Source: an uncultured Candidatus Rokubacteria bacterium (GTDB taxonomy: Bacteria > Methylomirabilota > Methylomirabilia > Rokubacteriales > DASRDR01). From it: a stretch of 64,000 bases of DNA. Below are positions 1 to 64,000 of this stretch, piece by piece. Within the stretch, counting starts at the first letter, position 1; each line of letters starts with the position of its first letter. The stretch covers positions 1-64,000 of the forward strand of contig CAWDVE010000009.1 in NCBI GenBank assembly GCA_963805625.1. The letters run 5' to 3'. The notes beneath the pieces were generated by a model. It did no database searches. It was given only the letters and a program-made list of their open reading frames with translations, and had not been told where the DNA came from. The position numbers and the translations under genes are program-made.

Positions 1-693
1 TGGAGCGCGGAGAGGATCTCGTCGACCGCGGCCGAGGCCCAGATGCGGAAGAACGGCGACGCCTGGAGCGCCCCGAACTCCCGGTCCACCCGCGCCCGCG
101 GTCGCTTCCGGGGTCTCCCCCGGCCGCGGCACGCGAATGTGGCCGTAGACCAGCCGGTCCTTGTCGTAGATCCTCGGGTACTCGACATAGTGGTAGAGGT
201 ACCGGAGGTCTCCCGTGTAGAACACGGCGACCGGGACCGACTGCCAGGTCTGCCCCCTCTTCTCGTTCAGGAATTCCGCCACGAGATCGGCGTTGCTGTC
301 CGGCGCCTCGGCCAGGCTCGGGCGCTGGCTCTGACCGAACCGCTGCCCGTCTCGGCAAAAGATCCGAAGCTCCAGCTCGCCGGCCTCCGCGAGACGGTTC
401 AGCATGGGAATGTCACGCCGACAGTCGGACGACCACTCCTCGGAGATGGCGAGGATCCGCCGCGGCCCTTCCGGCTGGGCCGCCAGCCAGCGGACGGCCG
501 CCGTCTGGGCGTCGGACAGCCGCAGCGAGTCGTACCAGCTCCGCATCCATCCGCTCCAGTCCCGACGCGTCGCGCCGCTGGCGGAACCCTCCCGCCGAAG
601 GTTCTCGGGACTCGCCACGTACTGGAGATACTGCTCGAAGGTCATGCCGGACGCGTAGCGCTCCGGCGTGACCACGGTCTTCGTCCGATCCAT
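1..693 (-). CDS. Thioredoxin-fold protein (Thioredoxin_9-like), runs off the window edge; apparent +1 frameshift near position 100
   Basis: Not in the ORF track. Manual translation from ATG at 693: MDRTKTVVTPERYASGMTFEQYL...ILAISEEWSSDCRRDIPML...QSVPVAVFY. EEWSSDC matches the EDWCxDC motif of this family. The natural-looking C-terminus (RARVDREFGALQASPFFRIWASAAVDEILSAL) is in another frame. Confidence 0.65.
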   Translation of the reverse strand, partial: MDRTKTVVTPERYASGMTFEQYLQYVASPENLRREGSASGATRRDWSGWMRSWYDSLRLSDAQTAAVRWLAAQPEGPRRILAISEEWSSDCRRDIPMLNRLAEAGELELRIFCRDGQRFGQSQRPSLAEAPDSNADLVAEFLNEKRGQTWQSVPVAVFYTGDLRYLYHYVEYPRIYDKDRLVYGHIRVPRPGETPEATAGAGGPGVRGAPGVAVLPHLGLGRGRRDPLRAP

Positions 694-706
694 TGGGCCT
701 CCGATC

Positions 707-1852
707 CTAGCGTGACTCGAGAAGATACCGCGCGATGACCATGCGCTGCACCTCCGACGTCCCCTCGCCGATCTCGCAGAGCTTGGCGTCCCGGTAGAAG
801 CGCTCCACCGGAAACTCGCGCGTGTAGCCGTACCCGCCGTGCACCTGGACCGCCTTGGTCGCGCACCGCACCGCGACCTCCGAGGCAAAGACCTTCGCCA
901 TCGACGCCTCCCGCATGATCGGGCGGCCGCGGTCCTTCCCATAGGCCGCGCGGAGGGTGAGGAGCCGCGCGGCCTCGATCTCGGTGGCGAGATCGGCGAG
1001 GATCGCCTGGATGCCCTGGAAGCGGCCGATCGGCCGGCCGAAGGCCTGGCGCTCCTTCGCGTACCGCACCGCCTGGTCGAGCGCCCCCTGGGCAAGCCCC
1101 ACCGCCATCGCGGCCATGGCGATCCGGCCGCCCTCCAGCACCTTCTTCGTGTCCTGGAAGCCTCGGTTGCGCTCGCCCAGGAGGTTCGCCTTCGGGACGC
1201 GAGCGCCTTCGAGGACGAGCTCGGCCGTGTCGGAGGCGTGAAGCCCGAGCTTCTTGTATCGCTGGCCGGGACGGAAGCCCGGCATCCCTCTCTCCAGGAT
1301 GAACGCCGACACGCCGCGACCGCCCGCGGCCGGGTCGGTCTTGGCCATGACGACCGCCGTCCCCGCGACGCTCCCGTTGGTGATGAAGGCCTTCGTGCCG
1401 TCGAGCACGAAAACGTCGTCCGCCTCCACCGCTCGGGTCCGCATCGCCGCCGCGTCCGAGCCCGCTTCCGGCTCGGTCAGCCCCCAGGCGCCGAGGACGT
1501 CACCTCGCGCGAGCGGCGGCACGTACCGCTCGCGCTGGCCCGCGGTGCCGAAGCTGTAGATGTGGTTCGTGCAGAGCGAGTTGTGGGCCCACATCGTGAT
1601 GCCCACGGAGCCGTCCACCCGGGATAGCTCCTCCACCACCAGCGCGTACGCGACGTAGTCGAGCCCGGCCCCGCCGTACTCCGGCGGGAACAGCGCCCCC
1701 AGGAAGCCGAGCGCGCCCAGCTTCCCGACGAGCTCCGCGGGGAACTCCTCGGTCTCGTCGTAGCGGGCGATGACCGGCGCGATCTCGGCCACCGCGAACT
1801 CCCGGGCGGTGCGCCGCGCCAGCTCCTGCTCGACCGTCAGCTCGAAGTCCAT
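707..1852 (-). CDS. Acyl-CoA dehydrogenase (short/branched-chain type)
   Basis: [28 protein letters not shown]-terminal catalytic [10 protein letters not shown]. Confidence 0.95.
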
Positions 1853-1886
1853 CGCTCGCCGGGCCGTCCCAGGCCGGACGGCGGCC

Positions 1887-2099
1887 TCAGCCCTCCCGGC
1901 CGACCGAGAAAGCCCGCACCATCATGAGGAGGCCGTATGCGGCGAGAAGCCACGGCCCGGCGCTGCCGTCGCCTGCGAGCAGGGCGTCCACGAGCTCGGC
2001 CGGATGCCGTACCACCTCGGCCGCCGCCGGACCCGTGCGCACGAACTCCTCGGCGGCAAAGAGTAGGCACAGGACGCCGAGCGTCAGACGCCAGATCAT
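1887..2099 (-). CDS. Small hypothetical membrane protein
   Basis: 70 aa with two hydrophobic segments; ATGA overlap with the upstream remnant. Confidence 0.45.
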
Positions 2100-2362
2100 G
2101 CGGAGAGCCTCAGAAACGCCTTCATCACCTTCCCATTCGGGTTCCGCGGAAGCACATCGAGGACCTCCATGACCTCCGGTACCTTGAAGCGCGCCCGCCG
2201 CGCGCTAGCCCAGCCCCGAACGTCTTGGACCTCGAGCCGGGCCCCGGGCCGCGCCACGCGGCACGCTTTGACCCTCTCACCGTACACCGGATCGGGCAGG
2301 CTCACCACGACGGCTCCAGCACGGGGGCGGGTGGGCGCAAGAGCACTTCCGCATTTTCCACA
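2096..2362 (-). pseudogene. Remnant of an acyl-CoA synthetase (AMP-binding C-terminal domain only)
   Basis: VSLPDPVYGERVKA...FKVPE...LPRNPNGKVMK is the AMP-binding_C signature. Upstream, VEN..VL/CAHP/VLE is split across frames and the N-terminal domain is absent. Confidence 0.7.
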
Positions 2363-2529
2363 CCGTGCGATCCCGCGCCCGCGCCGTGCGCGGGCAAGGG
2401 AGCCCCGGGAGACCGGCCGTCAGCTCGGGCGGCCACGCCTCGAGGCCGCGCGCTCTCATCGAAGCCGGGCGGTAGGCCGAGGCGTGGCTCCCCGCCTCCA
2501 GCGCGTCCGAGGCGATCGGGCGTGGCCCG

Positions 2530-2937
2530 TCAGGTCCGGGCAGGACGGACGTTCGCGGTCACGAAGGCGACGATGTCGCGCGTCGACGTGCCGGGCGTGA
2601 AGATCTCGCGCACGCCCTCGGCCTTCAGTCGCGCGATGTCCTCGGGCGGCACGATGCCTCCGCCGAAGACTAGCACGTCGTCGACACCCTTCTCGCGGAG
2701 GAGCTCCAGGACCCGGCCGAAAAGGTAGTTGTGGGCGCCGGACAGGACCGAGAGCCCGATGGCGTCGACGTCCTCCTGGATCGCGGTCGCGACGATCTCC
2801 TCGGGACTCTGGTGGAGCCCGGTGTAGACAACCTCCATGCCCGCGTCCCTGAGCGCCCGCGCCACGATCTTCGCGCCCCGGTCGTGGCCGTCCAGCCCAG
2901 GCTTCCCCACCAGGATCCGCAGCTTGCGCTCGGTCAT
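2530..2937 (-). CDS. icmB: Cobalamin-binding small subunit of an acyl-CoA mutase (IcmB/MCM C-terminal domain)
   Basis: [12 protein letters not shown] (DxHxxG), [16 protein letters not shown]; start [10 protein letters not shown] at 2937. Confidence 0.9.
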
Positions 2938-2997
2938 GGGACCCGGCCGGCCGCGTCGGTGGAGAGGGCGATCGTCTGGCATCTCATCCGCACGTCC

Positions 2998-3408
2998 TCA
3001 CACGAGCGCCCCCCGGATCCTCTCGGCCGCCGCCTGGATGCGCCCCCGGTCCCCGGCGACGACGGGCCAGTCGAAGCCCTTCCCGTCCCCGGTGAAGCGC
3101 GGAATCAAATGGAAGTGAAAGTGCGGCACCGACTGGAACGCGGCAGCCCCATTCGCCTGCAGCAGATTGAGACCGTCGGCGCGCAGGGCCTCCCGGATGG
3201 CCTTCCCCACGCGCTTGGCCGTCGCGATCGCCGCCCGGAGATCCGCCTCGTCGGCCTCGAAGAGGGTCGCCGCGTGGGCGCGCGGGATGACCAGGGTGTG
3301 GCCCTCGTTCAGAGGGTTGATATCCATGAAGGCGATCGTGCGCTCGTCCTCGTACACCCGCGTCGAGGGGATCTGGCCGTCCCGGATCCGGCAGAACACG
3401 CAGTCCAC
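2998..3408 (-). CDS. HIT family hydrolase
   Basis: MDCVFCRI, PLNEGHTLVIP, histidine triad QSVPHFHFHLIPR. Confidence 0.95.
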   Translation of the reverse strand: MDCVFCRIRDGQIPSTRVYEDERTIAFMDINPLNEGHTLVIPRAHAATLFEADEADLRAAIATAKRVGKAIREALRADGLNLLQANGAAAFQSVPHFHFHLIPRFTGDGKGFDWPVVAGDRGRIQAAAERIRGALV

Positions 3409-3417
3409 GCCGCGGCC

Positions 3418-4005
3418 CTAGCCTTCCTTGGACTGCCGGTCCACCTCAGCCTGGACCTCCGTGAAGGCCTTCTTCGCGGCCTCGATGCGCTCCTTGGCAT
3501 CCGGGGCCGTCCCCTCGGATTCCGCCTCGAAGGCCTCCACGGACATCTGGAGGGCCCGGCCCGCCCGGCCGTGGAGGTCCTGGAGGTCCGAGGGCACCTG
3601 GAGCGCCCGCCACTTCTCGCCGAGCCGCCGGAACGCGGACGCCTTCGACTGCGAATCCAGCACCGTCTGCGTGAACAGCGGCTCGCCCTCCTTGAGGACC
3701 TGCGACATCTCGCGGGCCGCTGCGCTGGAGCTGCTCGCGGTCGGGACGACGGTGGCGCTGGCTGGGGCCGAGTACATCCGGAGGTCGCGCGACTGATTCA
3801 TCCCTTCGATGCGGCTGATGTCGGTCTTGAGGATCCGGATGATGCCGCCGCCGCGGGCGAACTCCACCGCATCCCCGGTGTCCCGCCAGGCGTCGACCTG
3901 GATCGTGTTGCCATTCGTCAGGAAGATGACGTCCGCGCGCGCCGCGGGCGCGGCCGCCACCGCCGCCACCAGCCCGACACCCATCGCCAGCCCTCTACCC
4001 CTCAT
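3418..4005 (-). CDS. Exported hypothetical protein
   Basis: Signal peptide ending ARA-D, then DVIFLTNG beta-rich start and helical C-terminus; lies in the mutase operon. Confidence 0.7.
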   Translation of the reverse strand: MRGRGLAMGVGLVAAVAAAPAARADVIFLTNGNTIQVDAWRDTGDAVEFARGGGIIRILKTDISRIEGMNQSRDLRMYSAPASATVVPTASSSSAAAREMSQVLKEGEPLFTQTVLDSQSKASAFRRLGEKWRALQVPSDLQDLHGRAGRALQMSVEAFEAESEGTAPDAKERIEAAKKAFTEVQAEVDRQSKEG

Positions 4006-4042
4006 CGCTCCGCCTTCCTCCGGCAACGCTCCGCGCCGGCTC

Positions 4043-5668
4043 TCAGAAGATGATGGGCTCCCGGTAGCGCCCGAACGTCTCGCGATACACGTCTGCGATC
4101 TCCCCGAGGGAGGCCTGCGCCTTGACCGCGTCCACGAGGACCGGCATCAGGTTCTGCCCGTTCCGGCACGCGTCCGCGACGCGGCGCAGCTGGTGAGCGA
4201 CGTGTGCCGGGCTCCGGGCCGCCTTGACCGCGCGGAGACGCTCGACCTGCTCGCGCTCGACCGCCTCGTCGAGCCGGAGGTACGGGATCGGTGGCTCGTC
4301 CGCCTGAACGTGGCGGTTCACGCCGACCACCACGCGCTCCCCGGCGTCCTCCTTGAGCTGCGTCCGGTAGCCGGAGTCCGCGATCTCCTGCTGCGGGAAC
4401 CCCACGTCGAGGGCCCGGATCATCCCGCCCAGGTCGTCGATCTTCCGGATGAGGCGCCAGGCCTCGGCCTCCATCCGGTCCGTGAGCGCCTCGACGAAGT
4501 AGGCCCCGCCGAGCGGATCAACGGTGTGGGTGACCCCCGTCTCCTCGGCGACGATCTGCTGGGTCCGGAGCGCCAGGGTCACGGCCTCCTCGGTCGGGAG
4601 CGCCCACGTCTCGTCGTAGGAGTTCGTGTGGAGCGACTGGGCTCCACCGAGCACCGCGGCCAGCGCCTGGATCGCGACGCGCGCGACGTTGTTGAGTGGC
4701 TGCTGCGCGGTCAGGGAGACGCCGGCCGTCTGGGTGTGCATCCGGAGCCGCATGGCCCGGGGATCGGTGGCGCCGAACCGCTCCTTCATGATCGTGGCCC
4801 AGATGCGGCGGGCCGCGCGGAGCTTCGCGATCTCCTCGAAGAAGTCCGAGTGGATGTCGAAGAAGAACGAAAGCTGCGGCGCGAAACGGTCCACCGGCAG
4901 CCCGCGCTGGACGCAGGCCTCGACGTACGCGACGCCGTCGGCCAGCGTGAAGGCCAGCTCCTGGATCGCCGTCGCGCCGGCTTCCCGGATGTGGTAGCCG
5001 GAGATCGACACCGGGTGAAACTTCGGGACCGAGTGCATGCAGAACTCGATCATGTCGACGACGATCCGGACGGCCGGCGTCGGGGGGCAGATCCATTCCT
5101 TCTGGGCGCTGAACTCCTTCAGCATGTCGTTCTGGATGGTGCCGTCCACCTCGGTCCAGGGCACGCCCTGCCGCTCCGCCACCGCCAGGTACATCGCGAG
5201 GACGACGGATGCGGTGCAGTTGATGGTCATTGACGTCGAGACCCGGCCGAGCGGGATGCCCTCGAAGAGCCGCTCCATGTCGGCGAGCGTCGAGACCGAC
5301 ACACCCTCGCGGCCGACCTCGCCTCGGGCTTTCGGGTGGTCGGCGTCGTACCCCATGAGGGACGGCATGTCGAAGGCGGTCGAGAGGCCGGTCTGGCCTT
5401 GCTCGAGGAGGAACTTGAAGCGCCGGTTCGTGTCCTCGGGCCGCCCGAAGCCGGCGAACATCCGCATGGTCCAGAGGCGTCCCCGGTACATGGTGGGATA
5501 GACGCCCCGGGTGAACGGGTACTCGCCGGGAAGCCCCAGCCGCTCCGGGTCGCGCCAGCCCGGCAGGTCCGCCGGCGTGTACACACGCTCGACGGGCAGG
5601 CCGGACATGGTCTCGAAGGCCGGTTTCCGCTCGGTCGACCCGCGGTCCTGGCTGCGCTCCTCGGTCAC
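4043..5668 (-). CDS. icmA: Acyl-CoA mutase large subunit, isobutyryl-CoA mutase type
   Basis: [19 protein letters not shown] (Phe where MCM has Tyr89), [14 protein letters not shown] (Gln where MCM has Arg207), [20 protein letters not shown]. Confidence 0.85.
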
Positions 5669-5699
5669 CGGGCCGGCCTCCCGTCGTCCTTGGTTGCGA

Positions 5700-6845
5700 T
5701 CACGTGGCCTCCAGCAGCGACCGCGCGACGACCAGCCGCTGGATCTGGGACGTTCCCTCGTAGATCTGGGTGACCTTCGCGTCCCGGAAGAAGCGCTCGA
5801 CCGGATACTCCTTCATGTACCCGTACCCGCCGTGCACCTGGACCGCATCCGTCGCCACGCGCATGGCGGTCTCGGAGGCGAAGAGCTTGGCCATCGACGC
5901 CGCCGGGCCGTACGACTTGCCCCGGTCCTTCAGCACGGCCGCGCGCCAGGCCAGTAGCCGGGCCGCGTCGACGCCCGTGGCCATGTCGGCGAGCATCCAC
6001 TGGACCTGCTGGTGCTGCCCGATCGGGACGCCGAAGCTCCGCCGCCCCTTCGCGTACGCCACGGAGGCCTCGAGCGCGGCCCGGGCGATGCCGATCGCCT
6101 GCGCGGCGATGCCGATGCGCCCCCCGTCGAGGGCGCGCATCGCGACCTTGAACCCCTCGCCCTCGCCCCCCAGGCGGTTCGCCACGGGCACCCGGCATCC
6201 CTCGAACACGAACTCCGCCGTGTCGGACGCGCGGAGCCCGAGCTTGTCCTCCACCCGGGGAACGTGGAATCCCGGCGTCCCCTTCTCGATCAGGAGCGCG
6301 GTGATGCCGTGACGAGCCTTCTGGACATCGGTCTGGACGAAGACCAGAGCCACGGTCGACTCCCGGCCGTTCGTCACGAACACCTTGCGCCCGTCGATCA
6401 CGTAGTGGTCACCGTCGCGCCGGCCCAGCGTCGCCTGGTTCGTGGCGTCCGATCCCGCCTGAGGCTCGGTCAGGGCGAAGCAGCCAAGCGCACGGCCGGA
6501 GGCCAGGGGTCCGAGGAAGCGCTCGTGCTGGGCCGGCGTCCCGAACTTCAGCAGGGGCTCGCAGACGAGGGAGTTGTTCACCGACATCACCACGGCGTGG
6601 GACGCGCAGGCGACCGCGACCTCCTCGAGGGCCAGCACGTAGGACAGCGTGTCGGCGCCGCCGCCGCCCAGCTTGTCCGGGACCATGATCCCGAGGAGCC
6701 CGAGCTCGCCCATCCGCTTCACCGTGGCGTGCGGGAAGCGCCCCTCCCGGTCGCACGCGGCGGCGATGGGCTTGACCTCCTGCTCGGCGAACTCCCGAGC
6801 GAGGCCCTGGACCATCTGCTGCTCGTCCGTCAGCTCGAGCCTCAT
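5700..6845 (-). CDS. Acyl-CoA dehydrogenase (butyryl-CoA dehydrogenase-like)
   Basis: [33 protein letters not shown]. Confidence 0.95.
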
Positions 6846-6854
6846 GCCCCCCTC

Positions 6855-6946
6855 GGGGTCAGACTTTGACTTCCCGACATTTCGCTCTTTCGCTCCGCTC
6901 GCCGTCCGCGCGGTGCGTCAATGTTGGGGAATCAAAGTCTGACCCC
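6855..6946. repeat. 92-bp element with 27-bp imperfect inverted repeats (REP/MITE-like hairpin)
   Basis: GGGGTCAGACTTTGACTTCCCGACATT (6855-6881) versus AATGTTGGGGAATCAAAGTCTGACCCC (6920-6946), 3 mismatches; fills the etfA-ACAD gap. Confidence 0.8.
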
Positions 6947-6948
6947 AG

Positions 6949-7935
6949 TCAGCGCTTCAGCTTGCGGAACTCCTCCGTGAGGAGCGGAACGACCTCGAAC
7001 AGGTCCCCCACGAGCCCGAAATCGGCGATCTTGAAGATCGGCGCGTCGGCGTCCTTGTTCACGGCGCAGATGACCTTGGAGGTCCGCATCCCGGCCAGGT
7101 GCTGGATCGCCCCGGAGATCCCGCAGCCGATGTAGAGCTTCGGGGAAATGGTTCGCCCCGTCTGTCCGATCTGGAAGCGGTGCGGCTTCCACCCGGCATC
7201 GACGGCCGCGCGCGAGGCGCCCACCGCGGCGCCGATGACCCCGGCCAGCTCCTCGAGGAGCACGAAGTTCTCGGGACCCTTGAGTCCCCGGCCGCCCGAC
7301 ACGACGATCTCGGCCTCGGTGAGCTCCGGGAGACCCGTCTGCGCTTCCTCCCGCCGTTCCACGAAGCGGGTGGCCGGGGTCACCGCCCCGAGACTCTGCC
7401 GCTCCACCACCGGCGCGCGCCCCGTCTCGGTCTCCGCGGCCTTGAAGACGTTCGGGCGCAAGGTGGCCAGGGAGGGCCCGGTCTTCCAGCGGACCCGCGA
7501 CAGGAGCTTGCCGGCATACACGGGACGCGTCGCGACGAGCTGGCCGTCGGCCAGGCCGAACGCGACGCAGTCAGCGGCAATCCCCGCGCCGAGGCGCGCC
7601 GCCAGCCGCGCCATCAGCTCCCGGTGGCGGCTCGTGACGGCGCCCCAGATCGCCCGCGGGGACTCACGCCCGGCGAGGTCGGCGAGCGCCGGCACCCACG
7701 TCTCGCCCCGGTACGGGACAAGCGCGGCATCCTCCCACAACCAGATCCGCGAGGCCCCCCAGGCTGCGAGCTGGTCGAGGCCCTCGGGCGCCGCACGGTC
7801 GGTGAGCCAGACGGCCTCGACCCCGCCCCCGAGCTCGGCGGCGCGGCGGCGCGCCTCTCCGATCAGCTCCGCGGTGACCTTCTTCGGTTGTCCCTGCCGA
7901 TCGTCCTCGACCACGCACCAGAACGCGCCTGCCAT
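6949..7935 (-). CDS. etfA: Electron transfer flavoprotein alpha subunit
   Basis: IVVSGGRGL, GASRAAVDAGW, QIGQTG, GISGAIQHLAGM. Confidence 0.97.
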   Translation of the reverse strand: MAGAFWCVVEDDRQGQPKKVTAELIGEARRRAAELGGGVEAVWLTDRAAPEGLDQLAAWGASRIWLWEDAALVPYRGETWVPALADLAGRESPRAIWGAVTSRHRELMARLAARLGAGIAADCVAFGLADGQLVATRPVYAGKLLSRVRWKTGPSLATLRPNVFKAAETETGRAPVVERQSLGAVTPATRFVERREEAQTGLPELTEAEIVVSGGRGLKGPENFVLLEELAGVIGAAVGASRAAVDAGWKPHRFQIGQTGRTISPKLYIGCGISGAIQHLAGMRTSKVICAVNKDADAPIFKIADFGLVGDLFEVVPLLTEEFRKLKR

Positions 7936-7946
7936 CGGGGTCTCCC

Positions 7947-8744
7947 TCAGATCGCCTTGACGTCTTCGCGGAGCGTTCGTACGAGCTCCCGCGCCATGTC
8001 CTTCGGATCACCGGTGAGGATGCGCCCCGGCGGGCGCGGAGGCAGGGCCTCGAGCGCCACGATCTCGAGCGCGGGTGCCACGGTGCCGAGCCCGCCCGGC
8101 TGGAGGTCGGCGGCCTTCCACTCCTTGACCTCCTTTTTCTTGGCTCCCATGATCCCCTTGAGCGTGGGGTAGCGGGGCTCGTTCATGCCCTTCTGGGCTG
8201 TCAACACGCACGGCAGCGGCACGTCGAAGACCTCGAGGCCCCCCTCGACCTGGCGACCCACCCGGATGCGGCTCGCGTCCTCCGCAAGGGTCTCCTCCAT
8301 GATCCACAACAGGCACGGCCAGCCGAGGATCTCCGCGACCTGCGCGCCCGTGGCCCCCATGTCATCGTCAATCGCCTGACGGCCGGACAGGACGAGTTGC
8401 GGACTCTCCAGTCTCACGACCGCCGCCAGCGCCCGGGCCGCGGTCAGCGTGTCCGCGCCTTCGAACGCCGGGTCGTTCACGTGGATGGCGCGGTCGGCGC
8501 CCATCGCCAGGCACGAGCGGAGAGCCTCCTTGGCCCGCTCCGGGCCGAGAGTCACCGCCACGACCTCGTCGGTCGCCGCCTGGCCCCGCTTCTCCTTGAT
8601 GCGGAGGGCTTCCTCGAGCGCGAACTCGTCGTACGGGGAGACGATCCAGGTGATGCCAGTCTGGTCGATCGTCCGCGGGTCGCTCCCGACCTTGACCTGC
8701 GTGGCGGTGTCCGGCACCTGCTTCACCAGGACGAGCATCTTCAT
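7947..8744 (-). CDS. etfB: Electron transfer flavoprotein beta subunit
   Basis: MKMLVLVKQVPDT, PYDEFALEEAL, GRQAIDDD, NEPRYPTLKGIM. Confidence 0.97.
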   Translation of the reverse strand: MKMLVLVKQVPDTATQVKVGSDPRTIDQTGITWIVSPYDEFALEEALRIKEKRGQAATDEVVAVTLGPERAKEALRSCLAMGADRAIHVNDPAFEGADTLTAARALAAVVRLESPQLVLSGRQAIDDDMGATGAQVAEILGWPCLLWIMEETLAEDASRIRVGRQVEGGLEVFDVPLPCVLTAQKGMNEPRYPTLKGIMGAKKKEVKEWKAADLQPGGLGTVAPALEIVALEALPPRPPGRILTGDPKDMARELVRTLREDVKAI

Positions 8745-8805
8745 GCGTCGGGCTCCTTTGAGCGATGCGACTGGGGCGATCCTGGGTCCGTCTGGTAACG
8801 CGTTG

Positions 8806-8835
8806 ATTTTATTCACGCCACACGGCCGAAGTCAA
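8806..8835 (-). promoter_or_regulatory. Sigma70-like promoter of the etfBA-ACAD-mutase operon
   Basis: TTGACT-18 bp-TAAAAT on the minus strand, in an AT-rich patch about 60 bp upstream of etfB. Confidence 0.6.
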
Positions 8836-8941
8836 TGACGCGAGGCTCGAACTCCCCGCTCCGCTAGCTCGGAGACGCGTACAATCCCGCATCGGGGCCC
8901 GGTCGGGGCGCGAGAGCCCCGGGCGGCAGTCCCGCGACGCC

Positions 8942-10429
8942 ATGGCTCACGCTCACTCGGCCCCGACCGCGTGGCCCGACCCACGGGCGCTGGGGTCATT
9001 CCTGGACCAGCCCGCCGCGCGACGCCTGGACGGTGACGACCGGCAGGCGCTCCGCGCGGTCCTCGCGCGCGCGACTCGGACGGTCGCGCGGACCGATGAC
9101 CTGATCGTCGCGGACGGCCGAGCCGTGGGGCGCGTCCTGCCCCACGGCTCGGTCGCGCTCTACCGGCCCGATCCGGCGGCTCCCCTCCAGCATCGCGTGC
9201 TCGAACTCGACCCGCGCGGCACCGTGACGGTCGTCCTCAACCGCGGCCCGCTGGGTGAGCTCCACGAGGCGTGGGCGAGCCTCGCGGACGGCCGCGCGGT
9301 CGGCGTTCTCCCCGGCGGCTCGCATCACCTGCTGTGGGGGCCCTCAGACCGCCTCGTTCTCGCGCCTTCTGGCGGCGCCCCGACGACGCTCACACTCGCC
9401 GCAGCCGTCTCCTGGAACGCCGTGAACCTGATTCCGCCCGTCGCCGAGCCGGGCCGGCTTCCCTCCGGCGCCAGTGCCGCGCTGCTGAACATTCTCGCGG
9501 CGCTTGCGTGGGACCAAGGCCGGCCCGCACTGCGCTACCGCGGTCCGTATCCGACGGAGCAGCTCTTCTGGAGCCTCACCGAGTCCTTTCGCTTCGGCGC
9601 TCTGGGCCCAGGTTTCGATCCTCGTGCGCGGTTCCTGGAAAGCGCCGAGGTGACGTTCGCGCGGGGCGCACCCGAAGAGGCCCCCGTCGACTGGATCCCG
9701 GCCCCCCACGAGCGACGGGTCCACTCCGGCGGGCTCGTCGTCCAGCTTCGGGACGGTGTCGAGCGCGTGACCTGGGAGGGCCGCACGTACCACCGGATCG
9801 AGTGCCAGGGCCTCCGCCGACGAGAGCACCGCGTTGTGCGCACCGTCGAGCCCGGGGGCCGGACACGACGCTACGTGGCATGCCTCGAGGCCCTCGGAAT
9901 CGTGGTGGAGGACCACCTCACGCTCGACGAGCGGGGGGATCCGCTCGATCGCCACCTCCCGGGTCTCGACCCCCCTCTCGAGACGCCCTTGGCCGCGCCC
10001 TGGCGCGACGCGCTCGGCGCCCTCCTACCGCTCGAGGCGACGCCGCTGCTTGCGGGCGCGATCGAGGCCATCTGGCCCGAGCTTCGCGTGGTGTGGGGAC
10101 CCGTCCCGGGCGACCTTGTGGAGACCGAGGGCGTGACGCTCCGGCTCTCGCCGAAGCTCTTAGGCGTCTACCGGACCGCGAGGGCCGCCACGCCCGCGGC
10201 TGGAGGTCGAACCGTGGCCCAGCAGCTCGTCCGCGAGGTGCTGGGGCTCGTCGGACCCGCGGTCCGCCAGGCGGCGGCGATCTGGCTGGAAGCGCTCCCC
10301 GTGGCGCGACAGCAGGCGGAACTGGCGACTGCAGGACGCCGGGACCGGGTCGGGCAGGCGGCGGCCGCCCTCGCGCCACTCGGGCGCCTGCTCGACGCCG
10401 TGGAGGCCGGCACCGCCCTGCGAGGGTGA
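8942..10429 (+). CDS. Hypothetical protein (495 aa)
   Basis: Long ORF with protein-like composition, divergent from etfB; TACAAT at 8880-8885 upstream; no recognised family. Confidence 0.75.
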   Translation: MAHAHSAPTAWPDPRALGSFLDQPAARRLDGDDRQALRAVLARATRTVARTDDLIVADGRAVGRVLPHGSVALYRPDPAAPLQHRVLELDPRGTVTVVLNRGPLGELHEAWASLADGRAVGVLPGGSHHLLWGPSDRLVLAPSGGAPTTLTLAAAVSWNAVNLIPPVAEPGRLPSGASAALLNILAALAWDQGRPALRYRGPYPTEQLFWSLTESFRFGALGPGFDPRARFLESAEVTFARGAPEEAPVDWIPAPHERRVHSGGLVVQLRDGVERVTWEGRTYHRIECQGLRRREHRVVRTVEPGGRTRRYVACLEALGIVVEDHLTLDERGDPLDRHLPGLDPPLETPLAAPWRDALGALLPLEATPLLAGAIEAIWPELRVVWGPVPGDLVETEGVTLRLSPKLLGVYRTARAATPAAGGRTVAQQLVREVLGLVGPAVRQAAAIWLEALPVARQQAELATAGRRDRVGQAAAALAPLGRLLDAVEAGTALRG

Positions 10430-10499
10430 CCCGCTCACGCCAGGTCGCCGCGGATCACCGGCGGAACACCCGTCGAGGGGAGACGACTCACCTAGTCGC

Positions 10500-10524
10500 C
10501 CCCGCCCGGCAGACCCGGGCGGGG
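10500..10524. terminator. GC-rich hairpin between convergent genes
   Basis: CCCCGCCCGG-5 nt loop-CCGGGCGGGG; no clear U-tract. Confidence 0.4.
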
Positions 10525-10557
10525 TGGGAGCCCCGCTCGCAGGGCGGCTCGATCAGG

Positions 10558-10995
10558 CTACTGGGTAGTAGCGGCCGTCGTCTTGGTGCGCGCGGTCGCT
10601 CGGGTGCCGCTCAGCTCCACGTAGGTGGAGGCGTCGAACGCCCCGCCTTCCCAGATCCGCACTTGGAGCGACGCGTCCCCCTTCTCGAAGAGCTGCATCG
10701 TCCCCATGCCCGGGAAGGAGGTGGCCCGGACCATGCGCCAACCGTTCCCCTGGAGGCCTTCCTGTATCGACAGCACGAGGCTTCCCGGCTCGAACTTGCT
10801 CGAGTACATCAGCCGGGCCGCCCGCACCGTCTCGGACTCGATCACCGCCGACTTGTCGGCGAGGTACTCGAGTCCACCCGGGAGCGGGATGTCCATGAAC
10901 TCGCTGCGGATCGGGGGGACGTTCTTGGTGGAGGAGCAGGCGGAGAGGAAGAGCGCCAGCGTAGCCACGACCATGACCATCGTCTTGGTTCTCAT
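10558..10995 (-). CDS. Lipoprotein, hypothetical
   Basis: Hydrophobic signal peptide with lipobox LSAC. Confidence 0.8.
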   Translation of the reverse strand: MRTKTMVMVVATLALFLSACSSTKNVPPIRSEFMDIPLPGGLEYLADKSAVIESETVRAARLMYSSKFEPGSLVLSIQEGLQGNGWRMVRATSFPGMGTMQLFEKGDASLQVRIWEGGAFDASTYVELSGTRATARTKTTAATTQ

Positions 10996-11343
10996 ACGCC
11001 CACGCTAACAACGGTGGCGTCGGCGCCCCAAGCTTTTTCGTCGGCCATGGTCGGCAGTATCCGGCTCTGTCCCCGGCTCCTGGCCCCGCCCCGCAGCTAT
11101 TGGCGGACTCGGGACCATCGCTGATCATCCAGGTCGGAACGGATCCTCCGCAACCACGTGGCTCTGCAGAGGGCGGCGCCCCCGCGGGGCTGCAGCGCGA
11201 GGGGACACGACCGGGATCCAGTGGTCGGAAGGCCGACTGCCGATCCGCCTCGAACTGCAACAGGTTTCCGGCAGGATGCCACGCGTCTCTGCTACGTGGA
11301 CACCGTCGAACTCTGGCGCCTGGCTCCGCGGGCCGGGCAGTCT

Positions 11344-11979
11344 TCAGGTCGTGCCGGCCAAACCCCGAGGCGGTTCCGGCGCCCGGTCGCGCTTGAGGCG
11401 GCCGAGGGCACGGATGGCGCGGCGGGCGAGCCAGACGGTCGCGGTCACGGCGAGGGCCAGCGCCACGAGCCCCGCCCCCAGCGCGAGGAGTGGGTGCGCG
11501 AGAGCCATCCACACCGCGCCCGCCACCAGGCCGTTCTCAGCCAGGCTGATCAGAACGTTCGACACCGGCTCGGGACTTGCGTTCACCGCGAGCCGGGTCG
11601 TCGCCTTCGCCGCGTGTGTCGCGAGCGTTGCCCCGCCCAGCAGGAGGAGCGCCAGCACTTCGGCGGCCGGGGACAGCTGGCCCAGCGCACGGCTCGCCAG
11701 GAGGGCGCCGCCGACCGGCCGGATGACCGTGTGGACAGCGTCCCAGAGCGAGTCCACCACCGGGATCTTGTCGGCCAGGAACTCGACGAGGAACAGCACT
11801 CCGGACACCGCGAGCACCACGGGGTCCGCCAGCACGCCGAGGGATGTCCAAGCCGGGGCGAGGTGGACCCACTCCAGGCGGATGGCGAGCCGGGAGACGA
11901 AGACCGCGCCGTAGAGCGAGAGCCCCGAGGCGATCGCCAGGCCGAGCACGGCGCCGACGGGTCCTGCGATCTCCGGCAC
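11344..11979 (-). CDS. DUF4126-family membrane protein
   Basis: ASGLSLYG, VEFLADKIPVVDSLWDAVHTVIRP, SPEPVSNVLISLAE. Confidence 0.85.
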   Translation of the reverse strand: MPEIAGPVGAVLGLAIASGLSLYGAVFVSRLAIRLEWVHLAPAWTSLGVLADPVVLAVSGVLFLVEFLADKIPVVDSLWDAVHTVIRPVGGALLASRALGQLSPAAEVLALLLLGGATLATHAAKATTRLAVNASPEPVSNVLISLAENGLVAGAVWMALAHPLLALGAGLVALALAVTATVWLARRAIRALGRLKRDRAPEPPRGLAGTT

Positions 11980-11983
11980 CCGC

Positions 11984-13057
11984 CTACCCCTTGTCTTGGG
12001 CCAGCTCGTGAGACAGACGGACCAGCGCCTCGAGCTTGCCACGGGCGGCTCCGCTGTCGATCGCGTGGGCGGCCAGCTGGGACCCCTCCTTGAAGTCGCG
12101 GGCGCGCGCGCCCGCCACGAGCGCGGCGCTTGCATTCACCAGCACGATGTCCCGGCGCGGGCCGGGCTCCCCCGCCAGAATGCGCCGGATGATCTCCGCG
12201 TTCTCCTCTCGATCTCCGCCCCGGAGATCCGCGATCGTCGCGCGGGGCACGCCGAAGTCCTCGGGGCGGATCGTGCTCGCCCGGACCACACCCTCGCGCA
12301 CCTCGGCCGCCCAGCTGTCACCAGTCGTCGAGATCTCATCGAGCCCGTCGGCGCCGTGTACCACGAAGGCGCGGATCGTTCCGAGCTCGGCCAGGACGCG
12401 CGCCAGGGGCTCGACGAGCGCCCGGCTGTAGACGCCGATCACCTGCGCGTTGGCGCCGGCGGGGTTGGTCAGGGGGCCGAGGATGTTGAAGACCGTGCGG
12501 ATCCCCATCTCCCGGCGGGCGGGCATGACGTGCTTCATCGCGGTGTGGAGGAGCGGAGCGTAGAGGAACCCGATGCCCACCTGATCGATGCACTGGCCGA
12601 CTCTGGCCGGGGTGAGGTCGAGGCTCACGCCGAGGGCCTCCACCACGTCCGCGGATCCGCAGAGGCTCGAGACCGACCGATTGCCATGCTTGGCCACCTT
12701 GAGCCCCGCGCCGGCCACGACGAACGCGGTTGCCGTGGACACGTTGAACGTGCCGGATGCGTCGCCGCCCGTGCCGGCCGTGTCGATGAGCATCTCGCGG
12801 TCCGTGCCGGCGAGGGCCGTTCCGACGTCGCCGCGAGTCCGGACCCGGACGGCCTTGAGCCGCATGACCTCCGCCAGCCCGATCAGCTCGTCGACGGTCT
12901 CCCCCTTCATGCGAAGGGCGGTGAGGAAGGCTGCGACCTGGACGGAGGTGGCGGCCCCGGACATGAGGGCCTCCATCGCGGCCGCTGCCTCGAGCCGCGT
13001 GAGGTCGCGCCGATCCACCAGCGTTCGGATCGCTTCCACGATGACGGGACTGGTCAT
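11984..13057 (-). CDS. trpD: Anthranilate phosphoribosyltransferase
   Basis: DTAGTGGD, TFNVST, KHGNRSVSSLCGSAD, RTVFNILGPLTNP, HGADGLDEI. Confidence 0.95.
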   Translation of the reverse strand: MTSPVIVEAIRTLVDRRDLTRLEAAAAMEALMSGAATSVQVAAFLTALRMKGETVDELIGLAEVMRLKAVRVRTRGDVGTALAGTDREMLIDTAGTGGDASGTFNVSTATAFVVAGAGLKVAKHGNRSVSSLCGSADVVEALGVSLDLTPARVGQCIDQVGIGFLYAPLLHTAMKHVMPARREMGIRTVFNILGPLTNPAGANAQVIGVYSRALVEPLARVLAELGTIRAFVVHGADGLDEISTTGDSWAAEVREGVVRASTIRPEDFGVPRATIADLRGGDREENAEIIRRILAGEPGPRRDIVLVNASAALVAGARARDFKEGSQLAAHAIDSGAARGKLEALVRLSHELAQDKG

Positions 13058-13073
13058 GGGTCTCTCCCCTCCC

Positions 13074-16000
13074 CTATGCGGATCCGCCGACTCCACGGAA
13101 GCTCGCGACGACCGCCTGGACGTCCTCGAACCGGAAGGGCTTGGTCATCACGCGGTCGACGCCGTGCGTCTGCAGGTCGTCGGCCTGGACCTCGACCCCC
13201 CAGCCGGTCACCAGGACCACCGGCACCTGGGGCCGTGCCGCCTTCACGGCCTGCGCCACCTGCCAGCCGGACATCCCGGGCATCGCCAGATCGGTCATCA
13301 CCAGGTCGAAGGCCCCCTCGCGGAAGCGGGCCAGTCCCGAGATGCCGTCGTCGGCCACGACGACGTCGTGGTGCTGCTGGCGGAGAATCTCGCCGAGCGT
13401 GTCGCGGACGAACGGCTCGTCGTCGATGACGAGCACTCGCACCGACTCGACCTCCATCACCGGCACCCGCGTCACCAGGGCGGGCGGCGGGCGGCCCACG
13501 GGGAGCCGGATCGTGAAGGTCGAGCCCACGCCCTCGGCCGTGTCCACCAGGATCTCTCCGCCGTGGCGCGACACGATACCGTACACCATGGCGAGCCCGA
13601 GGCCGGTTCCGCTGGGTCCCTTGGTCGAGAAGAAGGGCTCGAAGATCCGCCGCCGGACGGAGTCGGACATCCCCACGCCGGTGTCGGCGACGCTCACTTC
13701 CACCCGCTCGCCGCGCTCCCGGGTCGTGATGCGGATCTCTCCGCCGCGCGGGAGGGCATCCGTCGCATTGAGAATCAGGTTCGTCAGGACCTCGCGGAGC
13801 TCGGAGGGCTGCCCGTCCACCGGCGGCACGACGCCGAAGTCAAGCGCGAGCTGAATCTGCGCGCCCCGGGACTGGGGATCGTCCTGCCACCGGGCCCGCG
13901 TCATCTCCACGGCATCGCGAATCGCCTGGTTCACGTCGACGGTCTGGGTCGGCTGGTCGCGGCGGACGCGCGTGAACTCCTGGATCTGGCGGACTGTCTG
14001 CGCCCCGTCGAGCGCCGCCTGCTCCACGATCGCGAGCCAGCGGCGGAACGTCGGGTCCTCGAGCTTGCGCTGGAGGAGCTGCACCCGGCCCAGGATCACC
14101 GCCAGGACGTTGTTGAAGTCGTGCGCCACGCCCGAGGCCATCTCGCCGAGGGCCCGGAGCTTCTCCATGCGCACCAGCTGCTCCTGGGTCCGGCGCAGCT
14201 CGTCGAGCGCCCGTCTGGCCTCGATCTCGTGGGCCCGCGCGTCCTCGTAGAGTCGCGCGTTCTGGATCGCCACCGCCGCCTGTCCGACCAGGGCTCGGAG
14301 AAGCGCTTCGTCCGCCTCACCGAGGGGCCGGCCCTCGCGGTCACTGACGGCCAGCACCCCCAGCAGGCGGTCGCCGAGCAGCACCGGCAGGCCGCTGAAC
14401 GTGCGGACGCCCTGCGCCAGGAGCGCATCACGCCCGACGATCTCGGGATTGCCCTCCACGGGCACGTTGAGCAGGGCCTCGCGTCGCTCCGCGATGAGTC
14501 CCACGCCGCCCTGCCCGAACGCCAGGCGAGCCGGAAGCTGATCGCGGAGCTCCGGCACTCCGTGGAAGGCGCGGCGCACGAGGACACGTTCGGTCTCGTC
14601 GGCGAGCCAGGCGGTCGCGAGGGGCGCGTCGCACAGGGTCCCGGCCGCGCGCGTGATCTCGTCGAGGACGTCATCCAGGCGAAGCGAGGCGGAGACGGCG
14701 CGATTCACGTGGCTGAGCCGCTCGAGCCGCTCGACCTGGTGGCGCGTCGCGTCGTAGAGCCGTGCGTTCTCGATCGCGACGGCGGCGAGGGTGGCGAGGG
14801 ACGTGAGGGTCTGCACCTCCGCCGCGGTGGGCTCGTGTGGCTCCCACCAGTAGGTCGCCAGGCAGCCGAACGGCGCGCCCTGCGTGAGAATGGGCACGGA
14901 CAGGGCGGCACGATAGCCCTCGTGCTCGACCAGCCGTCGCACCAGGTGGCTCCGCACCGTCTCGGAGCCGAGGATCTCGGCGGTCCAGACGGGCCGGCGC
15001 TCGGCCACGGACCGCCCCGACGTCCCGTCGCCGGGAGGCACGGCCATCTCCCGGACGAACTCCTGCGACAGGCCCGCCCCGCGCGCGTAGCGGAGCAGGC
15101 CGTCCGGGTCGAGCCGGAAGATCCCGCACGCGCGAACCCGCATGAGCTCGAGTACCCGCTCGACGATCCGGTCGAAAACCCGGTCCGGGTCCAGGGTGGA
15201 GCTGATCAGCCGGCCGACCTCGAACAGGGCCCGTGCCTCGGCCTCCCGGTCCCGCGCTTCCTGGTAGAGCCTGGCGTTCGCCACCGCGACCGCCACTACG
15301 CGCGCGAGGTCGGTCGCCAAGCTCACGTGCTCGTTCGAGAGCTCGACAGGCAGGCTCCAGAACCCGTAGAGAATCCCGACGATCTCGTTCTGCAGCCGAA
15401 CGGGGACCGCGAGCATCCCGCGGATGCCTGCCTGCTCGATCTCGGGAATGAGGGTCTGGGTGATCCTGGGGTCGCGCCCGTAGTCGCTCGTGCGGAAGGG
15501 CTGACCGTGCCGGAGCACCCAGCCGGTCACTCCCTGGCCTGGGCCCACGGCCAGGTGGCTGAGGGCGTCCGCACCGAGCCCCACCCGGGCGGCGAGCCGC
15601 ATCGTGCCGCGCCGGGTAACGAGGCCGATCGCGCCCCCATCCGCCCCGAAGAGTTCGCGCACACCGTCCGCCACACCCGCGAGCACGGTCCGGAGGTCGA
15701 GCGAGGCGGTCAGGGTCTGCGTGATGGCGGCGAGCGCCTCGGCCGTCTCCTGGCGCCGACGGATCTCGCCGAAGAGTCGGGCGTTCTCCAGCGCGAGGGC
15801 CGCGTGGGCCGCCAAGGTCTCCAGGAACTCTTGGTCCTCGGCGGGAAGACGAAAGTTGGCCGCGTGGTAGATCGCGAGCACACCGAGTACGCGGTCGGTC
15901 GCCAAGAGCGGCACCGCAGCGACCGCGCGGGGGCCCAGGGACCCAACCCGGCTGCGTGTCTCCGGCGAGAGCTCGATCTCGGGATCCAGCAAGAGGTCCG

Positions 16001-17315
16001 GGGTCTCCACCGTTCGCCGATCCCGCGCCGCCCTTCCGACCACGCCCTCGCCGAGAGCGATGCTGTGGAACCGCTCGTCGAGACCAAAGCCGCGAGCGTA
16101 GTCGAGACGATCCCGGTCGAGCCGGAACACCCCGAATGCTTCCGCCCCCAGGACCTCGCGGGACTTCTCGGCGATCAGGTCGAGGATTCGATCGGCGTCC
16201 CGCGTCGATGCCAGCAGCTGTCCCACCTGGGCCGCGGCCTTCACTCGCTCGGCGCGGGCCGACGCCAGCCGCAGCAGACGCGCGTTCTCCAGGGCGATCG
16301 ACGCCTCGACGGCGAAATCCGCCAGAATCGCGAGATCGGCCTCTGTGAACGGCCGCGCGGATACGTCCCGGGAGACGACGATCACGCCCCGGAGCGCGTG
16401 ACCGGCCACCAGCGGCTGGGTCACGATGGCGCGGTGAACCTCGCGGAACCGTGGCAGCGCCAGAGGCGAGCGCGGGAAGTCATTGACAATCATCCCCTCG
16501 CCGCGAGCCGCCGTCACCCCGATGACGCCCTCGCCAATCGCGATGGGCGCGCCCTGCATCCACTCCGGCCAGTTGAAGGCCGCGTGCGGCCGCAGGACCC
16601 TTCCCGCCTCGTCCAGCAGATAGACCCCTCCGGTGTCGGCATCGAGCAGCTCGGCGGCGCGGCGGCTGATCATGGCCACCAGCGCGTCCAGGTCGCGCTG
16701 ACCGGAGATCTCCCCTTCGATCTCGCGGAGCGTTTCCAGCCGCCGCAGGCGGCTCGAGGCGACCTCGAGGAGCGCCGCGCCTTCGATGGCGACCGCCGCA
16801 TGCGCACCGAACGAGCGAAGGAAGTCCACCTCGAGCGGCGTGAAACGATGTGGCTGCCACGTGAGGAGGCAGAGCGCGCCGAGCAGGCGATCACCCCGGG
16901 CGAGCCGGACGCCGGCCAGCGAGCAGACGCCCTGGTCTCGCGCCCAGGCCCGATTCAAGACACGTTCGTCGTCGGACAAGGTCGCGACGACCACCGGCTC
17001 CGCGCTTCCCACGACCGCCCCGAGGAGACCTTCACCTATGGGCATGGCCCGGCGCAGCTCCGCGCCGGCGTGGCCCGGACGCGCGCCGACCTCGGTGGCG
17101 AGCGTGAGTTCGCGCTGGTCCTCGCCGGCGAGCCAGACGTGGACGAGCGAGCCGGGGACGAGGGTCGCCGCGGCGCGCGCCACGCGCTCAAGGACCTCGG
17201 AGAGATTCGCCGCCGCGCCGGCCGCCCCGGCCAGCTCGATGAGGGCCCGCTGGGCCACCGTCGCGCTGACCGGCGGGCCCGGCTGCTCGCCGGACGCGCT
17301 CGGGGTCACGGTCAC
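13074..17315 (-). CDS. Cytoplasmic hybrid sensor histidine kinase: six GAF domains + HisKA + HATPase + receiver
   Basis: Six repeats ending in AxAxENARL-like motifs; H-box GVAHDFNNVL; N/G boxes (NLILNA, DTGVGM, GTGLGL); receiver VIDDE...TDLAMPGMSG...TKPF. GTG start overlaps the livF stop (GTGA). Confidence 0.93.
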   Translation of the reverse strand: MTVTPSASGEQPGPPVSATVAQRALIELAGAAGAAANLSEVLERVARAAATLVPGSLVHVWLAGEDQRELTLATEVGARPGHAGAELRRAMPIGEGLLGAVVGSAEPVVVATLSDDERVLNRAWARDQGVCSLAGVRLARGDRLLGALCLLTWQPHRFTPLEVDFLRSFGAHAAVAIEGAALLEVASSRLRRLETLREIEGEISGQRDLDALVAMISRRAAELLDADTGGVYLLDEAGRVLRPHAAFNWPEWMQGAPIAIGEGVIGVTAARGEGMIVNDFPRSPLALPRFREVHRAIVTQPLVAGHALRGVIVVSRDVSARPFTEADLAILADFAVEASIALENARLLRLASARAERVKAAAQVGQLLASTRDADRILDLIAEKSREVLGAEAFGVFRLDRDRLDYARGFGLDERFHSIALGEGVVGRAARDRRTVETPDLLLDPEIELSPETRSRVGSLGPRAVAAVPLLATDRVLGVLAIYHAANFRLPAEDQEFLETLAAHAALALENARLFGEIRRRQETAEALAAITQTLTASLDLRTVLAGVADGVRELFGADGGAIGLVTRRGTMRLAARVGLGADALSHLAVGPGQGVTGWVLRHGQPFRTSDYGRDPRITQTLIPEIEQAGIRGMLAVPVRLQNEIVGILYGFWSLPVELSNEHVSLATDLARVVAVAVANARLYQEARDREAEARALFEVGRLISSTLDPDRVFDRIVERVLELMRVRACGIFRLDPDGLLRYARGAGLSQEFVREMAVPPGDGTSGRSVAERRPVWTAEILGSETVRSHLVRRLVEHEGYRAALSVPILTQGAPFGCLATYWWEPHEPTAAEVQTLTSLATLAAVAIENARLYDATRHQVERLERLSHVNRAVSASLRLDDVLDEITRAAGTLCDAPLATAWLADETERVLVRRAFHGVPELRDQLPARLAFGQGGVGLIAERREALLNVPVEGNPEIVGRDALLAQGVRTFSGLPVLLGDRLLGVLAVSDREGRPLGEADEALLRALVGQAAVAIQNARLYEDARAHEIEARRALDELRRTQEQLVRMEKLRALGEMASGVAHDFNNVLAVILGRVQLLQRKLEDPTFRRWLAIVEQAALDGAQTVRQIQEFTRVRRDQPTQTVDVNQAIRDAVEMTRARWQDDPQSRGAQIQLALDFGVVPPVDGQPSELREVLTNLILNATDALPRGGEIRITTRERGERVEVSVADTGVGMSDSVRRRIFEPFFSTKGPSGTGLGLAMVYGIVSRHGGEILVDTAEGVGSTFTIRLPVGRPPPALVTRVPVMEVESVRVLVIDDEPFVRDTLGEILRQQHHDVVVADDGISGLARFREGAFDLVMTDLAMPGMSGWQVAQAVKAARPQVPVVLVTGWGVEVQADDLQTHGVDRVMTKPFRFEDVQAVVASFRGVGGSA

Positions 17316-18037
17316 AGCCCGAGGTATGCCTGCCGGACGTGGTCCGAGCGAAGGAGCTGTTCGCGTGAGCCGACCAGCGTCACAGCGCCGTTCTCGACGA
17401 CGTAGCCGCGGTGACACAGCCCGAGTGCGCGCCGCACGTTCTGCTCCACGAGAAGAATTGTAGTCCCCCGTCGATTGACCGTCTCGACGATTTCCATGAT
17501 GTTCCGGACGGCGAGCGGCGCCAGGCCGAGCGACGGCTCATCCAGCAGGAGCAGGCGCGGCCGCGCCATGAGGCCCCGCCCGATGGCCAGCATCTGCTGC
17601 TCGCCGCCGGAGAGCGTCCCGGCACTCTGCCGCTGGCGGTCCTCCAGCCGGGGGAAGAGGGCGAACACCTCCTCCAGGCTCCCGTCCCGCGCGGCCCGGG
17701 CGGCCGGTGTTCGGGCTCCCATCTCGAGGTTCTCGAGGACCGTCAGGGACGGGAACACCTGGCGGCCCTCGGGGACGTGCGCGAGCCCGAGGGCGACGAT
17801 TTGGCGAGGATCGAGACCGGCCAGCGAGCGGCCCTCGAACAGGACCCGCCCCCCGCGGAGGGGCAGGAGCCCGCTGATCGCGCGCAGGGTCGTCGTCTTC
17901 CCCGCCCCGTTGGCCCCGATCAGGGCGACGCACTCACCGGGACGAACCTCGAGCGACATCGAGCGGACCGCGAGCACGTCTCCGTAGCCCGCCGCGACCC
18001 CCTCAAGCGCCAGCACGTCCACCCTCCATCGCGCCAC
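17312..18037 (-). CDS. livF: Branched-chain amino acid ABC transporter ATPase
   Basis: GANGAGKTT, VPEGRQVF, LSGGEQQMLAIGR, LLLDEPSLGLAP. Confidence 0.93.
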   Translation of the reverse strand: MARWRVDVLALEGVAAGYGDVLAVRSMSLEVRPGECVALIGANGAGKTTTLRAISGLLPLRGGRVLFEGRSLAGLDPRQIVALGLAHVPEGRQVFPSLTVLENLEMGARTPAARAARDGSLEEVFALFPRLEDRQRQSAGTLSGGEQQMLAIGRGLMARPRLLLLDEPSLGLAPLAVRNIMEIVETVNRRGTTILLVEQNVRRALGLCHRGYVVENGAVTLVGSREQLLRSDHVRQAYLGL

Positions 18038-18752
18038 CGTACGCCTCGCCGAGATACGCCTCCACCACCTGCGGGTCGCGCGCGATCACTCCCGGTGGCC
18101 CCGAGGCAATCACCTGGCCCTGATTCAACACAACGATCCGCCGGGAGAGCGCCATGACGGCCCGCATGACGTGCTCGATCAGAAGGATCGCGATACCGCG
18201 GGCGTTGATTGCCCGGCAGAGCTCGATGATCCACTCCGTCTCGGTCGGCGTCAGGCCGGCCATCACCTCGTCGAGCAGCAGAAGCCGGGGCTCCGTCGCC
18301 AGGGCCCGCGCCAGCTCGAGCCGCTTGCGATCAGCGAGCGTGAGGCCACTGGCGGTCCGGTCGGCCCGGTCCTCGAGACCCACGAGGGCGAGGACCTCTC
18401 GAGCCTTCCTGGTGGCGGCCCCGAACGGCCGCGTCCGAGCCAGCGCTCCCACGCGCACGTTCTCCAGCACGGTGAGCCCCTGGAACGGCTTGACGATCTG
18501 GAAGGTGCGGCCGAGGCCACGCCGGCAGACCTCGTGGGGCCGGAGCCCCCGAGTGGACACGCCGTCGAACCGCACGTCGCCTTGGTCCGGCGCGAGGAAG
18601 CCGGAGATCACGTGGAACAGGGTCGTCTTGCCCGCGCCGTTCGGCCCGATGAGGCCCACGATCTCTCCTGGCGCGACATCGAGGCTCACCCCGGACACGG
18701 CCTGGAGTCCGCCGAACCGCTTCCCGACGTTCGCTACCTCGAGGAGCGCCAC
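18003..18752 (-). CDS. livG: Branched-chain amino acid ABC transporter ATPase
   Basis: KRFGGLQAV, GPNGAGKTT, RTFQ, LLLDEVMAGL, VVEAYLG. Confidence 0.93.
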   Translation of the reverse strand: MALLEVANVGKRFGGLQAVSGVSLDVAPGEIVGLIGPNGAGKTTLFHVISGFLAPDQGDVRFDGVSTRGLRPHEVCRRGLGRTFQIVKPFQGLTVLENVRVGALARTRPFGAATRKAREVLALVGLEDRADRTASGLTLADRKRLELARALATEPRLLLLDEVMAGLTPTETEWIIELCRAINARGIAILLIEHVMRAVMALSRRIVVLNQGQVIASGPPGVIARDPQVVEAYLGEAYGGAMEGGRAGA

Positions 18753-18753
18753 G

Positions 18754-19722
18754 TCAGGCGCCCCCCGGCCGGCGACGCGCCCAGGCGCGTCGGAGATGCG
18801 GGTAGGCGCCCTGGGGAAGGAACAGCACGATCCCGACCAGGAGCACGCCGTAGACGACGAGGTGGAGACCGCTCCAGCCGGGTCGGGTGAAGTAGATGCG
18901 GGCGATCTCGGCCAGCGGCGAGAGGATCAGAGACCCCAGGAGGGGTCCCAGCAACGTCCCCGCCCCCCCGACGACGGGCCGGATGATGATGTCCACCGAG
19001 AGGGGGATGCCGAACACGGCATTCGGCTGGAGCGAGAACAGATAGTTCGCGTAGAAGGCCCCCCCGAGTCCCGTCAGAAACGCCGAGAGAACGATAGCGT
19101 AGAGCTTGTAGCGGAAGGTGTCGACACCTAGCGCTTCGGCGGCATCCTCGTCCTCCCGGATCGCCACGAGATACGCACCCAGGCGGCTTCGCTCGACCAG
19201 CGCGACGACGCCCGTCGCCAGCAGCATCAGGGCCAGCGCGAGGTAGTAGTACGCGCGGTTGTCCTGGAACTGGAGCTGCCAGGGGTTGCCGGTGAACGTG
19301 ATGTACAGGCCGAGCGCGCCTCCCATGGCGTCGGTGTTGAGCGTGACGATCCGGCACACCTCGGCGAACGCCACCGTCAGCAGGACGAAGTAGAAGCCGC
19401 GCAGTCCGAACCGGAAGCCCAGGCCCCCGATGATTGCCCCCAGCCCCGCCGCCAGCACCCCGCCGGCCAGCATCCCGATCCAGGGCGACAACCCCCAGTG
19501 GAGCGAGAGCAGCGTCGTCGCGTACCCGCCCACTCCGACGAAGGCGGCGTGACCCGCCGAGAGCTGGCCGGCGTAGCCACCGAGCACGTTCCAGGCCTGC
19601 CCGAGGTAGCCGTAGAAGAAGATGAAGATGAACACGGTGACGGCGTAGGAGCTCAGCACAGCCGGCAAGGTCAGCAGCACCACGACGGCCAAGCCGCCGA
19701 GGCACAGTGCGCGCCGGCTCAC
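18754..19722 (-). CDS. livM: Branched-chain amino acid ABC transporter permease
   Basis: WNVLGGYAGQLSAGHAAF, AIREDEDAAEALG, VVGGAGTLLGP. Confidence 0.92.
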   Translation of the reverse strand: MSRRALCLGGLAVVVLLTLPAVLSSYAVTVFIFIFFYGYLGQAWNVLGGYAGQLSAGHAAFVGVGGYATTLLSLHWGLSPWIGMLAGGVLAAGLGAIIGGLGFRFGLRGFYFVLLTVAFAEVCRIVTLNTDAMGGALGLYITFTGNPWQLQFQDNRAYYYLALALMLLATGVVALVERSRLGAYLVAIREDEDAAEALGVDTFRYKLYAIVLSAFLTGLGGAFYANYLFSLQPNAVFGIPLSVDIIIRPVVGGAGTLLGPLLGSLILSPLAEIARIYFTRPGWSGLHLVVYGVLLVGIVLFLPQGAYPHLRRAWARRRPGGA

Positions 19723-19831
19723 GGTCCAGGCCTTCGCACGCCGGAGCGGCCTGACCGCCCCGGGTGTCGCCGGGGGCGCCCCGCCGCGGCGCGCGTGGTG
19801 GCCACCACCCGAGGCGACGGACGACGCGGCG

Positions 19832-20701
19832 TCATGCGCGGCGCCCGAAGAGGCCGGCGGGCCGAAACAGGAGGATGACGATCAGCATTCCGAAGCTCAC
19901 GAGCTCCTTCATCGACGGCGACAGGAACACCGCGCCGAGCGACTCCGCCACCGAGACGAGGAGGCCTCCCGCGAATGCGCCCGGCAGACTCCCCATGCCC
20001 CCGATGATGACGATGTTGAACGACGCCACGGACGCCGACAGGCCCACCGAGGGCGAGAACGGCAGGATCGGGGAGACCAGCGCTCCGGCGGCCCCGACGC
20101 ACGCCGCGCCGATCCCGAACGCCGTGGCGTAGACGCGCCGAACGTCCGTTCCGACCACGAGGGCGCCATAGGGGTTGTCGGCGGTCGCCCGCATCGTGCG
20201 CCCGAGATCCGTCCAGCGGAGAAAGAGCCACAGGGCACACGTGAGCGCGAGCGCGACGGTGAACGCGGCGAGGCGAGCCAGATCGACGAACACCGGGCCG
20301 ATCCAGAGCGTGGCGCCGGTCAGCGACGAGCGTACGCGCTGGGGATCCGGGCCGAACGCCACAAGCGCGGTGTTCTCGAGCACCAGGCCCACGCCGAGGA
20401 GCAGGAGGATCTGCATCTCGTGGGGCGAGTCCCGGATCCGGTCCACGAGGCTCCGCTGGACGAGAACCCCCAGGGCGAAGAGCGCCGCTGCGGACACGGC
20501 AAAGCCCAGCGTGGGATCGATCCCCAGGCGCGTCGCCAGAATCCATGCGAGGTACATGCCCCAGACCATCATGTCCCCGTGTGCGAAGTTGACGACGCGC
20601 ATCACCCCGAAGATCAAGGTGAGCCCGACCGCCATCAGACTGTAGACGCCGCCGAACAGGACGCCGCTGACGAGGCTCTGGGCGATCAGCGTCGGGTTCA
20701 T
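19832..20701 (-). CDS. livH: Branched-chain amino acid ABC transporter permease (possible extended TTG start at 20767)
   Basis: GLTLIFGVMRVVNFAHG, GRTMRATA, IIGGMGSLPGA, RPAGLFG. Confidence 0.92.
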   Translation of the reverse strand: MNPTLIAQSLVSGVLFGGVYSLMAVGLTLIFGVMRVVNFAHGDMMVWGMYLAWILATRLGIDPTLGFAVSAAALFALGVLVQRSLVDRIRDSPHEMQILLLLGVGLVLENTALVAFGPDPQRVRSSLTGATLWIGPVFVDLARLAAFTVALALTCALWLFLRWTDLGRTMRATADNPYGALVVGTDVRRVYATAFGIGAACVGAAGALVSPILPFSPSVGLSASVASFNIVIIGGMGSLPGAFAGGLLVSVAESLGAVFLSPSMKELVSFGMLIVILLFRPAGLFGRRA

Positions 20702-20839
20702 CGGAGTCGGTGCGCGAGGGAAGAGCCCGGGGAGGACGGGAGCGGCCCGTCCTCCGCGACGGATCAACCGGACCGGGGGGCTGTCTCGTGGCCCCGACGG
20801 CCGGGGCTCACGGGGCCCGCCATCGGCCAGCTCACCGGG

Positions 20840-22114
20840 TCATCGCTTCGGCCGCGGGAACACGAGCTTCTGCTCGGCCGCCTCCCTCGGCCAGACGACG
20901 ACGGGCTTCTGGCCGAGGATCTGGATCATGGCGGTGCCCGTGTTGGGGTTGTCGCCGATCTCGTTGAACACCACCGGGCCGACCGACACCGCGAGGGCCC
21001 CCGTGAACCGCGTCTGCTTGATCGCGTCGACGACGGCGTCGGGCCTAGTCGACTTGGCGCGCTCGAGCACGTCCGCCACGACGAGGATGCCGTCGTAGGA
21101 GTAGACGGAGTTAGTGTCGAAGGTCTTGCCCCCGGTGCGCTTCGCGTATTCCTCGGCGACCCGCCTGGCCTGCGGGTTCTTGAAGTTCGGCCAGGGCACG
21201 TTGTCCATGACGAACTCGAGGTCCCCCTTGAGCTTCTCGATCTGGCCCGCCTCGTAGAGCCCGGGCGACCCGGGCCCGATGATGCCCATCGCGTCAACGC
21301 GCTGCCGGGCGATCTCGGGCAGCAGGAGGAGCGCGCTGGCCGGCCGCGTGATCGGGGCGATGATGTCGGGCTTCGCCGCCTTGAGCCGGGCGACCTCGGT
21401 GGACAGGTCGGCGGGCGGCTCGGGCCACGGGATGACCTCCACGATGTCCCACGCGGGGCCCGCCGCCTTGTGGGCCGCCTGGAACGACCGCGCCTGCACC
21501 TGGCCGAACAGGTCGTTCGCGTACATCAGCACGACCCGCTTCGGGGCGACCCCGGCCTCCCTGAAAATGTCGCCCATGAACTGGACGGCCCGCTGGCCAA
21601 ACATGCTGCCCGTCGGGAAGTTGCGGTAGACGTACTGCACCTTCTGCTGGCCGTCCTTGACTGACTTCGCGACGTTCGCCGTGATGGGGTCGGCAGCGGA
21701 GATGTCGATCAGGAACGGGATCTGGCGCTGCTGGGCGACCGGCACGATGGCGGCGGAGTCGCCGGAGCTGAAGGCGCCCATCAGGAGCTGGGCTCCCGCG
21801 TTCACCAGGCGCTCCGCCTCCGGCCGCGCAACATCGGGCTTGGACTGCGTGTCGCCGAGCAGGAGCTCGAGACGGGCCCCTCCGAGGGCCTTGATCCCGC
21901 CGGCGGCGTTGATCTCCTCGGCCCCCATCTCGGCGCCGGCGCGGCAGGCCTGGCCGGGCTCGGCCAGCGGCCCCGTCACCGGGTGGATGACACCGATCTT
22001 GACCGTCGGCGGCTGAGCTCGCAAGATCGCCGGGAACCCGAGCGCGGACACTCCCACCGCGGCGCCCGCCCCCGTCACAAACGACCGCCGTCCGAGCCGG
22101 TACCTCTTACCCAT
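20840..22114 (-). CDS. ABC substrate-binding protein (LivK/LivJ family) with Tat signal
   Basis: GRRSFV twin-arginine leader; [13 protein letters not shown]; EEINAAGGI. Confidence 0.9.
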
Positions 22115-23282
22115 CGGCGTCTCCTCGCTCCGCCCAGCGGAGGCCGAGCAGCTCGCGCGCGATGACGAGCCGCTGGATCTGGTTGGTGCCCTCGTAGATC
22201 TGCATGATCTTCGCGTCCCGCATGAAGCGCTCCACCGGGACCTCCCGAGTGTACCCGACCCCGCCGAAGACCTGCACCGCGTCGGTTGCGACCTTCATCG
22301 CCGCGTCCGCAGCAAAGCACTTGGCCATCGAGGCCTCGAGCACGGTGCCCGCGACGCCCCGGTCGACCAGGCTCGCAACGTGGTGGACCATGAGCCGCGC
22401 CCCGTGGACTTGCATCGCCATATCGGCGAGCATGAACTGGATCCCCTGGAACGCCGCGATGGGCTGGCCGAACTGCCGGCGCTCCTTAGCGTACCCCGTA
22501 GCGGCGTCGAGGGCCGCCTGGGCGACTCCGACCGCGGTCGCGCCGGTCATGGGCCGCGTGAAGTCCAGGGTCCGCATGGCGATACGGAAGCCCTCGCCCT
22601 CCTCTCCGAGGCGGTTCTCCGCGAGCACCTCGCAATCCTGCAGGTGGAGTGCAACCGTCGGGGACGCGCGGATCCCCATCTTGCGCTCCTGCTTGCCGAT
22701 GGCGAAGCCGGGAAACCCCGGCTCGATGAGGAACGCGGTGATCCCCCGCGGTCCCTTGCCGGGGTCCACGGTCGCGAACAGCGTGATGACACCCGCGTGC
22801 GAGCCGTTGGAGCACCAGAGCTTGGTCCCGTTGAGGACGTACCGGTCCCCTCTCCTGACGGCCGTGGTCCGGAGGGATGCGGCGTCCGAGCCCGCGTCGG
22901 GCTCCGAGAGCGAGTAGGCGGCGAGGAGCTCCCCCGCGGCGATCCGCGGCAGGTAACGGCGCTTCTGGGTCTCGGTACCCGCCAGGAGGATGGGGTACCC
23001 GCCGAGGGGCGTCGCGCCCCAGTTCGTCGCGGTGGCCGCGCACGCCCACGCGATCTCCTCGGCCACGAGGGCGACGGCCAGAGCGCCCATGTCACTGCCG
23101 CCGTAGGCCTCCGGAAGCCAGATCCCCATCAGCCCCTGCTGCCCGAGGAGCCGCATGGGCTCCTCGGGATACGTCTCCGTCTCGTCGTGATGCGCGGCAA
23201 CCGGGGCAATCTTCTCCCGGGCGATCGACCGCGCGAGCTCCATCACCATCCGCTGCTCGTCGGAGATGTAATAGAGGTGCAT
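22107..23282 (-). CDS. Acyl-CoA dehydrogenase
   Basis: [31 protein letters not shown]. Confidence 0.95.
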
Positions 23283-23338
23283 GGTCTACTCCCACTCCTC
23301 CGCGCGGGGGTGGCGATCTGCCCCTCGCCACCCGGCGG

Positions 23339-24004
23339 TCATCGAAGCCGGAAGCTTCGCAGGATCGTGTCGAACGTCATCGCCTCCCCGTCGAACTCGG
23401 CCGCGAGCGCCTGACCCACGACCACGAAGGCGCGGCGGTCTTGGAAGGTGCACAGCGCGATCGCGCGCACGAGCGCCCCGTCCACGTAGCCCTTGAAGTC
23501 GAGCCGTGCCGCCGGCCGGCCCTCGATCCGGACAGGACGGGTGGGCGTCACGGTCTCCGGATCGTTCATCCCGCTCCGCAGGCGCTCGCACGCCTCGATC
23601 ACATCCCCGGGAGGCTTTGGCAGGTCCTGAACCATCAGCACGACCTGTGGCGCCACCTCCCGGCCGAGGACGGGCACCTTCGACACGATCACCGCGAACC
23701 CCGCCGCTTTCACGGGGTCGGTGTCGCCGCTCGCTGCCGGCATCCCGGCGGCCTTCCGGGCGACATCGATGACCGTCGAGGCGGTGATGAAGTGCCAGCG
23801 CGGGGGCTTCTCGATCTGGACGCCGTAGCGGGGGTTCTGGTAGCGGTCGCCGTCGACCCGGTCCTGCGCCGCCGCGGGCACGGCGACGGTGCCGGCGAGG
23901 AGGAGGGTGAGCGCCCCGAGAAGCCGCGCGTGGCGTCGCGGTGCGGGCGCGCGACGTCGACGCCGAGAGGTCGCGGCGAGCGGCACCGGAACCTGGCGCG
24001 CCAT
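23339..24004 (-). CDS. Exported hypothetical protein (possible PsbP/DcrB-like fold)
   Basis: Signal peptide; YQNPRYGVQIEKPPRW start and FDTILRSFR end resemble PsbP-like periplasmic proteins. Confidence 0.6.
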   Translation of the reverse strand: MARQVPVPLAATSRRRRRAPAPRRHARLLGALTLLLAGTVAVPAAAQDRVDGDRYQNPRYGVQIEKPPRWHFITASTVIDVARKAAGMPAASGDTDPVKAAGFAVIVSKVPVLGREVAPQVVLMVQDLPKPPGDVIEACERLRSGMNDPETVTPTRPVRIEGRPAARLDFKGYVDGALVRAIALCTFQDRRAFVVVGQALAAEFDGEAMTFDTILRSFRLR

Positions 24005-24014
24005 CGGGTCGCCG

Positions 24015-24872
24015 CTATCGCGCCGGATGGTCGTAGAACCCCTTCCCGCTCTTCCGGCCGAGGTGGCCGGCCATGACCATGCGCCGGAGGAGCGGCGGCG
24101 GGGCGAAGCGGGCCTCGCGGAACTCCTGGAACATCACCTCGGCCACGTACAGCGTCGTGTCCAGGCCCACCAGGTCGAGGAGCGTGAACGGGCCCATAGG
24201 GTAGCCGCACCCGAGCTTCATCGCCTGATCGATGTCCTCCTTCGAGGCCACGCCAGACTCGAGCACGCGGATCGCCTCCAGGAGGTACGGCACGAGAAGC
24301 CGGTTCACGACGAATCCCGTGGTGTCCTGCGCGGCGATGGGCGTCTTGCCGAGCGACTGGACGAACGCCCAGGCCGTCTTGACGGCCGGGTCCCCCGTGA
24401 GAATCGTCCGGATGACCTCGACGAGCTTCATCACCGGAGCGGGGTTGAAGAAGTGGAGCCCGAGCACCTGCGCGGACCGCTTCGTCGCAGCAGCCAGCTC
24501 GGTGATCGTACACGACGATGTGTTCGACGCCAGGATGGCATGCGGAGGGCAGACGCGGTCGAGACGCGCGAACGTTTCCTTCTTGATCGCCGGGTTCTCG
24601 GTGATCGCCTCGATGACGAGGTCGACATCCCCGAGATCCTCGAGCCGCACGGTCCCGGCGAGGCGGCCCCGGGCAGCGTCGCGCTGCTCGGGGGCGAGCC
24701 GTCCCTTGTCGACCAGGCCGTCCAGGCTCCGGTGGATCGCCTGGAGTCCACGGTCCAGCAGGCTCTGGTCCGCCTCGACTACCCTGGTGCCGTATCCCGA
24801 CTGGGCCACGACCTGGGCGATGCCACCCCCCATGAGCCCGCATCCGACCACGCCGACCTTCGAGATTGTCAT
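24015..24872 (-). CDS. hbd: 3-hydroxybutyryl-CoA dehydrogenase
   Basis: GVVGCGLMGGGIAQ, ASNTSS, GLHFFNPAP, GFVVNRLL, GYPMGP. Confidence 0.95.
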   Translation of the reverse strand: MTISKVGVVGCGLMGGGIAQVVAQSGYGTRVVEADQSLLDRGLQAIHRSLDGLVDKGRLAPEQRDAARGRLAGTVRLEDLGDVDLVIEAITENPAIKKETFARLDRVCPPHAILASNTSSCTITELAAATKRSAQVLGLHFFNPAPVMKLVEVIRTILTGDPAVKTAWAFVQSLGKTPIAAQDTTGFVVNRLLVPYLLEAIRVLESGVASKEDIDQAMKLGCGYPMGPFTLLDLVGLDTTLYVAEVMFQEFREARFAPPPLLRRMVMAGHLGRKSGKGFYDHPAR

Positions 24873-24896
24873 CCGCCCTCCGTTCCGGGGTGGTCC

Positions 24897-25526
24897 TTAC
24901 AGCCGCGGGCCCGTGCCAACAGAGGGCCGTGGCGCGGGCATGCCGCCGGACCCGTGGTGCATCCCGCCGCTCAGCATCGTCTGGAGGTGAGTCCGCTGCT
25001 CGGAGGTCAGGACCGCCTTGCCCTGCTCGACCGCGCGGAGCCGCCCGATCCGGAGGTCGGCCCTGAGCTGCGCCAGCTCCCGCATCTTGGCCTCGGCCTT
25101 CGCGAGGTCCACCGCATCTTGCTCGAGCAGCGAGGCCAGATCGAGCTCGGCGATCCGGATGTCGGCGCCGCGGCGGATCGCTTCCCGCGTGAAGTCACCG
25201 CGGAGGGCCTCCAGCCGGGTGACCTGGTCGGGGCTCAGCCCGAGCTCGGTCCGGTGGTGGAGCATGATGGTGATGAGCGGCCGCTCCGCGGGATCCCCCC
25301 TCATGCGTCCCATCGGGCCGCCCATGGAGCCCATGCCCCCACGACCGGGGTGCAGCTGCTGGGCCAGCTCGGTGCCGAAGCTTCCGAGGCGAGTCGCCAG
25401 CTGGTCGACCAGCCGCCCGGCCTCCTCGAAGGCGCCGGCGGGGGCGTCCGCCCAGGCGGGCACGACGACGGCGGCCGGCGCCACGGTCACGAAAAATGCG
25501 AGCACCATCGCTCTCATACGAGCCAC
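24897..25526 (-). CDS. Spy/CpxP-like periplasmic protein
   Basis: Signal peptide, Met/Gly-rich linker, LGLSPDQ and LTSEQR (LTxxQ motifs). Confidence 0.8.
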   Translation of the reverse strand: MARMRAMVLAFFVTVAPAAVVVPAWADAPAGAFEEAGRLVDQLATRLGSFGTELAQQLHPGRGGMGSMGGPMGRMRGDPAERPLITIMLHHRTELGLSPDQVTRLEALRGDFTREAIRRGADIRIAELDLASLLEQDAVDLAKAEAKMRELAQLRADLRIGRLRAVEQGKAVLTSEQRTHLQTMLSGGMHHGSGGMPAPRPSVGTGPRL

Positions 25527-25550
25527 CCTACCTTCTCCCGCGCCGCCCCA

Positions 25551-26075
25551 TCACTCGTAGATGATCAGGGACGTCACCGGGTAGTCCTTCAGCTTCGCGC
25601 GGCCGTCAAGGAAGGCCAGCTCGATCAGGAAGGCCAGCCCTACCACGACCCCACCGCACTGTTCGACGAGCCGGAGGGTCGCCGCCATCGTCCCCCCCGT
25701 GGCCAGCAGGTCGTCCACGACCAGGACACGCTGGCCGGGAGCGATCGCATCCTCGTGCATGGCCAAGGCGTCCCGCCCGTACTCGAGCTCGTACTCCACC
25801 TCGATGGTCTTGGCCGGGAGCTTTCCGAGCTTCCGGACAGGGACGAACCCCGCCCCCAGCTGATGCGCCAGGGCGCCCCCGAAGATGAACCCGCGAGACT
25901 CGACCCCTACGACGATCTCGACGCCCGACTGGATGTAGTGGGTGGCAAGCTCGTCGAGGACGCACTTGAAGGCCTTCGGGTCCTTCAGGAGGGTCGTGAT
26001 GTCCTTGAAGAGGATGCCCTCCGTCGGAAAGTCCTTGATGTCCCGGATCTTGGCCCTCAGCTCGGACGCCTCCAT
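25551..26075 (-). CDS. apt: Adenine phosphoribosyltransferase
   Basis: DFPTEGILFKDITTL, ESRGFIFG, VRKLGKLP, YELEYG, VVDDLLATGGT. Confidence 0.97.
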   Translation of the reverse strand: MEASELRAKIRDIKDFPTEGILFKDITTLLKDPKAFKCVLDELATHYIQSGVEIVVGVESRGFIFGGALAHQLGAGFVPVRKLGKLPAKTIEVEYELEYGRDALAMHEDAIAPGQRVLVVDDLLATGGTMAATLRLVEQCGGVVVGLAFLIELAFLDGRAKLKDYPVTSLIIYE

Positions 26076-26263
26076 GGCGAGTCTCCCCCCTTTCAGGACC
26101 GGCAGCGGGCACATCGCGGCGCCGCCTTTGCCGCGTGTGACTTCATCATAGCCCGGGGCGGGCTATCTGAGGCTCCACGATGCCCTTCATGAATGGCGGT
26201 AGGGTCATCGTAGCGACGGCGGCCCGAGGCCGCAACCTCATCCCTTGGCCAAGCGGCCGCCGG

Positions 26264-26998
26264 TCACTCGAAACGGCTGACGAGGCACGGCAGATCCGCG
26301 AACCGCCGCAGGACGCCGTCGGCCGCCGCCGGCGGCGCCGATGGATCGGGGACGTAGTGGATGGCCCGCATTCCGACGCCCCGTGCGCCGGCCACGTCGG
26401 TCACCGCATCGTCGCCGACGTGCACGGCTCCGGCAGGGTCCATCCCCGCCTGGTCGAGCACCCGATGGAAGATCGCGGGCGCCGGCTTGCGGACACCCGC
26501 CTCGTCGGAGAAGGCGAGGACGTCGAAGCACGGCAGGAGTCCCGCGTCCCCGAGAAGGCGCCGCAGCACCCGGCCCGGCGTCCGGCCCGTATTCGAGATC
26601 ACACCCAGCCGGAGACCGCGCGCCCGGATCTCGTGCACGGCCTCCACGGCCGCGGGGGTGATCTCCGGGCGGTGCGTCAGCGCCGGCTCCTGGTAGACGC
26701 GGGCGATTCGGCCGAGCGTCCCCGGATCGAGCGTCGCGGGAAGCACCGGGTCGAGCGCGGCGAGAAACATCCGGAGCTGCTCGTCGGGGGCCATGTCACG
26801 GTGCTCCCGCCACACGACCGTGAACGCCTCCCCGGCCCGGGTGTCGGCCGCCGCCAGCTCGGGGGCGGCGTACAGATGCCCGGCCTCGGCCAGGGCCTCC
26901 CGGACCCCCTCGAGGCGGAGGACATGGGCGCGGCGGAGGCTGTCCCGCGTGTCGGCGAACAGCGTCTGCCAGAAGTCGAGCGTGACGAGCCCGATCAT
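26264..26998 (-). CDS. HAD-superfamily hydrolase
   Basis: TLDFWQTL, ISNTG, KPAPAIF, HVGDDAVTDVAGA. Confidence 0.88.
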   Translation of the reverse strand: MIGLVTLDFWQTLFADTRDSLRRAHVLRLEGVREALAEAGHLYAAPELAAADTRAGEAFTVVWREHRDMAPDEQLRMFLAALDPVLPATLDPGTLGRIARVYQEPALTHRPEITPAAVEAVHEIRARGLRLGVISNTGRTPGRVLRRLLGDAGLLPCFDVLAFSDEAGVRKPAPAIFHRVLDQAGMDPAGAVHVGDDAVTDVAGARGVGMRAIHYVPDPSAPPAAADGVLRRFADLPCLVSRFE

Positions 26999-27041
26999 CG
27001 GAACCCGGCGCGCGGGCAGCCGCCGCCGACCCCGCCCTTCC

Positions 27042-27167
27042 TCACCAGGGTCCCTCGACTGCCGGGAGAATGACCGCCTCGAGGAGGATGCCATCGTCCC
27101 GGACCAGCCCGTCGTCGGAGAATCTCTCGGGGTCCCACTCCAGCTCGTCGGTGAGCCCGTTCGCCAT
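27042..27167 (-). CDS. Putative 41-aa acidic peptide
   Basis: MANGLTDELEWDPERFSDDGLVRDDGILLEAVILPAVEGPW*; below the track cutoff; GC3-rich codons; linked to the HAD gene by a bridging mini-ORF. Confidence 0.5.
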   Translation of the reverse strand: MANGLTDELEWDPERFSDDGLVRDDGILLEAVILPAVEGPW

Positions 27168-27189
27168 CGGAGTATCGTGGGCCCCGAGC

Positions 27190-27633
27190 CTACGCCTCGA
27201 CGACCTTCAGGATGTGCGTGGCGACCGCGACGACCTCGCCCCGCTGGTTCGTCACGGTCACCTTGGCGAACGACTTCCGGGCCGCCTCGTCCCGCTCGGC
27301 GATCTCGTAGGTCACCGTGACGGTATCGCCAATGAACACGGCCCCCGGGAAGCGGATGCGGTCGTACCCGTACGACACGATCGTTCCCGGCAGGCTTGCG
27401 CACATCTTCGTCGAGGCCTGTGACATGTAGGCGACCATCAGAGCGCCGTGGGCGATCCGGCGGCCATACCGCGTCGCCTTCATGTACTCCTCGTCGACGT
27501 GATTCGGGCTGAAGTCGCCGGAGATGCCGGCAAAGAGGTACACGTCCGTCTCGCCGACCGTCTTGCGGACGCTGACCGTCTTCCCGATGGTCAGGGCCGC
27601 CATGGCCGTGTCGGTCCCGGTGCGCGTCGTCAT
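27190..27633 (-). CDS. MaoC-family (R)-specific dehydratase
   Basis: FAGISGDFSPNHVDEEY, RIAHG, RFPGAVFIGDTV; in-frame TTG at 27678 overlaps the upstream stop. Confidence 0.9.
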   Translation of the reverse strand: MTTRTGTDTAMAALTIGKTVSVRKTVGETDVYLFAGISGDFSPNHVDEEYMKATRYGRRIAHGALMVAYMSQASTKMCASLPGTIVSYGYDRIRFPGAVFIGDTVTVTYEIAERDEAARKSFAKVTVTNQRGEVVAVATHILKVVEA

Positions 27634-27674
27634 GCTCTGGCTCCCTTCGATTCCTCGACCACCACTCGTCTCCC

Positions 27675-28439
27675 TCAAGGATGCCCGATGTAGTCCATGC
27701 GGCCACCGTCTACGGTGAGAACCTGGGCGGTGACGAACCCGGACTCGGGCGACACGAGGTACGCGACCGCGTGGGCGATGTCCTCGGGCTTGCCGACGCG
27801 CCGCACCATCGACTTCGCCGCGAATGCTGCGAAGTCGGCCTCCGTCCGGCCGGCAGCGGCCATGTCCGTCAGAACGAAGCCCGGCGCGATCGCGTTCACC
27901 GTGACGCCGTGCGGCCCCAGCTCGAGCGCGAAGCGGCGCGTGAGCACGATCACCGCCGCCTTGGTGGCGGCGTAGAAGGTGGTGCCGGCGATCGCCGTGC
28001 CCAGCGCGGCCACCGACGCCACGTTCACGATGCGCCCGAACTTCCGCTCCTTCATGCCGGCCACCACGGCGCGCGTCACCGTCACCACGCCGTCGACGTT
28101 GATCCGCCGCATCCCCTCCAGCTGCGCGAGGTCGAAGTCTCCGAGGTCCCCGGGGCGGGAGACGCCCGCGTTGTTGATCAGGATGTCCACGGCCCCGAGC
28201 TCCGACGTGACGCGCGCGACCATGTCGCCCACCTGCGTCGCGTCCGCGACATCCGCCCGCACGGCCAGCGCTCGGCCGCCGCGCGCCCGGATCTCCCGCA
28301 CCACCGCGTCGGCCGCCTCCGCCTGCTCGCGGTAGTTCACGCCCACCGCGGCGCCCTCCCGGGCCAGCCGAAGCGCGATCGCCCGACCGAGTCCTCGCGA
28401 CGCGCCGGTCACCAGCGCGGCCCGTCCCTCCAGCGTCAT
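27675..28439 (-). CDS. SDR oxidoreductase (FabG-like)
   Basis: TGASRGLG, NNAG, YAATK, NAIAPG. Confidence 0.93.
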   Translation of the reverse strand: MTLEGRAALVTGASRGLGRAIALRLAREGAAVGVNYREQAEAADAVVREIRARGGRALAVRADVADATQVGDMVARVTSELGAVDILINNAGVSRPGDLGDFDLAQLEGMRRINVDGVVTVTRAVVAGMKERKFGRIVNVASVAALGTAIAGTTFYAATKAAVIVLTRRFALELGPHGVTVNAIAPGFVLTDMAAAGRTEADFAAFAAKSMVRRVGKPEDIAHAVAYLVSPESGFVTAQVLTVDGGRMDYIGHP

Positions 28440-28458
28440 GCCGACCTCGGGCCGGCGG

Positions 28459-29289
28459 TCACAGCCGGAGCCCCGACACCACGTAGCGCTGCGCGAAGAG
28501 CGTGACCACCAGCGCCGGGATCATCGCCATCACCGCGGTCGCGCTCATGAGGTGCCACTCGACCCCGAGCTCGTGCACGAACTGCGCCATGGTGACGGTC
28601 AGGAGCGGCATCCGGCTCCCCGTCAGGATCAGCGCGAACAGGAACTCGTTCCACGTGAACAGCCAGCACAGGATCCCGAGCGCCATGATACCCGGCCGAG
28701 CCTGCGGCAGGATGATGCGCAGGAACGCGCCCCAGTGGGAGCACCCGTCGAGGTAGGCCGCCTGCTCGAGCTCCGGCTCCACGCCGTCGAAGAACCCCTT
28801 CATCACCCAGCTGAAGAAGCAGACGTGCACGGCCACGTGGGGCAGCAGGAGCCCGAGGTAGGTGTCGTAGAGGCCGAGGGACTGGGTGAGGAGATAGAGC
28901 GGCATCACCCAGGTGATGTACGGCACCGTCCGGAAGAGGTAGATGGCCGTGAACCAGATCTTGTTCGTCGCGCCCTTGAAGCGGGACAGCATGTAGCCGC
29001 TCATCACGGTCACCTGGAGCGAGAAAAACGTCGCCAGCACGGCGAGAATCGCGCTGTTGAGAAACGACTCCTGGATCTTCGGCGACCGCCAGGCCTTCGC
29101 GAAGTTGACCAGCGTGAGGTGGGTCCCTCGGTGGACGTAGAACACCTCGGACTCCGGCCGGAGAGCGGTGAGCGTCAGCCAGAAGACCGGGAAGAGGAAC
29201 AGGCCAAGCACCCCGACCAAGGCGAGGCCGACGAAGGCCTTTTGCCATCCCTCCCTCAGGGCCCCGCCAGCGCCCGGCCGGGCGGTCAC
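28459..29289 (-). CDS. Carbohydrate ABC permease (MalG-like)
   Basis: ELEQAAYLDG (EAA loop), WNEFLFALIL; GTGA overlap with the upstream permease. Confidence 0.9.
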   Translation of the reverse strand: MTARPGAGGALREGWQKAFVGLALVGVLGLFLFPVFWLTLTALRPESEVFYVHRGTHLTLVNFAKAWRSPKIQESFLNSAILAVLATFFSLQVTVMSGYMLSRFKGATNKIWFTAIYLFRTVPYITWVMPLYLLTQSLGLYDTYLGLLLPHVAVHVCFFSWVMKGFFDGVEPELEQAAYLDGCSHWGAFLRIILPQARPGIMALGILCWLFTWNEFLFALILTGSRMPLLTVTMAQFVHELGVEWHLMSATAVMAMIPALVVTLFAQRYVVSGLRL

Positions 29290-30230
29290 CGTGACACCTC
29301 CGTGACCCGGCGGAGGCCCCAGTAGAGCACAACCCCCACGGCCATGATGATGACCGCGCCGATGAGGGAGGCGGCCGCCCCCCGGTCCAGGTTCAGGAAG
29401 ACGAACGCCTCCTTGTACGCGTAGATGCTGAACACCTCGGTCGCCCGGCCCGGCTCGCCCTTCGTGATGGTCCACACCGTGTCGAACACGCGGAAGGCGT
29501 CGATCGACCGGATCACGATCGCCACGAGCAGCACCGGCCGGAGGAGCGGCAGGGTCACGTTCCGGAAGATCTGCCAGGCGTTGGCGCCGTCGACGCGGGC
29601 CGCCTCGAACGGATCTCGCGGCAGGGACTCGAGCGCGGCCAGGATGATGATCACGTAGAACGGCGTCTGGAGCCAGACGTCCGTCAGGACGACGATGCAG
29701 AGGCTGAGCCACGGCTTGACGAGCCACGCGACCGGGGGGAACCCGAGCGTCGTGACGATCGCGTTCGCGACCCCGAATTGGTCGTTGAAGATCCACGCGA
29801 TCATGATCGACGCGACCACGGGCGCCACCATGAGCGGGAAGATGATCAGCGTCCGCACCAGGGTGCGGCCCGGGAACGGCTGCTTCAGCAGCATGGCGAT
29901 CGCCAGACCGAGCACCACGCCCCCTGCGACCGAGGCGAGCATGAAGAAGAAGGTGTTCGGGAGGACGACCCACAGGAACTGCGCGTCGGAAAGGATGCGC
30001 TGGAAATTCCGCAGCCCGATGAAGGGGTGCTCCTCATCGGTCAGGGAGAACCGCCGGAGACTCGCGTCCACGCCCATCAGGATGGGCAGGACCTGGAACA
30101 GAAGGAGAATGAGCGCGGCCGGCGCGATCAGCGTCAGCGCGAAGTAGCGACGCTGCCGGAACAAGGACACGGCGGCCGCGCCGCTCGGCGGGCCGCCGCG
30201 CCTCAGGGTATCGTCGTGGACCTCGGTCAC
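29286..30230 (-). CDS. Carbohydrate ABC permease (MalF-like)
   Basis: FIGLRNF, FEAARVDGANAWQIF, TLPLLRP, FRVFD. Confidence 0.92.
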   Translation of the reverse strand: MTEVHDDTLRRGGPPSGAAAVSLFRQRRYFALTLIAPAALILLLFQVLPILMGVDASLRRFSLTDEEHPFIGLRNFQRILSDAQFLWVVLPNTFFFMLASVAGGVVLGLAIAMLLKQPFPGRTLVRTLIIFPLMVAPVVASIMIAWIFNDQFGVANAIVTTLGFPPVAWLVKPWLSLCIVVLTDVWLQTPFYVIIILAALESLPRDPFEAARVDGANAWQIFRNVTLPLLRPVLLVAIVIRSIDAFRVFDTVWTITKGEPGRATEVFSIYAYKEAFVFLNLDRGAAASLIGAVIIMAVGVVLYWGLRRVTEVSR

Positions 30231-30315
30231 GTGTCCGTCAGGGCCAGAGCATTCGGCGCTTCGCCGGCATCTCCTCCCGGGCGTTGATCCGACACCGAGG
30301 CCGGTCCATGCGCCC

Positions 30316-31635
30316 CTACTTCCTCATGATCTCGGACAGCTTCTGGGCGCCCTCCGACAGGACCTTCGGGATGTCCTCGCGCTTGCCGATGAGCGCCTTC
30401 GACGCGATGTCGGAGAAGGTCGCGTGCACCTCGGGCCACTGCTTGAAGTAGTACGCCGGCACGATGTGGTACGGCGCGTCGATCAGGGTCGCCTTCAGCT
30501 GGGCGAACAGCGGCTCCTCCTTCGCGAGCGCCTGCTGCACCTTGGTGATCGGGGGGATGCCCGCGGTCGACTTGAAGATGTCGCGCTGGACCTCCTCGCT
30601 CTCCCCCATCCATTCCAGGAGCTCCTTGGCGAGTTTCTTCTGCTCCGGCGCGTTCGCCTTCGGGATGGCCCAGAACCATGCCGCGCGCCAGGCGAGCCCC
30701 TTCCGGGTCGAGCTCGGGCCCAGCGGGAACTTCCCCATCGCCACCTTCCCCGCCACCTTGGACGCGGCGGGGTCGTTGTACTTGCCGTACAGCGGGGTGT
30801 CGTTCATCGTCATGAACGACTCGCCGGCCATGAAGATCCCGTCCGACTCCGTCCGCGTGTAGCTGACGAGTGCCGGGGGCGAGATCTTGTGGACGTTGAT
30901 GTTGTCCCACCAGAACTCGATCGCCTCGCGCGCGCACTTCTCGCCGAGCATGCTCTTCCAGTCGTTCTTCGCGAGGACGTCGTTGTCCCGCTCGTTGTAG
31001 GGCGAGAAGAGGTCGCAGTCGTTCGTCCACAGCGACCAGAGGAGGGTGAACCACGTGTGCGGGTACTTGAGCCCGCCCACGAAGCCCCACTTGACCTTCC
31101 CCTCCTTCTGCAGCTTCTGGGACACACGGACGAGATCCGCCCAGGTCTTCGGATACTCCGCCTCGGCGATGAGATCCTTCCGGTAGAAGAAGACCCCGAG
31201 CGTCTCGTTGAACGGCACGGCCGTGGCAGCGCGCTTCCCGTCCGGCTGCTTCCACAGCATGGCCTGGTCGATGAGAATCTTCCGATCCATCGCGTTCAGG
31301 ATCTTGAGGTCCTCGACCGGCTCCAGGAACGCGCCCCACAGCTGGCCCCAGTCGTCGTTGTGCCAGATGATGTCGTACTCCTGGGACTTCCCCAGGAAGC
31401 TCGCCGTCAGCTTTTCGACATACACCTCGTAGGAGATCGGGGTGGGCTTGATCTCCACGCCCTTCATCTCGCCCCACTTCTTCATCCACTTGAGCTGCTG
31501 CTCGTGGATCGGATGGGGCATGTAGGCGATCGAGAGCTTGCCCGCGGCCAGCGCGGGCCCGGCGAGCAGCAAGAGCCACGCCCCCGCGGCCAGCGCCGCG
31601 AGCGTCCGGAACGCATTCACTCGGAGCCTCGTCAT
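30316..31635 (-). CDS. Sugar-type ABC extracellular solute-binding protein
   Basis: Signal peptide; FFYRKDL, PKTWADL; adjacent to MalF/G-type permeases. Confidence 0.88.
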   Translation of the reverse strand: MTRLRVNAFRTLAALAAGAWLLLLAGPALAAGKLSIAYMPHPIHEQQLKWMKKWGEMKGVEIKPTPISYEVYVEKLTASFLGKSQEYDIIWHNDDWGQLWGAFLEPVEDLKILNAMDRKILIDQAMLWKQPDGKRAATAVPFNETLGVFFYRKDLIAEAEYPKTWADLVRVSQKLQKEGKVKWGFVGGLKYPHTWFTLLWSLWTNDCDLFSPYNERDNDVLAKNDWKSMLGEKCAREAIEFWWDNINVHKISPPALVSYTRTESDGIFMAGESFMTMNDTPLYGKYNDPAASKVAGKVAMGKFPLGPSSTRKGLAWRAAWFWAIPKANAPEQKKLAKELLEWMGESEEVQRDIFKSTAGIPPITKVQQALAKEEPLFAQLKATLIDAPYHIVPAYYFKQWPEVHATFSDIASKALIGKREDIPKVLSEGAQKLSEIMRK

Positions 31636-31751
31636 GCTGCACCCTCCCCTCAGCTTGAGCCAGCTTCGGTCGGCCTTGACGCGAGACGCCGCAACGGGAC
31701 GCCGGTCGGGTGGCGGCCCGGGCGGAACCCTGTCAGGGAATCCCTGGCCGG

Positions 31752-31780
31752 ACTCTAGGCAGCCCTCGCGGGGTTGTCAA
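31752..31780 (-). promoter_or_regulatory. Sigma70-like promoter of the sugar ABC operon
   Basis: TTGACA-17 bp-TAGAGT on the minus strand. Confidence 0.65.
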
Positions 31781-31863
31781 TGGGTCGGGCGCCGGGCGCG
31801 GACGGGCCGGCGCGCGGCATCACTGGACAATCGGCTCGGCGCTCGTCCGGCCCGAGCCGCACG

Positions 31864-32646
31864 TCAGTGCATCCAGAGGCCGCCGGTGACGTTGACGGCC
31901 TGGCCGGTCATGTAGCGCGCGTCGTCGGATACGAGGAAGGCGACCACGCCGGCGACGTCCTCCGGCTCCGCGAGCCGGCCCATCGGGATCCAGCCGACGC
32001 GGTCAGCCGAGGTCGGGCGTCCGAGCGCGCGGGACTCCGCGTCCACCTGCGCCCGCATCTCGGTGCCCGCCACGATGCCGGGGCAGACGGCGTTGACCCG
32101 GATGCCCCGGGGCGCGACCTCCTTGGCCAGGGACTGCGTCAGGCCGATCACGGCGAACTTCGAGGCGCAGTAGGGGCCGAAGTACGGCGCGCCCGCCTTC
32201 CCGCTCCAGGACGCGAGGTTGACGATGTTGCCGCGTCCCCGCGCGAGCATGTGCGGGAGCACGGCCTGGCTGCAGAAGAAGACGCCGTCCACATTGAGCC
32301 GGAACGTCGCGCGCCAGTCGGCCTCGGAGAACTCGGCGATCGCCCCGAGCCGGCAGAGGCCGGCGTTGTTGACCAGGAGGTCGACGGCGCCGAACGCCTC
32401 GAGCGTCTCCGCCACCATGCGGTGGGCGGCCTCGCGATCGCCGACATCGGCGACGACGGCGGCGCTGCGGGCGCCTGCTGCCGCGACTTCGCGTGCGACC
32501 CCAGTGGCGCGGGCCGGCTCGACGTCGTTGACCGCGACGGCCCAGCCGTCACGGGCCAGCCGGAGCGCGATCGCGCGACCGATGCCCATGCCCGCGCCGG
32601 TGATCAGGGCGGTGCCCGGCGCGGCGGACGGGGACGGCGCGCTCAT
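31864..32646 (-). CDS. SDR oxidoreductase
   Basis: TGAGMGIG, NNAG, YCASK, NAVCPG. Confidence 0.93.
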   Translation of the reverse strand: MSAPSPSAAPGTALITGAGMGIGRAIALRLARDGWAVAVNDVEPARATGVAREVAAAGARSAAVVADVGDREAAHRMVAETLEAFGAVDLLVNNAGLCRLGAIAEFSEADWRATFRLNVDGVFFCSQAVLPHMLARGRGNIVNLASWSGKAGAPYFGPYCASKFAVIGLTQSLAKEVAPRGIRVNAVCPGIVAGTEMRAQVDAESRALGRPTSADRVGWIPMGRLAEPEDVAGVVAFLVSDDARYMTGQAVNVTGGLWMH

Positions 32647-32652
32647 CGCCGC

Positions 32653-33849
32653 TCAGATGACCCGCTGGTCGCGAAGGCGCTGCACGTCCCCGGCGGGGTA
32701 GCCGAGCTCCCTCAGGATCTCCTCGGCGTGCTCCCCGGGCATGGGCGGCGGCCGGCGGACGCCCGCCCGTCCCGACGAGAACTCCACCGGGAAGCGGAGG
32801 AGCCGCACTCGCCCGGCGACGGGATGATCGATCTCCTCGACCGCGTCCGACGCCTGGACCGCGGGGTCGGCGAAGGCCTCCTCGTGCGTCCGGATCGGCG
32901 CCACCCAGACGCCCCGGGGCACGAGGAAGTCGATCCACTCCTGCGTGGTGCGCCCCCGCATCACGGGCTCGACGATGCGGGCGATCTCCTCGCGGGCCGG
33001 GAAATTGTGCGCGACCGTGGCGTAGGGTGCCAGCGCCGGCAGGTCGAGCGCGTCCTGGAGAGCCTTGAGCGGTGACATCGACAGGACGAGCCAGCCGTCC
33101 CGGGTCTCGTAGCACCCGTAGGGGCCGGGGTGAAACATGCTCGCGAGGCTCGTCGGGCTCTTCGCGAGTCGCGCACCATTCAGGAAGTACGTGACGATCT
33201 CGAGCTGGAGATCGAACGCCGCCCGCAGCATGCTCACCTCGACGTGGACCCCCTGGCCCGTGCGCGCGCGCTCGAGGAGCGCGGCCAGCACGCCCATCGC
33301 CAGGAGGGTCGCCCCGTGCTGGTCGACGACGGCCGTGCCGACAGGGGTGGGCGGCTGCCCCGCGCGGCCCGAGATGCTCGCGAGGCCCGAGAGCGCCTGG
33401 AGCAGGAGGTCCTGCCCCGGGCGGTCGCGGTAGGGGCTCGACTCGCCATATCCGGAGGCCGAGACGTAGACGAGCCGCGGGTTCCAGGCCCGGGCCGTCT
33501 CCCAGCCGAGACCGAGACGCGCCATCACGCCCGGCCGGAAGTTCTGGACCAGAACGTCGGCGCCCTCGACGAGGCGCCGCGCGATGGCCAGGCCGTCGGG
33601 GTGCTTCAGGTCCAGGGTCAGGCTCCGCTGGTTGCGGTGCGTGGACAGAAAGAAGGCGCTGACGCCGTTCAGGTAGAGGTCGGTGCCCGCCCAGTTACGC
33701 TCCCAGAGCGTTCCGCCCGGGGGCTCGATCTTGATCACGTCGGCGCCCAGGTCCGCGATGAACTGGACACCCGAGGGGCCGAGCAGAAACTGGGTGAAGC
33801 TCAGCACCCGCACACCCGACAGCACGGAGAGCGGCGGCCGCCCGTCCAT
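32653..33849 (-). CDS. Family III CoA-transferase (CaiB/BaiF)
   Basis: DLGADVIKIEPP, HRNQRSLTLDLK, NFRPG, SGYGESSPY, VVDQHG. Confidence 0.93.
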   Translation of the reverse strand: MDGRPPLSVLSGVRVLSFTQFLLGPSGVQFIADLGADVIKIEPPGGTLWERNWAGTDLYLNGVSAFFLSTHRNQRSLTLDLKHPDGLAIARRLVEGADVLVQNFRPGVMARLGLGWETARAWNPRLVYVSASGYGESSPYRDRPGQDLLLQALSGLASISGRAGQPPTPVGTAVVDQHGATLLAMGVLAALLERARTGQGVHVEVSMLRAAFDLQLEIVTYFLNGARLAKSPTSLASMFHPGPYGCYETRDGWLVLSMSPLKALQDALDLPALAPYATVAHNFPAREEIARIVEPVMRGRTTQEWIDFLVPRGVWVAPIRTHEEAFADPAVQASDAVEEIDHPVAGRVRLLRFPVEFSSGRAGVRRPPPMPGEHAEEILRELGYPAGDVQRLRDQRVI

Positions 33850-33852
33850 GGA

Positions 33853-34596
33853 TCAGCGCTTGAAGAAGGCCTGCATCGCGCGCCGTGGCTCTCCGGTGGC
33901 ATAGGCACGGGCGAAGGCATCCATCGAAAGCGTGACGGCCGTATCCAGATCCACGCGACGCCAGCGCGCGAGCAAGGCCTTCTGGAGCCGGAGCGCGTCG
34001 GCCGGGAGCGCGAGCAACCGATCGACCCAAACCTCCACCTCCCGGTCGAGGGCGTCCTCCGTGACCGCCTGGTTGACCAGTCCCCAGCGCTCCGCTTCGG
34101 TGGCCTCCACGGGCCGGCCGCCGAGCAGGAGCTCGGCGGTGCGCCCCCAGCCGATCAGACCGGGCAGGAGCGCCGCCTGGATCACGGACGGGATGCCCAC
34201 GGTGATCTCGGGCATGCCGAGCCGGCACGAGGCGGCGGCGATCCTCAGATCGCAGGCCAGCACCAGCTCGAGGGCGCCGCCGAGCACGTGGCCGTGAAGC
34301 CGCGCGATCGTGGGAACGGGGACCTCCTCGAGGGCACGGATCGTGGTACGGAGCGCGTCGATGAGCGTCCGCGCCCCGGTCGCGTCGAGATCCCGCATCG
34401 CCGCCACGTCGACTCCCGCCGAGAACGCGCGGCCCGATCCCCCCAGGACAACGACGCGCAGCCCGGGGTCGGCGCCGAGCTCGCGGAAGGCGACGCCGAG
34501 GGTGTCGATGAGGCCCGGCGTGAGGACGTTGAGGGGCGAGCGGTCGAGCGTGAGGCGCGCGACCCCGCCCTCGCGCGCGATGCGAAGCTCAGCCAC
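33853..34596 (-). CDS. Enoyl-CoA hydratase/isomerase
   Basis: FSAGVD, GGALELVLACD, MPEITVGI. Confidence 0.92.
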   Translation of the reverse strand: MAELRIAREGGVARLTLDRSPLNVLTPGLIDTLGVAFRELGADPGLRVVVLGGSGRAFSAGVDVAAMRDLDATGARTLIDALRTTIRALEEVPVPTIARLHGHVLGGALELVLACDLRIAAASCRLGMPEITVGIPSVIQAALLPGLIGWGRTAELLLGGRPVEATEAERWGLVNQAVTEDALDREVEVWVDRLLALPADALRLQKALLARWRRVDLDTAVTLSMDAFARAYATGEPRRAMQAFFKR

Positions 34597-34602
34597 GCGG
34601 CG

Positions 34603-34926
34603 CTAGTAACGGCCCACCGCCGGGTCCACTTCGGCCGCCCAGCCGTCGATCCCGCCGCTCAGGTTCACGGCCGGGATGCCCTGGCGACGAAGCCACTGGA
34701 CGACGGCGGCGGAACGCTGCCCGTGGTGGCAGTGCACGACGATCTCGCGCCCGGGATCCAGCTCGCCGACGCGGGCGACGAGCTGGTCCATGGGGATGAG
34801 CCGCGCCCCCGGGATCGCGCACAGCTCGTGCTCCCAGGGCTCGCGAACGTCCAGGATCGCGGTGGGCTCGCCAGCGTCGAGCCGGCGCTTGAGCTCGGAT
34901 GGCGGGATCTCGGCGTAGGGTTCCAC
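34603..34926 (-). CDS. Single-domain rhodanese
   Basis: LDVREPWE, CHHGQRS active loop, NLSGGIDGW. Confidence 0.92.
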   Translation of the reverse strand: MEPYAEIPPSELKRRLDAGEPTAILDVREPWEHELCAIPGARLIPMDQLVARVGELDPGREIVVHCHHGQRSAAVVQWLRRQGIPAVNLSGGIDGWAAEVDPAVGRY

Positions 34927-34997
34927 GAGGCCGGAGTGTACCGCGCGTCCCGACGAGCGCCAAGCGGGCCCGGAGAAGCCGGCCCCGGCGCCGGCCT

Positions 34998-36047
34998 TCA
35001 GAGGCCGGCGGGCAAGGGAACCCGGAAGCGAGCGGCGACGCTGCGGAGGTTCTCCACCGTTCCGGTCGGCAGCGGGATTCCCCGCCGACGCCGCTCGTCC
35101 GTCGAGCGGTCTTCCGGCTCGCCGGGAACGAGGACCTCCGCGACCCCCTCCGCCCGTGGCAGGGCTCTCAGACCGTCGATCAGCCGATCCACCTCGGCGC
35201 GATACGCGGCGAGGTCGGTGAAGGCCCCGATGTCGATGGCCGCGACCACGCTGTTCTGGCGGTGGCGGCCAGCCCCGGCCTCCCCGGAGAGCGCCGGACC
35301 GAGGAGCGGGTTACCCACCATCAGGCTGGTCAGGGTCTCGAACATCATGGCGAGCCCCGAGCCCTTGGGGCCGCCGAACGGCAGGAGGATCTTCGCCCGG
35401 TTCGCGTCGGTCGTCGGCTGTCCGGCCTCGTCGAGAGCCCACCCGGGCGGCAGCGGAACGCCCTTGTCGCGCGCCAGGCTGAGCTTCCCGCCCGCCGCCA
35501 CGCTCGTCGCCATGTCGACGCAGAGGGGGCGGTGCCGGCCGGCCGGGACGGCGATCGCGATGGGACTGTTGTGCACGCCCGCAGTGCGGGCGCCGAACGG
35601 CGCCATGTTCGGCGGGCTGCACACGATGGCGATCCCCGCCATCCCGGCCTCCACCGCCATGAGCGCGTAGTACGCCATCGCCCCCTGGTGCGTCGTGTTG
35701 CGGATGACCGCCCAGCCGATGCCGGCCGCGCGGGCCTTGTCGATTGCGCGCCGCATGGCAACCGTCGTGACCACGGGACCGAGGGCATGGTCACCATCGA
35801 TCAGCACCGTGGCGGCCGTCTCCTTCTCCACGCGAATCGTCGGCCGCGGGTTCATATCACCCTGGGCGATCAGGTCCACGTACCAGGGGATCCGAAGCAC
35901 TCCGTGGGAGTCGACGCCCCGGAGGTTCGCCCACACGAGGACCTCGGCCTCGAGGGCCGCATCCTCAGACGGCACCCCCGCGGCAATGAACACGCCCTTG
36001 GTGAACTCCTGGAGCTCCGCCGCCGGGACTCGCGTCTCGTCCGTCAT
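34998..36047 (-). CDS. Ldh_2-family oxidoreductase (malate/sulfolactate/ureidoglycolate dehydrogenase-like)
   Basis: RGVDSHG, NTTHQG, DMATS, GGPKGSGL, LVPGEPE. Confidence 0.92.
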   Translation of the reverse strand: MTDETRVPAAELQEFTKGVFIAAGVPSEDAALEAEVLVWANLRGVDSHGVLRIPWYVDLIAQGDMNPRPTIRVEKETAATVLIDGDHALGPVVTTVAMRRAIDKARAAGIGWAVIRNTTHQGAMAYYALMAVEAGMAGIAIVCSPPNMAPFGARTAGVHNSPIAIAVPAGRHRPLCVDMATSVAAGGKLSLARDKGVPLPPGWALDEAGQPTTDANRAKILLPFGGPKGSGLAMMFETLTSLMVGNPLLGPALSGEAGAGRHRQNSVVAAIDIGAFTDLAAYRAEVDRLIDGLRALPRAEGVAEVLVPGEPEDRSTDERRRRGIPLPTGTVENLRSVAARFRVPLPAGL

Positions 36048-36059
36048 GCCGCCCGCGCC

Positions 36060-37073
36060 TCAGGCCGGCGCGGCGCCCGGATCGAGGAGCCGCGCGAGCG
36101 GCGCCCGGAACGGGAAGACGCCAAATCCGCCACCCGTGTGGAGAAAGAGGACCCGGCGTCCCAGGAGGCCGGGCGTGCGCCGCGCGGTGTCCTGGAGCGC
36201 CAGGAACGCCTTGGCTGTGTACACCGGATCCAGCAACAGCCCGTCGCGCGCGGCTCGGGCAACGACGGCGAGCTCCTCGGGCCGCACACCCGCGCGGCCG
36301 TCGCCCTGGTACCCGTCGAGAAGGCGGATGGCGTCGCGCTCGACGTGGACGTCTGCTCCGATGCGGGCCGCCGACTTCCGCACGGTCGCCCAGACCGAGG
36401 CCCGGATCGTCCCGGCGTCGAACTGGACGGGCACACCCCAGATCTCGGCGCGGAGCCCGAAGAGTGCCTTGCCGAGGTGGAGACCCGCCAGGGTACCCCC
36501 GCTCCAGACGGCGACCACGATCGCATCCGGGGAGGCGAGAAGGCCGGCCGCGATCTGCGTCTGGAGCTCCTCGACCGCCGCCGCGTAGCCGAGCGCCCCG
36601 AGCTCGTTCGAGCCCGACTCCGGGATGATGTAGGGACGGCCGCCTGTCCGTCGGACCTCCTCGGCCAGGCGCGCGAAGAGGCCCTCCGGGCTGTCCACGG
36701 CCTCGGGCGGCACGAACACGGCGCGGGCGCCGAACAGCTCCGCGAGGAAGAGGTTGCCGTCGGGCACCTCCGGGGCAGTCCCTCGAAGCCCGAGCACGCA
36801 GCCGAGCCCCAAGCGAGCCGCAACGACCGCCGTGGCCCGCGCGCAGTTCGACTGGAGCGCCCCCACCGTGATCAAGGTGTCCGCGCCCTGCTCGAGGGCA
36901 TCGTGCACCAGGAACTCGAGCTTGCGCACCTTGTTGCCGCTCTCGGCGAACCCCGTGAGGTCGTCCCGCTTCACGCTCAGCTCGAGCCCGAGCGCGGCCC
37001 CGAGACGGGGCAGCGGCTGGATCGGAGTGGGAGACGCGGCAAGAGAGACCCGGCCGGGCAGCTTCGCACCCAT
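36060..37073 (-). CDS. D-cysteine desulfhydrase/ACC deaminase family PLP enzyme
   Basis: KRDDLTG, GNKVRKLEF, QSNCAR, LDPVYTAKA, FLHTGG. Confidence 0.92.
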   Translation of the reverse strand: MGAKLPGRVSLAASPTPIQPLPRLGAALGLELSVKRDDLTGFAESGNKVRKLEFLVHDALEQGADTLITVGALQSNCARATAVVAARLGLGCVLGLRGTAPEVPDGNLFLAELFGARAVFVPPEAVDSPEGLFARLAEEVRRTGGRPYIIPESGSNELGALGYAAAVEELQTQIAAGLLASPDAIVVAVWSGGTLAGLHLGKALFGLRAEIWGVPVQFDAGTIRASVWATVRKSAARIGADVHVERDAIRLLDGYQGDGRAGVRPEELAVVARAARDGLLLDPVYTAKAFLALQDTARRTPGLLGRRVLFLHTGGGFGVFPFRAPLARLLDPGAAPA

Positions 37074-37112
37074 CGATTTCAGCCTACCGGCAGGGCGGGG
37101 CGAGGTCACCCC

Positions 37113-37149
37113 AAAAAAGACCGGGCCCGGGAGCGTGACCCGGGCCCGG
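37113..37149 (-). terminator. Rho-independent terminator
   Basis: 11-bp stem CCGGGCCCGGG with a 7-nt loop, followed by a T6 run on the minus strand, just after the 37173 stop. Confidence 0.8.
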
Positions 37150-37172
37150 CGTCGTCAGCAGTCGGGGGAAGC

Positions 37173-37565
37173 TTACCGGCAGGCCTGCGTCCAGTAGCCC
37201 GGCACCCACTGGTAGCCGTTCCAGGCGGGGTTGACCCAGTAGTTCGAGCACACCGGCTGGTAGACGACCGGTGGAGGCTGGACGACCACCGGCGCGGGCT
37301 GGTACACCACCGGAGGCGCGGCGTAGACCCGCGGCGCGAAGATGCTGCCCACGACGATCCCGGTCACCGCGCCCACCGCGAGTCCGCCCCAGAAGGGGCC
37401 AGGGCCGCCGTAGTACCCACCGGAGCGACCATGGTAGTGGCGAGGTCCCCCCCCGTGGTTCCAGTGACGGCCAGCCGCCTCTGCCATCGGGGGCACGACC
37501 AGGAACATGGCCAGGAACCCCGCGATCAGGACTCCCGCAATCACCTTCTTCGTGAGCTTCATCAT
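37173..37565 (-). CDS. Exported Gly/Pro/Tyr-rich protein with a WxPGYW-type motif
   Basis: Signal peptide, GxxxG-rich segment, PVVYQP repeats, YQWVPGYW. Confidence 0.75.
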   Translation of the reverse strand: MMKLTKKVIAGVLIAGFLAMFLVVPPMAEAAGRHWNHGGGPRHYHGRSGGYYGGPGPFWGGLAVGAVTGIVVGSIFAPRVYAAPPVVYQPAPVVVQPPPVVYQPVCSNYWVNPAWNGYQWVPGYWTQACR

Positions 37566-37646
37566 GGCCTCCTGTTGCCGCGTTCGACGGGACCCCCGGG
37601 AACCCTATTCGGGCCGCCGGCAACCGGAGCGTCAGTCCACTGACGG

Positions 37647-38060
37647 TCAGGAGGCACCAAGGACCTTGGCCGTCCGATTCACGTCCCGGGCCTTGACCCA
37701 CAGGATGGCCCCGAATCGGCCCGCCCCGCCGATGACCGCGTCGCTGGCGGTGATGTTGATGCGCGCGGCCGCCAGCCTTTCATAGAGGTCCGCCATGACC
37801 CCGGTGCGGTCGTCCCCTTCGATGAGGAAGCCCACCTTCGGGCCGGTGACCTTCCACTTGGCCTTCCGGGCGGCCGCTCGGAAGGCGGCCGGATCCTCGG
37901 GGACGAAGTCGAGTTGCGCGCGCTTGCCCGCGGGAAACCCGGAGAAGGCCAGGAGATTGATCCCCGCCTCCTTGAGCGTCTGGAGCGCTCGGGCCCCTTC
38001 CCCGGGCGTGTCGGGCGTCATCACGTAGAAGTACTGGATCCGCCGGATCCTCTCCGCCAT
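37647..38060 (-). CDS. ACT-domain protein
   Basis: Two ACT-like repeats (PDTPGEGA..AGINL; DDRTGVMA..ARINI). Confidence 0.8.
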   Translation of the reverse strand: MAERIRRIQYFYVMTPDTPGEGARALQTLKEAGINLLAFSGFPAGKRAQLDFVPEDPAAFRAAARKAKWKVTGPKVGFLIEGDDRTGVMADLYERLAAARINITASDAVIGGAGRFGAILWVKARDVNRTAKVLGAS

Positions 38061-38126
38061 TTCACACCCCCTCGTCGCCTGGGACAACGTCGTCATGCTC
38101 GCCGGGTTCGGCGCAATTGCGCCGCC

Positions 38127-38156
38127 ACCCTACGCGACCCTCGGAGCCGCCGTCAA
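38127..38156 (-). promoter_or_regulatory. Possible sigma70 promoter for the ACT gene
   Basis: TTGACG-18 bp-TAGGGT. Confidence 0.4.
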
Positions 38157-38198
38157 GGCGCGACGGCACGGACCCGCACCCATGCTACGCTCACGCGC

Positions 38199-38463
38199 GT
38201 GCACGTGCTCCTCCTCAGCAACTCCGGGCGCCCCTACCTCGCCCACGTCCGAGTTCGGGATCGAGGAAGGCGCGATGGTCAGGGTGGAGGACCAGGTTCC
38301 CGCGGTGCGCGGGACCGGCCGAGTCAAGCTGTTCCGTCGCGGTCAGGCCCCCGTCTGGGTGCCGGCGGCTACGCCCCTGCCGCTGCCCCTCCAGTACGAG
38401 CCCGGGGTCGGGCTGGCGAGGGCTCCCGGGGGCCAGGCTTCCGCCGGCTCCCAGGGACGTTGA
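38199..38463 (+). pseudogene. pepE: Internally deleted dipeptidase E (peptidase S51) remnant
   Basis: N-terminus VHVLLLSNSGRPYLAHV joined out of frame to FGIEEGAMVRVE...GRVKLFRRGQAPVWV. These resemble the two ends of PepE; the catalytic core is absent. Confidence 0.6.
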
Positions 38464-38545
38464 ACGCGGGGTGGGTCACCCGCGTCCAACCCGGCAGCGA
38501 TCGAAACCGACAGAGCGGGCGCGGCCCGCTCGGGGAGGCCAAGAT

Positions 38546-38992
38546 ATGACGAAGCTCCACACGAAGTGGCCGCTGGCGGGAGTCCTGAGCGGTCTTGTCA
38601 TCCTGGTCAGCGGGGCGATGCCGAGCGAGGCCCACCTCGCCCGGCGGATGGCGCCGATCGAGCGCTCGGCGCTCCGGGAGCAGCTCGACTTGACGGACGA
38701 CCAGGTCAAGTCGATCAAGGAGATCCGCGCCCGCCACTGGCAGTCGATGCGCGAGACGGTGCGGGCGCTCCGCGACGCGCGCCGCGCGCTCCGCGAGATG
38801 GTCCTGGCGGACGCCGACGACGCGACCTTCACGGCCAAGGCCGGGGAGGTTCGGGAGCTCTCGGGCCAGGTTCTCGAGGCGCGAGCCCGCACGCTCCAGG
38901 AGGTGGCTCGCATCCTCACGCCGGAGCAGCGTGAGAAGCTGCGCGAGCTTCGGCCCCTGCGTCTCCACCGGCCGGCACCCCTCGCCGGTTGA
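38546..38992 (+). CDS. Spy/CpxP-family periplasmic protein
   Basis: GGAGG RBS, signal peptide, LDLTDDQ and ILTPEQREK motifs. Confidence 0.85.
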   Translation: MTKLHTKWPLAGVLSGLVILVSGAMPSEAHLARRMAPIERSALREQLDLTDDQVKSIKEIRARHWQSMRETVRALRDARRALREMVLADADDATFTAKAGEVRELSGQVLEARARTLQEVARILTPEQREKLRELRPLRLHRPAPLAG

Positions 38993-39049
38993 ACGTCACC
39001 GGACATCCGGGGGAGGGTGTCCTCCCCCGGGTGTCCTGATGCGCCCGAC

Positions 39050-42040
39050 TCAGACGCCCCGGCTCGCCGTGTACGGACAGATCTGGCTGTAGGCGCAGTA
39101 CCGACAGGCCTGATACGACGGCGTCGCCGTGAAGCGTCGCGCCCGGATGCCCACCGCCGCCGCGCGCACGGCTGCCAGGGCCGTTTCGGCGTCCTCCTCC
39201 GTCGGCGCGTGGCGGCCGACCACGCCGGACTCGAGGAACCGTAGCTCGACCCGCGCCGGGAGTCGGCCGAACATCTCCCGCCACGCCAGCGCGTAGATCT
39301 GGAGCTGCAGGCTCTCCGTCGCCCGCACTTCCGCGCGCGCGGGCTCCCGGACGTCGGAGGACTTGTAGTCCACGATCACGGGGCCGGCCTCCGTCTCGTC
39401 GACGCGGTCCCACCGGCCGCGAAGCCGGGTGAGTCCCCCGGCGTCAGGCAGGCTCACGCCGAATTCACGCTCGACCGAGGTGGGCCGCGTGCCCGAGGCT
39501 TCCTCCTCGTGCCAGAAGCGCTCGATGGCCGCCCGGCCCGCGTCCCGCCGCGCGACCTCGTGCCCCCAGGTGAGAAACCCCTCGTTCCGCCACTCGCGGT
39601 CGTATGTCTCGAGCAGGTCCTCGAGCGGCGTGTAGAGGCTGGCCGCCCGCCGGCGCAGGTAGTGCTCGACCACGCGGTGGAGCGTCTCTCCGTACACCAC
39701 CGTGTGATGACGGCGGATCGGCACACGCAAGGCGTGCACGTAGCGGTACTTCAGCGGGCAGGTCTGATAGTCATCGACCTGCCGGTGGCTGAGCTCGAGG
39801 ACGACGTCGGGGCCGAGAGGCGCCTCCGCCTCAGCCCAGGCCTCGGCCGGGGCCGCGAACGCCCGCAAGTCCTCCAGCGCCGTCCCCTTCACGGGCCGGG
39901 CGGCGTCGCGCGAGAGATTGAGGGCTTCGAGGACGAACTGGCTGACCTTCCGCGTGCTCCGGCCTCCGTAGTCGCGCGCCGACGTCAGATGGAGCGCCTC
40001 CTTCGCCCGCGTCATCGCGACGTAGAAGAGCCGCCGCTCCTCCTGGAGGCGGAAGTCAGGCGACGACGGCCGGTCCCGGAGGAGATCGTCGGGCAGCTCG
40101 AGGACATCCCCGCGGTTCGGCCAAGGAAATCGGCCCTGGACCAGCCCCACCACGAACACCACCGGGAACTCGAGCCCCTTGGCCTTGTGAACCGTGAGGA
40201 CGCGGACCGCGGGTACGTGGACGTCCGCCTCGGCCACGGCCGGATCCTCGCCGGCCTCGATCAGGGCGTCGAGGTGCTTCACGAACTCGCGCACGTGGTC
40301 CCGCGGGAGGACCTGGGTCGCGTCCTGGATCCGGCGGAAGAAGCGCGCGACGTTCTGGACCTCGACCTCCTCGCGCGCCGTGCTCGCCCGCGACATGCGA
40401 CCCAGCCAGCCGCTGTCCGCGAGGAACTGGTAGAGAAGCTCCCCGGTCCCGAGCTCCGCCCCGAGCCCGAGGTAACGCTCGAGCTCCTTCACCAGGCGAG
40501 CGATCGCCTCGGCACCTTCCGCGGACAGCGCCGCGCGGAGCTCGGGCGTCTCGTCGAGACCCCGCAGGACGTCGAAGAGCCAACGGTTCCGGCGGTCCGC
40601 GTGCGCCCCGCAGCGGGCGAGGTCCACGGCCGGCACCCCGAAGAGCCACGAGGCCGCGAGCGCGTAGAGGCTGACCGAGTCGTCCGGACGCGCGAGGACC
40701 CGGAGAAACGCGATGCAGAGCCGCACCTCCTGGCGCGCGTACAGCCCCTGGTTTCCCGAGAACGTCCACGGGACCCCGCGGAGGTTGAGCGACCGGAGGA
40801 ACGGGTCGGCGTCGGCGTTGGCGCGGACGAGGATCGCGAAGTCCCGGTATGCCCGCCGCCCATCCTTCACTTCCTGCTCGATCGCCGCCGCCACCGCGTC
40901 GGCTTCCTGGGTGATGGTCTCGTAGACGGTGTGGACGGGCTCCGATCCCGGTCCGCCGACCGCGACGAGCCGCTTGTCGATTCCCCGCGCGGCCTCGAGG
41001 CGATCTGGGTCGTTGTGGCGGATCAGCCGGTGGGCCGCGTCCAGCAGGCTCTGCCCGGAGCGGTAGTTCTGGATCAGCACCACCCGTCGGGCATCGGGGT
41101 AGGCCGCGTCGAACCCGAGGATGTTGCTCATGGAGGCGCCGCGGAAGCGGAAGATCGCCTGGTCGTCGTCCCCCACCACCGTCACGTTCCGGTGCCGGCC
41201 CGCGAGGAGCTTCACCAGCTCGAACTGCGCGTAGTTCGTGTCCTGGAACTCGTCGACCAGGACGTACCGGAATCGCCGCTGATAGTGGGCGAGGACGTAC
41301 GGCCGCTCCCGGAACAGGCGAAGCGCCAGGAAGATCTGGTCGCCGAAGTCGACGAACCCCGCGCGCGCCATGAGGTCGCGGTACGTCGTGTAGGTGCGCG
41401 CCAGCTCGAGGCTGCGCGCGGCGAGATCGCGGCGCTCTGCGTCCTCCGGATGCGCCTCGGCGTCGGCCGAGAGCGCCGTCGCGTGGGCGAGGTAGGCCTC
41501 CGGCGCGACGTCCTCGTCCTTCGCGCGCCCGAACAGCCCAGTCAGCGCCTGGAGATGGCGCGTCGGATCGCCGAGCGGCCGGAAATGGTCGAGCGGCAGC
41601 TCGAACAGGCGCGTGCGGAGGAACAGGACCTGCTCGGCCCGGTTCAGGACTCGAAAGGCGGGTGTCAGGCCGAGCTCGAGGGCGTGCTCGCGCAAGAGCC
41701 AGTCCCCGAACGCGTGGAACGTCGCGATGCGCACGTCGGCATACCCGTACGGGACGAGCACGTCGACACGCTCCTCCATCTCGAGCGCGGCCTTGTCGGT
41801 GAACGTGAGAGCAAGGATCTCTTCCGGTCGCGCCCGGCGCGTGGCGATGAGATAGGCGATGCGGCGAGTGAGGACGGTGGTCTTGCCCGTCCCCGCCCCC
41901 GCAACGATCAGGAGCGGCCCCTGATCGTGCGCGACCGCTTCTACTTGAGCCGGGTTCAGCTCCTCGAGGATCCGCTGTGCCGCGGGATCCGGCCGCTCCG
42001 AGACGGCGGCGGAGGGGCGAGGCGAGTCAGGGCGGGACAC
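39050..42040 (-). CDS. UvrD/PcrA-type SF1A helicase fused to a C-terminal PD-(D/E)XK nuclease with four Cys (AdnAB/AddA-like)
   Basis: AGAGTGKT, LTFTDKAA, VDEFQD, VGDDDQAIFRFRGA, QNYRS, TVHKAKGLEF, EERRLFYVAMTRA; nuclease GRWDRVD...IVDYKS; CPLKY...CRYCAYSQIC. Confidence 0.92.
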   Translation of the reverse strand: MSRPDSPRPSAAVSERPDPAAQRILEELNPAQVEAVAHDQGPLLIVAGAGTGKTTVLTRRIAYLIATRRARPEEILALTFTDKAALEMEERVDVLVPYGYADVRIATFHAFGDWLLREHALELGLTPAFRVLNRAEQVLFLRTRLFELPLDHFRPLGDPTRHLQALTGLFGRAKDEDVAPEAYLAHATALSADAEAHPEDAERRDLAARSLELARTYTTYRDLMARAGFVDFGDQIFLALRLFRERPYVLAHYQRRFRYVLVDEFQDTNYAQFELVKLLAGRHRNVTVVGDDDQAIFRFRGASMSNILGFDAAYPDARRVVLIQNYRSGQSLLDAAHRLIRHNDPDRLEAARGIDKRLVAVGGPGSEPVHTVYETITQEADAVAAAIEQEVKDGRRAYRDFAILVRANADADPFLRSLNLRGVPWTFSGNQGLYARQEVRLCIAFLRVLARPDDSVSLYALAASWLFGVPAVDLARCGAHADRRNRWLFDVLRGLDETPELRAALSAEGAEAIARLVKELERYLGLGAELGTGELLYQFLADSGWLGRMSRASTAREEVEVQNVARFFRRIQDATQVLPRDHVREFVKHLDALIEAGEDPAVAEADVHVPAVRVLTVHKAKGLEFPVVFVVGLVQGRFPWPNRGDVLELPDDLLRDRPSSPDFRLQEERRLFYVAMTRAKEALHLTSARDYGGRSTRKVSQFVLEALNLSRDAARPVKGTALEDLRAFAAPAEAWAEAEAPLGPDVVLELSHRQVDDYQTCPLKYRYVHALRVPIRRHHTVVYGETLHRVVEHYLRRRAASLYTPLEDLLETYDREWRNEGFLTWGHEVARRDAGRAAIERFWHEEEASGTRPTSVEREFGVSLPDAGGLTRLRGRWDRVDETEAGPVIVDYKSSDVREPARAEVRATESLQLQIYALAWREMFGRLPARVELRFLESGVVGRHAPTEEDAETALAAVRAAAVGIRARRFTATPSYQACRYCAYSQICPYTASRGV

Positions 42041-42216
42041 GCCCGATCTTAGCCCCCGTCACCGCCGCGGACAAGCGAGGTCCGGTCCGGCCCCAGTCTC
42101 CTCGTCACCTGCTCTCGTTCGAATGACCTTCCTGCAGGCCGGATGCGAGCGGCCCGCCGGGCGGCGCGATTCGCCGCCTGCGGCGGGCCGCGGCGTGGTC
42201 GGTACCGGGCCCCGGC

Positions 42217-43137
42217 TCAGCGACCGTAGACGGGCGTGAGCCAGTGGCGGTAGGCCGGCTTCTCGCCCCGGACCACCGCGAAGTAGCAGGCCTGGATCGC
42301 CCGTGTCATCGGGCCGGGCTGGACGCCGTCCCCGAGCGGCAGCCGGTCGATGGAGACCACGGGCGTGATCTCCCAGCCGCTCCCGCAGAGGAAGACTTCG
42401 TCCGCGAGATAGAGCTCGGTACGATCGACGTCACGCTCGAGCGCAGGCTGGCCGAGCTCGGTCCGGAACAGCTCGAGGAGGGTGGTCCGCGTCACCGACT
42501 CCAGGATGTCGGCGGTCACGGGCGGTGTGATCGGCACGCCGCCGCGCATGAGGAAGCAGCAAGCCCCCGGCGCCTCGGCGAGCTTCCCGCGAGTGTTCAG
42601 GAGGAGCGCCCCGTCGTAGCCATTCGCCTTCGCCTCCAGGGTGGCGAGACGTCCGTTCTGGTAGTTCGCGGAGCACTTGATGCGCGGCGGCATCGAGCCG
42701 TCGGCGATGCGGGTCCACGACGACACGCCGACGGCGATGCCAGGCTTCTGCGTCGCCTTCCGCGGCCGTGCGTCCACCGCGAGTGCGACAGGACCGGTGT
42801 CGTCCATGTCGCCGTCGCCGGCGAGGTAGGCGGTCTGCCGGATGTGCACGTCCTCGCGCGGCTGATTCTTCCGGAGGACCTCCAGGATCGACCGCTCGAT
42901 CTCCTCGCGCGTCAGCGAGTGCTGCATCCGCATGAGGCGCATCGATCCCAGGAGGCGGTCGGTGTGCTCCTTCAGCCGGAAGACGTAGAGCTCCTCGTGG
43001 GCCGGGTTCCAGTAGGCCCGGAGCCCCTCGAAGACCGACCCCCCGTACTTCACCGCGGTCGACTGGACGTGGATCCGGGCGTCCGCGTAGGGGACCAGCT
43101 TGCCGTCGAGGTAGACATGCCGATTCGTCGTCGTCAC
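42217..43137 (-). CDS. ilvE: Branched-chain amino acid aminotransferase (class IV)
   Basis: YGGSVFEGLRAY, FRLKEH, IKCSANY, ILESVTR, DEVFLCG. Confidence 0.88.
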   Translation of the reverse strand: MTTTNRHVYLDGKLVPYADARIHVQSTAVKYGGSVFEGLRAYWNPAHEELYVFRLKEHTDRLLGSMRLMRMQHSLTREEIERSILEVLRKNQPREDVHIRQTAYLAGDGDMDDTGPVALAVDARPRKATQKPGIAVGVSSWTRIADGSMPPRIKCSANYQNGRLATLEAKANGYDGALLLNTRGKLAEAPGACCFLMRGGVPITPPVTADILESVTRTTLLELFRTELGQPALERDVDRTELYLADEVFLCGSGWEITPVVSIDRLPLGDGVQPGPMTRAIQACYFAVVRGEKPAYRHWLTPVYGR

Positions 43138-43174
43138 CAGAGTCCTCCCTTCTTCGCCCGCCCAGGGGTGGGCC

Positions 43175-44146
43175 TCACCGCCGGATGCGCGGATCTGGCT
43201 GGGCGAGCAGCTCCTCGAGCTCGCCGCGCCGGATGACCGCGATGTCACCCCACATCGTGCACTTCAACGCGGCGAGCGCCGTGCCGAGGTCCTGCGCTCG
43301 CTGCACGTCACGGGTCGTCAGCCACCCGTGCAGGAATCCCGCCGCGAACGCGTCGCCGGCGCCGACCCGGTCGGCCACGACATCCAGGCTGTAGAGGCGC
43401 GTCGGGCGGTGTGCCCGGTCCGTCAGGACCAGCGAGCCCTGATCGCCGAGCGTCAAGGCGATGATCGCGAGAGGCGCCAGCCCACGCAGCCCCGCCGCGA
43501 CGGCCTCGGGCTCCCCCGCGAGCCCGAAGACACGCCGCGCGTCCTCGATCCCGACGAACAGGAGCCCGACGCGCGAGAGCAGAGGCTGGAGATACGCCCG
43601 CGCCGCCTCGTAGCTCCAGAGAGCCGTGCGGTGGTTGACGTCGAGCGACAGGAGGGCCCCGCTCGCCTGGGCCGACTCGACCGCGCGCTCGAAGACGCGT
43701 CGGGGTCGGGGACCGAGCGCGGCCGTGATGCCCGTGACATGGACGACCCGGGTACGTGAGACCGCCGCCCAGTCCACCTCTGTCTCGTCCAGGGACGCGA
43801 ACGCGGAATCCTTCCGGTCGTAGACCACCCGGATCGGGCGCGGCGCCACGCCGTACTCGATGAAGTACGTGCCGATCCGCCCGCCCTCGCGCCAGGCGAT
43901 GTGCCCGACGTCAACGCCGTGGCCCCGGAGTTCCCGGGCCAGGCGCTCGCCCCAGACGTTCGCGGGCAGCGCCGAGATCCACGCCGTCGGGTGCCCGAGG
44001 CGCGCGAGGGCGCACAGGACGTTGGCCTCGGTCCCGCCGTAGGAGACGTCGAGCTCCGTCGCCTGCTCGAGCCGCGTGGGCGGCCGCGAGGCCAGGCGCA
44101 GCATGACCTCGCCGGGGGCGACCACGTCGAAGAGCGGCCCGGACAC
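43175..44146 (-). CDS. PfkB-family sugar kinase (2-keto-3-deoxygluconate kinase-like)
   Basis: GEVMLRL, GGTEANV, YDRKDSA, DVNHR, DRVGAGDAFAAG. Confidence 0.9.
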   Translation of the reverse strand: MSGPLFDVVAPGEVMLRLASRPPTRLEQATELDVSYGGTEANVLCALARLGHPTAWISALPANVWGERLARELRGHGVDVGHIAWREGGRIGTYFIEYGVAPRPIRVVYDRKDSAFASLDETEVDWAAVSRTRVVHVTGITAALGPRPRRVFERAVESAQASGALLSLDVNHRTALWSYEAARAYLQPLLSRVGLLFVGIEDARRVFGLAGEPEAVAAGLRGLAPLAIIALTLGDQGSLVLTDRAHRPTRLYSLDVVADRVGAGDAFAAGFLHGWLTTRDVQRAQDLGTALAALKCTMWGDIAVIRRGELEELLAQPDPRIRR

Positions 44147-44247
44147 GGCGGTCAGTCCTCGTAGGCGGGAGCAAGAGCGCTCCGCCGGACAGTCCCGATC
44201 GGGCGGGCAATCGTCGGCCGGTGACGAGGCAACGGGCGGCTCGGCTC

Positions 44248-45255
44248 TCAGCCGCCGGCGGCCGGCGGCCGGCGCATGCGCCCCAGCACCTCGGGGTTGA
44301 CGCAGTGGCGCGGTCGCTCGCCGCGCAGCACCCGGACCGCCTCCTCGGCCGCGCGCCGCTTGAGGTCCGACCGCCCCTCCTCCGAGTACCAGGCGGCGTG
44401 CGGCGTCACGATCACCTGCTCCATCCGGAGCAGCGGGCTGGCGGGGTCGATCGGCTCCTGTTCGAGCACGTCCAGCCCCGCGCCCGCCAGAAACCCCTGC
44501 TGCAGGGCCACGACGAGCGCGGCGGTGTCGACGATCCCACCACGCGCCGTGTTGATCAGCACGGCGGTCGGTTGCATCCGCGCCAGGGACTCGGCGTCGA
44601 AGGCGTGCCGGGTCTCGTTCGTCAGGGGGCAGTGGATGGTGACGTAGTCCGACTCGGCGAGGACGCGCTCGAAGGCCACCGGCTGCACACCCGGCGGGAA
44701 GGTCTCGATGTACGGGTCGCAACCGAGCAGCCGCACGTCGAAGCCGCCGAGCTTCCGTGCGACGGCCGACCCGATACGGCCACACCCCACGATGCCCACG
44801 GTCTGGCCCGCGAGACGCGTCACCGGACCGACGCGAAACACGTCCCACCCGCCGCTCCGGGTCTGGCGGTCGAGTCGGGCAATCTTGCGGGCCAGGGCCA
44901 GGAGTAGCGCCACCGCGTGGTTCGCGACCTCGTCGGTCCCGTAGTCCGGGACGTTCACGACCGGCACGCCGTGGTCCGTGGCCGCCGCCAAATCGATGCC
45001 GTCCACGCCGACGCCGTAGCGGACCAGCACCCGGACGCGCGGGAGTCCCTCCAGCACGCGGCGCGTGATGGCTCCGTACTGGATCAGCAGGCCATCGGCC
45101 TCGCCGCACCGCTCGAGGTACTCGGCCTCGGTGCGCGCGATCACGGTCTGGAGCCGCACGCCCGCTTTCGCGAGGACGTCCTGCTCCTCCGTCAGGTTCA
45201 CGTGGTCGAGGCCGCAGACGACGACGAGCGGCGCGTCCGGCGCGGTGGCGGTCAT
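44248..45255 (-). CDS. D-2-hydroxyacid dehydrogenase (CtBP-like)
   Basis: RYGVGVD, GIVGCGRIG, INTARGG, TPHAAWYS. Confidence 0.93.
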   Translation of the reverse strand: MTATAPDAPLVVVCGLDHVNLTEEQDVLAKAGVRLQTVIARTEAEYLERCGEADGLLIQYGAITRRVLEGLPRVRVLVRYGVGVDGIDLAAATDHGVPVVNVPDYGTDEVANHAVALLLALARKIARLDRQTRSGGWDVFRVGPVTRLAGQTVGIVGCGRIGSAVARKLGGFDVRLLGCDPYIETFPPGVQPVAFERVLAESDYVTIHCPLTNETRHAFDAESLARMQPTAVLINTARGGIVDTAALVVALQQGFLAGAGLDVLEQEPIDPASPLLRMEQVIVTPHAAWYSEEGRSDLKRRAAEEAVRVLRGERPRHCVNPEVLGRMRRPPAAGG

Positions 45256-45306
45256 CCGGGGGAGAGCCTCAAGCCGTGGACGGGGTGAGGAGCAACCGGG
45301 ACGGCG

Positions 45307-45390
45307 CTACCCGCGCTTCATCGGACGCCCGCAGCACACCTTCTGCACGGGAGCCGTCTTCAGGCACTTCGCACAGTAGAATCCCGGCAT
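45307..45390 (-). CDS. Putative 27-aa Cys4 metal-binding peptide (desulforedoxin-like)
   Basis: MPGFYCAKCLKTAPVQKVCCGRPMKRG*; AGGAG RBS 5 nt before the ATG; CxxC...CCGxPM pattern. Confidence 0.6.
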   Translation of the reverse strand: MPGFYCAKCLKTAPVQKVCCGRPMKRG

Positions 45391-45399
45391 CACTGCTCC

Positions 45400-46545
45400 T
45401 CAGAGACGCTCGATGAGCGTCGCAATTCCCTGCCCGAATCCGATGCACATCGTCGCCAGCCCGAACCGCCCGCCGGATCGCTCGAGCTCGTGGAGGAGCG
45501 TGACGAGCAGCCGCGCGCCGGAGCAGCCCAGCGGGTGGCCGAGCGCGATGGCTCCTCCGTTGACGTTTACCCGGCTCATGTCCGGGTGCAGCTCCCGCTC
45601 CCACGCGAGCACGACCGACGCGAAGGCCTCGTTCACCTCGAAGCGGTCGACCTCACCGAGGCCGAGGCCGGCCTTGGCGAGGACGCGCTGGGTAGCCGGG
45701 ATCGGGCCCGTCAGCATGATCGTCGGGTCGACGCCCGCGAGCGCCGTCGCCACGAAGCGGGCCCGAGGACGGAGCCCGAGCGCGCGGACCTTCTCGTCCG
45801 ACATGACGAGCAGCGCCGCCGCGCCGTCGGAGATCTGACTCGAGTTAGCCGCCGTCACCGCCCCGTCGGGTTTGAACGAGGGCGCCAGCGCGGCGATCCG
45901 GGCTCGATCCACGGGGACCCGGACGCCTTCGTCGACGGCCACCGTCGACCCATCCGGCAGCGACACGGGCGCGATCTCGCGATGGAACCGCCCCTCCGCG
46001 ATGGCTCGTCCCGCTCTCTCGTGGCTCTGCGCCGCGAACTCGTCGAGGTCCGCTCGCGCGAGTCCCCACTTCTCCACGAGAAGCTCCGCCGAGATGCCCT
46101 GCGGCACGATCTCGTACCGCTCGGCGAGCCGCGGGCTGATCGGCCCCTCGCCGGGTCCATTCGCGTTCGACCCCATGGGCACGCGCGTCATGCTCTCGAC
46201 GCCCCCCACGATCAGGCAGTCGTGCTGCCCGGCGGCGATCATGCCGAACCCGAAGTTCGCCGCCTGTTGGCCGGATCCGCACATCCGATCGAGCGTCACA
46301 CCGCACACGTCGAGAGGGAAGCCGGCGATGAGCGCCGCATTCCGGGCGATGTTGAACGCCTGCTCGCCGACCTGGTCGACACAACCGAGGATCACGTCCT
46401 CGACGACGGCGGGATCGAGGCCGGCGCGGTCGACGACCGCCCGGAGGACGTGGGCCGCGAGATCGTCGGGGCGGACGCCGGCGAGCTTCCCGTTGCGCCG
46501 GCCGACGGGCGAGCGAACGGCTTCGACGATCACGGCCTGGGACAT
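45400..46545 (-). CDS. Thiolase (acetyl-CoA C-acyltransferase)
   Basis: DRMCGSG, NEAFA, GGAIALGHPLG, MCIGFGQG. Confidence 0.96.
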   Translation of the reverse strand: MSQAVIVEAVRSPVGRRNGKLAGVRPDDLAAHVLRAVVDRAGLDPAVVEDVILGCVDQVGEQAFNIARNAALIAGFPLDVCGVTLDRMCGSGQQAANFGFGMIAAGQHDCLIVGGVESMTRVPMGSNANGPGEGPISPRLAERYEIVPQGISAELLVEKWGLARADLDEFAAQSHERAGRAIAEGRFHREIAPVSLPDGSTVAVDEGVRVPVDRARIAALAPSFKPDGAVTAANSSQISDGAAALLVMSDEKVRALGLRPRARFVATALAGVDPTIMLTGPIPATQRVLAKAGLGLGEVDRFEVNEAFASVVLAWERELHPDMSRVNVNGGAIALGHPLGCSGARLLVTLLHELERSGGRFGLATMCIGFGQGIATLIERL

Positions 46546-46648
46546 GGGCGCCTCCTCGACGCGCGGACGCCTCCGCGCAGAGTCATCATACCGGCGCCCC
46601 TGCGGGGCCGCAACGGCCGCGCGTCACACTGGCGGGCGGATGGGCATG

Positions 46649-47335
46649 TCAGGTCCCGTCGCTGGCCGCGAGAGCGTCCCCCACGCGATGGAGAACCTCG
46701 GCGGCCTGAAACGGCTTGGCGACGACGAACCGCACGCCGTGACGCGCGAGCTGGGCCGGATCGAGGTGATCGCCCCAGCCCGTGATGAGTCCGACGGGGA
46801 GGTCTGGGAACCGGGCATGGCACGCTTCGGCCACCTCCCAGCCAGACATGCCCGGCATCGACACGTCGCTCAGGACGACGTCCACCGGCTCCGTCTCGCA
46901 CAGCGTGAGCCCCGAGGGACCGTCCGGCGCGTCGACGACCGTGTAGCCCTCACCCCCCAGGAGCTCCCGGAGCACCGCGCGCACACCCGCCTCGTCGTCG
47001 ACCACGAGAACGCGCGCCGGCCGCGCCGATCGGGCGGGAGCAGAGCCGGCCGGCGGCTCCGGCACTGACCGGGCTCCTGGCAGCCGCACCGTGAACCTGC
47101 TCCCTTCCCCGGGCTGGCTAGCTACTTCCACCGTCCCACCGTGCCGTGTCACGATGCCCCAGACGACAGCGAGTCCGAGGCCGCTGCCCAGGCCCGCTCC
47201 CGCCAGGCGCGCCGCCTCGGCCATCGCGGCGGCCTCACGCTGACGCCGAGCGACCTCCTGCTCGAGCTCCCTGACCCTGGCGCGGAGGGCAGCGAGCTGG
47301 TCGCGGCTGGACGTGCCCGACGGCTTTGGCGGCAT
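46649..47335 (-). CDS. Collapsed hybrid kinase: short coiled-coil N-terminus, HATPase tail and intact receiver domain
   Basis: N-terminal coiled coil joins in frame to GSGLGLAVVWGIVTRHGG..GSRFTVRLP, then VVDDE..SDVSMPGMSG..AKPF; no H-box or N-box. Confidence 0.7.
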   Translation of the reverse strand: MPPKPSGTSSRDQLAALRARVRELEQEVARRQREAAAMAEAARLAGAGLGSGLGLAVVWGIVTRHGGTVEVASQPGEGSRFTVRLPGARSVPEPPAGSAPARSARPARVLVVDDEAGVRAVLRELLGGEGYTVVDAPDGPSGLTLCETEPVDVVLSDVSMPGMSGWEVAEACHARFPDLPVGLITGWGDHLDPAQLARHGVRFVVAKPFQAAEVLHRVGDALAASDGT

Positions 47336-47412
47336 GGCTCCTGTCGCGCGGCTCCGTTGTGGCACGGGGCACTGCTTGACCCCGACCACGCCGCGAGCTA
47401 GCGTACCGCGTC

Positions 47413-48060
47413 GTGCAGGCATCGACCAAACCTTCCCTGCCAGAAGTACCGGGCCTCCGCGGGGTCATCTTTGACTTCGGCGGCGTCCTGATCGACATGC
47501 GGTGGGACGTCTCCGCCGGCCTCGAGGACGCCCACGGCCTGCCCCGGCACGCGCTCCTCGAGACCCTGTACCGGACGCCGACGTGGCGGGAGATCGAGCG
47601 GGGCCAAGGCGACCTCCCCGCGTGGCGCGCCGGAGCGCACCGGTTGCTCGAGGAGCGGGCCGGCCACTCCCTGCCGGGGCTGCACGACGCCTGGGTGGCG
47701 GCGCGGCACCTGATCCGCGCCAACGTCCTACTGGCCCGGCGGCTCCGGCCCGCGTACCGCACGGCCATCCTCTCGAACGCCGATCAGAGCCTGCGAGGCC
47801 GCCTGCGAGAGCTCGGGATCCACGACCTCTTCGACACGGTGGTCTCGTCGGCCGAAGAGGGAATGGCCAAGCCGGACCTCGAGATCTATCGGCGCGCGGC
47901 GGCACGGCTCGGGCTCCCGCCGGAGTCCTGCGTCTTCGTGGACGACTACGACGCGAACGTCCGCGCGGCCGAGGCGGTCGGGATGCGGGGGATCGTCTAC
48001 CGGGTGGACCACGGCCAGGATCTCGCCGCGCTCCTGGCGGATCTCGGCGTCGTCAGCTAG
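47413..48060 (+). CDS. HAD-family phosphatase (IA variant)
   Basis: IFDFGGVL, ILSNA, KPDLEIY, FVDD. Confidence 0.9.
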   Translation: MQASTKPSLPEVPGLRGVIFDFGGVLIDMRWDVSAGLEDAHGLPRHALLETLYRTPTWREIERGQGDLPAWRAGAHRLLEERAGHSLPGLHDAWVAARHLIRANVLLARRLRPAYRTAILSNADQSLRGRLRELGIHDLFDTVVSSAEEGMAKPDLEIYRRAAARLGLPPESCVFVDDYDANVRAAEAVGMRGIVYRVDHGQDLAALLADLGVVS

Positions 48061-48914
48061 ACAGCGCCCGCATCCTCGAAGTAGTCCGAGTCGACTCGCT
48101 TGACGCTATAGGTCGCCGACGTGTTCGCGCCGAGTTCGAAGTCAATCATGAGTTCCGCCAGCCGACGACCGTCGATCAGGGCGACCTTCGGGTCGATAGA
48201 ATCAACGTAGGCTGTGGCCTCTGCCGAGAACGTGCCCGTCGTAATGAAGACCCCCTTCCTGGCGCGCCTTCCATGTAGCGCCCCGACGAATCGCTGAATC
48301 TCCGGCCGCCCAACCGTTCCGTCCCATTTCTTGGCTTGAAGGTAGACCACATCAAGTCCGAGGCGGTCCTCACTGATGACACCGTCGATCCCTTCGTCCC
48401 CCGCTCTGCCGATGGCCTTGCCGGCGTCCTTGCGAGACCCACCGTAGCCCATCTTCAGGAGGAGCTCGACCACCAAACGCTCGAAGAACTGCGGGGTGAC
48501 GGCTTTAACCCGGCTCAGCAGTTCAGACGCGAGGCCTACCCGCATCCTGAGATGCGCAGCCTCCAAGGCTTCCTCTGGGGTCTCGGGTTCTGCCTGACTC
48601 GTCGGAACCGCGCTCGGCATCTTTTCCGTCTCGGTCTTTGGGGTACGAAACTCGACGAACTCCGGATACTGCTCCAGAAACTTGATATCAATGCGTGGAG
48701 GAGGAGTCTTCAGGACGTCGCGCCCGCGAACGGACACCTGGAAGTGTCCTCGGCGCGGGGACAGGAGTAGCCCAGCCTGCTGAAGATAGCTCTTGGCCCA
48801 AGCGACTCGATTCGAGAACTTTGACTGCCGGCCACTCGGCAAGGGCTCTTCCAGGTCAGGATCCGATAGCTGCCCTTGAGCCGTCCGCCGACGAGCCAGA
48901 TTGGTGTCAGGCAC
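48057..48914 (-). CDS. mrr: Mrr-family (type IV) restriction endonuclease, N-terminally truncated
   Basis: LPSGRQSKFSNRVAWAKSYLQQAGLL (Mrr_N), FFERLVVELL, DEGIDG, YLQAKKW, GVFITTGTF; lower GC than its flanks. Confidence 0.88.
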   Translation of the reverse strand: MPDTNLARRRTAQGQLSDPDLEEPLPSGRQSKFSNRVAWAKSYLQQAGLLLSPRRGHFQVSVRGRDVLKTPPPRIDIKFLEQYPEFVEFRTPKTETEKMPSAVPTSQAEPETPEEALEAAHLRMRVGLASELLSRVKAVTPQFFERLVVELLLKMGYGGSRKDAGKAIGRAGDEGIDGVISEDRLGLDVVYLQAKKWDGTVGRPEIQRFVGALHGRRARKGVFITTGTFSAEATAYVDSIDPKVALIDGRRLAELMIDFELGANTSATYSVKRVDSDYFEDAGAV

Positions 48915-49710
48915 CCAGTTCGGCGTCGAGGTCGAGCCGCCAGCGGTCGCGGGCGGCGAGGACGCGTACCCCCGTCTCGTGCGAGAGCGTCTCCGCCAGC
49001 TCCCAGGGGCGCGCCCGCAGCATGGTCAACCCGAAGTGCGTGAGGATGGCCAGGCGGGGCCGCATGGCGGTGATGAGCTGGCGGGCGTCGGGGAGGGCGA
49101 GGTGAATCTCGTCCCGCGGCTCGCGATAGACCACGTTGAGGATCAGGACGTCCGCGCGCAACGCCGTCTCGATCTCCGGCAGATACCCCGTGCACGCGAC
49201 GAGCCCCACCGTCCAGTGGCGGCCCACGAAGCGGAGGCCGTAGGTCTCGACCGGGTGCTTGAGCTGGAGCGGGGTCTCGAGCACGGGGCCGCGGTCGCCA
49301 CCGATCGCGTAGCGACCGCCCGGGACGAGGAACTCCGTGGAGGCCGGGTAGCTCCGGACGTAGTGGAGGATCACCGGATCCTGCTCGTAGGCGTCCCTCG
49401 GAGCCAGGACGCGGCCCCGCTTCTTGGTCCCGCCCTGCGTCATCGCCTCGATCATGGCGTTGATGTCGCCCGAATGATCGAGGTGCTTGTGAGTGAGGAC
49501 GATGGCGTCGAGGACGCCCGGATCGAGACTGAGCGCGCGGCCGCGCGCGTGCGCCAGGGCGCCGGGGCCAGGATCCACGCACACCCAGATCCCGTCGAGG
49601 CAAACCCAGAAACCCCCCGTCGCGCGCGCCTGGAACGCCGTCGTCATGCGCCCGCCGCCCGTGCCGACGAACACGACCTGGTCGCCGTCGAGGCGGGGCG
49701 GCGGGGGCAC
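48907..49710 (-). CDS. Metallo-beta-lactamase-fold hydrolase
   Basis: FVGTGGG, VDPGPG, THKHLDH, KHPVETYG, LTHFG. Confidence 0.9.
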   Translation of the reverse strand: MPPPPRLDGDQVVFVGTGGGRMTTAFQARATGGFWVCLDGIWVCVDPGPGALAHARGRALSLDPGVLDAIVLTHKHLDHSGDINAMIEAMTQGGTKKRGRVLAPRDAYEQDPVILHYVRSYPASTEFLVPGGRYAIGGDRGPVLETPLQLKHPVETYGLRFVGRHWTVGLVACTGYLPEIETALRADVLILNVVYREPRDEIHLALPDARQLITAMRPRLAILTHFGLTMLRARPWELAETLSHETGVRVLAARDRWRLDLDAELGA

Positions 49711-49724
49711 GGCGGGCGCGCCCC

Positions 49725-50735
49725 TCAGGGCGCGTGGATCTCGGACGCCGCGTGGAGGTCCGAGATCAACCCGCGTGCGGCCGGAGGGTCTTGGGAATCC
49801 GGGGTCTCGGCGGCCGGGACGCGCTCCGTCGCCCGCGCCCCGCGCTTCACCTGTTCACGGAGCTTGCAGAAGGCGCAGACCTCGCCCGTCGTGGTCTGGC
49901 CGCACCGGACGCACTCGAGGAGCGTAACGGTCTCGCGCTCCTGGAAGAGCCCGCGCGCCTTGTCGAGGAACCCCTGGAGGAACATCGCCTTCGAGCCCGG
50001 CGACGTGTCCTCGAGGCGATTGAGCAGCTCCTTGTGGGTGATCGACGTCGCGCCGCGCGAGAACGGGCACTCCTCCACGATGTAGTCGATGCCGCGAAGG
50101 AACGCGTAGGCGGCGGTCTCGCGCTCGCTCATCCGGAAGAGCGGCTTCACCCGGCGCGCGAGCCTGGGGTGCGTGGCAGCGAGAACCGGCATCTGCCGCG
50201 CCAGCGCCGACTCGTCCCAGCGCAGCGTCGAGCCGAACAGGGTCGCGGCCTCGTCGTCGAGGTTGTGCCCCGTGGCGACCACCGGGAACCCGCCCTCCAT
50301 CGCGGCGCGGTTCATGATGTAGCGCTTGGACAGCCCGCACGCGGAGCACGTCGGCCGCCGGGTGGCGTCTCTCACGGCGGGGATCGGGGCGCCCACCTCG
50401 TCGGCCACGGCCACGACGCGCAGGTCGAGCCCCCGCTCGGCGGCGAACGCCTGGCACCGGGCCTTCGAGGCGTGCGAGTAGTCGAAGATTCCGAGGTCGA
50501 TGTAGAGGCCCGTGGTCCGGTACCCCGCACCGTGGAGCACTTCCCAGAGGGCCAGGGAGTCCTTCCCGCCGGACACCGCGACGAGGACCTGCTCGTCGCG
50601 CGTGAACATGCGCCACCGCCGGACCGTCTCCAGCACGTGGTGCTGGAAGAAACCCAGGAAGTCGGGACCGCAGAAGGCGGTGTTGTGACGCCGGAGCTCC
50701 AGCACGGCCCGGCCGCCGCACTTCCGGCACTTCAC
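49725..50735 (-). CDS. ttuA: tRNA 2-thiolation enzyme, TtuA/Ncs6 family (TIGR00269-like)
   Basis: N-terminal CRKC, PP-loop VSGGKDS, CSAC, TGHNLDDE, ECPF, C-terminal CVRC..CAFC. Confidence 0.85.
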   Translation of the reverse strand: MKCRKCGGRAVLELRRHNTAFCGPDFLGFFQHHVLETVRRWRMFTRDEQVLVAVSGGKDSLALWEVLHGAGYRTTGLYIDLGIFDYSHASKARCQAFAAERGLDLRVVAVADEVGAPIPAVRDATRRPTCSACGLSKRYIMNRAAMEGGFPVVATGHNLDDEAATLFGSTLRWDESALARQMPVLAATHPRLARRVKPLFRMSERETAAYAFLRGIDYIVEECPFSRGATSITHKELLNRLEDTSPGSKAMFLQGFLDKARGLFQERETVTLLECVRCGQTTTGEVCAFCKLREQVKRGARATERVPAAETPDSQDPPAARGLISDLHAASEIHAP

Positions 50736-50932
50736 GATCGGCCTCCCGAGATCACCGGGCGGAGCTCCACCACGTCGTCGTCGGCCACGATCTCGTCGAT
50801 GGTGAGCAGGTCGCGCCCGCGGATCACCAGCACGGTGTCGGGCAGGACGCCCAGCTCCGCAAGGAGCTCCCGCACCCGGCGGCGGCCGCTCAGCTCGACT
50901 TCGCGTCCCTGGTTGCGGAGGACGACCTTCAT
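50732..50932 (-). CDS. ttuB: Ubiquitin-like sulfur carrier (TtuB/ThiS/MoaD) ending ...ISGG-RS
   Basis: 66 aa, beta-grasp-like sequence with VISGG; GTGA-coupled to ttuA. Confidence 0.82.
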   Translation of the reverse strand: MKVVLRNQGREVELSGRRRVRELLAELGVLPDTVLVIRGRDLLTIDEIVADDDVVELRPVISGGRS

Positions 50933-50944
50933 GGCGGGACTCAC

Positions 50945-51233
50945 TATACACGCCGCCCGCCTGGAGCGCTTGAAGCGCGCCCTCCACCCCATCCACACGG
51001 ACGAGACGCTCGAGGTCGCCGGGCTCGCATCCGGCGTGGCGCAAGAGCCGCGCATACGGGCTCGCGGGGCGCGCGTAGATCGTGCGACGCACGAGGTCGA
51101 CGAAGGTCGCGTCGCGCCGCTCGAGGCGGCGCGTGAGCTCCTCCCGCGCCCGATCGACCCCGATGGGCTGGCGCAGAAAGCCCGGAAGCCTCGCCAGGAG
51201 CCGAGCGCCAGCCAGAACGTCCGACGAGACCAC
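50945..51233 (-). pseudogene. N-terminal fragment of an unidentified larger protein
   Basis: About 95 protein-like codons (LARLPGFLRQP..IYARPASPYARLLRHAGCEPGD..GVEGAL) that degenerate at GGVY just before ttuB, with no stop of their own. Confidence 0.4.
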
Positions 51234-51258
51234 CCCGAGGCGCTCCGTCGGCGGCCTC

Positions 51259-52272
51259 TCAGGCCGAGGGGCGGCGCCGGCGTGTGCGGGCCACGGGCGA
51301 CGCCTCCGGATTCAGCAAGAGCGGCGCGGGCGGCGCGCCGCCCCGCGCCACGGCCAGGATCGACTCCACGCAGCATTGGCCCATCGCGGCCTCCGCCGCG
51401 AGATCCGAGCCCGCGGCGTGCGGCGTGACGACCACGTTGTCGAGGGTGAGGAGCGGGGAACCGGTCGGCGGCTCGCGGCGGAAGACGTCGAGCCCGGCGC
51501 CGGCGATCCGACGGCTCACGAGCGCCTCGTGGAGGGCGGCCTCGTCCACCAGTCCGCCCCGCGCCGTATTGATCAGGAACGCGGTTGGCTTCATGAGCTG
51601 GAGACGCGCGGCGTTGATCAGCCCGTCGGTCTCGGGAAGATGGGGCGCATGCAGGGTGACGAAATCGGACTCTCGGAGCAGCTGCTCGAGCGACGTCAGC
51701 TCGATGCCATGGCTCCGCGCATACGCCGCGTCGGGAGCCACGTCATGAGCCAGGACACGCATCTCGTAGGCGCGGCAGCGCCGCGCCACCGCCCGCCCGA
51801 TCCGCCCCAGCCCCACGATCCCGACCGTCGACCGCCAGAGGCCAGGCCGGAACTCCCACCCCCAGCCTCCCGCCATCACGCGCTGGTGGTAGACGACGAC
51901 GTTCCGGGCGACGGCGCCCATCAGGGCGAGGGCGAGGTCCGCGACGGTCTCGTGGTTCGCCCCGAACGTCATCGCGACATAGACACCGTGGCGCGTTGCC
52001 GCCGGAACGTCCACCTGGTCGTAGCCGACCCCGAACCGCGCGATCACCTCGAGGTCCCGCGCCTCGCGGAGCACGCGCTCCGTGTACGACTCGACGCCGG
52101 CGACCGTCGCGAAGACGCCGCGGAGCCCTTGGATCAGCTCCGCCTCGCCGTACGGGCGCCCGAGCGGACTACGCAGCACCTCGAGGCCGGCGGCCTCGAG
52201 GTGAGTGAGATACGCGGACGGCCGGCTCGCCAGGAGCGACGGCACGACGAGAACCTTGAGCGGTGCGGGCAT
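51259..52272 (-). CDS. D-2-hydroxyacid dehydrogenase (phosphoglycerate dehydrogenase-like)
   Basis: RFGVGYD, GIVGLGRIG, INTARGG, TPHAAG. Confidence 0.93.
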   Translation of the reverse strand: MPAPLKVLVVPSLLASRPSAYLTHLEAAGLEVLRSPLGRPYGEAELIQGLRGVFATVAGVESYTERVLREARDLEVIARFGVGYDQVDVPAATRHGVYVAMTFGANHETVADLALALMGAVARNVVVYHQRVMAGGWGWEFRPGLWRSTVGIVGLGRIGRAVARRCRAYEMRVLAHDVAPDAAYARSHGIELTSLEQLLRESDFVTLHAPHLPETDGLINAARLQLMKPTAFLINTARGGLVDEAALHEALVSRRIAGAGLDVFRREPPTGSPLLTLDNVVVTPHAAGSDLAAEAAMGQCCVESILAVARGGAPPAPLLLNPEASPVARTRRRRPSA

Positions 52273-52343
52273 CCGGGGTCTCCTAGAAATGGGGGGCAAG
52301 AGGCCGGGGCGGCTCCTCAGCCAACGTCATGATGAGGCGTGGG

Positions 52344-53690
52344 TCAAGCGCCCGGCGCCTCGCGCCGGACGACGCGGCGGGCCTTCAGCTCGTAGCGCGG
52401 CAGGCTCCGGGCCGGCACGGTCGCCACCTCGATGCGGATCCCGAGGTCACGCCGGAGCGCCGCGGTGATCCCGTCGACGGTCTCCCGAACGCTCTCCGCA
52501 GGTCGGCCGTTGCCGTCGATTTCGAGCAGAAGACGGACCTCGTCCAGGGCGCCTCGGCGAAACACCTCGATCTGGAACTCGTCCACCAGCGCGAAGCGGC
52601 GCACGATCCCCTCGAGGGCCGAGGGGAACACGTTGATGCCTCGCACGACCAGCATGTCGTCGACCCGACCGAGGATGCCTCCCTCGAGGCGGGCGAACGT
52701 GCGGCCGCACGGGCACGCCCCGGTGCCGAGCCGCACCCGGTCGCCCGATCGGTAACGAAGAACGGGCGCTCCCCACCGGCCGAGGTTCGTCAGCGTCAGC
52801 TCCCCGATCTCCCCGGGCGCCACCGGTCGGCCACTGTCCGGGTCCAGCACCTCGGCGACGAATTCGAGCTCGTTCACATGGAGGCCCGACTGCGCGACGC
52901 ATTCGAACCCGTAGGCGCCCACCTCGGTCATGCCCGCGTGATCGTACGCTCGGGCTCCCCAGAGCAACTCCAGGCGACGGCGCACGGCCGGGATGCCCGC
53001 CCCTGGCTCGCCCGCGTGGACCGTGGTGCGGACGCCGAGCGCGGCGGGGTCGGCACCCTGGGCGCGTGCAACCTCCGCGAGGTGGAGCCCGTAGGACGGC
53101 GTGCAGACGAGGGCCGTGGCGCCCAGATCCCGGATCGCGTGAAGCCGCGTCAGGGAGTCCTGACCGCCCCCGGGGATGGTCATTGCGCCGAGGACCCGGG
53201 CGCCCTCGAGCCCGGCCCAGAAGCCGACGAAGAGGCCGAACGAGAACGGGAAGAAGAGGCGGTCCTGCGGCCCCAGCCCCGCTCCCCGGAACACGAAGGC
53301 CCAGCAGCGCGCCCACCACGTCCACGACGCTTCCGTCTCGAGCCACCGGATCGGCGGGCCCGTGGTGCCCGAGGTCTGGAACACGCGCACGTAGCGGTCG
53401 AGCGGGTGCGTGTGGTTGGTGCCGAACGGTGGGTGTGCCGCCTGGTCGGCCGCCAGCTCCACCTTCGTGAGGCGCGGAAGCCTGGCGAAGTCCGCCCAGG
53501 AGCCGACGTCGCGCGGGTCCTGCACGCCGGCCGCCTGGAGACGTCCCCGCCAGAAGGCGTTCGAGCCCCAGACCTCGCCCACTCCCGCGGCGAGACGCTC
53601 CCATTGCCACCGCCGAAGGCTGTCGGGGGGCGCCGTCTCCCGCGCGCGGTCCAGGAACGGGACGTCGGCCGCCGCATCCGGGCGGCTCAT
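52344..53690 (-). CDS. Phenylacetate-CoA ligase family (aryl-CoA ligase)
   Basis: QTSGTTG P-loop, CTPSY, HAGMTEVG, LRYRSGD, GRVDDML. Confidence 0.88.
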   Translation of the reverse strand: MSRPDAAADVPFLDRARETAPPDSLRRWQWERLAAGVGEVWGSNAFWRGRLQAAGVQDPRDVGSWADFARLPRLTKVELAADQAAHPPFGTNHTHPLDRYVRVFQTSGTTGPPIRWLETEASWTWWARCWAFVFRGAGLGPQDRLFFPFSFGLFVGFWAGLEGARVLGAMTIPGGGQDSLTRLHAIRDLGATALVCTPSYGLHLAEVARAQGADPAALGVRTTVHAGEPGAGIPAVRRRLELLWGARAYDHAGMTEVGAYGFECVAQSGLHVNELEFVAEVLDPDSGRPVAPGEIGELTLTNLGRWGAPVLRYRSGDRVRLGTGACPCGRTFARLEGGILGRVDDMLVVRGINVFPSALEGIVRRFALVDEFQIEVFRRGALDEVRLLLEIDGNGRPAESVRETVDGITAALRRDLGIRIEVATVPARSLPRYELKARRVVRREAPGA

Positions 53691-53718
53691 GACCCGGCGA
53701 CTCCTCGCGCGGCGCGCC

Positions 53719-54612
53719 TCACGGGAGGGAGAGCTGGCCCGTCATCACGATGACCCCCTGCCCGCCGACGCGTACGCGGGTCGCGCGACCGGGGGCGCCG
53801 TGGACCTCGACAGCGATCCGCCCCGGCCGACCCTGGAAATCCCCTTGCTCTCCCCGGAACCGCGCCACGCCGTCGGCGGCGACGAGACCGCCGGTCTCCC
53901 AGAGCCACACGCCGATGGCCGCGTGCGAAGACCCGGTCGCGAAGTCCTCCGGGATCCCGAAGTGCGGGATGAAGTTGCGGCTGTGGGTGAGGGCGCCCGG
54001 TTCCCGGGTCGCTCGCGCCGTGAGGACGATCCCGCGGACCCCGCGGTCCTTCGCGAGCCGCCCGAGCCGGTCAAGGTCGGGCGCCAGCGCCCGGAGCGCG
54101 TCGAGGGTCGCCACCGGGATCAGGAGATCCTGCTCCGACGTTCGCGCGGGCGGTGCCCACGCGGCAACAGCTTCGGCGGGCAGTCCCAGGACCGCGAGAA
54201 ACGGCGAGAGATCTCCACTCTCCGGCGCCCAGCGCGGACAGTCCGGCTCGAACCACGCGGTGGCGGAGGTCTCCGACCCCTCGAGCGTGATCGCGAGCCG
54301 GTGGCGCGGGGCTTCGAAGACGAGCTGGCCGCGGGGGGCCTCGCCGCGTGCCGCAAGGACGTGGGCCGCCGCCACCGTGCCATGGCCGCAGAGCGTCAGC
54401 TCCATCCCGGCCGGCGAGTACCAGCGCAGCGCGCGATCGCCGCCTTTCGCGCCCGGGCGGAGGAACGCGGTCGCCGGCCGCGCCAGCTCCATCGCGACGG
54501 CCCGCATCGTGGCCTCGTCGAGACCCGTCGCATCAGGCACGACAGCGGCTGGGTTGCCCGTGAAGGGCGTCGACGTGAACGCGTCGACGAAGACGACCTC
54601 GATAGCGCTCAC
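53719..54612 (-). CDS. PhzF-family isomerase
   Basis: VDAFTSTPFTGNPAAV, ELTLCGHGTVAA, EDFATGS. Confidence 0.9.
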   Translation of the reverse strand: MSAIEVVFVDAFTSTPFTGNPAAVVPDATGLDEATMRAVAMELARPATAFLRPGAKGGDRALRWYSPAGMELTLCGHGTVAAAHVLAARGEAPRGQLVFEAPRHRLAITLEGSETSATAWFEPDCPRWAPESGDLSPFLAVLGLPAEAVAAWAPPARTSEQDLLIPVATLDALRALAPDLDRLGRLAKDRGVRGIVLTARATREPGALTHSRNFIPHFGIPEDFATGSSHAAIGVWLWETGGLVAADGVARFRGEQGDFQGRPGRIAVEVHGAPGRATRVRVGGQGVIVMTGQLSLP

Positions 54613-54700
54613 CGGACTATCCTCGCGGCGCATGGGAGTAGGTCCACCGGCTTCGATCCCACGACGTTCGGTCTCTGGCGGCCTGTGGCGCCCTGTGGGC

Positions 54701-55255
54701 TCACGCATCCTTGCCCGTGATGACCCAGAGCGTTCGCGCGGTGCCCGACCCGACGTTCTCCCACGTATGCGGAACACCCCCGTCGAGGTAGGCCGAATCG
54801 CCCGCCTCGAGAAGGTGGCGCTCGCCGTTGTACTGGAGGGCGACCTTCCCGTCCAGGACGTACATGAGCTTCATCTGCCCCGGCTCGATCAGGATGCGCT
54901 CGGGCGGCACGCTCGCGCCCCGCCGGCCGAGCGTCGAGACCACGGCGCGCACCTTGCCCCGGAAGAGGCCGGCGGCCAGGACCTCCCAGCGCTCGGTGGA
55001 ACCGTCGAAGCTGACGACCGCATAGTCCTTCCGGCGTCCCACGTGCAGCTGCCCGTTCGGGGCCTGCTCGAAGAAGGCGCCGATCGGAACGCCGAGGGCG
55101 CCCGCCAGCCGCCCCAGGGTGTGGAGAGACGGCGTCAGCTTGTCGGACTCGATCTGGGACACCAGGCTCGGTGTGAGCCCGGCCGTCTCCGCCAGGGTGT
55201 TCTGGCGGATGCCGCGATCCGTCCGCAGCGCCCGGATCCGCGCCCCGAGGGACAC
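54701..55255 (-). CDS. XRE-family HTH regulator with cupin domain
   Basis: LGARIRALR..LVSQIESDK..PSLHTL; cupin LEAGDSAY..PHTWEN. Confidence 0.9.
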   Translation of the reverse strand: MSLGARIRALRTDRGIRQNTLAETAGLTPSLVSQIESDKLTPSLHTLGRLAGALGVPIGAFFEQAPNGQLHVGRRKDYAVVSFDGSTERWEVLAAGLFRGKVRAVVSTLGRRGASVPPERILIEPGQMKLMYVLDGKVALQYNGERHLLEAGDSAYLDGGVPHTWENVGSGTARTLWVITGKDA

Positions 55256-55258
55256 CGG

Positions 55259-56671
55259 TCAGCTCCGGACGTACTCGAAGTCGACGGGATTCCCGTTGAT
55301 GCCGCGCGCGGGCGGCGCGATCCAACTGGCGAACTTCCCGCGCTCGACGACCGCGACCATCAAGCTCTGCACGAAGGCCTTGTCAGTCTCCGTCGGCAAC
55401 CACTCCGGGCGCCGTGCGTCCCATTCCGCCTGGCTGACGACCTCCCCGGCCGGGGACACGCGCGTCTCGGCGAACATCCCGATCGCCCGGTGGAACCCCC
55501 GGTGGGGCAGCCGGAGCTCGAAGTCGACCCCAAGCTTCCGGATGACCTGGTTCCAGCGGTCGACGCCACGCTGACAGTCCGCGATGTAGTCATCCCGCAG
55601 GCGCTCGTTGAGCGCGGGCAGCGCAGCCTCCTCCCGCGTCACGATGCGACCGTCGTCGATCTGCGTGACGGGGTACATCGCCTCGGCGAGGCGGTGGTCG
55701 TCGGTCTTCTTCCCCTCCTCGAACCGGCCCTTGAGCCCCGCGGTGTAGAAGTTGGCGGCGTTGGTCGAGATCTCCCCGCCGAACAGATCGATCGAGACGG
55801 AGAAGTGAAAATTCAGGTACCGCTGGATCGTGGCGAGGTCGATGGCCCCGTGCGTGCGGACGTCGTCCGTGTCGTGATCCCGCATCACCTCACAGGTGCG
55901 CTGGATGACGCGTCCGAGACCCGTCTCGCCGACGAACATGTGGTGCGCTTCTTCGGTCAGCATGAAGCGGCAGGTGCGGGAGAGCGGGTCGAACCCGCTC
56001 TCGGCGAGACTCGCGAGCTGGTACTTGCCGTCCCGGTCGGTGAAGTACGTGAACATGAAGAACGACAGCCAGTCAGACGTCTTCTCGTTGAACGCTCCGA
56101 GGATCCGCGGCCTGTCCCGGTTCCCCGAATGGCGCTGGAGCAGCGCCTCAGCCTCTTCCCGGCCGTCGCGGCCGAAGTGCGCGTGGAGGAGATAGACCAT
56201 CGCCCAGAGATGCCGCCCCTCTTCCACGTTGACCTGGAACAAGTTGCGGAGGTCGTAGAGCGACGGGCACGTCCGTCCCAGCTGGCGTTGCTGCTCCACC
56301 GACGCGGGCTCCGTATCGCCCTGCGTGACGATCAGCCGTCGGAGCGTACCCCGGTACTCCCCCGGCACGTCCTGCCACACCGGCTGCCCGCGGTGGGCGC
56401 CGAAGCCGATCGTCCGACTGGTCTCGGGCTCGGCCAGGAAGATCCCCCAGCGGTACTCGGGCATCCGCACGTAGTCGAAGTGCGCCCATCCCTGCGCGTC
56501 CACGCTCGTTGCCGTGCGGAGGTAAACGTCTCTCGCCTGGAAGCCCTCGGGCCCCATGTCGCGCCACCACTGGAGGAACCGCGGCTGCCACTCCTCCAGG
56601 GCCCGCAAGAGGCGCCGGTTCTCATGAAGGTGGACGTTGTTGGGAATGCGCTCCTGGTAGTCGATCGCCAT
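55259..56671 (-). CDS. boxB: Benzoyl-CoA 2,3-epoxidase di-iron subunit
   Basis: IPNNVHL, WWRDMGP, QGDTEPASVEQ, NVEEGRHLWAM, TDRDGK, EEAHHMF; TGATG overlap with boxC. Confidence 0.95.
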   Translation of the reverse strand: MAIDYQERIPNNVHLHENRRLLRALEEWQPRFLQWWRDMGPEGFQARDVYLRTATSVDAQGWAHFDYVRMPEYRWGIFLAEPETSRTIGFGAHRGQPVWQDVPGEYRGTLRRLIVTQGDTEPASVEQQRQLGRTCPSLYDLRNLFQVNVEEGRHLWAMVYLLHAHFGRDGREEAEALLQRHSGNRDRPRILGAFNEKTSDWLSFFMFTYFTDRDGKYQLASLAESGFDPLSRTCRFMLTEEAHHMFVGETGLGRVIQRTCEVMRDHDTDDVRTHGAIDLATIQRYLNFHFSVSIDLFGGEISTNAANFYTAGLKGRFEEGKKTDDHRLAEAMYPVTQIDDGRIVTREEAALPALNERLRDDYIADCQRGVDRWNQVIRKLGVDFELRLPHRGFHRAIGMFAETRVSPAGEVVSQAEWDARRPEWLPTETDKAFVQSLMVAVVERGKFASWIAPPARGINGNPVDFEYVRS

Positions 56672-58353
56672 CAGGCTCTCCTCCGATCGAACTCCGGGCG
56701 CTGGCCCGTCCCGTACACGCGGAGCGCCCCCCGCTCGCCCACCGCGTTCGCTCGCTGGAAGATCCAGTTCTGCCACGCCGAGAGGCGCGCGAAGATCTTG
56801 CTCTCGACGGTCTCCGGTCCTCCGAATCTGAGCGAGGCCTCCATGCCGGTCAGGGCGTCCGGCGAGAATGCCGCGCGCTCCTCGATCGCGATCCGGACCT
56901 CGTCGTCCCAGTCGATGTCGTCGGGCGTGAACGTCACGAGCCCGGCGTCCGCCGCGGCGCGCGCGTCGAGGTCCTCGCCGATCCGCCGCTTCAACTCGTC
57001 GACCCGCTGGGGCTCTCCCAGGAACCGGCTCTGAAGACGCGTGAGCCCGTTGACCATCGGGTACGCCCCGAAGCTCGGCTCCCCCAGCCGAACCGTCGCC
57101 GGCCTGCCGATGGCGCCCTCCCGCGTGCCTTCCAGCATGTACGAGCGATCGGCGGCCAGCAGCAGCTCGAGGAGGCTCCCCGCGAAGCACGAGCCGGGCT
57201 CGACGAGCGCGAAGATGGACCGGGAAGACACGTCGAGGCGCTTCAGAACCCGCTTCCAGAAGAGCCGGATCTCCCGCACGAGCCAGTCGGCCTGGTGATC
57301 GGCCAGGATCCGGTCGTACGCCGTCACGAGATCCGCGCTCCCCGTCGTGCGGAACACCCAGACCCCGACCGCCTCCTCGTTGGCGCGGAGGTGGAGGATC
57401 AGATCGTCCAGCTCCCGCGCGAGCGCGAGCGGCCAGAAGGCGGCGCCCTGCGTCTGCAGTCCGGCCAGGTCGCCCGGCGGGGCGGCCGTCGGCGCCGCCA
57501 CCGCGATCTCCGCCACGCCCCGAGCCCGATCGACCGCGCAGGTGAGGTGGCCGTACGCGATCCGATCCCCCTCGATCGTCCGGTCGAGCGGCGATAGCGC
57601 GATTCCCCGCGCCGACGCGGGCCGGTCGCTCCGCTCCGCGATCTGCGCCGCGCGGGTCCGGGCTGCTTCGGCAAGCCGGGACCGTGAGACGACCTCGTCG
57701 ACCAGGCCCCACTCCACCGCCCGCTGACCCTTGATCCCTTCCTCGAGCGTGCAGAAGACGTCCGCCCGGTCCCGCCTGACGTGACGCTTGTCGATCAGAC
57801 GCGTGAGCCCGCCGGTGCCGGGCAGCACCGCGAGGAGGGGCACCTCGGGAAGCGACACGGCGGTGTTGCCGTCGTCCGCCATCACGATCCAGTCGGTCGC
57901 CAGGGCCAGCTCGAAGCCGCCGCCGGCGCAGGGCCCGTTCACGACGGTGAGGTAGCGCTGGCCGGAGAACGCGCTCGCCTCCTCCATCGCGTTCCGCGTC
58001 TCGTTCGTGAACTTGCAGAAGTTCACCTTCCAGCCGTGGCCGGACTGGCTCAGCATGCGGATGTTCGCCCCGGCGCAGAACACCCGCTCCTTGAGCGAGG
58101 TGAGGACCACGGCGCCGACCTCGGGGTGCTCGAACCGGAGCCGCTGAATGGCGTCGGCAAGCTCGATGTCGACGCCGAGGTCATAGGAGTTGAGCTTCAG
58201 CTCGTAGCCGGGCCGGAGCCCGCCGTCCTCCTGGACGTTCATCCCGAGCGTCGCCACGCGGCCCTCGACCGTCAGCTTCCAGTGCCGGTAGCGCGATGGA
58301 TCCGTCCGGAAGTCCACCGGGGTTGTCACCTGGGTCGCCGCGCGCTCCGTCAT
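56671..58353 (-). CDS. boxC: 2,3-epoxybenzoyl-CoA dihydrolase
   Basis: YRHWKL, YELKLNSYDLGVDIEL, KVNFCKFTNETRN, RLSAWQNWIF; tandem crotonase domains. Confidence 0.95.
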   Translation of the reverse strand: MTERAATQVTTPVDFRTDPSRYRHWKLTVEGRVATLGMNVQEDGGLRPGYELKLNSYDLGVDIELADAIQRLRFEHPEVGAVVLTSLKERVFCAGANIRMLSQSGHGWKVNFCKFTNETRNAMEEASAFSGQRYLTVVNGPCAGGGFELALATDWIVMADDGNTAVSLPEVPLLAVLPGTGGLTRLIDKRHVRRDRADVFCTLEEGIKGQRAVEWGLVDEVVSRSRLAEAARTRAAQIAERSDRPASARGIALSPLDRTIEGDRIAYGHLTCAVDRARGVAEIAVAAPTAAPPGDLAGLQTQGAAFWPLALARELDDLILHLRANEEAVGVWVFRTTGSADLVTAYDRILADHQADWLVREIRLFWKRVLKRLDVSSRSIFALVEPGSCFAGSLLELLLAADRSYMLEGTREGAIGRPATVRLGEPSFGAYPMVNGLTRLQSRFLGEPQRVDELKRRIGEDLDARAAADAGLVTFTPDDIDWDDEVRIAIEERAAFSPDALTGMEASLRFGGPETVESKIFARLSAWQNWIFQRANAVGERGALRVYGTGQRPEFDRRRA

Positions 58354-58373
58354 GCCAGTCTCTTCACGGACCG

Positions 58374-59411
58374 CTATCCCTCCTCCACGGCTCGTGCCGA
58401 CATCCCGGAGGGCCAGAGGCCCTCGAGAGGCAGCCCGGCCAGCTCCCGGAGGGCACGGGTGACGTACACCCGCGTCATGCGCTTCCGATAGTGATAGACG
58501 AGATCGGTGTTGTCGAGCGGCTTCGCCGGCCGGGCCGCGGCTTCGGCCGCCCGCGTGATGGCCTCCGGGCCGAACGGCTGCCCGACGAGCATGCGCGCGG
58601 CCTCGGGCACCTCGCGCGGCGTCGAGGCCACGGCCCCGAGGACGATCCGGGCGTCCCGGCAAACGCCCCCCTCGACGCGCACCGCCGCCGCGACGCCAAG
58701 CACCGGGAAGTCGAACGCCCCCCGTCTGCGAAGCTTCCAGTAGGTGGCGCGCCAGCCGTCGACCGGGGGCAGGCGGAGCTCGGTCACGATCTCGTCGGGA
58801 GCCTTGCCGAGGTACTCGATGCCGTCGTCCCGGAAGAGTCCCGCGACCGGAATCCGGCGCGCGCCCCCGGGGCCGACCAGGGTGGCCTCGGCGCCGAGCG
58901 CCCACAGGACCGGCGCCGTGTCGGAGGAGGAGACGGCCCAGCAGCGGGTGCTGCCGGGCGCCACCAGGCAGATGTCGCCGTCCTTCTTCATGCAGAAACC
59001 GATCGACCGGCGCCACTCGTAGGACTGGTTGTAGTAGTTGCAGCGCGTGTCGACGCAGACGTTGCCGCCGAGCGTCCCCATGTTGCGGAGCTGCGGCGTC
59101 GAGACCACGCCGGCCGCTCGCGCGAGGGCCGGGTAGCGGGCGGCCACCTCAGGGTGCTCCGCGACGCGGGTGAGCGTCGTGCCAGCGCCCACCACCAGAC
59201 CGTCCCGCGCGCTTCCCTGGATTCGCGCCAGCTCCCGGATCCCGCGGAGGCCCACCAGGACCCGCGGCTCCATCTGAAGACGCTTCATGTTGGGATAGAG
59301 GTCGGTGCCCCCGGCGACCACCGCGGCCTCGCGGCCGTGCTCGACGAGGAGCCCGACCGCCTCGGCCACGCTCCGCGGCGCGAAGTACCGGAAGGGCGGA
59401 AGCCGCATCAT
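58374..59411 (-). CDS. hcrB: 4-hydroxybenzoyl-CoA reductase-like FAD/[4Fe-4S] subunit
   Basis: AGGTDL, QLRNMGTLGGN, plus the Cys-rich insert TRCNYYNQS..W..FCMKKDGDIC..TRC characteristic of HcrB/HbaD. Confidence 0.88.
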   Translation of the reverse strand: MMRLPPFRYFAPRSVAEAVGLLVEHGREAAVVAGGTDLYPNMKRLQMEPRVLVGLRGIRELARIQGSARDGLVVGAGTTLTRVAEHPEVAARYPALARAAGVVSTPQLRNMGTLGGNVCVDTRCNYYNQSYEWRRSIGFCMKKDGDICLVAPGSTRCWAVSSSDTAPVLWALGAEATLVGPGGARRIPVAGLFRDDGIEYLGKAPDEIVTELRLPPVDGWRATYWKLRRRGAFDFPVLGVAAAVRVEGGVCRDARIVLGAVASTPREVPEAARMLVGQPFGPEAITRAAEAAARPAKPLDNTDLVYHYRKRMTRVYVTRALRELAGLPLEGLWPSGMSARAVEEG

Positions 59412-59511
59412 GGGTACGCCCCCCAGTCGGATACGGTCCTCAGCCTCTGGCGACCCCGCCCATTGATCGAACGGCCTTCAGCCGAGGGGGGACGCCGCTC
59501 TCGACAGCCCT

Positions 59512-61947
59512 TCACGGGTGGGAACGCTCCTTTCCGTGGACCACGCCGGCCGCGCGCCCGTCGGGGTCGATCCAGGGCGGCGGAACGCGGGTCGGATCCG
59601 GGAACTCGACGTGCGGGAGGCGCTCCGGCCCCACGCGCGGCGCCTTGCCCTGAGCTTTCCGGTCGAGCGCCTTCAGGATCTTCTCGGGCGTGATCGGCAC
59701 CTCGTCGATCCGCACGCCGATCGCGTCGTAGACCGCGTTGGCGACCGCCGGGATCACCGGGAGGAGGGGGCCCTGGCCCGCCTCCTTGGCGCCGAACGGT
59801 CCCTCGGGGTCCCGGGTCTCCACCAGGAGGGTCGTGATCTCCGGCGTCTCGAGCGTCGTCGGGCTCTTGTACTCGAGGAGCGACGGGATCTTGTGGAGCC
59901 CGTGGACGCGGAAGGCCGACTCCTCCATGAGGGCTTCCCCGAGCCCCATGTAGATCGAGCCCTCGACCTGGCCCTCCACAAGGAGCGGGTTGATCGCGGT
60001 CCCCCCGTCGTGGGCGATCCACACGTGGTCGACCCGGATGTCGCCGGTCTCCGGGTCGACCTCGAGCTCCACGGCGCAGGCCGAGTAGGAGTACGCGGGC
60101 GTCGGGCCGACCCCCGACCCCTTGAACTTGGCCGCGCGCCGGGGCGGCGTGTACGAGCCGGCGGCGACGAGCGTCCCGAAGGCCGCCTCCGCCAGCCGCG
60201 CCGCCTCGTCGAAGGCAAGCCCGCGAACCGGATCGTCCCGCAGGAAGATGCGCCGGTCTCGGGCCTCGAGGTCCTCGGGCGAGGCCTCGAGCTTCTTCGC
60301 GGCCGCGGCGAGAAGCTGCTCCCGGAGCTTCTCGGCCGCCTCGCGGGCCGCGTTGCCCGTCATCAGAGTCACCCGCGAGGAGTACGAGCCGAGGTCCACG
60401 GGGGTGAGATCCGTGTCGGCGGTGACGACCCGCACGTCCTCCGGCCGGACGCCCAGCACCTCGGCGACGACGTACGCCAAGACGGAGTCGGATCCCTGTC
60501 CGATGTCGGTGGAGCCGCAGAATGCCGCAACGCCGCCGCCGCGGTCGATCTTCACCATCACGCCCGAGTGCGGCATGTCGTTCCAGTAGATCGGGAGGCC
60601 CGCCCCGGACAGGTAGGCGGAGGCCGCAAACCCGATGCCGCGGCCCGAGGGCAGCTTCCGGAACTTCTCCCGCCAGCCCGACGCCTCCACCACGCGGTCG
60701 ATGCACTCCGGGAGACCGCACGTCGTCACGGTGAGGTGGTTCACCGTCTTCCCGTGCTCGGGCACGACGGTGCGCCGCCGCATTCTCGCCGGGTCGAGGC
60801 CGAGCTCCTCGGCGATCTTGTCGAGGTGAACCTCGAGGGCGAATCGGGGCTGGGGCGTGCCGTGGCCGCGCTTCGGGCCGCAGGGGGGCTTGTTCGTGAA
60901 GACGCGGCAGCCCTCGAACTTGTATCGGGCGATCCGGTAGGTCACGGTCTGGAGCGCGCCCGTGTAGAACGTCGACGCGACCCCATAGGAGCCGTACGCC
61001 CCCCCGTCGAGCCAGGTCCGGAAGTGGAGCGCCAGGATCTCGCCGTCCTTCCGCACCCCCGACCGCACCCACATCAGCACGGGATGGCGGCCCCGGTGGG
61101 TGTAGAAGACCTCCTCGCGCGTGAGCGTCGTCTTGACCGGGCGGCCCGTGAGCTGGGCCAGCCGCGCCACCGCCATCTCGTGGCTGAAGGGGTCGGACTT
61201 CCCGCCGAACCCGCCGCCGTTCGGGGTCGCGACGACGCGGATGTGGCTCATCGGGACCCCGAGGACCTTCCCGAGAGCCCGGTGGACGTAGTGCGGCGTC
61301 TGGGTCGAGGACCAGAGCGTCAACTTCCCGTCCGGCGTCCACTGGGCGACGGCCGCGTGCTGCTCCATCGGCAGGTGCGTGTTCCCCTCGAAGAAGAACA
61401 CGTCCTCGCGGACGAGATCGGCCTCGCGAAACCCCTCCTCGACGTCACCGAACTCGAGCGAGACCAGCTTGTGGATGTTGGGCCCGTCTCCGTACTCGTG
61501 GATCCGGTGAGCGCCCTCGCGGAGCGCGGCCTCGATCGACATGAGCGCATCGAGGGGCTCGTACTCGACGTCGATCATCCGCGCGGCGGCCTCCGCCGTC
61601 TCCTCGTCCACGGCGGCGACGGCCGCCACGGGGTCTCCCACGAAGCGCACCTTCTCGACGCAGAGCGGCTCCTCGTCCTGGCTCACGGGCATGATCCCGA
61701 AGCGGACCGGGGGAAAATCGCGCCCGGTGATGACCGCGTAGACGCCGGGCAGCGCGGCCGCGCGCGTCGTGTCGATCCGCCGGATGAGGGCGTGCGGGTG
61801 CTGGGCCCGGAGAAGCTTCGCGTACGCCATGCGCGGGAAGACGAGGTCGTCGGCGAAGCGCGTCTCGCCGGTCACCTTTGCCCAGGCGTCGACCTTGGGG
61901 AGCCGCTGACCGACGACGGAGAGGCGTCGCTCGCGCGGGCTACTCAC
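59512..61947 (-). CDS. hcrA: 4-hydroxybenzoyl-CoA reductase-like molybdopterin subunit
   Basis: STQTPHYVH, GGGFGGK, PCGPKRGHG, DIGQGS, DLGSYSSRVT, GQVEG, GPFGAKEAGQG. Confidence 0.85.
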   Translation of the reverse strand: MSSPRERRLSVVGQRLPKVDAWAKVTGETRFADDLVFPRMAYAKLLRAQHPHALIRRIDTTRAAALPGVYAVITGRDFPPVRFGIMPVSQDEEPLCVEKVRFVGDPVAAVAAVDEETAEAAARMIDVEYEPLDALMSIEAALREGAHRIHEYGDGPNIHKLVSLEFGDVEEGFREADLVREDVFFFEGNTHLPMEQHAAVAQWTPDGKLTLWSSTQTPHYVHRALGKVLGVPMSHIRVVATPNGGGFGGKSDPFSHEMAVARLAQLTGRPVKTTLTREEVFYTHRGRHPVLMWVRSGVRKDGEILALHFRTWLDGGAYGSYGVASTFYTGALQTVTYRIARYKFEGCRVFTNKPPCGPKRGHGTPQPRFALEVHLDKIAEELGLDPARMRRRTVVPEHGKTVNHLTVTTCGLPECIDRVVEASGWREKFRKLPSGRGIGFAASAYLSGAGLPIYWNDMPHSGVMVKIDRGGGVAAFCGSTDIGQGSDSVLAYVVAEVLGVRPEDVRVVTADTDLTPVDLGSYSSRVTLMTGNAAREAAEKLREQLLAAAAKKLEASPEDLEARDRRIFLRDDPVRGLAFDEAARLAEAAFGTLVAAGSYTPPRRAAKFKGSGVGPTPAYSYSACAVELEVDPETGDIRVDHVWIAHDGGTAINPLLVEGQVEGSIYMGLGEALMEESAFRVHGLHKIPSLLEYKSPTTLETPEITTLLVETRDPEGPFGAKEAGQGPLLPVIPAVANAVYDAIGVRIDEVPITPEKILKALDRKAQGKAPRVGPERLPHVEFPDPTRVPPPWIDPDGRAAGVVHGKERSHP

Positions 61948-62435
61948 GGGCGGCTCCCCGCGCCCTGGCCGGCCGTCCGGCCGGCGGCGAGCTCGACGGC
62001 ATCGAGGATCTTCGTGTACCCGGTGCAGCGGCAGAGATTCCCGGCGAGAGCGGCCCGGATCGCGTCGCGGTCGGGCCGTGGCGTGGCGTCCAGAAGGGCC
62101 CGGGCGGTGAGGAGGATCCCCGGCGTGCAGTACCCGCACTGCGCGGCCCCCAGCTCCGCGAAGGCCTGCTGGAGCGGGTCGAGCCGGCTCCCATCGGCGA
62201 GGCCCTCCACGGTCAGGATCGCCACATGTTGACACTCGATCGCGAGGGCAAGGCAGGAAAGAACCGGCTGGCCATCCACGAGCACTGTGCAGGTGCCGCA
62301 CTCCCCCAGCTCGCACCCGTGCTTGGTCCCCGGCAGCGCGAGGTCCTCGCGCAGCACCTCGAGGAGCGTCCGGTGCACCGGGACGGCGACCTCGCGACGC
62401 TCCCCGTTCACGGTCAGGGTCATGAGGCTTCGCAT
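61944..62435 (-). CDS. hcrC: 2x[2Fe-2S] subunit of a xanthine-oxidase-family enzyme
   Basis: GTKHGCELGECGTC, SCL, QCGYCTPG, NLCRCTGY. Confidence 0.9.
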   Translation of the reverse strand: MRSLMTLTVNGERREVAVPVHRTLLEVLREDLALPGTKHGCELGECGTCTVLVDGQPVLSCLALAIECQHVAILTVEGLADGSRLDPLQQAFAELGAAQCGYCTPGILLTARALLDATPRPDRDAIRAALAGNLCRCTGYTKILDAVELAAGRTAGQGAGSRP

Positions 62436-62457
62436 GACGCGCCCCCGGACGATTGGG

Positions 62458-62513
62458 ATTCAGGCTGAATGAAGTCTAATTAATGAATACTGAATATGGC
62501 AGGCAGCTGTCAA
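62458..62513 (-). promoter_or_regulatory. Promoter/operator region of the hcr-box operon
   Basis: AT-rich island; TTGACA at 62513-62508; perfect palindrome ATTCAG-G-CTGAAT at 62458-62470 plus further ATTCA half-sites. Confidence 0.6.
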
Positions 62514-62716
62514 CTCCCGGGCGCAGACCCGGGACTGGCGCTGATCGTAACAGGCGGAGCGAAGCCGGCCGTCCAACTGTGGGACGCTGGCCGTGCATGC
62601 GGCGCCCGCCCTCCGGGACAGACGTATAGTGGAAGTGTCCCGAACTCATCCCGCTCCCCGTCAGGTGCGGCCGAGCGCGCGGTGAAAAGCAAAGCAAGAG
62701 CTAGCAGCGCTCTCAT
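62510..62716 (-). pseudogene. Truncated gene start (signal-peptide-like) after ligJ
   Basis: GGAGG RBS and ATGA overlap with the ligJ stop; MRALLALALLFTA then non-protein-like sequence. Confidence 0.35.
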
Positions 62717-63702
62717 ATCCTCCACCTTGAATAGACCTTCTTGGCGTTGCCTTCGAAGATCTTCTCCTTCTCCGCCGCGCCGAGCCCGCTCGCGTCGATG
62801 TACTTCTTGGTGTCGTCGAAATACTGCCCGGTCTCCGGATCGATGCCGCGCACCGCGCCCACCATCTCAGAGGCGAACAGGATGTTGTCCACCGGGATCA
62901 CCTTCAGCAGCAGGTCGATGCCCGGCTGGTGGTAGACGCAGGTGTCGAAGTACACGTTCTTCAGCAGGTGCTCCTTCAGCGGCGGGCGCTTCATGTCCTG
63001 CGCCAGGCCGCGGTAGCGCCCCCAGTGGTAGGGCACCGCCCCGCCGCCGTGCGGGATGACGAACTTGAGCGCCGGGAAGTCCTTGAACAGATCGCCCTGG
63101 ATGAGCTGCATGAACGCCGTCGTGTCGGCGTTGATGTAGTGCGCGCCGGTGAAGTGGAAGGCCGGGTTGCACGAGGAGCTGACGTGCACCATCGTCGGCA
63201 CGTCCAGCTCGACCATCTTCTCGTAGACCGGGTACCACCACTTGTCGGTGAGCGGCACTTCCTTCCACCAGCCGCCGGAGGGATCGGGGTTCAGGTTGCA
63301 GCCGATGAAGCCCATCTGCTTCACGCAGCGCTCGAGCTCCTCGACGCAGTTCTTCGGCGAGACGCCCGGCGACTGCGGCAGCATGCACACCGGGGCGAAG
63401 TTCTTCGGGTAGAGCGTGCAGACGCGGTGAATCAGGTCGTTCTGCACGCGCGCCCACTGCGCGCTGATGGCGGCGTCGCCGACGTGGTGCTCCATCGACC
63501 CCGCGCGCGGCGAGAAGAAGGTGACGTCGCTACCCCTTTCTCTTTGCAGCTTCAATTGATTCGCTTCGAGACTGTCGCGAATCTGGTCGTCGGAGATCTT
63601 CGGACCCTTCGGATCGGGCTTCTCGTTACCCACCTGGGCCTTGCGCCAATCCCACAAGGGCTGCGGCGCGGTCGTGTAGTGGCCGTGGCAGTCGACGATC
63701 AT
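62713..63702 (-). CDS. ligJ: 4-oxalomesaconate hydratase-like amidohydrolase
   Basis: MIVDCHGHYTTAP, LPQSPG, NLNPDPSGG, HYINADTTAFMQ, PHGGGAVPYHWGRYRG, FASEMVGAVRGIDP. Confidence 0.9.
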   Translation of the reverse strand: MIVDCHGHYTTAPQPLWDWRKAQVGNEKPDPKGPKISDDQIRDSLEANQLKLQRERGSDVTFFSPRAGSMEHHVGDAAISAQWARVQNDLIHRVCTLYPKNFAPVCMLPQSPGVSPKNCVEELERCVKQMGFIGCNLNPDPSGGWWKEVPLTDKWWYPVYEKMVELDVPTMVHVSSSCNPAFHFTGAHYINADTTAFMQLIQGDLFKDFPALKFVIPHGGGAVPYHWGRYRGLAQDMKRPPLKEHLLKNVYFDTCVYHQPGIDLLLKVIPVDNILFASEMVGAVRGIDPETGQYFDDTKKYIDASGLGAAEKEKIFEGNAKKVYSRWRI

Positions 63703-64000
63703 CGGAGCAGCTCCTCCACCTTGAAGCGCCGCGGAATCATGCCCTGCCGGAACGTGCAGTCGATCGCCACCTCGAGGTTGCGCCGGTTCTCCTCGAGGCC
63801 GAACGGATTCATCTCGGGATCACCCGCCGCATGCCTGCTTTCTTTCAACAATGAAAAGACTTCCTGAGCCTGAGAATCCGAAACCGTATTCTTGACCGTC
63901 ACCATGTGGTTAATCTGGATCGCCCGGTTCGTCGCCTTCCACGCCGCCGCGGCGGCCGCCGGATCGGGGATCAGAGTCTTCAGCGGCCCCTCCTTCGGCG
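63699..64000 (-). CDS. C-terminal part of a 4,5-dihydroxyphthalate decarboxylase-like protein (partial)
   Basis: ..IQINHMVTVK..PFGLEENRRNLEVAID..QGMIPRRFKVEELL*; frame open to the window edge; ATGA-coupled to ligJ. Confidence 0.6.
   Translation of the reverse strand, partial: PKEGPLKTLIPDPAAAAAAWKATNRAIQINHMVTVKNTVSDSQAQEVFSLLKESRHAAGDPEMNPFGLEENRRNLEVAIDCTFRQGMIPRRFKVEELLR

Follow-up and report, generated by a model that had tools for sequence, protein, structure and literature searches.

Gaps between neighboring genes of this genome are spanned by short open reading frames that overlap both flanking genes about twice as often as chance predicts. In these exact bridges, the ATG or GTG overlapping the stop of an upstream gene that ends in RTGA opens a mini-ORF whose own TGA overlaps the next start codon. 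We identified 124 of them among 2,615 gapped gene pairs genome-wide, vs. 58-86 in five permutation nulls, with gene starts taken from a self-trained caller of this analysis. From comparison of related genomes, we consider it likely that each bridge began as a 4-base stop/start overlap and later acquired a spacer, with spacer lengths probably selected for double termination-reinitiation.

Eight such mini-ORFs and two near-misses (23286-23342 and 25528-25554) had been described in a first-pass annotation of the window (the whole 64,000-nt stretch of DNA analysed here). All lie where it placed them, are open and have lengths that are multiples of three, and the -4 NTGA overlap is present at both ends in 8/8 mini-ORFs. 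The junctions are as follows.

5665..5703, minus strand: 12-aa bridge from an acyl-CoA dehydrogenase to an acyl-CoA mutase N-terminal subunit; without the repeat described below
19719..19835, minus strand: 38-aa bridge joining a pair of branched-chain ABC permeases; one base off an in-frame N-terminal extension
23286..23342, minus strand: near-relay that ends 3 nt ahead of the next start
25528..25554, minus strand: near-miss, not supported; its frame and end differ among 10 relatives
26995..27045, minus strand: 16-aa bridge to a HAD hydrolase, the upstream partner being a doubtful 41-aa ORF; weakest of the eight
28436..28462, minus strand: 8-aa bridge from a sugar ABC permease to an SDR
30238..30309, minus strand: 23-aa near-relay absent from the first-pass annotation; begins 6 nt past the upstream TAG and finishes 7 nt ahead of the next GTG
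43134..43178, minus strand: 14-aa bridge from a PfkB-type kinase to ilvE
53687..53722, minus strand: 11-aa bridge from a PhzF-family protein to a PaaK-like ligase; best conserved of the set
54609..54704, minus strand: 31-aa bridge from an XRE regulator to PhzF; made by a copy of the 56-nt repeat that has expanded (z 5.2)
59408..59515, minus strand: 35-aa bridge from hcrA-like to hcrB-like; holds the repeat core (core match; z 3.5)

Bridges in the window and across the genome

The gene caller, run without an overlap bonus, chose the identical eight downstream starts, and NCBIfam profiles start close to the called starts for ilvE, SDR, hcrB and PhzF. The gene names are family-level. Curated cut-offs were passed by ilvE, PhzF, the N-terminal domain of the mutase and a single SDR model, and not by livH, livM, hcrA, hcrB, HAD or the ligase. 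Within the window, 7 of 39 pairs with a gap form bridges (about 0.9-1.3 by chance; P 3e-5 to 4e-4), a count that excludes 26995-27045, whose upstream 41-aa ORF scores 11.5 (cut-off 15). This ORF has no family match and no orthologous junction, and the gap holds variable remnants among relatives. Bridge density in the window is the highest of 103 64-kb bins (bin mean 1.15). Against the genome's own bridge rate P is 0.003, or about 0.3 after correction for 103 bins. Thus, the window is the peak of a genome-wide trend and not a special region.

Three of the nulls gave 58, 78 and 63 bridges (maxima of 85, 100 and 83 in 1,000 shuffles), and two stratified by length and frame gave 86 and 77 (maxima of 105 and 92 in 400). 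The genome-wide count, which the first-pass annotation had proposed as a check, exceeds all five. Chance is expected to account for about 47-70% of the 124 bridges. A recognisable repeat occurs in 15/124; once repeat-like junctions are removed, 109 bridges remain in 2,542 pairs, vs. 52-78 in nulls. Gaps of ≤30 nt are found in 62 bridges, and the excess is absent at gaps of 101-200 nt (P 0.23). Plain -4 overlaps join 506 of 4,081 pairs in this genome.

Removal of one or two bases from mid-spacer reduces exact bridges from 103 to 48 and 24, and loose relays from 165 to 83 and 75. Among pairs in the bridge frame, the next gene has an NTGA start in 147/271 cases if the upstream gene ends in RTGA vs. 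127/386 if it ends in CTGA, which provides no start codon (P 6e-8). The uncoupling frame is without NTGA excess (46/131), and genes ending in TAA or TAG lack the frame bias (84, 97, 82). Absence of internal stops barely exceeds shuffles (62 vs. 60, 51 vs. 44, 11 vs. 9). We rejected scars of upstream C-terminal frameshifts as the main source; these predict an equal NTGA excess after CTGA, which is absent (127/386 vs. 91/266, P 0.74).

A Shine-Dalgarno match of at least 4 bases precedes 59% of the genes downstream of the 124 bridges (44-49% in other large classes), and many of these genes can probably start alone, given their own site. Mini-ORF starts have a match in 20% of cases, direct overlaps in 44%, and the background is 10-17%.

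The mini-frame has a coding score of -0.81, other gaps -0.73 and gene bodies +0.49. At five window junctions (one a near-relay), mismatch by codon position is 0.31/0.28/0.35 in the mini-frame, with 42 synonymous to 131 non-synonymous changes, and 0.05/0.05/0.25 in flanking genes, with 343 to 125. This pattern of change indicates that the peptides evolve neutrally, and thus that the bridges are neither small proteins nor scars of deleted genes. Purifying selection on the peptide, as for a small-protein gene, was rejected by both coding score and codon-position mismatch. Structured RNA was rejected too: the window has 0 Rfam matches above gathering score, and none of four folded spacers is more stable than its shuffles (z +0.4 to +1.1). 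A search of the window for tRNA and tmRNA found none.

Orthologous junctions in relatives

The bridge pattern is lineage-limited. Three relatives have bridges at 36/548 vs. 13-19 in nulls, and two GC-matched outgroup samples (72% and 71% GC; 0.9 and 0.6 Mb) have 4/273 and 4/167, at null level. Size-matched pieces of this genome yield 13, 14 and 18 bridges vs. 5-10 (P 0.064 for one piece under one null). The excess is thus not an effect of GC, nor is it universal, being present in the three relatives and absent from the two outgroups.

Junctions orthologous to bridges are plain 4-base stop/start overlaps, in-frame N-terminal extensions, or bridges of differing length and sequence. In 17 comparisons a plain overlap in one genome faces an added spacer in the other; this spacer is in the bridge frame in 12 cases, in frame in 4 and in the uncoupling frame in 1 (12 vs. 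1, P 0.003). The upstream RTGA is retained in 17/17 bridge orthologues vs. 20/34 other RTGA ends (P 0.002). NTGA starts are retained no better in bridges (14/17 vs. 56/72). Of 26 RTGA-ended junctions with a gap of differing length in the two genomes, 9 are in the uncoupling frame in the relative, so this frame is not avoided there. The retention of frame in bridges is not significant (11/17 vs. 102/228, P 0.13).

At 5665-5703, nine relatives have a bridge (5, one of them containing the repeat), a direct -4 overlap (1), an in-frame extension (1) or an uncoupled gap (2). The 19719-19835 spacer is 109 nt here and 110 nt, in frame, in relative G014; among 11 relatives this junction is direct in 4, an extension in 4, a bridge in 2 and uncoupled in 1. 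Six relatives at 28436-28462 comprise four bridges, one direct overlap and one gap open in frame. The kinase-ilvE junction (43134-43178) is a bridge in 6 of 13 relatives (one from TTG) and an extension in 2; the bridge is gone in 5/13, which are uncoupled, and ilvE has its own Shine-Dalgarno site here (SD class 5). Nine of 12 relatives have a bridge at 53687-53722 (eight with the same 28-nt spacer, the peptides differing), one is direct and two are not relayed. At 54609-54704, 12 relatives include six direct overlaps, two bridges, one extension, one stop 4 nt short and two scored as uncoupled. For hcrA-hcrB (59408-59515), 10 of 19 relatives are direct and the other nine have spacers of 31-166 nt (bridge 7, extension 1, CTGA-ended 1, uncoupling frame 0). 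The near-relay at 23286-23342 ends 3-4 nt short in 7 of 12 relatives, with one direct and four not relayed, and the 30238-30309 spacer (37-85 nt) is 1 mod 3 in 8/8. Over seven window junctions, 69/82 relative-junction rows, from kin that are not independent, are compatible with coupling.

A 56-nt repeat at start codons

It had been claimed that the bridge peptides share no sequence. This is wrong: a 56-nt unit aligns to 54609-54704 (z 5.2) and less strongly to 59408-59515 (z 3.5), but not to five other window bridges tested. The unit is a genus-restricted repeat at RTGAGC start codons, with tandem arrays (three units spaced 56 nt in G009, two in G003) and a 19-codon relay frame. We identified 50 clusters of copies by fuzzy match and 70 by profile (0 in a reversed control), some of which are other repeat types with a shared core. 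Of the profile clusters, 53/70 lie in sense between co-directional genes and 6 more are ahead of a same-strand gene. A purine precedes the TGA in 29/30 loci vs. 44% of TGA-ending genes.

Repeat length is 2 mod 3 in 17/22 cases, and 14 units are exactly 56 nt; as 56 nt is 2 mod 3, repeat insertion makes a bridge. At 30 loci the repeat ORF bridges to the next start (16), extends the next gene in frame (7), ends within 10 nt (3), is uncoupled (2) or is unscored (2), and its start lies on the upstream gene's stop in only 12/30. The second frame stays open into the next gene and the third stops 4 nt ahead of the start; therefore, even after slippage a copy would deliver ribosomes. In other genomes, copies close to an RTGA stop fall 7, 9 and 8 in the three frames, a rough automated set with 26/73 loci unscored and some miscalled, so that the 30-locus count is preferred. 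Filled and empty sites were compared at the 18 alignable of 25 loci: L302, L303 and L319 differ from this genome by 56 nt and L315 by 57. The empty sites of L303, L315 and L319 have a single RTGAGC, the direction (insertion or loss) not being polarised per site.

Folding of the unit does not surpass that of shuffles (z +1.0), the only hairpin being one of 11 bases in the core. This core is also found in other repeat types in this family, which are palindromic. A PF01797 profile search found no linked transposase; the sole Y1 hit of the genome is a partial PF01797 flanked by a different repeat family. REP and REPIN are short intergenic repeats with a Y1 (RAYT-type) transposase. The 56-nt repeat is likewise short and intergenic with a small hairpin core, but unlike them it is strongly sense-oriented and anchored at start codons, and the Y1 hit is not flanked by it.

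Closest in organisation is the mycobacterial MIRU. In their available text, the MIRU papers (PMC12548453, PMC3184786) describe a 40-100 bp repeat that lies at start codons within operons in about 40-50 dispersed copies, has both filled and empty sites with direct repeats on their flanks, forms variable tandem arrays, contains an ORF whose coupling to the downstream gene is at -4, and has imperfect terminal and internal GC-rich inverted repeats. The 56-nt unit shares the tens of copies, the start-codon position between operon genes, filled and empty sites, RTGAGC direct repeats, the internal relay ORF and tandem arrays. Unlike MIRU, it occurs in one genus of probably Ca. Rokubacteria and not in Mycobacterium (among 80 exact core matches listed, at least 70 are titled Rokubacteria or Methylomirabilota and none Mycobacterium), lacks significant folding, and is likened by organisation, not sequence; 109/124 bridges here also have no recognisable repeat. 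The stop 4 nt before the start in the third frame is a trait of the 56-nt repeat that the available text of PMC12548453 and PMC3184786 does not mention. By this analogy, the 56-nt repeat would work like a MIRU but is not one. Among top-listed, mainly open-access papers, neither this repeat nor a genome-wide count of doubly overlapped bridges was found.

Proposed ribosome relay and alternative explanations

We predict that the ancestral state was a 4-base stop/start overlap, into which a spacer was gained from the 56-base repeat, from other inserts or from a one-base shift in an N-terminal extension. Selection would then favour spacer lengths that permit ribosome passage: a ribosome would terminate, restart on the overlapping ATG or GTG, read a throw-away peptide and restart on the next gene. 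Two points are inferred: that selection causes the frame bias, and that termination-reinitiation takes place at each end. Bridges share the -4 NTGA overlap with termination-reinitiation pairs (PMC10666635; PMC6728339), at both ends; unlike simple pairs, they place two such overlaps one after the other, with a non-coding-like spacer between them, and coupling here is predicted. In integrons, attC short ORFs and ORF-11 of attI1 have a dispensable product and carry ribosomes over an inter-gene element by termination-reinitiation, according to the available text of PMC8876359. The bridges would be similar carriers with dispensable products, but they link ordinary metabolic and transport genes, with no cassette context evident. 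Hand-over of ribosomes across a gap has already been proposed for MIRU (PMC12548453, PMC3184786).

The first-pass annotation proposed that spacers are selected to carry ribosomes. Its translatability component is supported by sequence statistics: the approximately twofold excess, the frame kept through changes of length and sequence, and outgroups without excess; the relay itself is putative. Its "unannotated operon grammar" was overstated, given the chance share, the losses in relatives, the limited lineage and the prior MIRU and integron attC proposals. A broader version, which we hold tentatively and somewhat doubt, is a genus-wide relay grammar in which overlap-opening spacers would be kept only in translatable phase and about 40-65 junctions per genome (more with near-relays) would need throw-away peptides, a grammar that the 56-nt repeat, as a frame-proof selfish element, might exploit via all three frames. 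With low confidence, we guess that the repeat is non-autonomous, is copied in trans into sites with RTGAGC, and is amplified by recombination between its end repeats.

Bridges could also be a by-product of the 2-mod-3 repeat, its decayed copies, RTGA duplication and deletion bias, with genes starting from their own ribosome-binding sites and no ongoing host selection. The 15 repeat-bearing bridges (to which decayed copies may add), the lineage limits shared by repeat and excess, the common Shine-Dalgarno sites, the non-significant frame retention and the relatives without a bridge are all consistent with this. We nonetheless regard it as unlikely: the 109 repeat-free bridges exceed all nulls, 62 bridges have gaps ≤30 nt, the upstream RTGA is retained in 17/17, and the unrelated 31-166-nt hcrA-hcrB spacers all avoid the uncoupling frame. 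Random-length duplication, moreover, predicts equal filling of that frame, where NTGA excess is absent (46/131).

That the mini-ORFs encode genuine small proteins, or are what is left of deleted genes coupled on both sides (the "in-frame scars" of the first-pass annotation), is very improbable and already largely refuted. The 41-aa ORF ahead of the HAD gene, with its remnant-like variants, and some residues common in the 30238-30309 peptide point that way. Against this, the mini-frame scores near other gaps (-0.81 and -0.73) and has no codon-position bias, the 42:131 ratio differs from 343:125 in flanking genes, and relatives have -4 overlaps or extensions with no intervening gene (in the aligned orthologous junctions, which cover gene pairs adjacent in the relative). 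Chance or artefact, through high GC, TGA preference, start miscalling or assembly frameshifts, is scarcely credible for the whole. Nulls yield 58-86 of 124, so many single cases are chance; starts come from our own caller, and the window is the top of 103 bins. However, the same pipeline finds no excess in outgroups at 72% and 71% GC and 13, 14 and 18 vs. 5-10 in pieces of this genome, TAA/TAG-ended genes have no frame bias, and split genes (≤19 in 823 kb) are too few to matter. This explanation is refuted for the genome-wide excess and holds for a subset of single cases.

The relay concept itself is not new, having been published for MIRUs and for attC ORFs of integrons in the sources cited above. 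In E. coli and Haloferax, a spacing of about 20 nt all but abolished coupling, in the available text of PMC10666635, and operon gaps beyond this are therefore usually taken as uncoupled. The MIRU proposal could be tested through the natural allelic series of overlap, bridge, extension and uncoupled states, in one case one base apart. Bridges also flag start-site annotation errors, and the 56-nt repeat is a possible tandem-repeat marker for this uncultured lineage. If relay frames work, many such gaps would owe their coupling to unannotated throw-away ORFs, and a repeat could settle at start codons without gene silencing.

Bridge counts against chance

The window lies at the beginning of contig C9 of the 7.27 Mb source genome (28 contigs), has a GC content of 70%, and carries nearly all of its genes on the minus strand. 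The eight mini-ORFs reported in the first-pass annotation, and both near-misses, are located where it placed them. A self-trained gene caller (scoring hexamers, start codon type and Shine-Dalgarno (SD) class, with no bonus for overlaps) independently selected the identical downstream start in 8/8 cases, and profile matches for ilvE, SDR, hcrB and PhzF start close to these downstream starts. We define a bridge by an upstream gene ending in RTGA, a downstream gene starting on NTGA, a gap length of 1 mod 3 and a stop-free interval. Other features of the window are:

2934-3001, 60-nt gap, not a bridge here or in the relative G014; 6/9 relatives have an exact 10-nt bridge and 1 a plain 4-base stop/start overlap; the bridge was lost
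27042-27167, 41-aa ORF ahead of the HAD gene, without a family match; shorter remnants occur in relatives, and that of G009 appears to terminate on the HAD start
30238-30309, near-relay ORF whose TGA, mostly conserved, lies 7 nt ahead of the next start; the spacer (37-85 nt) changes only by multiples of 3 in 8/8 relatives
39050-42040, PcrA/UvrD-like helicase of 996 aa; its C-terminus matches a Cas4-like nuclease below cut-off
55259-62435, conserved operon of hcrCAB-like reductase genes (scores under the NCBIfam cut-offs) and two further genes downstream of them

The annotation had proposed a genome-wide count and a gap-length analysis as checks. From 4,840 co-directional gene pairs, 4,081 were retained (both gene scores > 15), 506 of them with a 4-base overlap. 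Exact bridges occur in 124 of the 2,615 pairs with gaps of 1-200 nt, above the maximum of every permutation null: 58 when ends and starts were shuffled (maximum 85), 78 for ends only (maximum 100) and 63 for starts only (maximum 83; 1,000 shuffles each), and 86 and 77 (maxima 105 and 92; 400 shuffles) when stratified by length and frame class. When one base is deleted mid-spacer, the count of exact bridges falls from 103 to 48 and that of loose relays (those ending within 10 nt) from 165 to 83; with two bases deleted, the counts are 24 and 75. Thus, 38-66 of the 124 bridges are in excess, and the remainder is expected by chance. The excess is restricted to gaps of ≤100 nt, and the window, with bridges in 7/39 gapped pairs, is the top of 103 bins.

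Gap lengths of 0, 1 and 2 mod 3 number 46, 147 and 66 for RTGA-to-NTGA pairs, compared with 84, 97 and 82 for genes ending in TAA or TAG and 91, 127 and 68 for those ending in CTGA. The bias of RTGA-ended pairs is tied to NTGA starts (147/271), whereas that of CTGA-ended pairs is not (127/386; P 6e-8).

With the same pipeline, three genomes of the same genus (1.6 Mb) yielded 36/548 bridges (13-19 expected under the nulls), and three 0.9 Mb pieces of the source genome gave 13, 14 and 18 (nulls, 5-10). Two GC-rich outgroups were at null level: Nonomuraea gerenzanensis (72% GC, 0.9 of 11.85 Mb sampled) had 4/273 bridges (nulls, 2-3) and a Methylobacterium aquaticum replicon (71% GC, 0.6 of 1.57 Mb sampled) had 4/167 (nulls, 3-3.5). 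The excess is therefore a product of neither GC content nor the gene caller and, although the outgroup samples are small, is not universal. The 11.85 Mb Nonomuraea record (NZ_LT559118.1) is filed as a plasmid, but is probably the chromosome. Assembly errors could not supply the excess, since the aligned coding sequence (823 kb) contains ≤19 split genes.

Junction states among relatives

Comparison of syntenic DNA shows that each window junction occurs in several states among relatives: direct (the plain overlap), bridge, extension (spacer in frame with the downstream gene) or uncoupled. For hcrA-hcrB, 10/19 relatives have the plain overlap, and the other nine have spacers of 31-166 nt of partly unrelated sequence. 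Eight of these fall in the bridge frame and one in the hcrB frame; the third, uncoupling frame is not represented. The livH-livM spacer is 109 nt in the window and 110 nt in G014, where it forms an in-frame N-terminal extension. The phzF-ligase bridge is kept in 9/12 relatives, with differing peptides; coupling at kinase-ilvE is lost in 5/13. The orthologous junction of the peptide-HAD bridge was not found among the relatives compared. Over seven junctions, 69/82 rows (from kin, so not independent) are direct, extension, bridge or ≤4 nt away.

In a wider sample of 421 orthologous junctions, picked without regard to bridges, 22 bridge junctions of the source genome correspond in relatives to 11 bridges, 5 direct overlaps, 1 extension, 1 near-miss and 4 uncoupled junctions. 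Seventeen junctions are a plain overlap in one genome and have an RTGA end with added spacer in the other (8 rows not ending in RTGA and 9 that overlap differently were excluded); of these spacers, 12 lie in the bridge frame, 4 are in frame and 1 is in the uncoupling frame. In alignments, the gained sequence lies between two copies of RTGA and both flanks are retained; one-base toggles between states also occur. The upstream RTGA is retained in 17/17 bridge orthologues (stricter definition) compared to 20/34 other RTGA ends, the bridge set being slightly less diverged. Counter to this, neither frame retention nor NTGA-start retention is significant in bridge orthologues, and among 26 RTGA junctions that have a gap in both genomes but differ in length, the uncoupling frame is not avoided.

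A 56-nt repeat at start codons

The peptides had been described as sharing no sequence. However, several long bridges of the source genome, two of them in the window, have a common core of ~20 bases: the XRE-phzF bridge is an expanded copy of a 56-nt repeat, and the hcrA-hcrB bridge contains its core. The core forms 50 to 70 clusters in the genome (reversed control, 0), with 53/70 in sense between co-directional genes. Among the matches listed, 70/80 exact core matches are titled Rokubacteria or Methylomirabilota. The 5'-end pattern of the repeat was matched in the source genome and 5/6 genomes of the genus, and in 0/144 other genomes searched in the phylum.

In 30 loci selected by this pattern, a purine precedes the TGA in 29. 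The unit is exactly 56 nt in 14 copies (e.g., L314:1500-1555), and 17/22 measurable copies have a length of 2 mod 3, the bridge-making value. It codes 19 codons, starting M/V-SPQAEGRP and ending on the TGA of the following start. The second frame is open into the downstream gene; the third has a TAG 4 nt ahead of the start, where copies in that phase terminate. Only 12/30 loci start from an upstream stop; the anchor of the repeat is therefore the start codon (RTGAGC in 385/5,770 genes). Filled and empty sites differing by exactly 56 nt are present, as are tandem arrays. The repeat accounts for 15/124 bridges; without these, the count of 109 remains above every null.

In several proteins, the N-terminus is a repeat remnant fused in frame and starting SPQAEGRP (source genome G000, contigs C11, C13, C16 and C19; sequences L300, L305 and L306). 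The core is reused in further repeat types in one genome of the lineage: in L031-L110, from one Rokubacteria genome, the identical 20 bases lie inside at least two other types with dozens of copies, one a C-run/G-run palindrome, another longer and modular. A search of the genome with PF01797 found no transposase linked to the 56-nt repeat, the unit folds no better than shuffles, and Rfam has no match within the 64-kb window. A second, REP-like repeat forms an inverted pair at 6855-6946; it has 47 exact core copies genome-wide, often in facing pairs, and copies flank the sole, partial Y1 transposase hit (C4:136622-136789).

Published work describes short ORFs that deliver ribosomes, and mycobacterial interspersed repetitive units (MIRUs), whose insertion sites are start codons and whose ORF is coupled at -4 (PMC12548453). 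Their sites may be filled or empty, tetranucleotide repeats are present, and MIRUs overlap adjacent genes (PMC3184786); integron attC sites contain relay ORFs (PMC8876359). The 56-nt element would act like a MIRU but, occurring in another phylum, is not classed as one. The literature searched yielded no description of the repeat and no genome-wide count of doubly overlapped bridges; this MIRU-like repeat is newly described here.

Spacer phase and translational coupling

The mini-frame has a non-coding score. Between orthologues of equal length, its divergence is spread evenly over the three codon positions, which is not the case in the flanking genes. Both results argue against small proteins and against the suggestion that the spacers are in-frame scars of deleted genes. 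Genes with -4 overlaps are translationally coupled, and in E. coli and Haloferax the coupling is almost abolished at a spacing of about 20 nt (PMC10666635). An insert that opens an overlap would break coupling, unless translation runs through it from the old start up to a new overlap, or it lengthens the downstream protein in frame. Because only these two phases would keep coupling, they would survive better.

The bridge pattern is real and lineage-limited. The first-pass annotation proposed that spacers are selected to carry ribosomes across gaps; the statistics support selection acting on the phase of the spacer, and the carrying of ribosomes is putative. An SD match of their own is found for 59% of genes downstream of bridges and for only 20% of mini-ORF starts, and the relay may thus act as a tolerance mechanism or as a supplement without being essential.

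Follow-up and report, generated by a model that had tools for sequence, protein, structure and literature searches.

A relative of 4-hydroxybenzoyl-CoA reductase without the catalytic glutamate is linked to boxCB in Rokubacteria, in a cluster that likely forms a low-oxygen route for plant phenolic acid breakdown

4-Hydroxybenzoyl-CoA reductase (HBCR) reduces 4-hydroxybenzoyl-CoA with ferredoxin and feeds benzoyl-CoA reductase (BCR). It is represented by HcrCAB of Thauera aromatica and HbaBCD of Rhodopseudomonas. The Box system of Aromatoleum (Azoarcus) evansii includes the O2-dependent epoxidase BoxB and the dihydrolase BoxC. We analyzed a Candidatus Rokubacteria locus that holds relatives of both systems, in a 64,000-nt stretch (the window) of contig CAWDVE010000009.1 from assembly GCA_963805625.1. 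The operon, at 52344..62513, comprises eight ORFs, all intact and all on the minus strand (as is every feature located below), with GC3 of 0.87–0.95. An HcrC-like 2×[2Fe-2S] subunit of 163 aa (61944..62435; Fer2 and Fer2_2 domains) comes first, followed by an HcrA-like molybdopterin subunit (59512..61947), whose GTG start overlaps the hcrC stop, and an HcrB-like FAD subunit (58374..59411). Then come BoxC, the dihydrolase for 2,3-epoxybenzoyl-CoA (56671..58353), BoxB, the di-iron benzoyl-CoA 2,3-epoxidase (55259..56671), an XRE-cupin regulator of 184 aa (54701..55255; HTH_3 and Cupin_2), a PhzF-family isomerase (53719..54633; TIGR00654) and a putative PaaK-like CoA ligase (52344..53690). Successive junctions, from hcrC to the ligase gene, are a 4-nt overlap, a 100-nt gap, 20 nt, a 1-nt overlap, 3 nt, 67 nt and 28 nt.

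Upstream of hcrC lies a conserved, presumed promoter region (62480..62513), with a TTGACA –35 box at 62513-62508 and an AT-rich block resembling a –10 element or operator. Box and block were kept in 11/11 aligned sequences (TTGACA in ten, TTGACG in one); the box emerged from comparing relatives, a consensus promoter scanner having returned no promoters. Terminator-like sites occurred at chance level (5 versus 3.1±1.6), with no intergenic minus-strand site between hcr and box; the sole such site in the window (62715-62695) sits upstream of the promoter. The ORFs are co-oriented behind the conserved box, and the cluster is probably transcribed as one unit, in line with an earlier note on this DNA that had set all eight genes behind one promoter region. 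The note had also described links by overlaps, short gaps and mini-ORFs. The overlaps and gaps are there, and a 35-codon mini-ORF does exist at the hcrA–hcrB junction (59408..59515), but it forms the end of a shadow ORF 644 codons long and is probably not a gene. That junction varies among relatives, with unrelated genes inserted in some, so the mini-ORF was given no weight and a role as functional bridge was ruled out. Six RNA runs contain small shares (0.05–0.14) of the stretch, to which we attach no evidential weight.

The Mo enzyme was found in 60/65 other Rokubacteriales genomes and boxCB in 42 of 57 long loci of relatives, so the hcr–box linkage is conserved and lineage-wide, and an assembly artefact or one-off is excluded. 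All 42 hcr–boxB loci carry the XRE-cupin gene, whose product matched no shikimate-kinase domain and is not BoxR. The PaaK-like ligase is a conserved partner of the Mo enzyme (33/42 loci), and its orthologues (52–55%) adjoin that enzyme in Chloroflexota. Its first description as an aryl-CoA ligase needs qualifying: the protein is PaaK-like, an aryl substrate is only putative, and it falls far below the PaaK equivalog cut-offs (222.7 against 646.3 and 234.4 against 700). Ligases adjoin hcr in 10/43 Thauera-type loci, but they are no closer to the window ligase (33–38% identity) than its own PaaK paralogues are (31–38%) and were rejected as a sign of shared substrate. A benzoate–CoA ligase family gene stands in the operon in 31/42 relative loci; in the genome studied such a gene (TIGR02262, 697 bits against a cut-off of 375) lies on contig C10, unlinked to the operon. 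The phzF gene, previously counted as an operon member, turned out to be a local passenger (6/42 loci) and was ruled out as a core part. A plasmid search returned only 39% paralogues.

Both Box proteins are genuine, as first claimed. BoxB scored 861.4 bits with TIGR03225 (cut-off 499.1) and 754.7 bits with PDB 3per_A across its whole length, and its EExRH and EExHH motifs are invariant in 41/41 sequences; BoxC scored 908.4 with TIGR03222 (cut-off 712.3). BoxA reached at best 34 bits in the genome studied, and boxA was found in 0/60 Methylomirabilota (45 of them with boxB above cut-off) and 0/101 Acidobacteriota; the best BoxD match in the genome studied was 135.6 bits against a cut-off of 444. 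These absences, overlooked in the earlier note, leave room for a competing view of what the Mo enzyme does. The proposed bypass of the PobA route agrees with the distribution of pobA, which was found in 0/91 Methylomirabilota genomes (and in 1/101 Acidobacteriota). A bypass of BCR fits 28 of the 40 hcr+box Rokubacteriales, which lack BCR-like genes, as against the 12 that have them; in the genome studied, contig C14 carries a BCR-like cluster of class I, scoring below cut-offs, so the bypass is not clearly valid for this organism. The genome encodes an aa3 oxidase, PorB/KorB and FdxA ferredoxin; it is equipped for O2 respiration and for reducing ferredoxin with an oxidoreductase, consistent with the micro-oxic setting that had been envisaged.

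The Mo enzyme had been called HcrCAB. The best NCBIfam and PDB matches of all three subunits are indeed to HBCR, yet each misses its equivalog cut-off: 178.6 against 257.8 bits for the HcrC-like subunit (TIGR03193), 880.9 against 994.55 for HcrA-like (TIGR03194) and 306.1 against 404.55 for HcrB-like (TIGR03195). Against PDB 1rm6_A the HcrA-like subunit scored 657 bits, versus 301 for the next best structure. The FAD subunit has the extra [4Fe-4S] loop, its Cys124, Cys140, Cys148 and Cys157 aligning to 1rm6_B and invariant in 51/51 rows, and the Moco-binding motifs STQ, GGFG, RGHG and GSYSSR are kept. In the 1rm6_A alignment, a CAG (Gln) codon at 59773..59775 occupies the family's catalytic Glu position, counted from the alignment as Glu726, which we take to be the residue with that role in HBCR. 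Gln was found there in 74/74 loci and 120/120 close homologues; Glu was kept in all 10 paralogues of the genome studied and in 35/36 Thauera-type loci covering the site. The substrate pocket is changed as well (in the alignment, ARTEALHF of 1rm6 becomes GKSDPFSH, and AMRGHG becomes PKRGHG). A single-sequence AlphaFold model of the Mo subunit (pLDDT 33) was discarded.

Quick IQ-TREE and FastTree analyses, with supports of the SH-aLRT or SH-like kind only and with T. aromatica represented by motif-matched metagenome loci, placed the Gln enzymes in a clade of their own (support 99), outside the Thauera-type Hcr clade (support 100). Judged by sequence, then, the enzyme is Hcr-like, belonging to a separate glutamate-less clade, and is not Hcr, a placement that counts against the earlier reading. 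In these trees five Glu-type enzymes of Acidobacteriota, all from genomes that encode a BoxB-like or PaaA-like oxygenase, form the sister group of the Thauera-type clade; of six more basal Glu types, three are accompanied by a BCR above cut-off. Glu is retained in one Chloroflexota member (62% identity), whose genome encodes the same PaaA-like partner, so Gln need not signal a changed role.

Co-occurrence was assessed in Methylomirabilota, Acidobacteriota and Chloroflexota. The Gln clade, present in 60/65 Rokubacteriales, 23/101 Acidobacteriota and about 30/151 Chloroflexota genomes, follows, in different phyla, the occurrence of di-iron aryl-CoA oxygenases that lack a reductase. All 23 acidobacterial Gln carriers have such an oxygenase, whereas 8 of 30 acidobacterial genomes with a BoxB-like protein lack an Hcr-like enzyme; those eight, one of them (G131) at a contig end, have neither BoxA nor the Mo enzyme. 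Partners of the clade belong to several oxygenase families: BoxB, short BoxB, a third BoxB-like type and a PaaA-like variant, the last co-occurring with the Mo enzyme in 8/8 Acidobacteriota and 26/27 Chloroflexota. No reductase was found among scanned ORFs beside 12 PaaA-like clusters, and no ferredoxin/FNR motif on the operon strand of 80 loci, bar one distant spurious match. An aldehyde dehydrogenase adjoins the Mo genes in other lineages. Fisher tests on co-occurrence ignore kinship, and no reliance was placed on them.

Our preferred reading, to which we give roughly even chances, is that the Mo enzyme acts as a ferredoxin-driven feeder reductase, giving benzoyl-CoA to BoxB from a hydroxybenzoyl-CoA, probably the 4-isomer. 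By far the nearest structure is the T. aromatica enzyme, with the same C-A-B order and extra [4Fe-4S] loop. Bracketing in the tree points the same way, the relatives' partners being BoxB/PaaA-like oxygenase or BCR, both of which consume benzoyl-CoA. The one-way link in Acidobacteriota, from Gln carrier to oxygenase, also argues for this reading, as do the near-absence of pobA and the aa3 oxidase, PorB/KorB and ferredoxin of the genome. Since most hcr+box relatives lack BCR, benzoyl-CoA from the Mo enzyme would have to pass through Box.

In the proposed route, the PaaK-like or the benzoate–CoA ligase would form the CoA thioester. Electrons from reduced ferredoxin would then pass by way of the [4Fe-4S] cluster of the FAD subunit, FAD and the 2×[2Fe-2S] clusters to Mo, and water would be formed from the departing hydroxyl. 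Since Gln stands in for Glu, the proton would need another source, which may be water or the Lys conserved in the PKRGHG loop. BoxB would epoxidise benzoyl-CoA with O2 and BoxC would then open the ring, as their orthology predicts. A ferredoxin or general reductase may replace BoxA, and a generic aldehyde dehydrogenase BoxD. The whole route would operate at low O2, and such a low-oxygen way of breaking down plant phenolic acids, which the cluster is likely to encode, has no published description among the papers searched.

Several observations weaken the case for a feeder reductase. Gln sits where, in the available portions of two reports, XO-family catalysis depends on Glu and the urolithin dehydroxylase retains it (PMC10420851, PMC11760930). 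The substrate pocket differs from that of 1rm6, and the pairing with the PaaA-like variant is tighter than an optional feeder requires. Coupling to an O2-dependent step is strained too, because the urolithin dehydroxylase is completely blocked in air, according to the part of that report available (PMC11760930).

The main alternative, which we consider less likely, is that the Mo enzyme supplies electrons to the di-iron oxygenase in place of BoxA or PaaE: it would oxidise a substrate at Mo and pass electrons through FAD and the extra [4Fe-4S] cluster to BoxB, directly or through ferredoxin. In Rokubacteria the substrate may be the aldehyde product of BoxC, so that BoxD would be replaced too. 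The lack of boxA in both phyla, of BoxD in the genome studied, and of reductases or ferredoxin/FNR motifs among the loci scanned speaks for such a donor, as do the several oxygenase families served and the extra cluster's presence in an oxidising aldehyde oxidase (5y6q_B). Yet the eight Acidobacteriota with neither BoxA nor the Mo enzyme imply that other electron donors exist, and an obligate substitute for BoxA with every BoxB was rejected on this account. The lost catalytic base speaks against oxidative hydroxylation, and the aldehyde dehydrogenase beside the Mo genes in other lineages already fills the BoxD role there. A complex prediction for HcrB-like and BoxB (own alignments, FAD, 4Fe-4S) scored 0.00 and was given weight neither way; the BoxA–BoxB contact is itself transient, according to the available portion of PMC4498308. 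We consider it unlikely that this Mo/FAD/Fe-S enzyme represents a new type of partner for di-iron aryl-CoA epoxidases. In that role it would oxidise a pathway intermediate at Mo and return electrons to BoxB or to a PaaA-like oxygenase that lacks a reductase; it would take the place of the NADPH reductase in Rokubacteriales, Acidobacteriota and Chloroflexota alike, and its chemistry would not require the catalytic glutamate.

Salvage after the oxygenase, in which the Mo enzyme would reduce hydroxybenzoyl-CoA or oxygenated by-products of epoxide rearrangement back to benzoyl-CoA, would account for the almost constant company of oxygenases from several families and for the altered pocket, and rearrangement of epoxides to phenols is established chemistry. 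However, proteobacterial Box systems work with BoxABCD only and no Mo enzyme, in the portion of PMC4498308 available, and 2-/3-hydroxy groups are not para to the thioester, a position that the mechanism of HBCR is presumed to require (available part of bioRxiv 2025.01.17.632430). We regard salvage as quite improbable. Removal of another ring substituent, such as the amino group of an aminobenzoyl-CoA, is similarly improbable. In its favour, the active-site changes are fixed, and Gln and Lys could reflect the leaving group; RidA and PhzF families, which handle amino or imine intermediates, occur in 21/42 and 6/42 loci. Against it, RidA was not found in 17 acidobacterial Mo-enzyme neighbourhoods and is a common family, with 6 copies in the genome studied.

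In soils, Rokubacteriales, Acidobacteriota and Chloroflexota are all common. If the Mo enzyme does feed Box, much of the hydroxybenzoate turned over in soil may pass through a reductive-then-oxygenolytic route that is still undescribed. JGI annotates many such proteins as '4-hydroxybenzoyl-CoA reductase', a label under which they can be mistaken for signs of anaerobic aromatic degradation. A widespread natural XO-family enzyme with Gln for the 'essential' Glu offers a direct test of what that residue does when the reaction runs reductively. The clade also hints at a function for the orphan family of reductase-less PaaA-like oxygenases. The literature searched, with most subscription papers outside its scope, contained no paper on hcr–box linkage or the Gln clade.

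Compared with T. aromatica HcrCAB (PDB 1rm6/1sb3; TIGR03193-5), the window enzyme has the same three subunits, C-A-B order, [4Fe-4S] loop and Moco motifs. It is, however, 41–45% identical to Thauera-type loci and in a separate clade, has Gln for the catalytic Glu and changed pocket residues, and is linked to O2-dependent oxygenases, with boxB/boxC in 0/43 Thauera-type loci within the fetched flanks. The urolithin 9-dehydroxylase UcdCFO of Enterocloster, as described in the available parts of PMC11760930 and bioRxiv 2025.01.17.632430, is likewise an XO-family enzyme run in reverse that removes a para hydroxyl; it differs from the window enzyme in retaining the catalytic Glu, in having no extra [4Fe-4S] loop, in its use of NAD(P)H and in working only under strictly anaerobic conditions. 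PhgABC of Brevibacillus laterosporus, a 4-hydroxybenzoyl-CoA 1-hydroxylase acting by an NIH shift, also allows aerobic, CoA-dependent use of 4-hydroxybenzoate without PobA, but in the portion of PMC11848710 available it adds oxygen, leading to gentisate, rather than removing the hydroxyl, and has no Mo enzyme. The SAR324 box cluster similarly has a ligase, BoxB and BoxC without BoxD, and some of the same bins carry an annotated '4-hydroxybenzoyl-CoA reductase', though the accessible part of that report (PMC4782131) neither connects the two nor proposes a joint route. With the A. evansii system (BoxA, BoxB = PDB 3per, BoxC, BoxD and BoxR), the Rokubacteria operon shares adjacent BoxB and BoxC orthologues and a benzoate–CoA ligase family gene, here elsewhere in the genome and in most relatives within the operon; it differs in lacking BoxA and BoxD, in having an XRE-cupin regulator in place of BoxR, and in being led by a Mo enzyme.

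The eight genes run on the minus strand from 62435 down to 52344, in the order hcrC-, hcrA- and hcrB-like, boxC, boxB, XRE-cupin, phzF-like and PaaK-like ligase. As the earlier note had proposed, they stand intact and close-packed behind one promoter region, and alignment showed a TTGACA box and an AT-rich block 5' of hcrC to be kept in 11/11 upstream regions. No intergenic terminator-like site was found in the hcr-to-box interval, and we infer co-transcription of all eight genes. A bridging mini-ORF does exist, but it forms the end of a shadow frame, and the junction differs among relatives. At the hcrA/hcrB and hcrB/boxC junctions, close relatives carry unrelated small genes, judged by eye to be nitroreductase-like, P-loop ATPase and phosphatase-like (loci L002:4477-4953, L003:13576-14337, L007:12535-13119 and L008:11566-11994). 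A co-oriented D-2-hydroxyacid dehydrogenase gene (51259-52299) follows the ligase, as it does in five close relatives, and may be a ninth gene of the transcript. By eye only, 48057-48914 appears to encode an Mrr-like restriction protein, its GC3 being lower (0.71), and 49725-51376 a TtuA-like thiolase together with a ThiS-like partner. Directly 5' of the operon, on its strand, is a gallate/protocatechuate 4,5-cleavage set, in a genome that lacks pobA. This set (62713-63702, and contig C9 of the host genome, 64505-66487, L153) comprises class III extradiol dioxygenase beta and alpha, LigK aldolase (above cut-off) and an amidohydrolase that matches Amidohydro_2 only in Pfam and that we take to be LigJ-like.

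The Mo enzyme resembles Hcr but is not Hcr proper. Its nearest solved relative is the 4-hydroxybenzoyl-CoA reductase (HBCR) of Thauera aromatica (657 bits, next 301), and its FAD subunit retains the four Cys of the extra [4Fe-4S] loop. The earlier identification as HcrCAB is nevertheless not supported: all three subunits miss the equivalog cut-offs, the enzyme falls outside the Thauera clade, and Gln (codon 59775-59773) aligns with Glu726 of 1rm6, presumably catalytic in HBCR itself. In XO-family catalysis, Glu at the equivalent site is essential, according to two reports (PMC10420851, PMC11760930). The residue is Gln in 120/120 close homologues and in all 74 related loci spanning the site (80 examined); it is Glu in 10/10 paralogues of the host genome and in 35 of the 36 Thauera-type metagenome loci that span it (43 fetched by motif). 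More distant cluster representatives (n = 149) have Glu in 123 cases, Gln in 7 and other residues in 12, with the site not covered in 7. In two trees of 55 and 51 rows, made by quick methods without bootstrap and with four rows dropped for the second, the Gln enzymes form one clade (99) and lie outside a 17-row clade of Thauera types plus five acidobacterial Glu types. One Chloroflexota member (1/25 typed; 62% identity) is an exception, retaining Glu. Adjoining the Gln clade is one Glu enzyme (L147, contig C20 of genome G110) amid hydantoinase A/B and isochorismatase genes, neighbours hinting at an N-heterocycle substrate for this sister.

The Box half is genuine yet incomplete. BoxB and BoxC pass their NCBIfam cut-offs (861 versus 499 and 908 versus 712), and BoxB aligns along its full length with structure 3per from A. 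evansii. Searches of the host genome found neither BoxA (best 34 bits) nor BoxD (best 136 versus cut-off 444). The operon's regulator is XRE-cupin, not BoxR, and a benzoate-CoA ligase family gene is on another contig. The genome (7.27 Mb, completeness 99.9%, contamination 6.3%), whose closest relatives (92-99%) are 'Ca. Rokubacteria'/Methylomirabilota MAGs, encodes an aa3 oxidase, a PorB/KorB subunit and FdxA ferredoxin; O2 respiration and reduced ferredoxin are therefore both plausible. It also has a lone PaaA-like di-iron gene (L288:5518-6414; contig C10, 379517-380503), which is ~30% identical to either PaaA type and beside which no paa genes were recognised.

Linkage of hcr to box proved lineage-wide. 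The Mo subunit (at least 66% identity) occurs in 60/65 other Rokubacteriales genomes and 4/25 other Methylomirabilota. Among the 57 of 80 loci reaching at least 6.5 kb downstream, 42 contain boxB, all with boxC and the XRE gene; these 42 include the PaaK-like ligase in 33, a benzoate-CoA ligase family gene in 31, RidA in 21 and phzF in 6. The other long loci have a short BoxB-like gene (3/57), a PaaA-like cluster (2/57) or no oxygenase (10/57). In 60 genomes chosen from 90 (52 Rokubacteriales, 8 others), boxB was above cut-off in 45 and boxA was found in none. The search of the host genome for pobA that the earlier note proposed found none, and pobA was likewise found in 0/91 Methylomirabilota genomes. 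Beside Thauera-type loci, boxB/boxC was found in 0/43, with flanks of up to 7 kb and many contigs short.

The distribution of the Gln clade across phyla follows that of di-iron oxygenases lacking a reductase; because kin are not independent, these co-occurrences are patterns, not p-values. An Hcr-like enzyme is present in 36/101 Acidobacteriota (two frameshifted in assembly), 23 of them Gln-type, including the unpublished genome G117. Sixteen of the 23 have a BoxB-like protein and the other 7 a divergent PaaA-like protein, with no genome carrying the two together; boxA was found in 0/101, and 8/30 BoxB-like Acidobacteriota lack any Hcr-like enzyme. The 151 Chloroflexota include 31 genomes with the Mo enzyme and 27 with the PaaA-like variant; 26 carry both, mostly on separate contigs, and four of the five with the Mo enzyme but not the variant have another BoxB-like protein. 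The variant shows 59-62% identity between phyla and ~29% to canonical PaaA. Its PaaA/PaaC-like cluster (L046:13490-17287; L093, L094, L157-L161, L263-L275) co-occurs with an Hcr-like enzyme in 8/8 Acidobacteriota and 26/27 Chloroflexota, and is a candidate new benzoyl-CoA oxygenase family. Beside 12 such clusters, no reductase was found among the ORFs scanned (63/170 candidates, drawn from 20 oxygenase loci). At least two further BoxB-like families, of ~372 and 412 aa, have intact iron-ligand motifs (L041:5309-6424, L042:7881-8999, L146, L154, L096:1222-2454); the short family shares operons with Hcr-like enzymes of the Glu or Gln type.

We propose, at roughly even odds, that the Mo enzyme acts as a feeder reductase, because the wider Hcr-like group pairs with benzoyl-CoA reductase or aryl-CoA oxygenases, both benzoyl-CoA consumers, because the Mo enzyme depends on the oxygenase but not always the reverse, and because these lineages have no PobA. 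Reduced ferredoxin could drive the Mo enzyme and BoxB alike, which would account for the missing BoxA. Absence of BoxA and BoxD, and near-obligate pairing with the PaaA-like variant, fit the main rival, in which the Mo enzyme itself supplies the oxygenase with electrons; this we consider unlikely, and it accords poorly with the lost catalytic base and with the eight BoxB-only genomes. Salvage of epoxide by-products seems improbable, and removal of another substituent slightly more so.

Counting against the earlier note, which had the route bypass benzoyl-CoA reductase (BCR), is a class I BCR-like cluster of this genome on contig C14 (about 139300-151600; L090:5341-17633), all of whose BCR matches are below cut-off. 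Its bcrC- and bcrB-like genes and two activator-like genes are interrupted by genes for a Mo-bisPGD subunit, a DsrO-like Fe-S protein and a membrane protein, and the cluster also contains a dienoyl-CoA hydratase-like gene. The cluster is not typical of relatives: a bcrB-like gene occurs in 12/40 hcr+box relatives, none above cut-off, and in 0/3 of the same genus. Separate bcr and box clusters within one genome are known (PMC4453571, PMC10803450).

The operon is real, conserved and uncharacterised, and no description of hcr-box linkage or of the Gln clade was found in the literature searched. It is predicted to add a variant to hybrid aryl-CoA catabolism. The nearest reports found concern SAR324, with Box genes without BoxD and an annotated HBCR (PMC4782131), and soil MAGs with 'HBCR' copies (bioRxiv 2025.11.25.690425).
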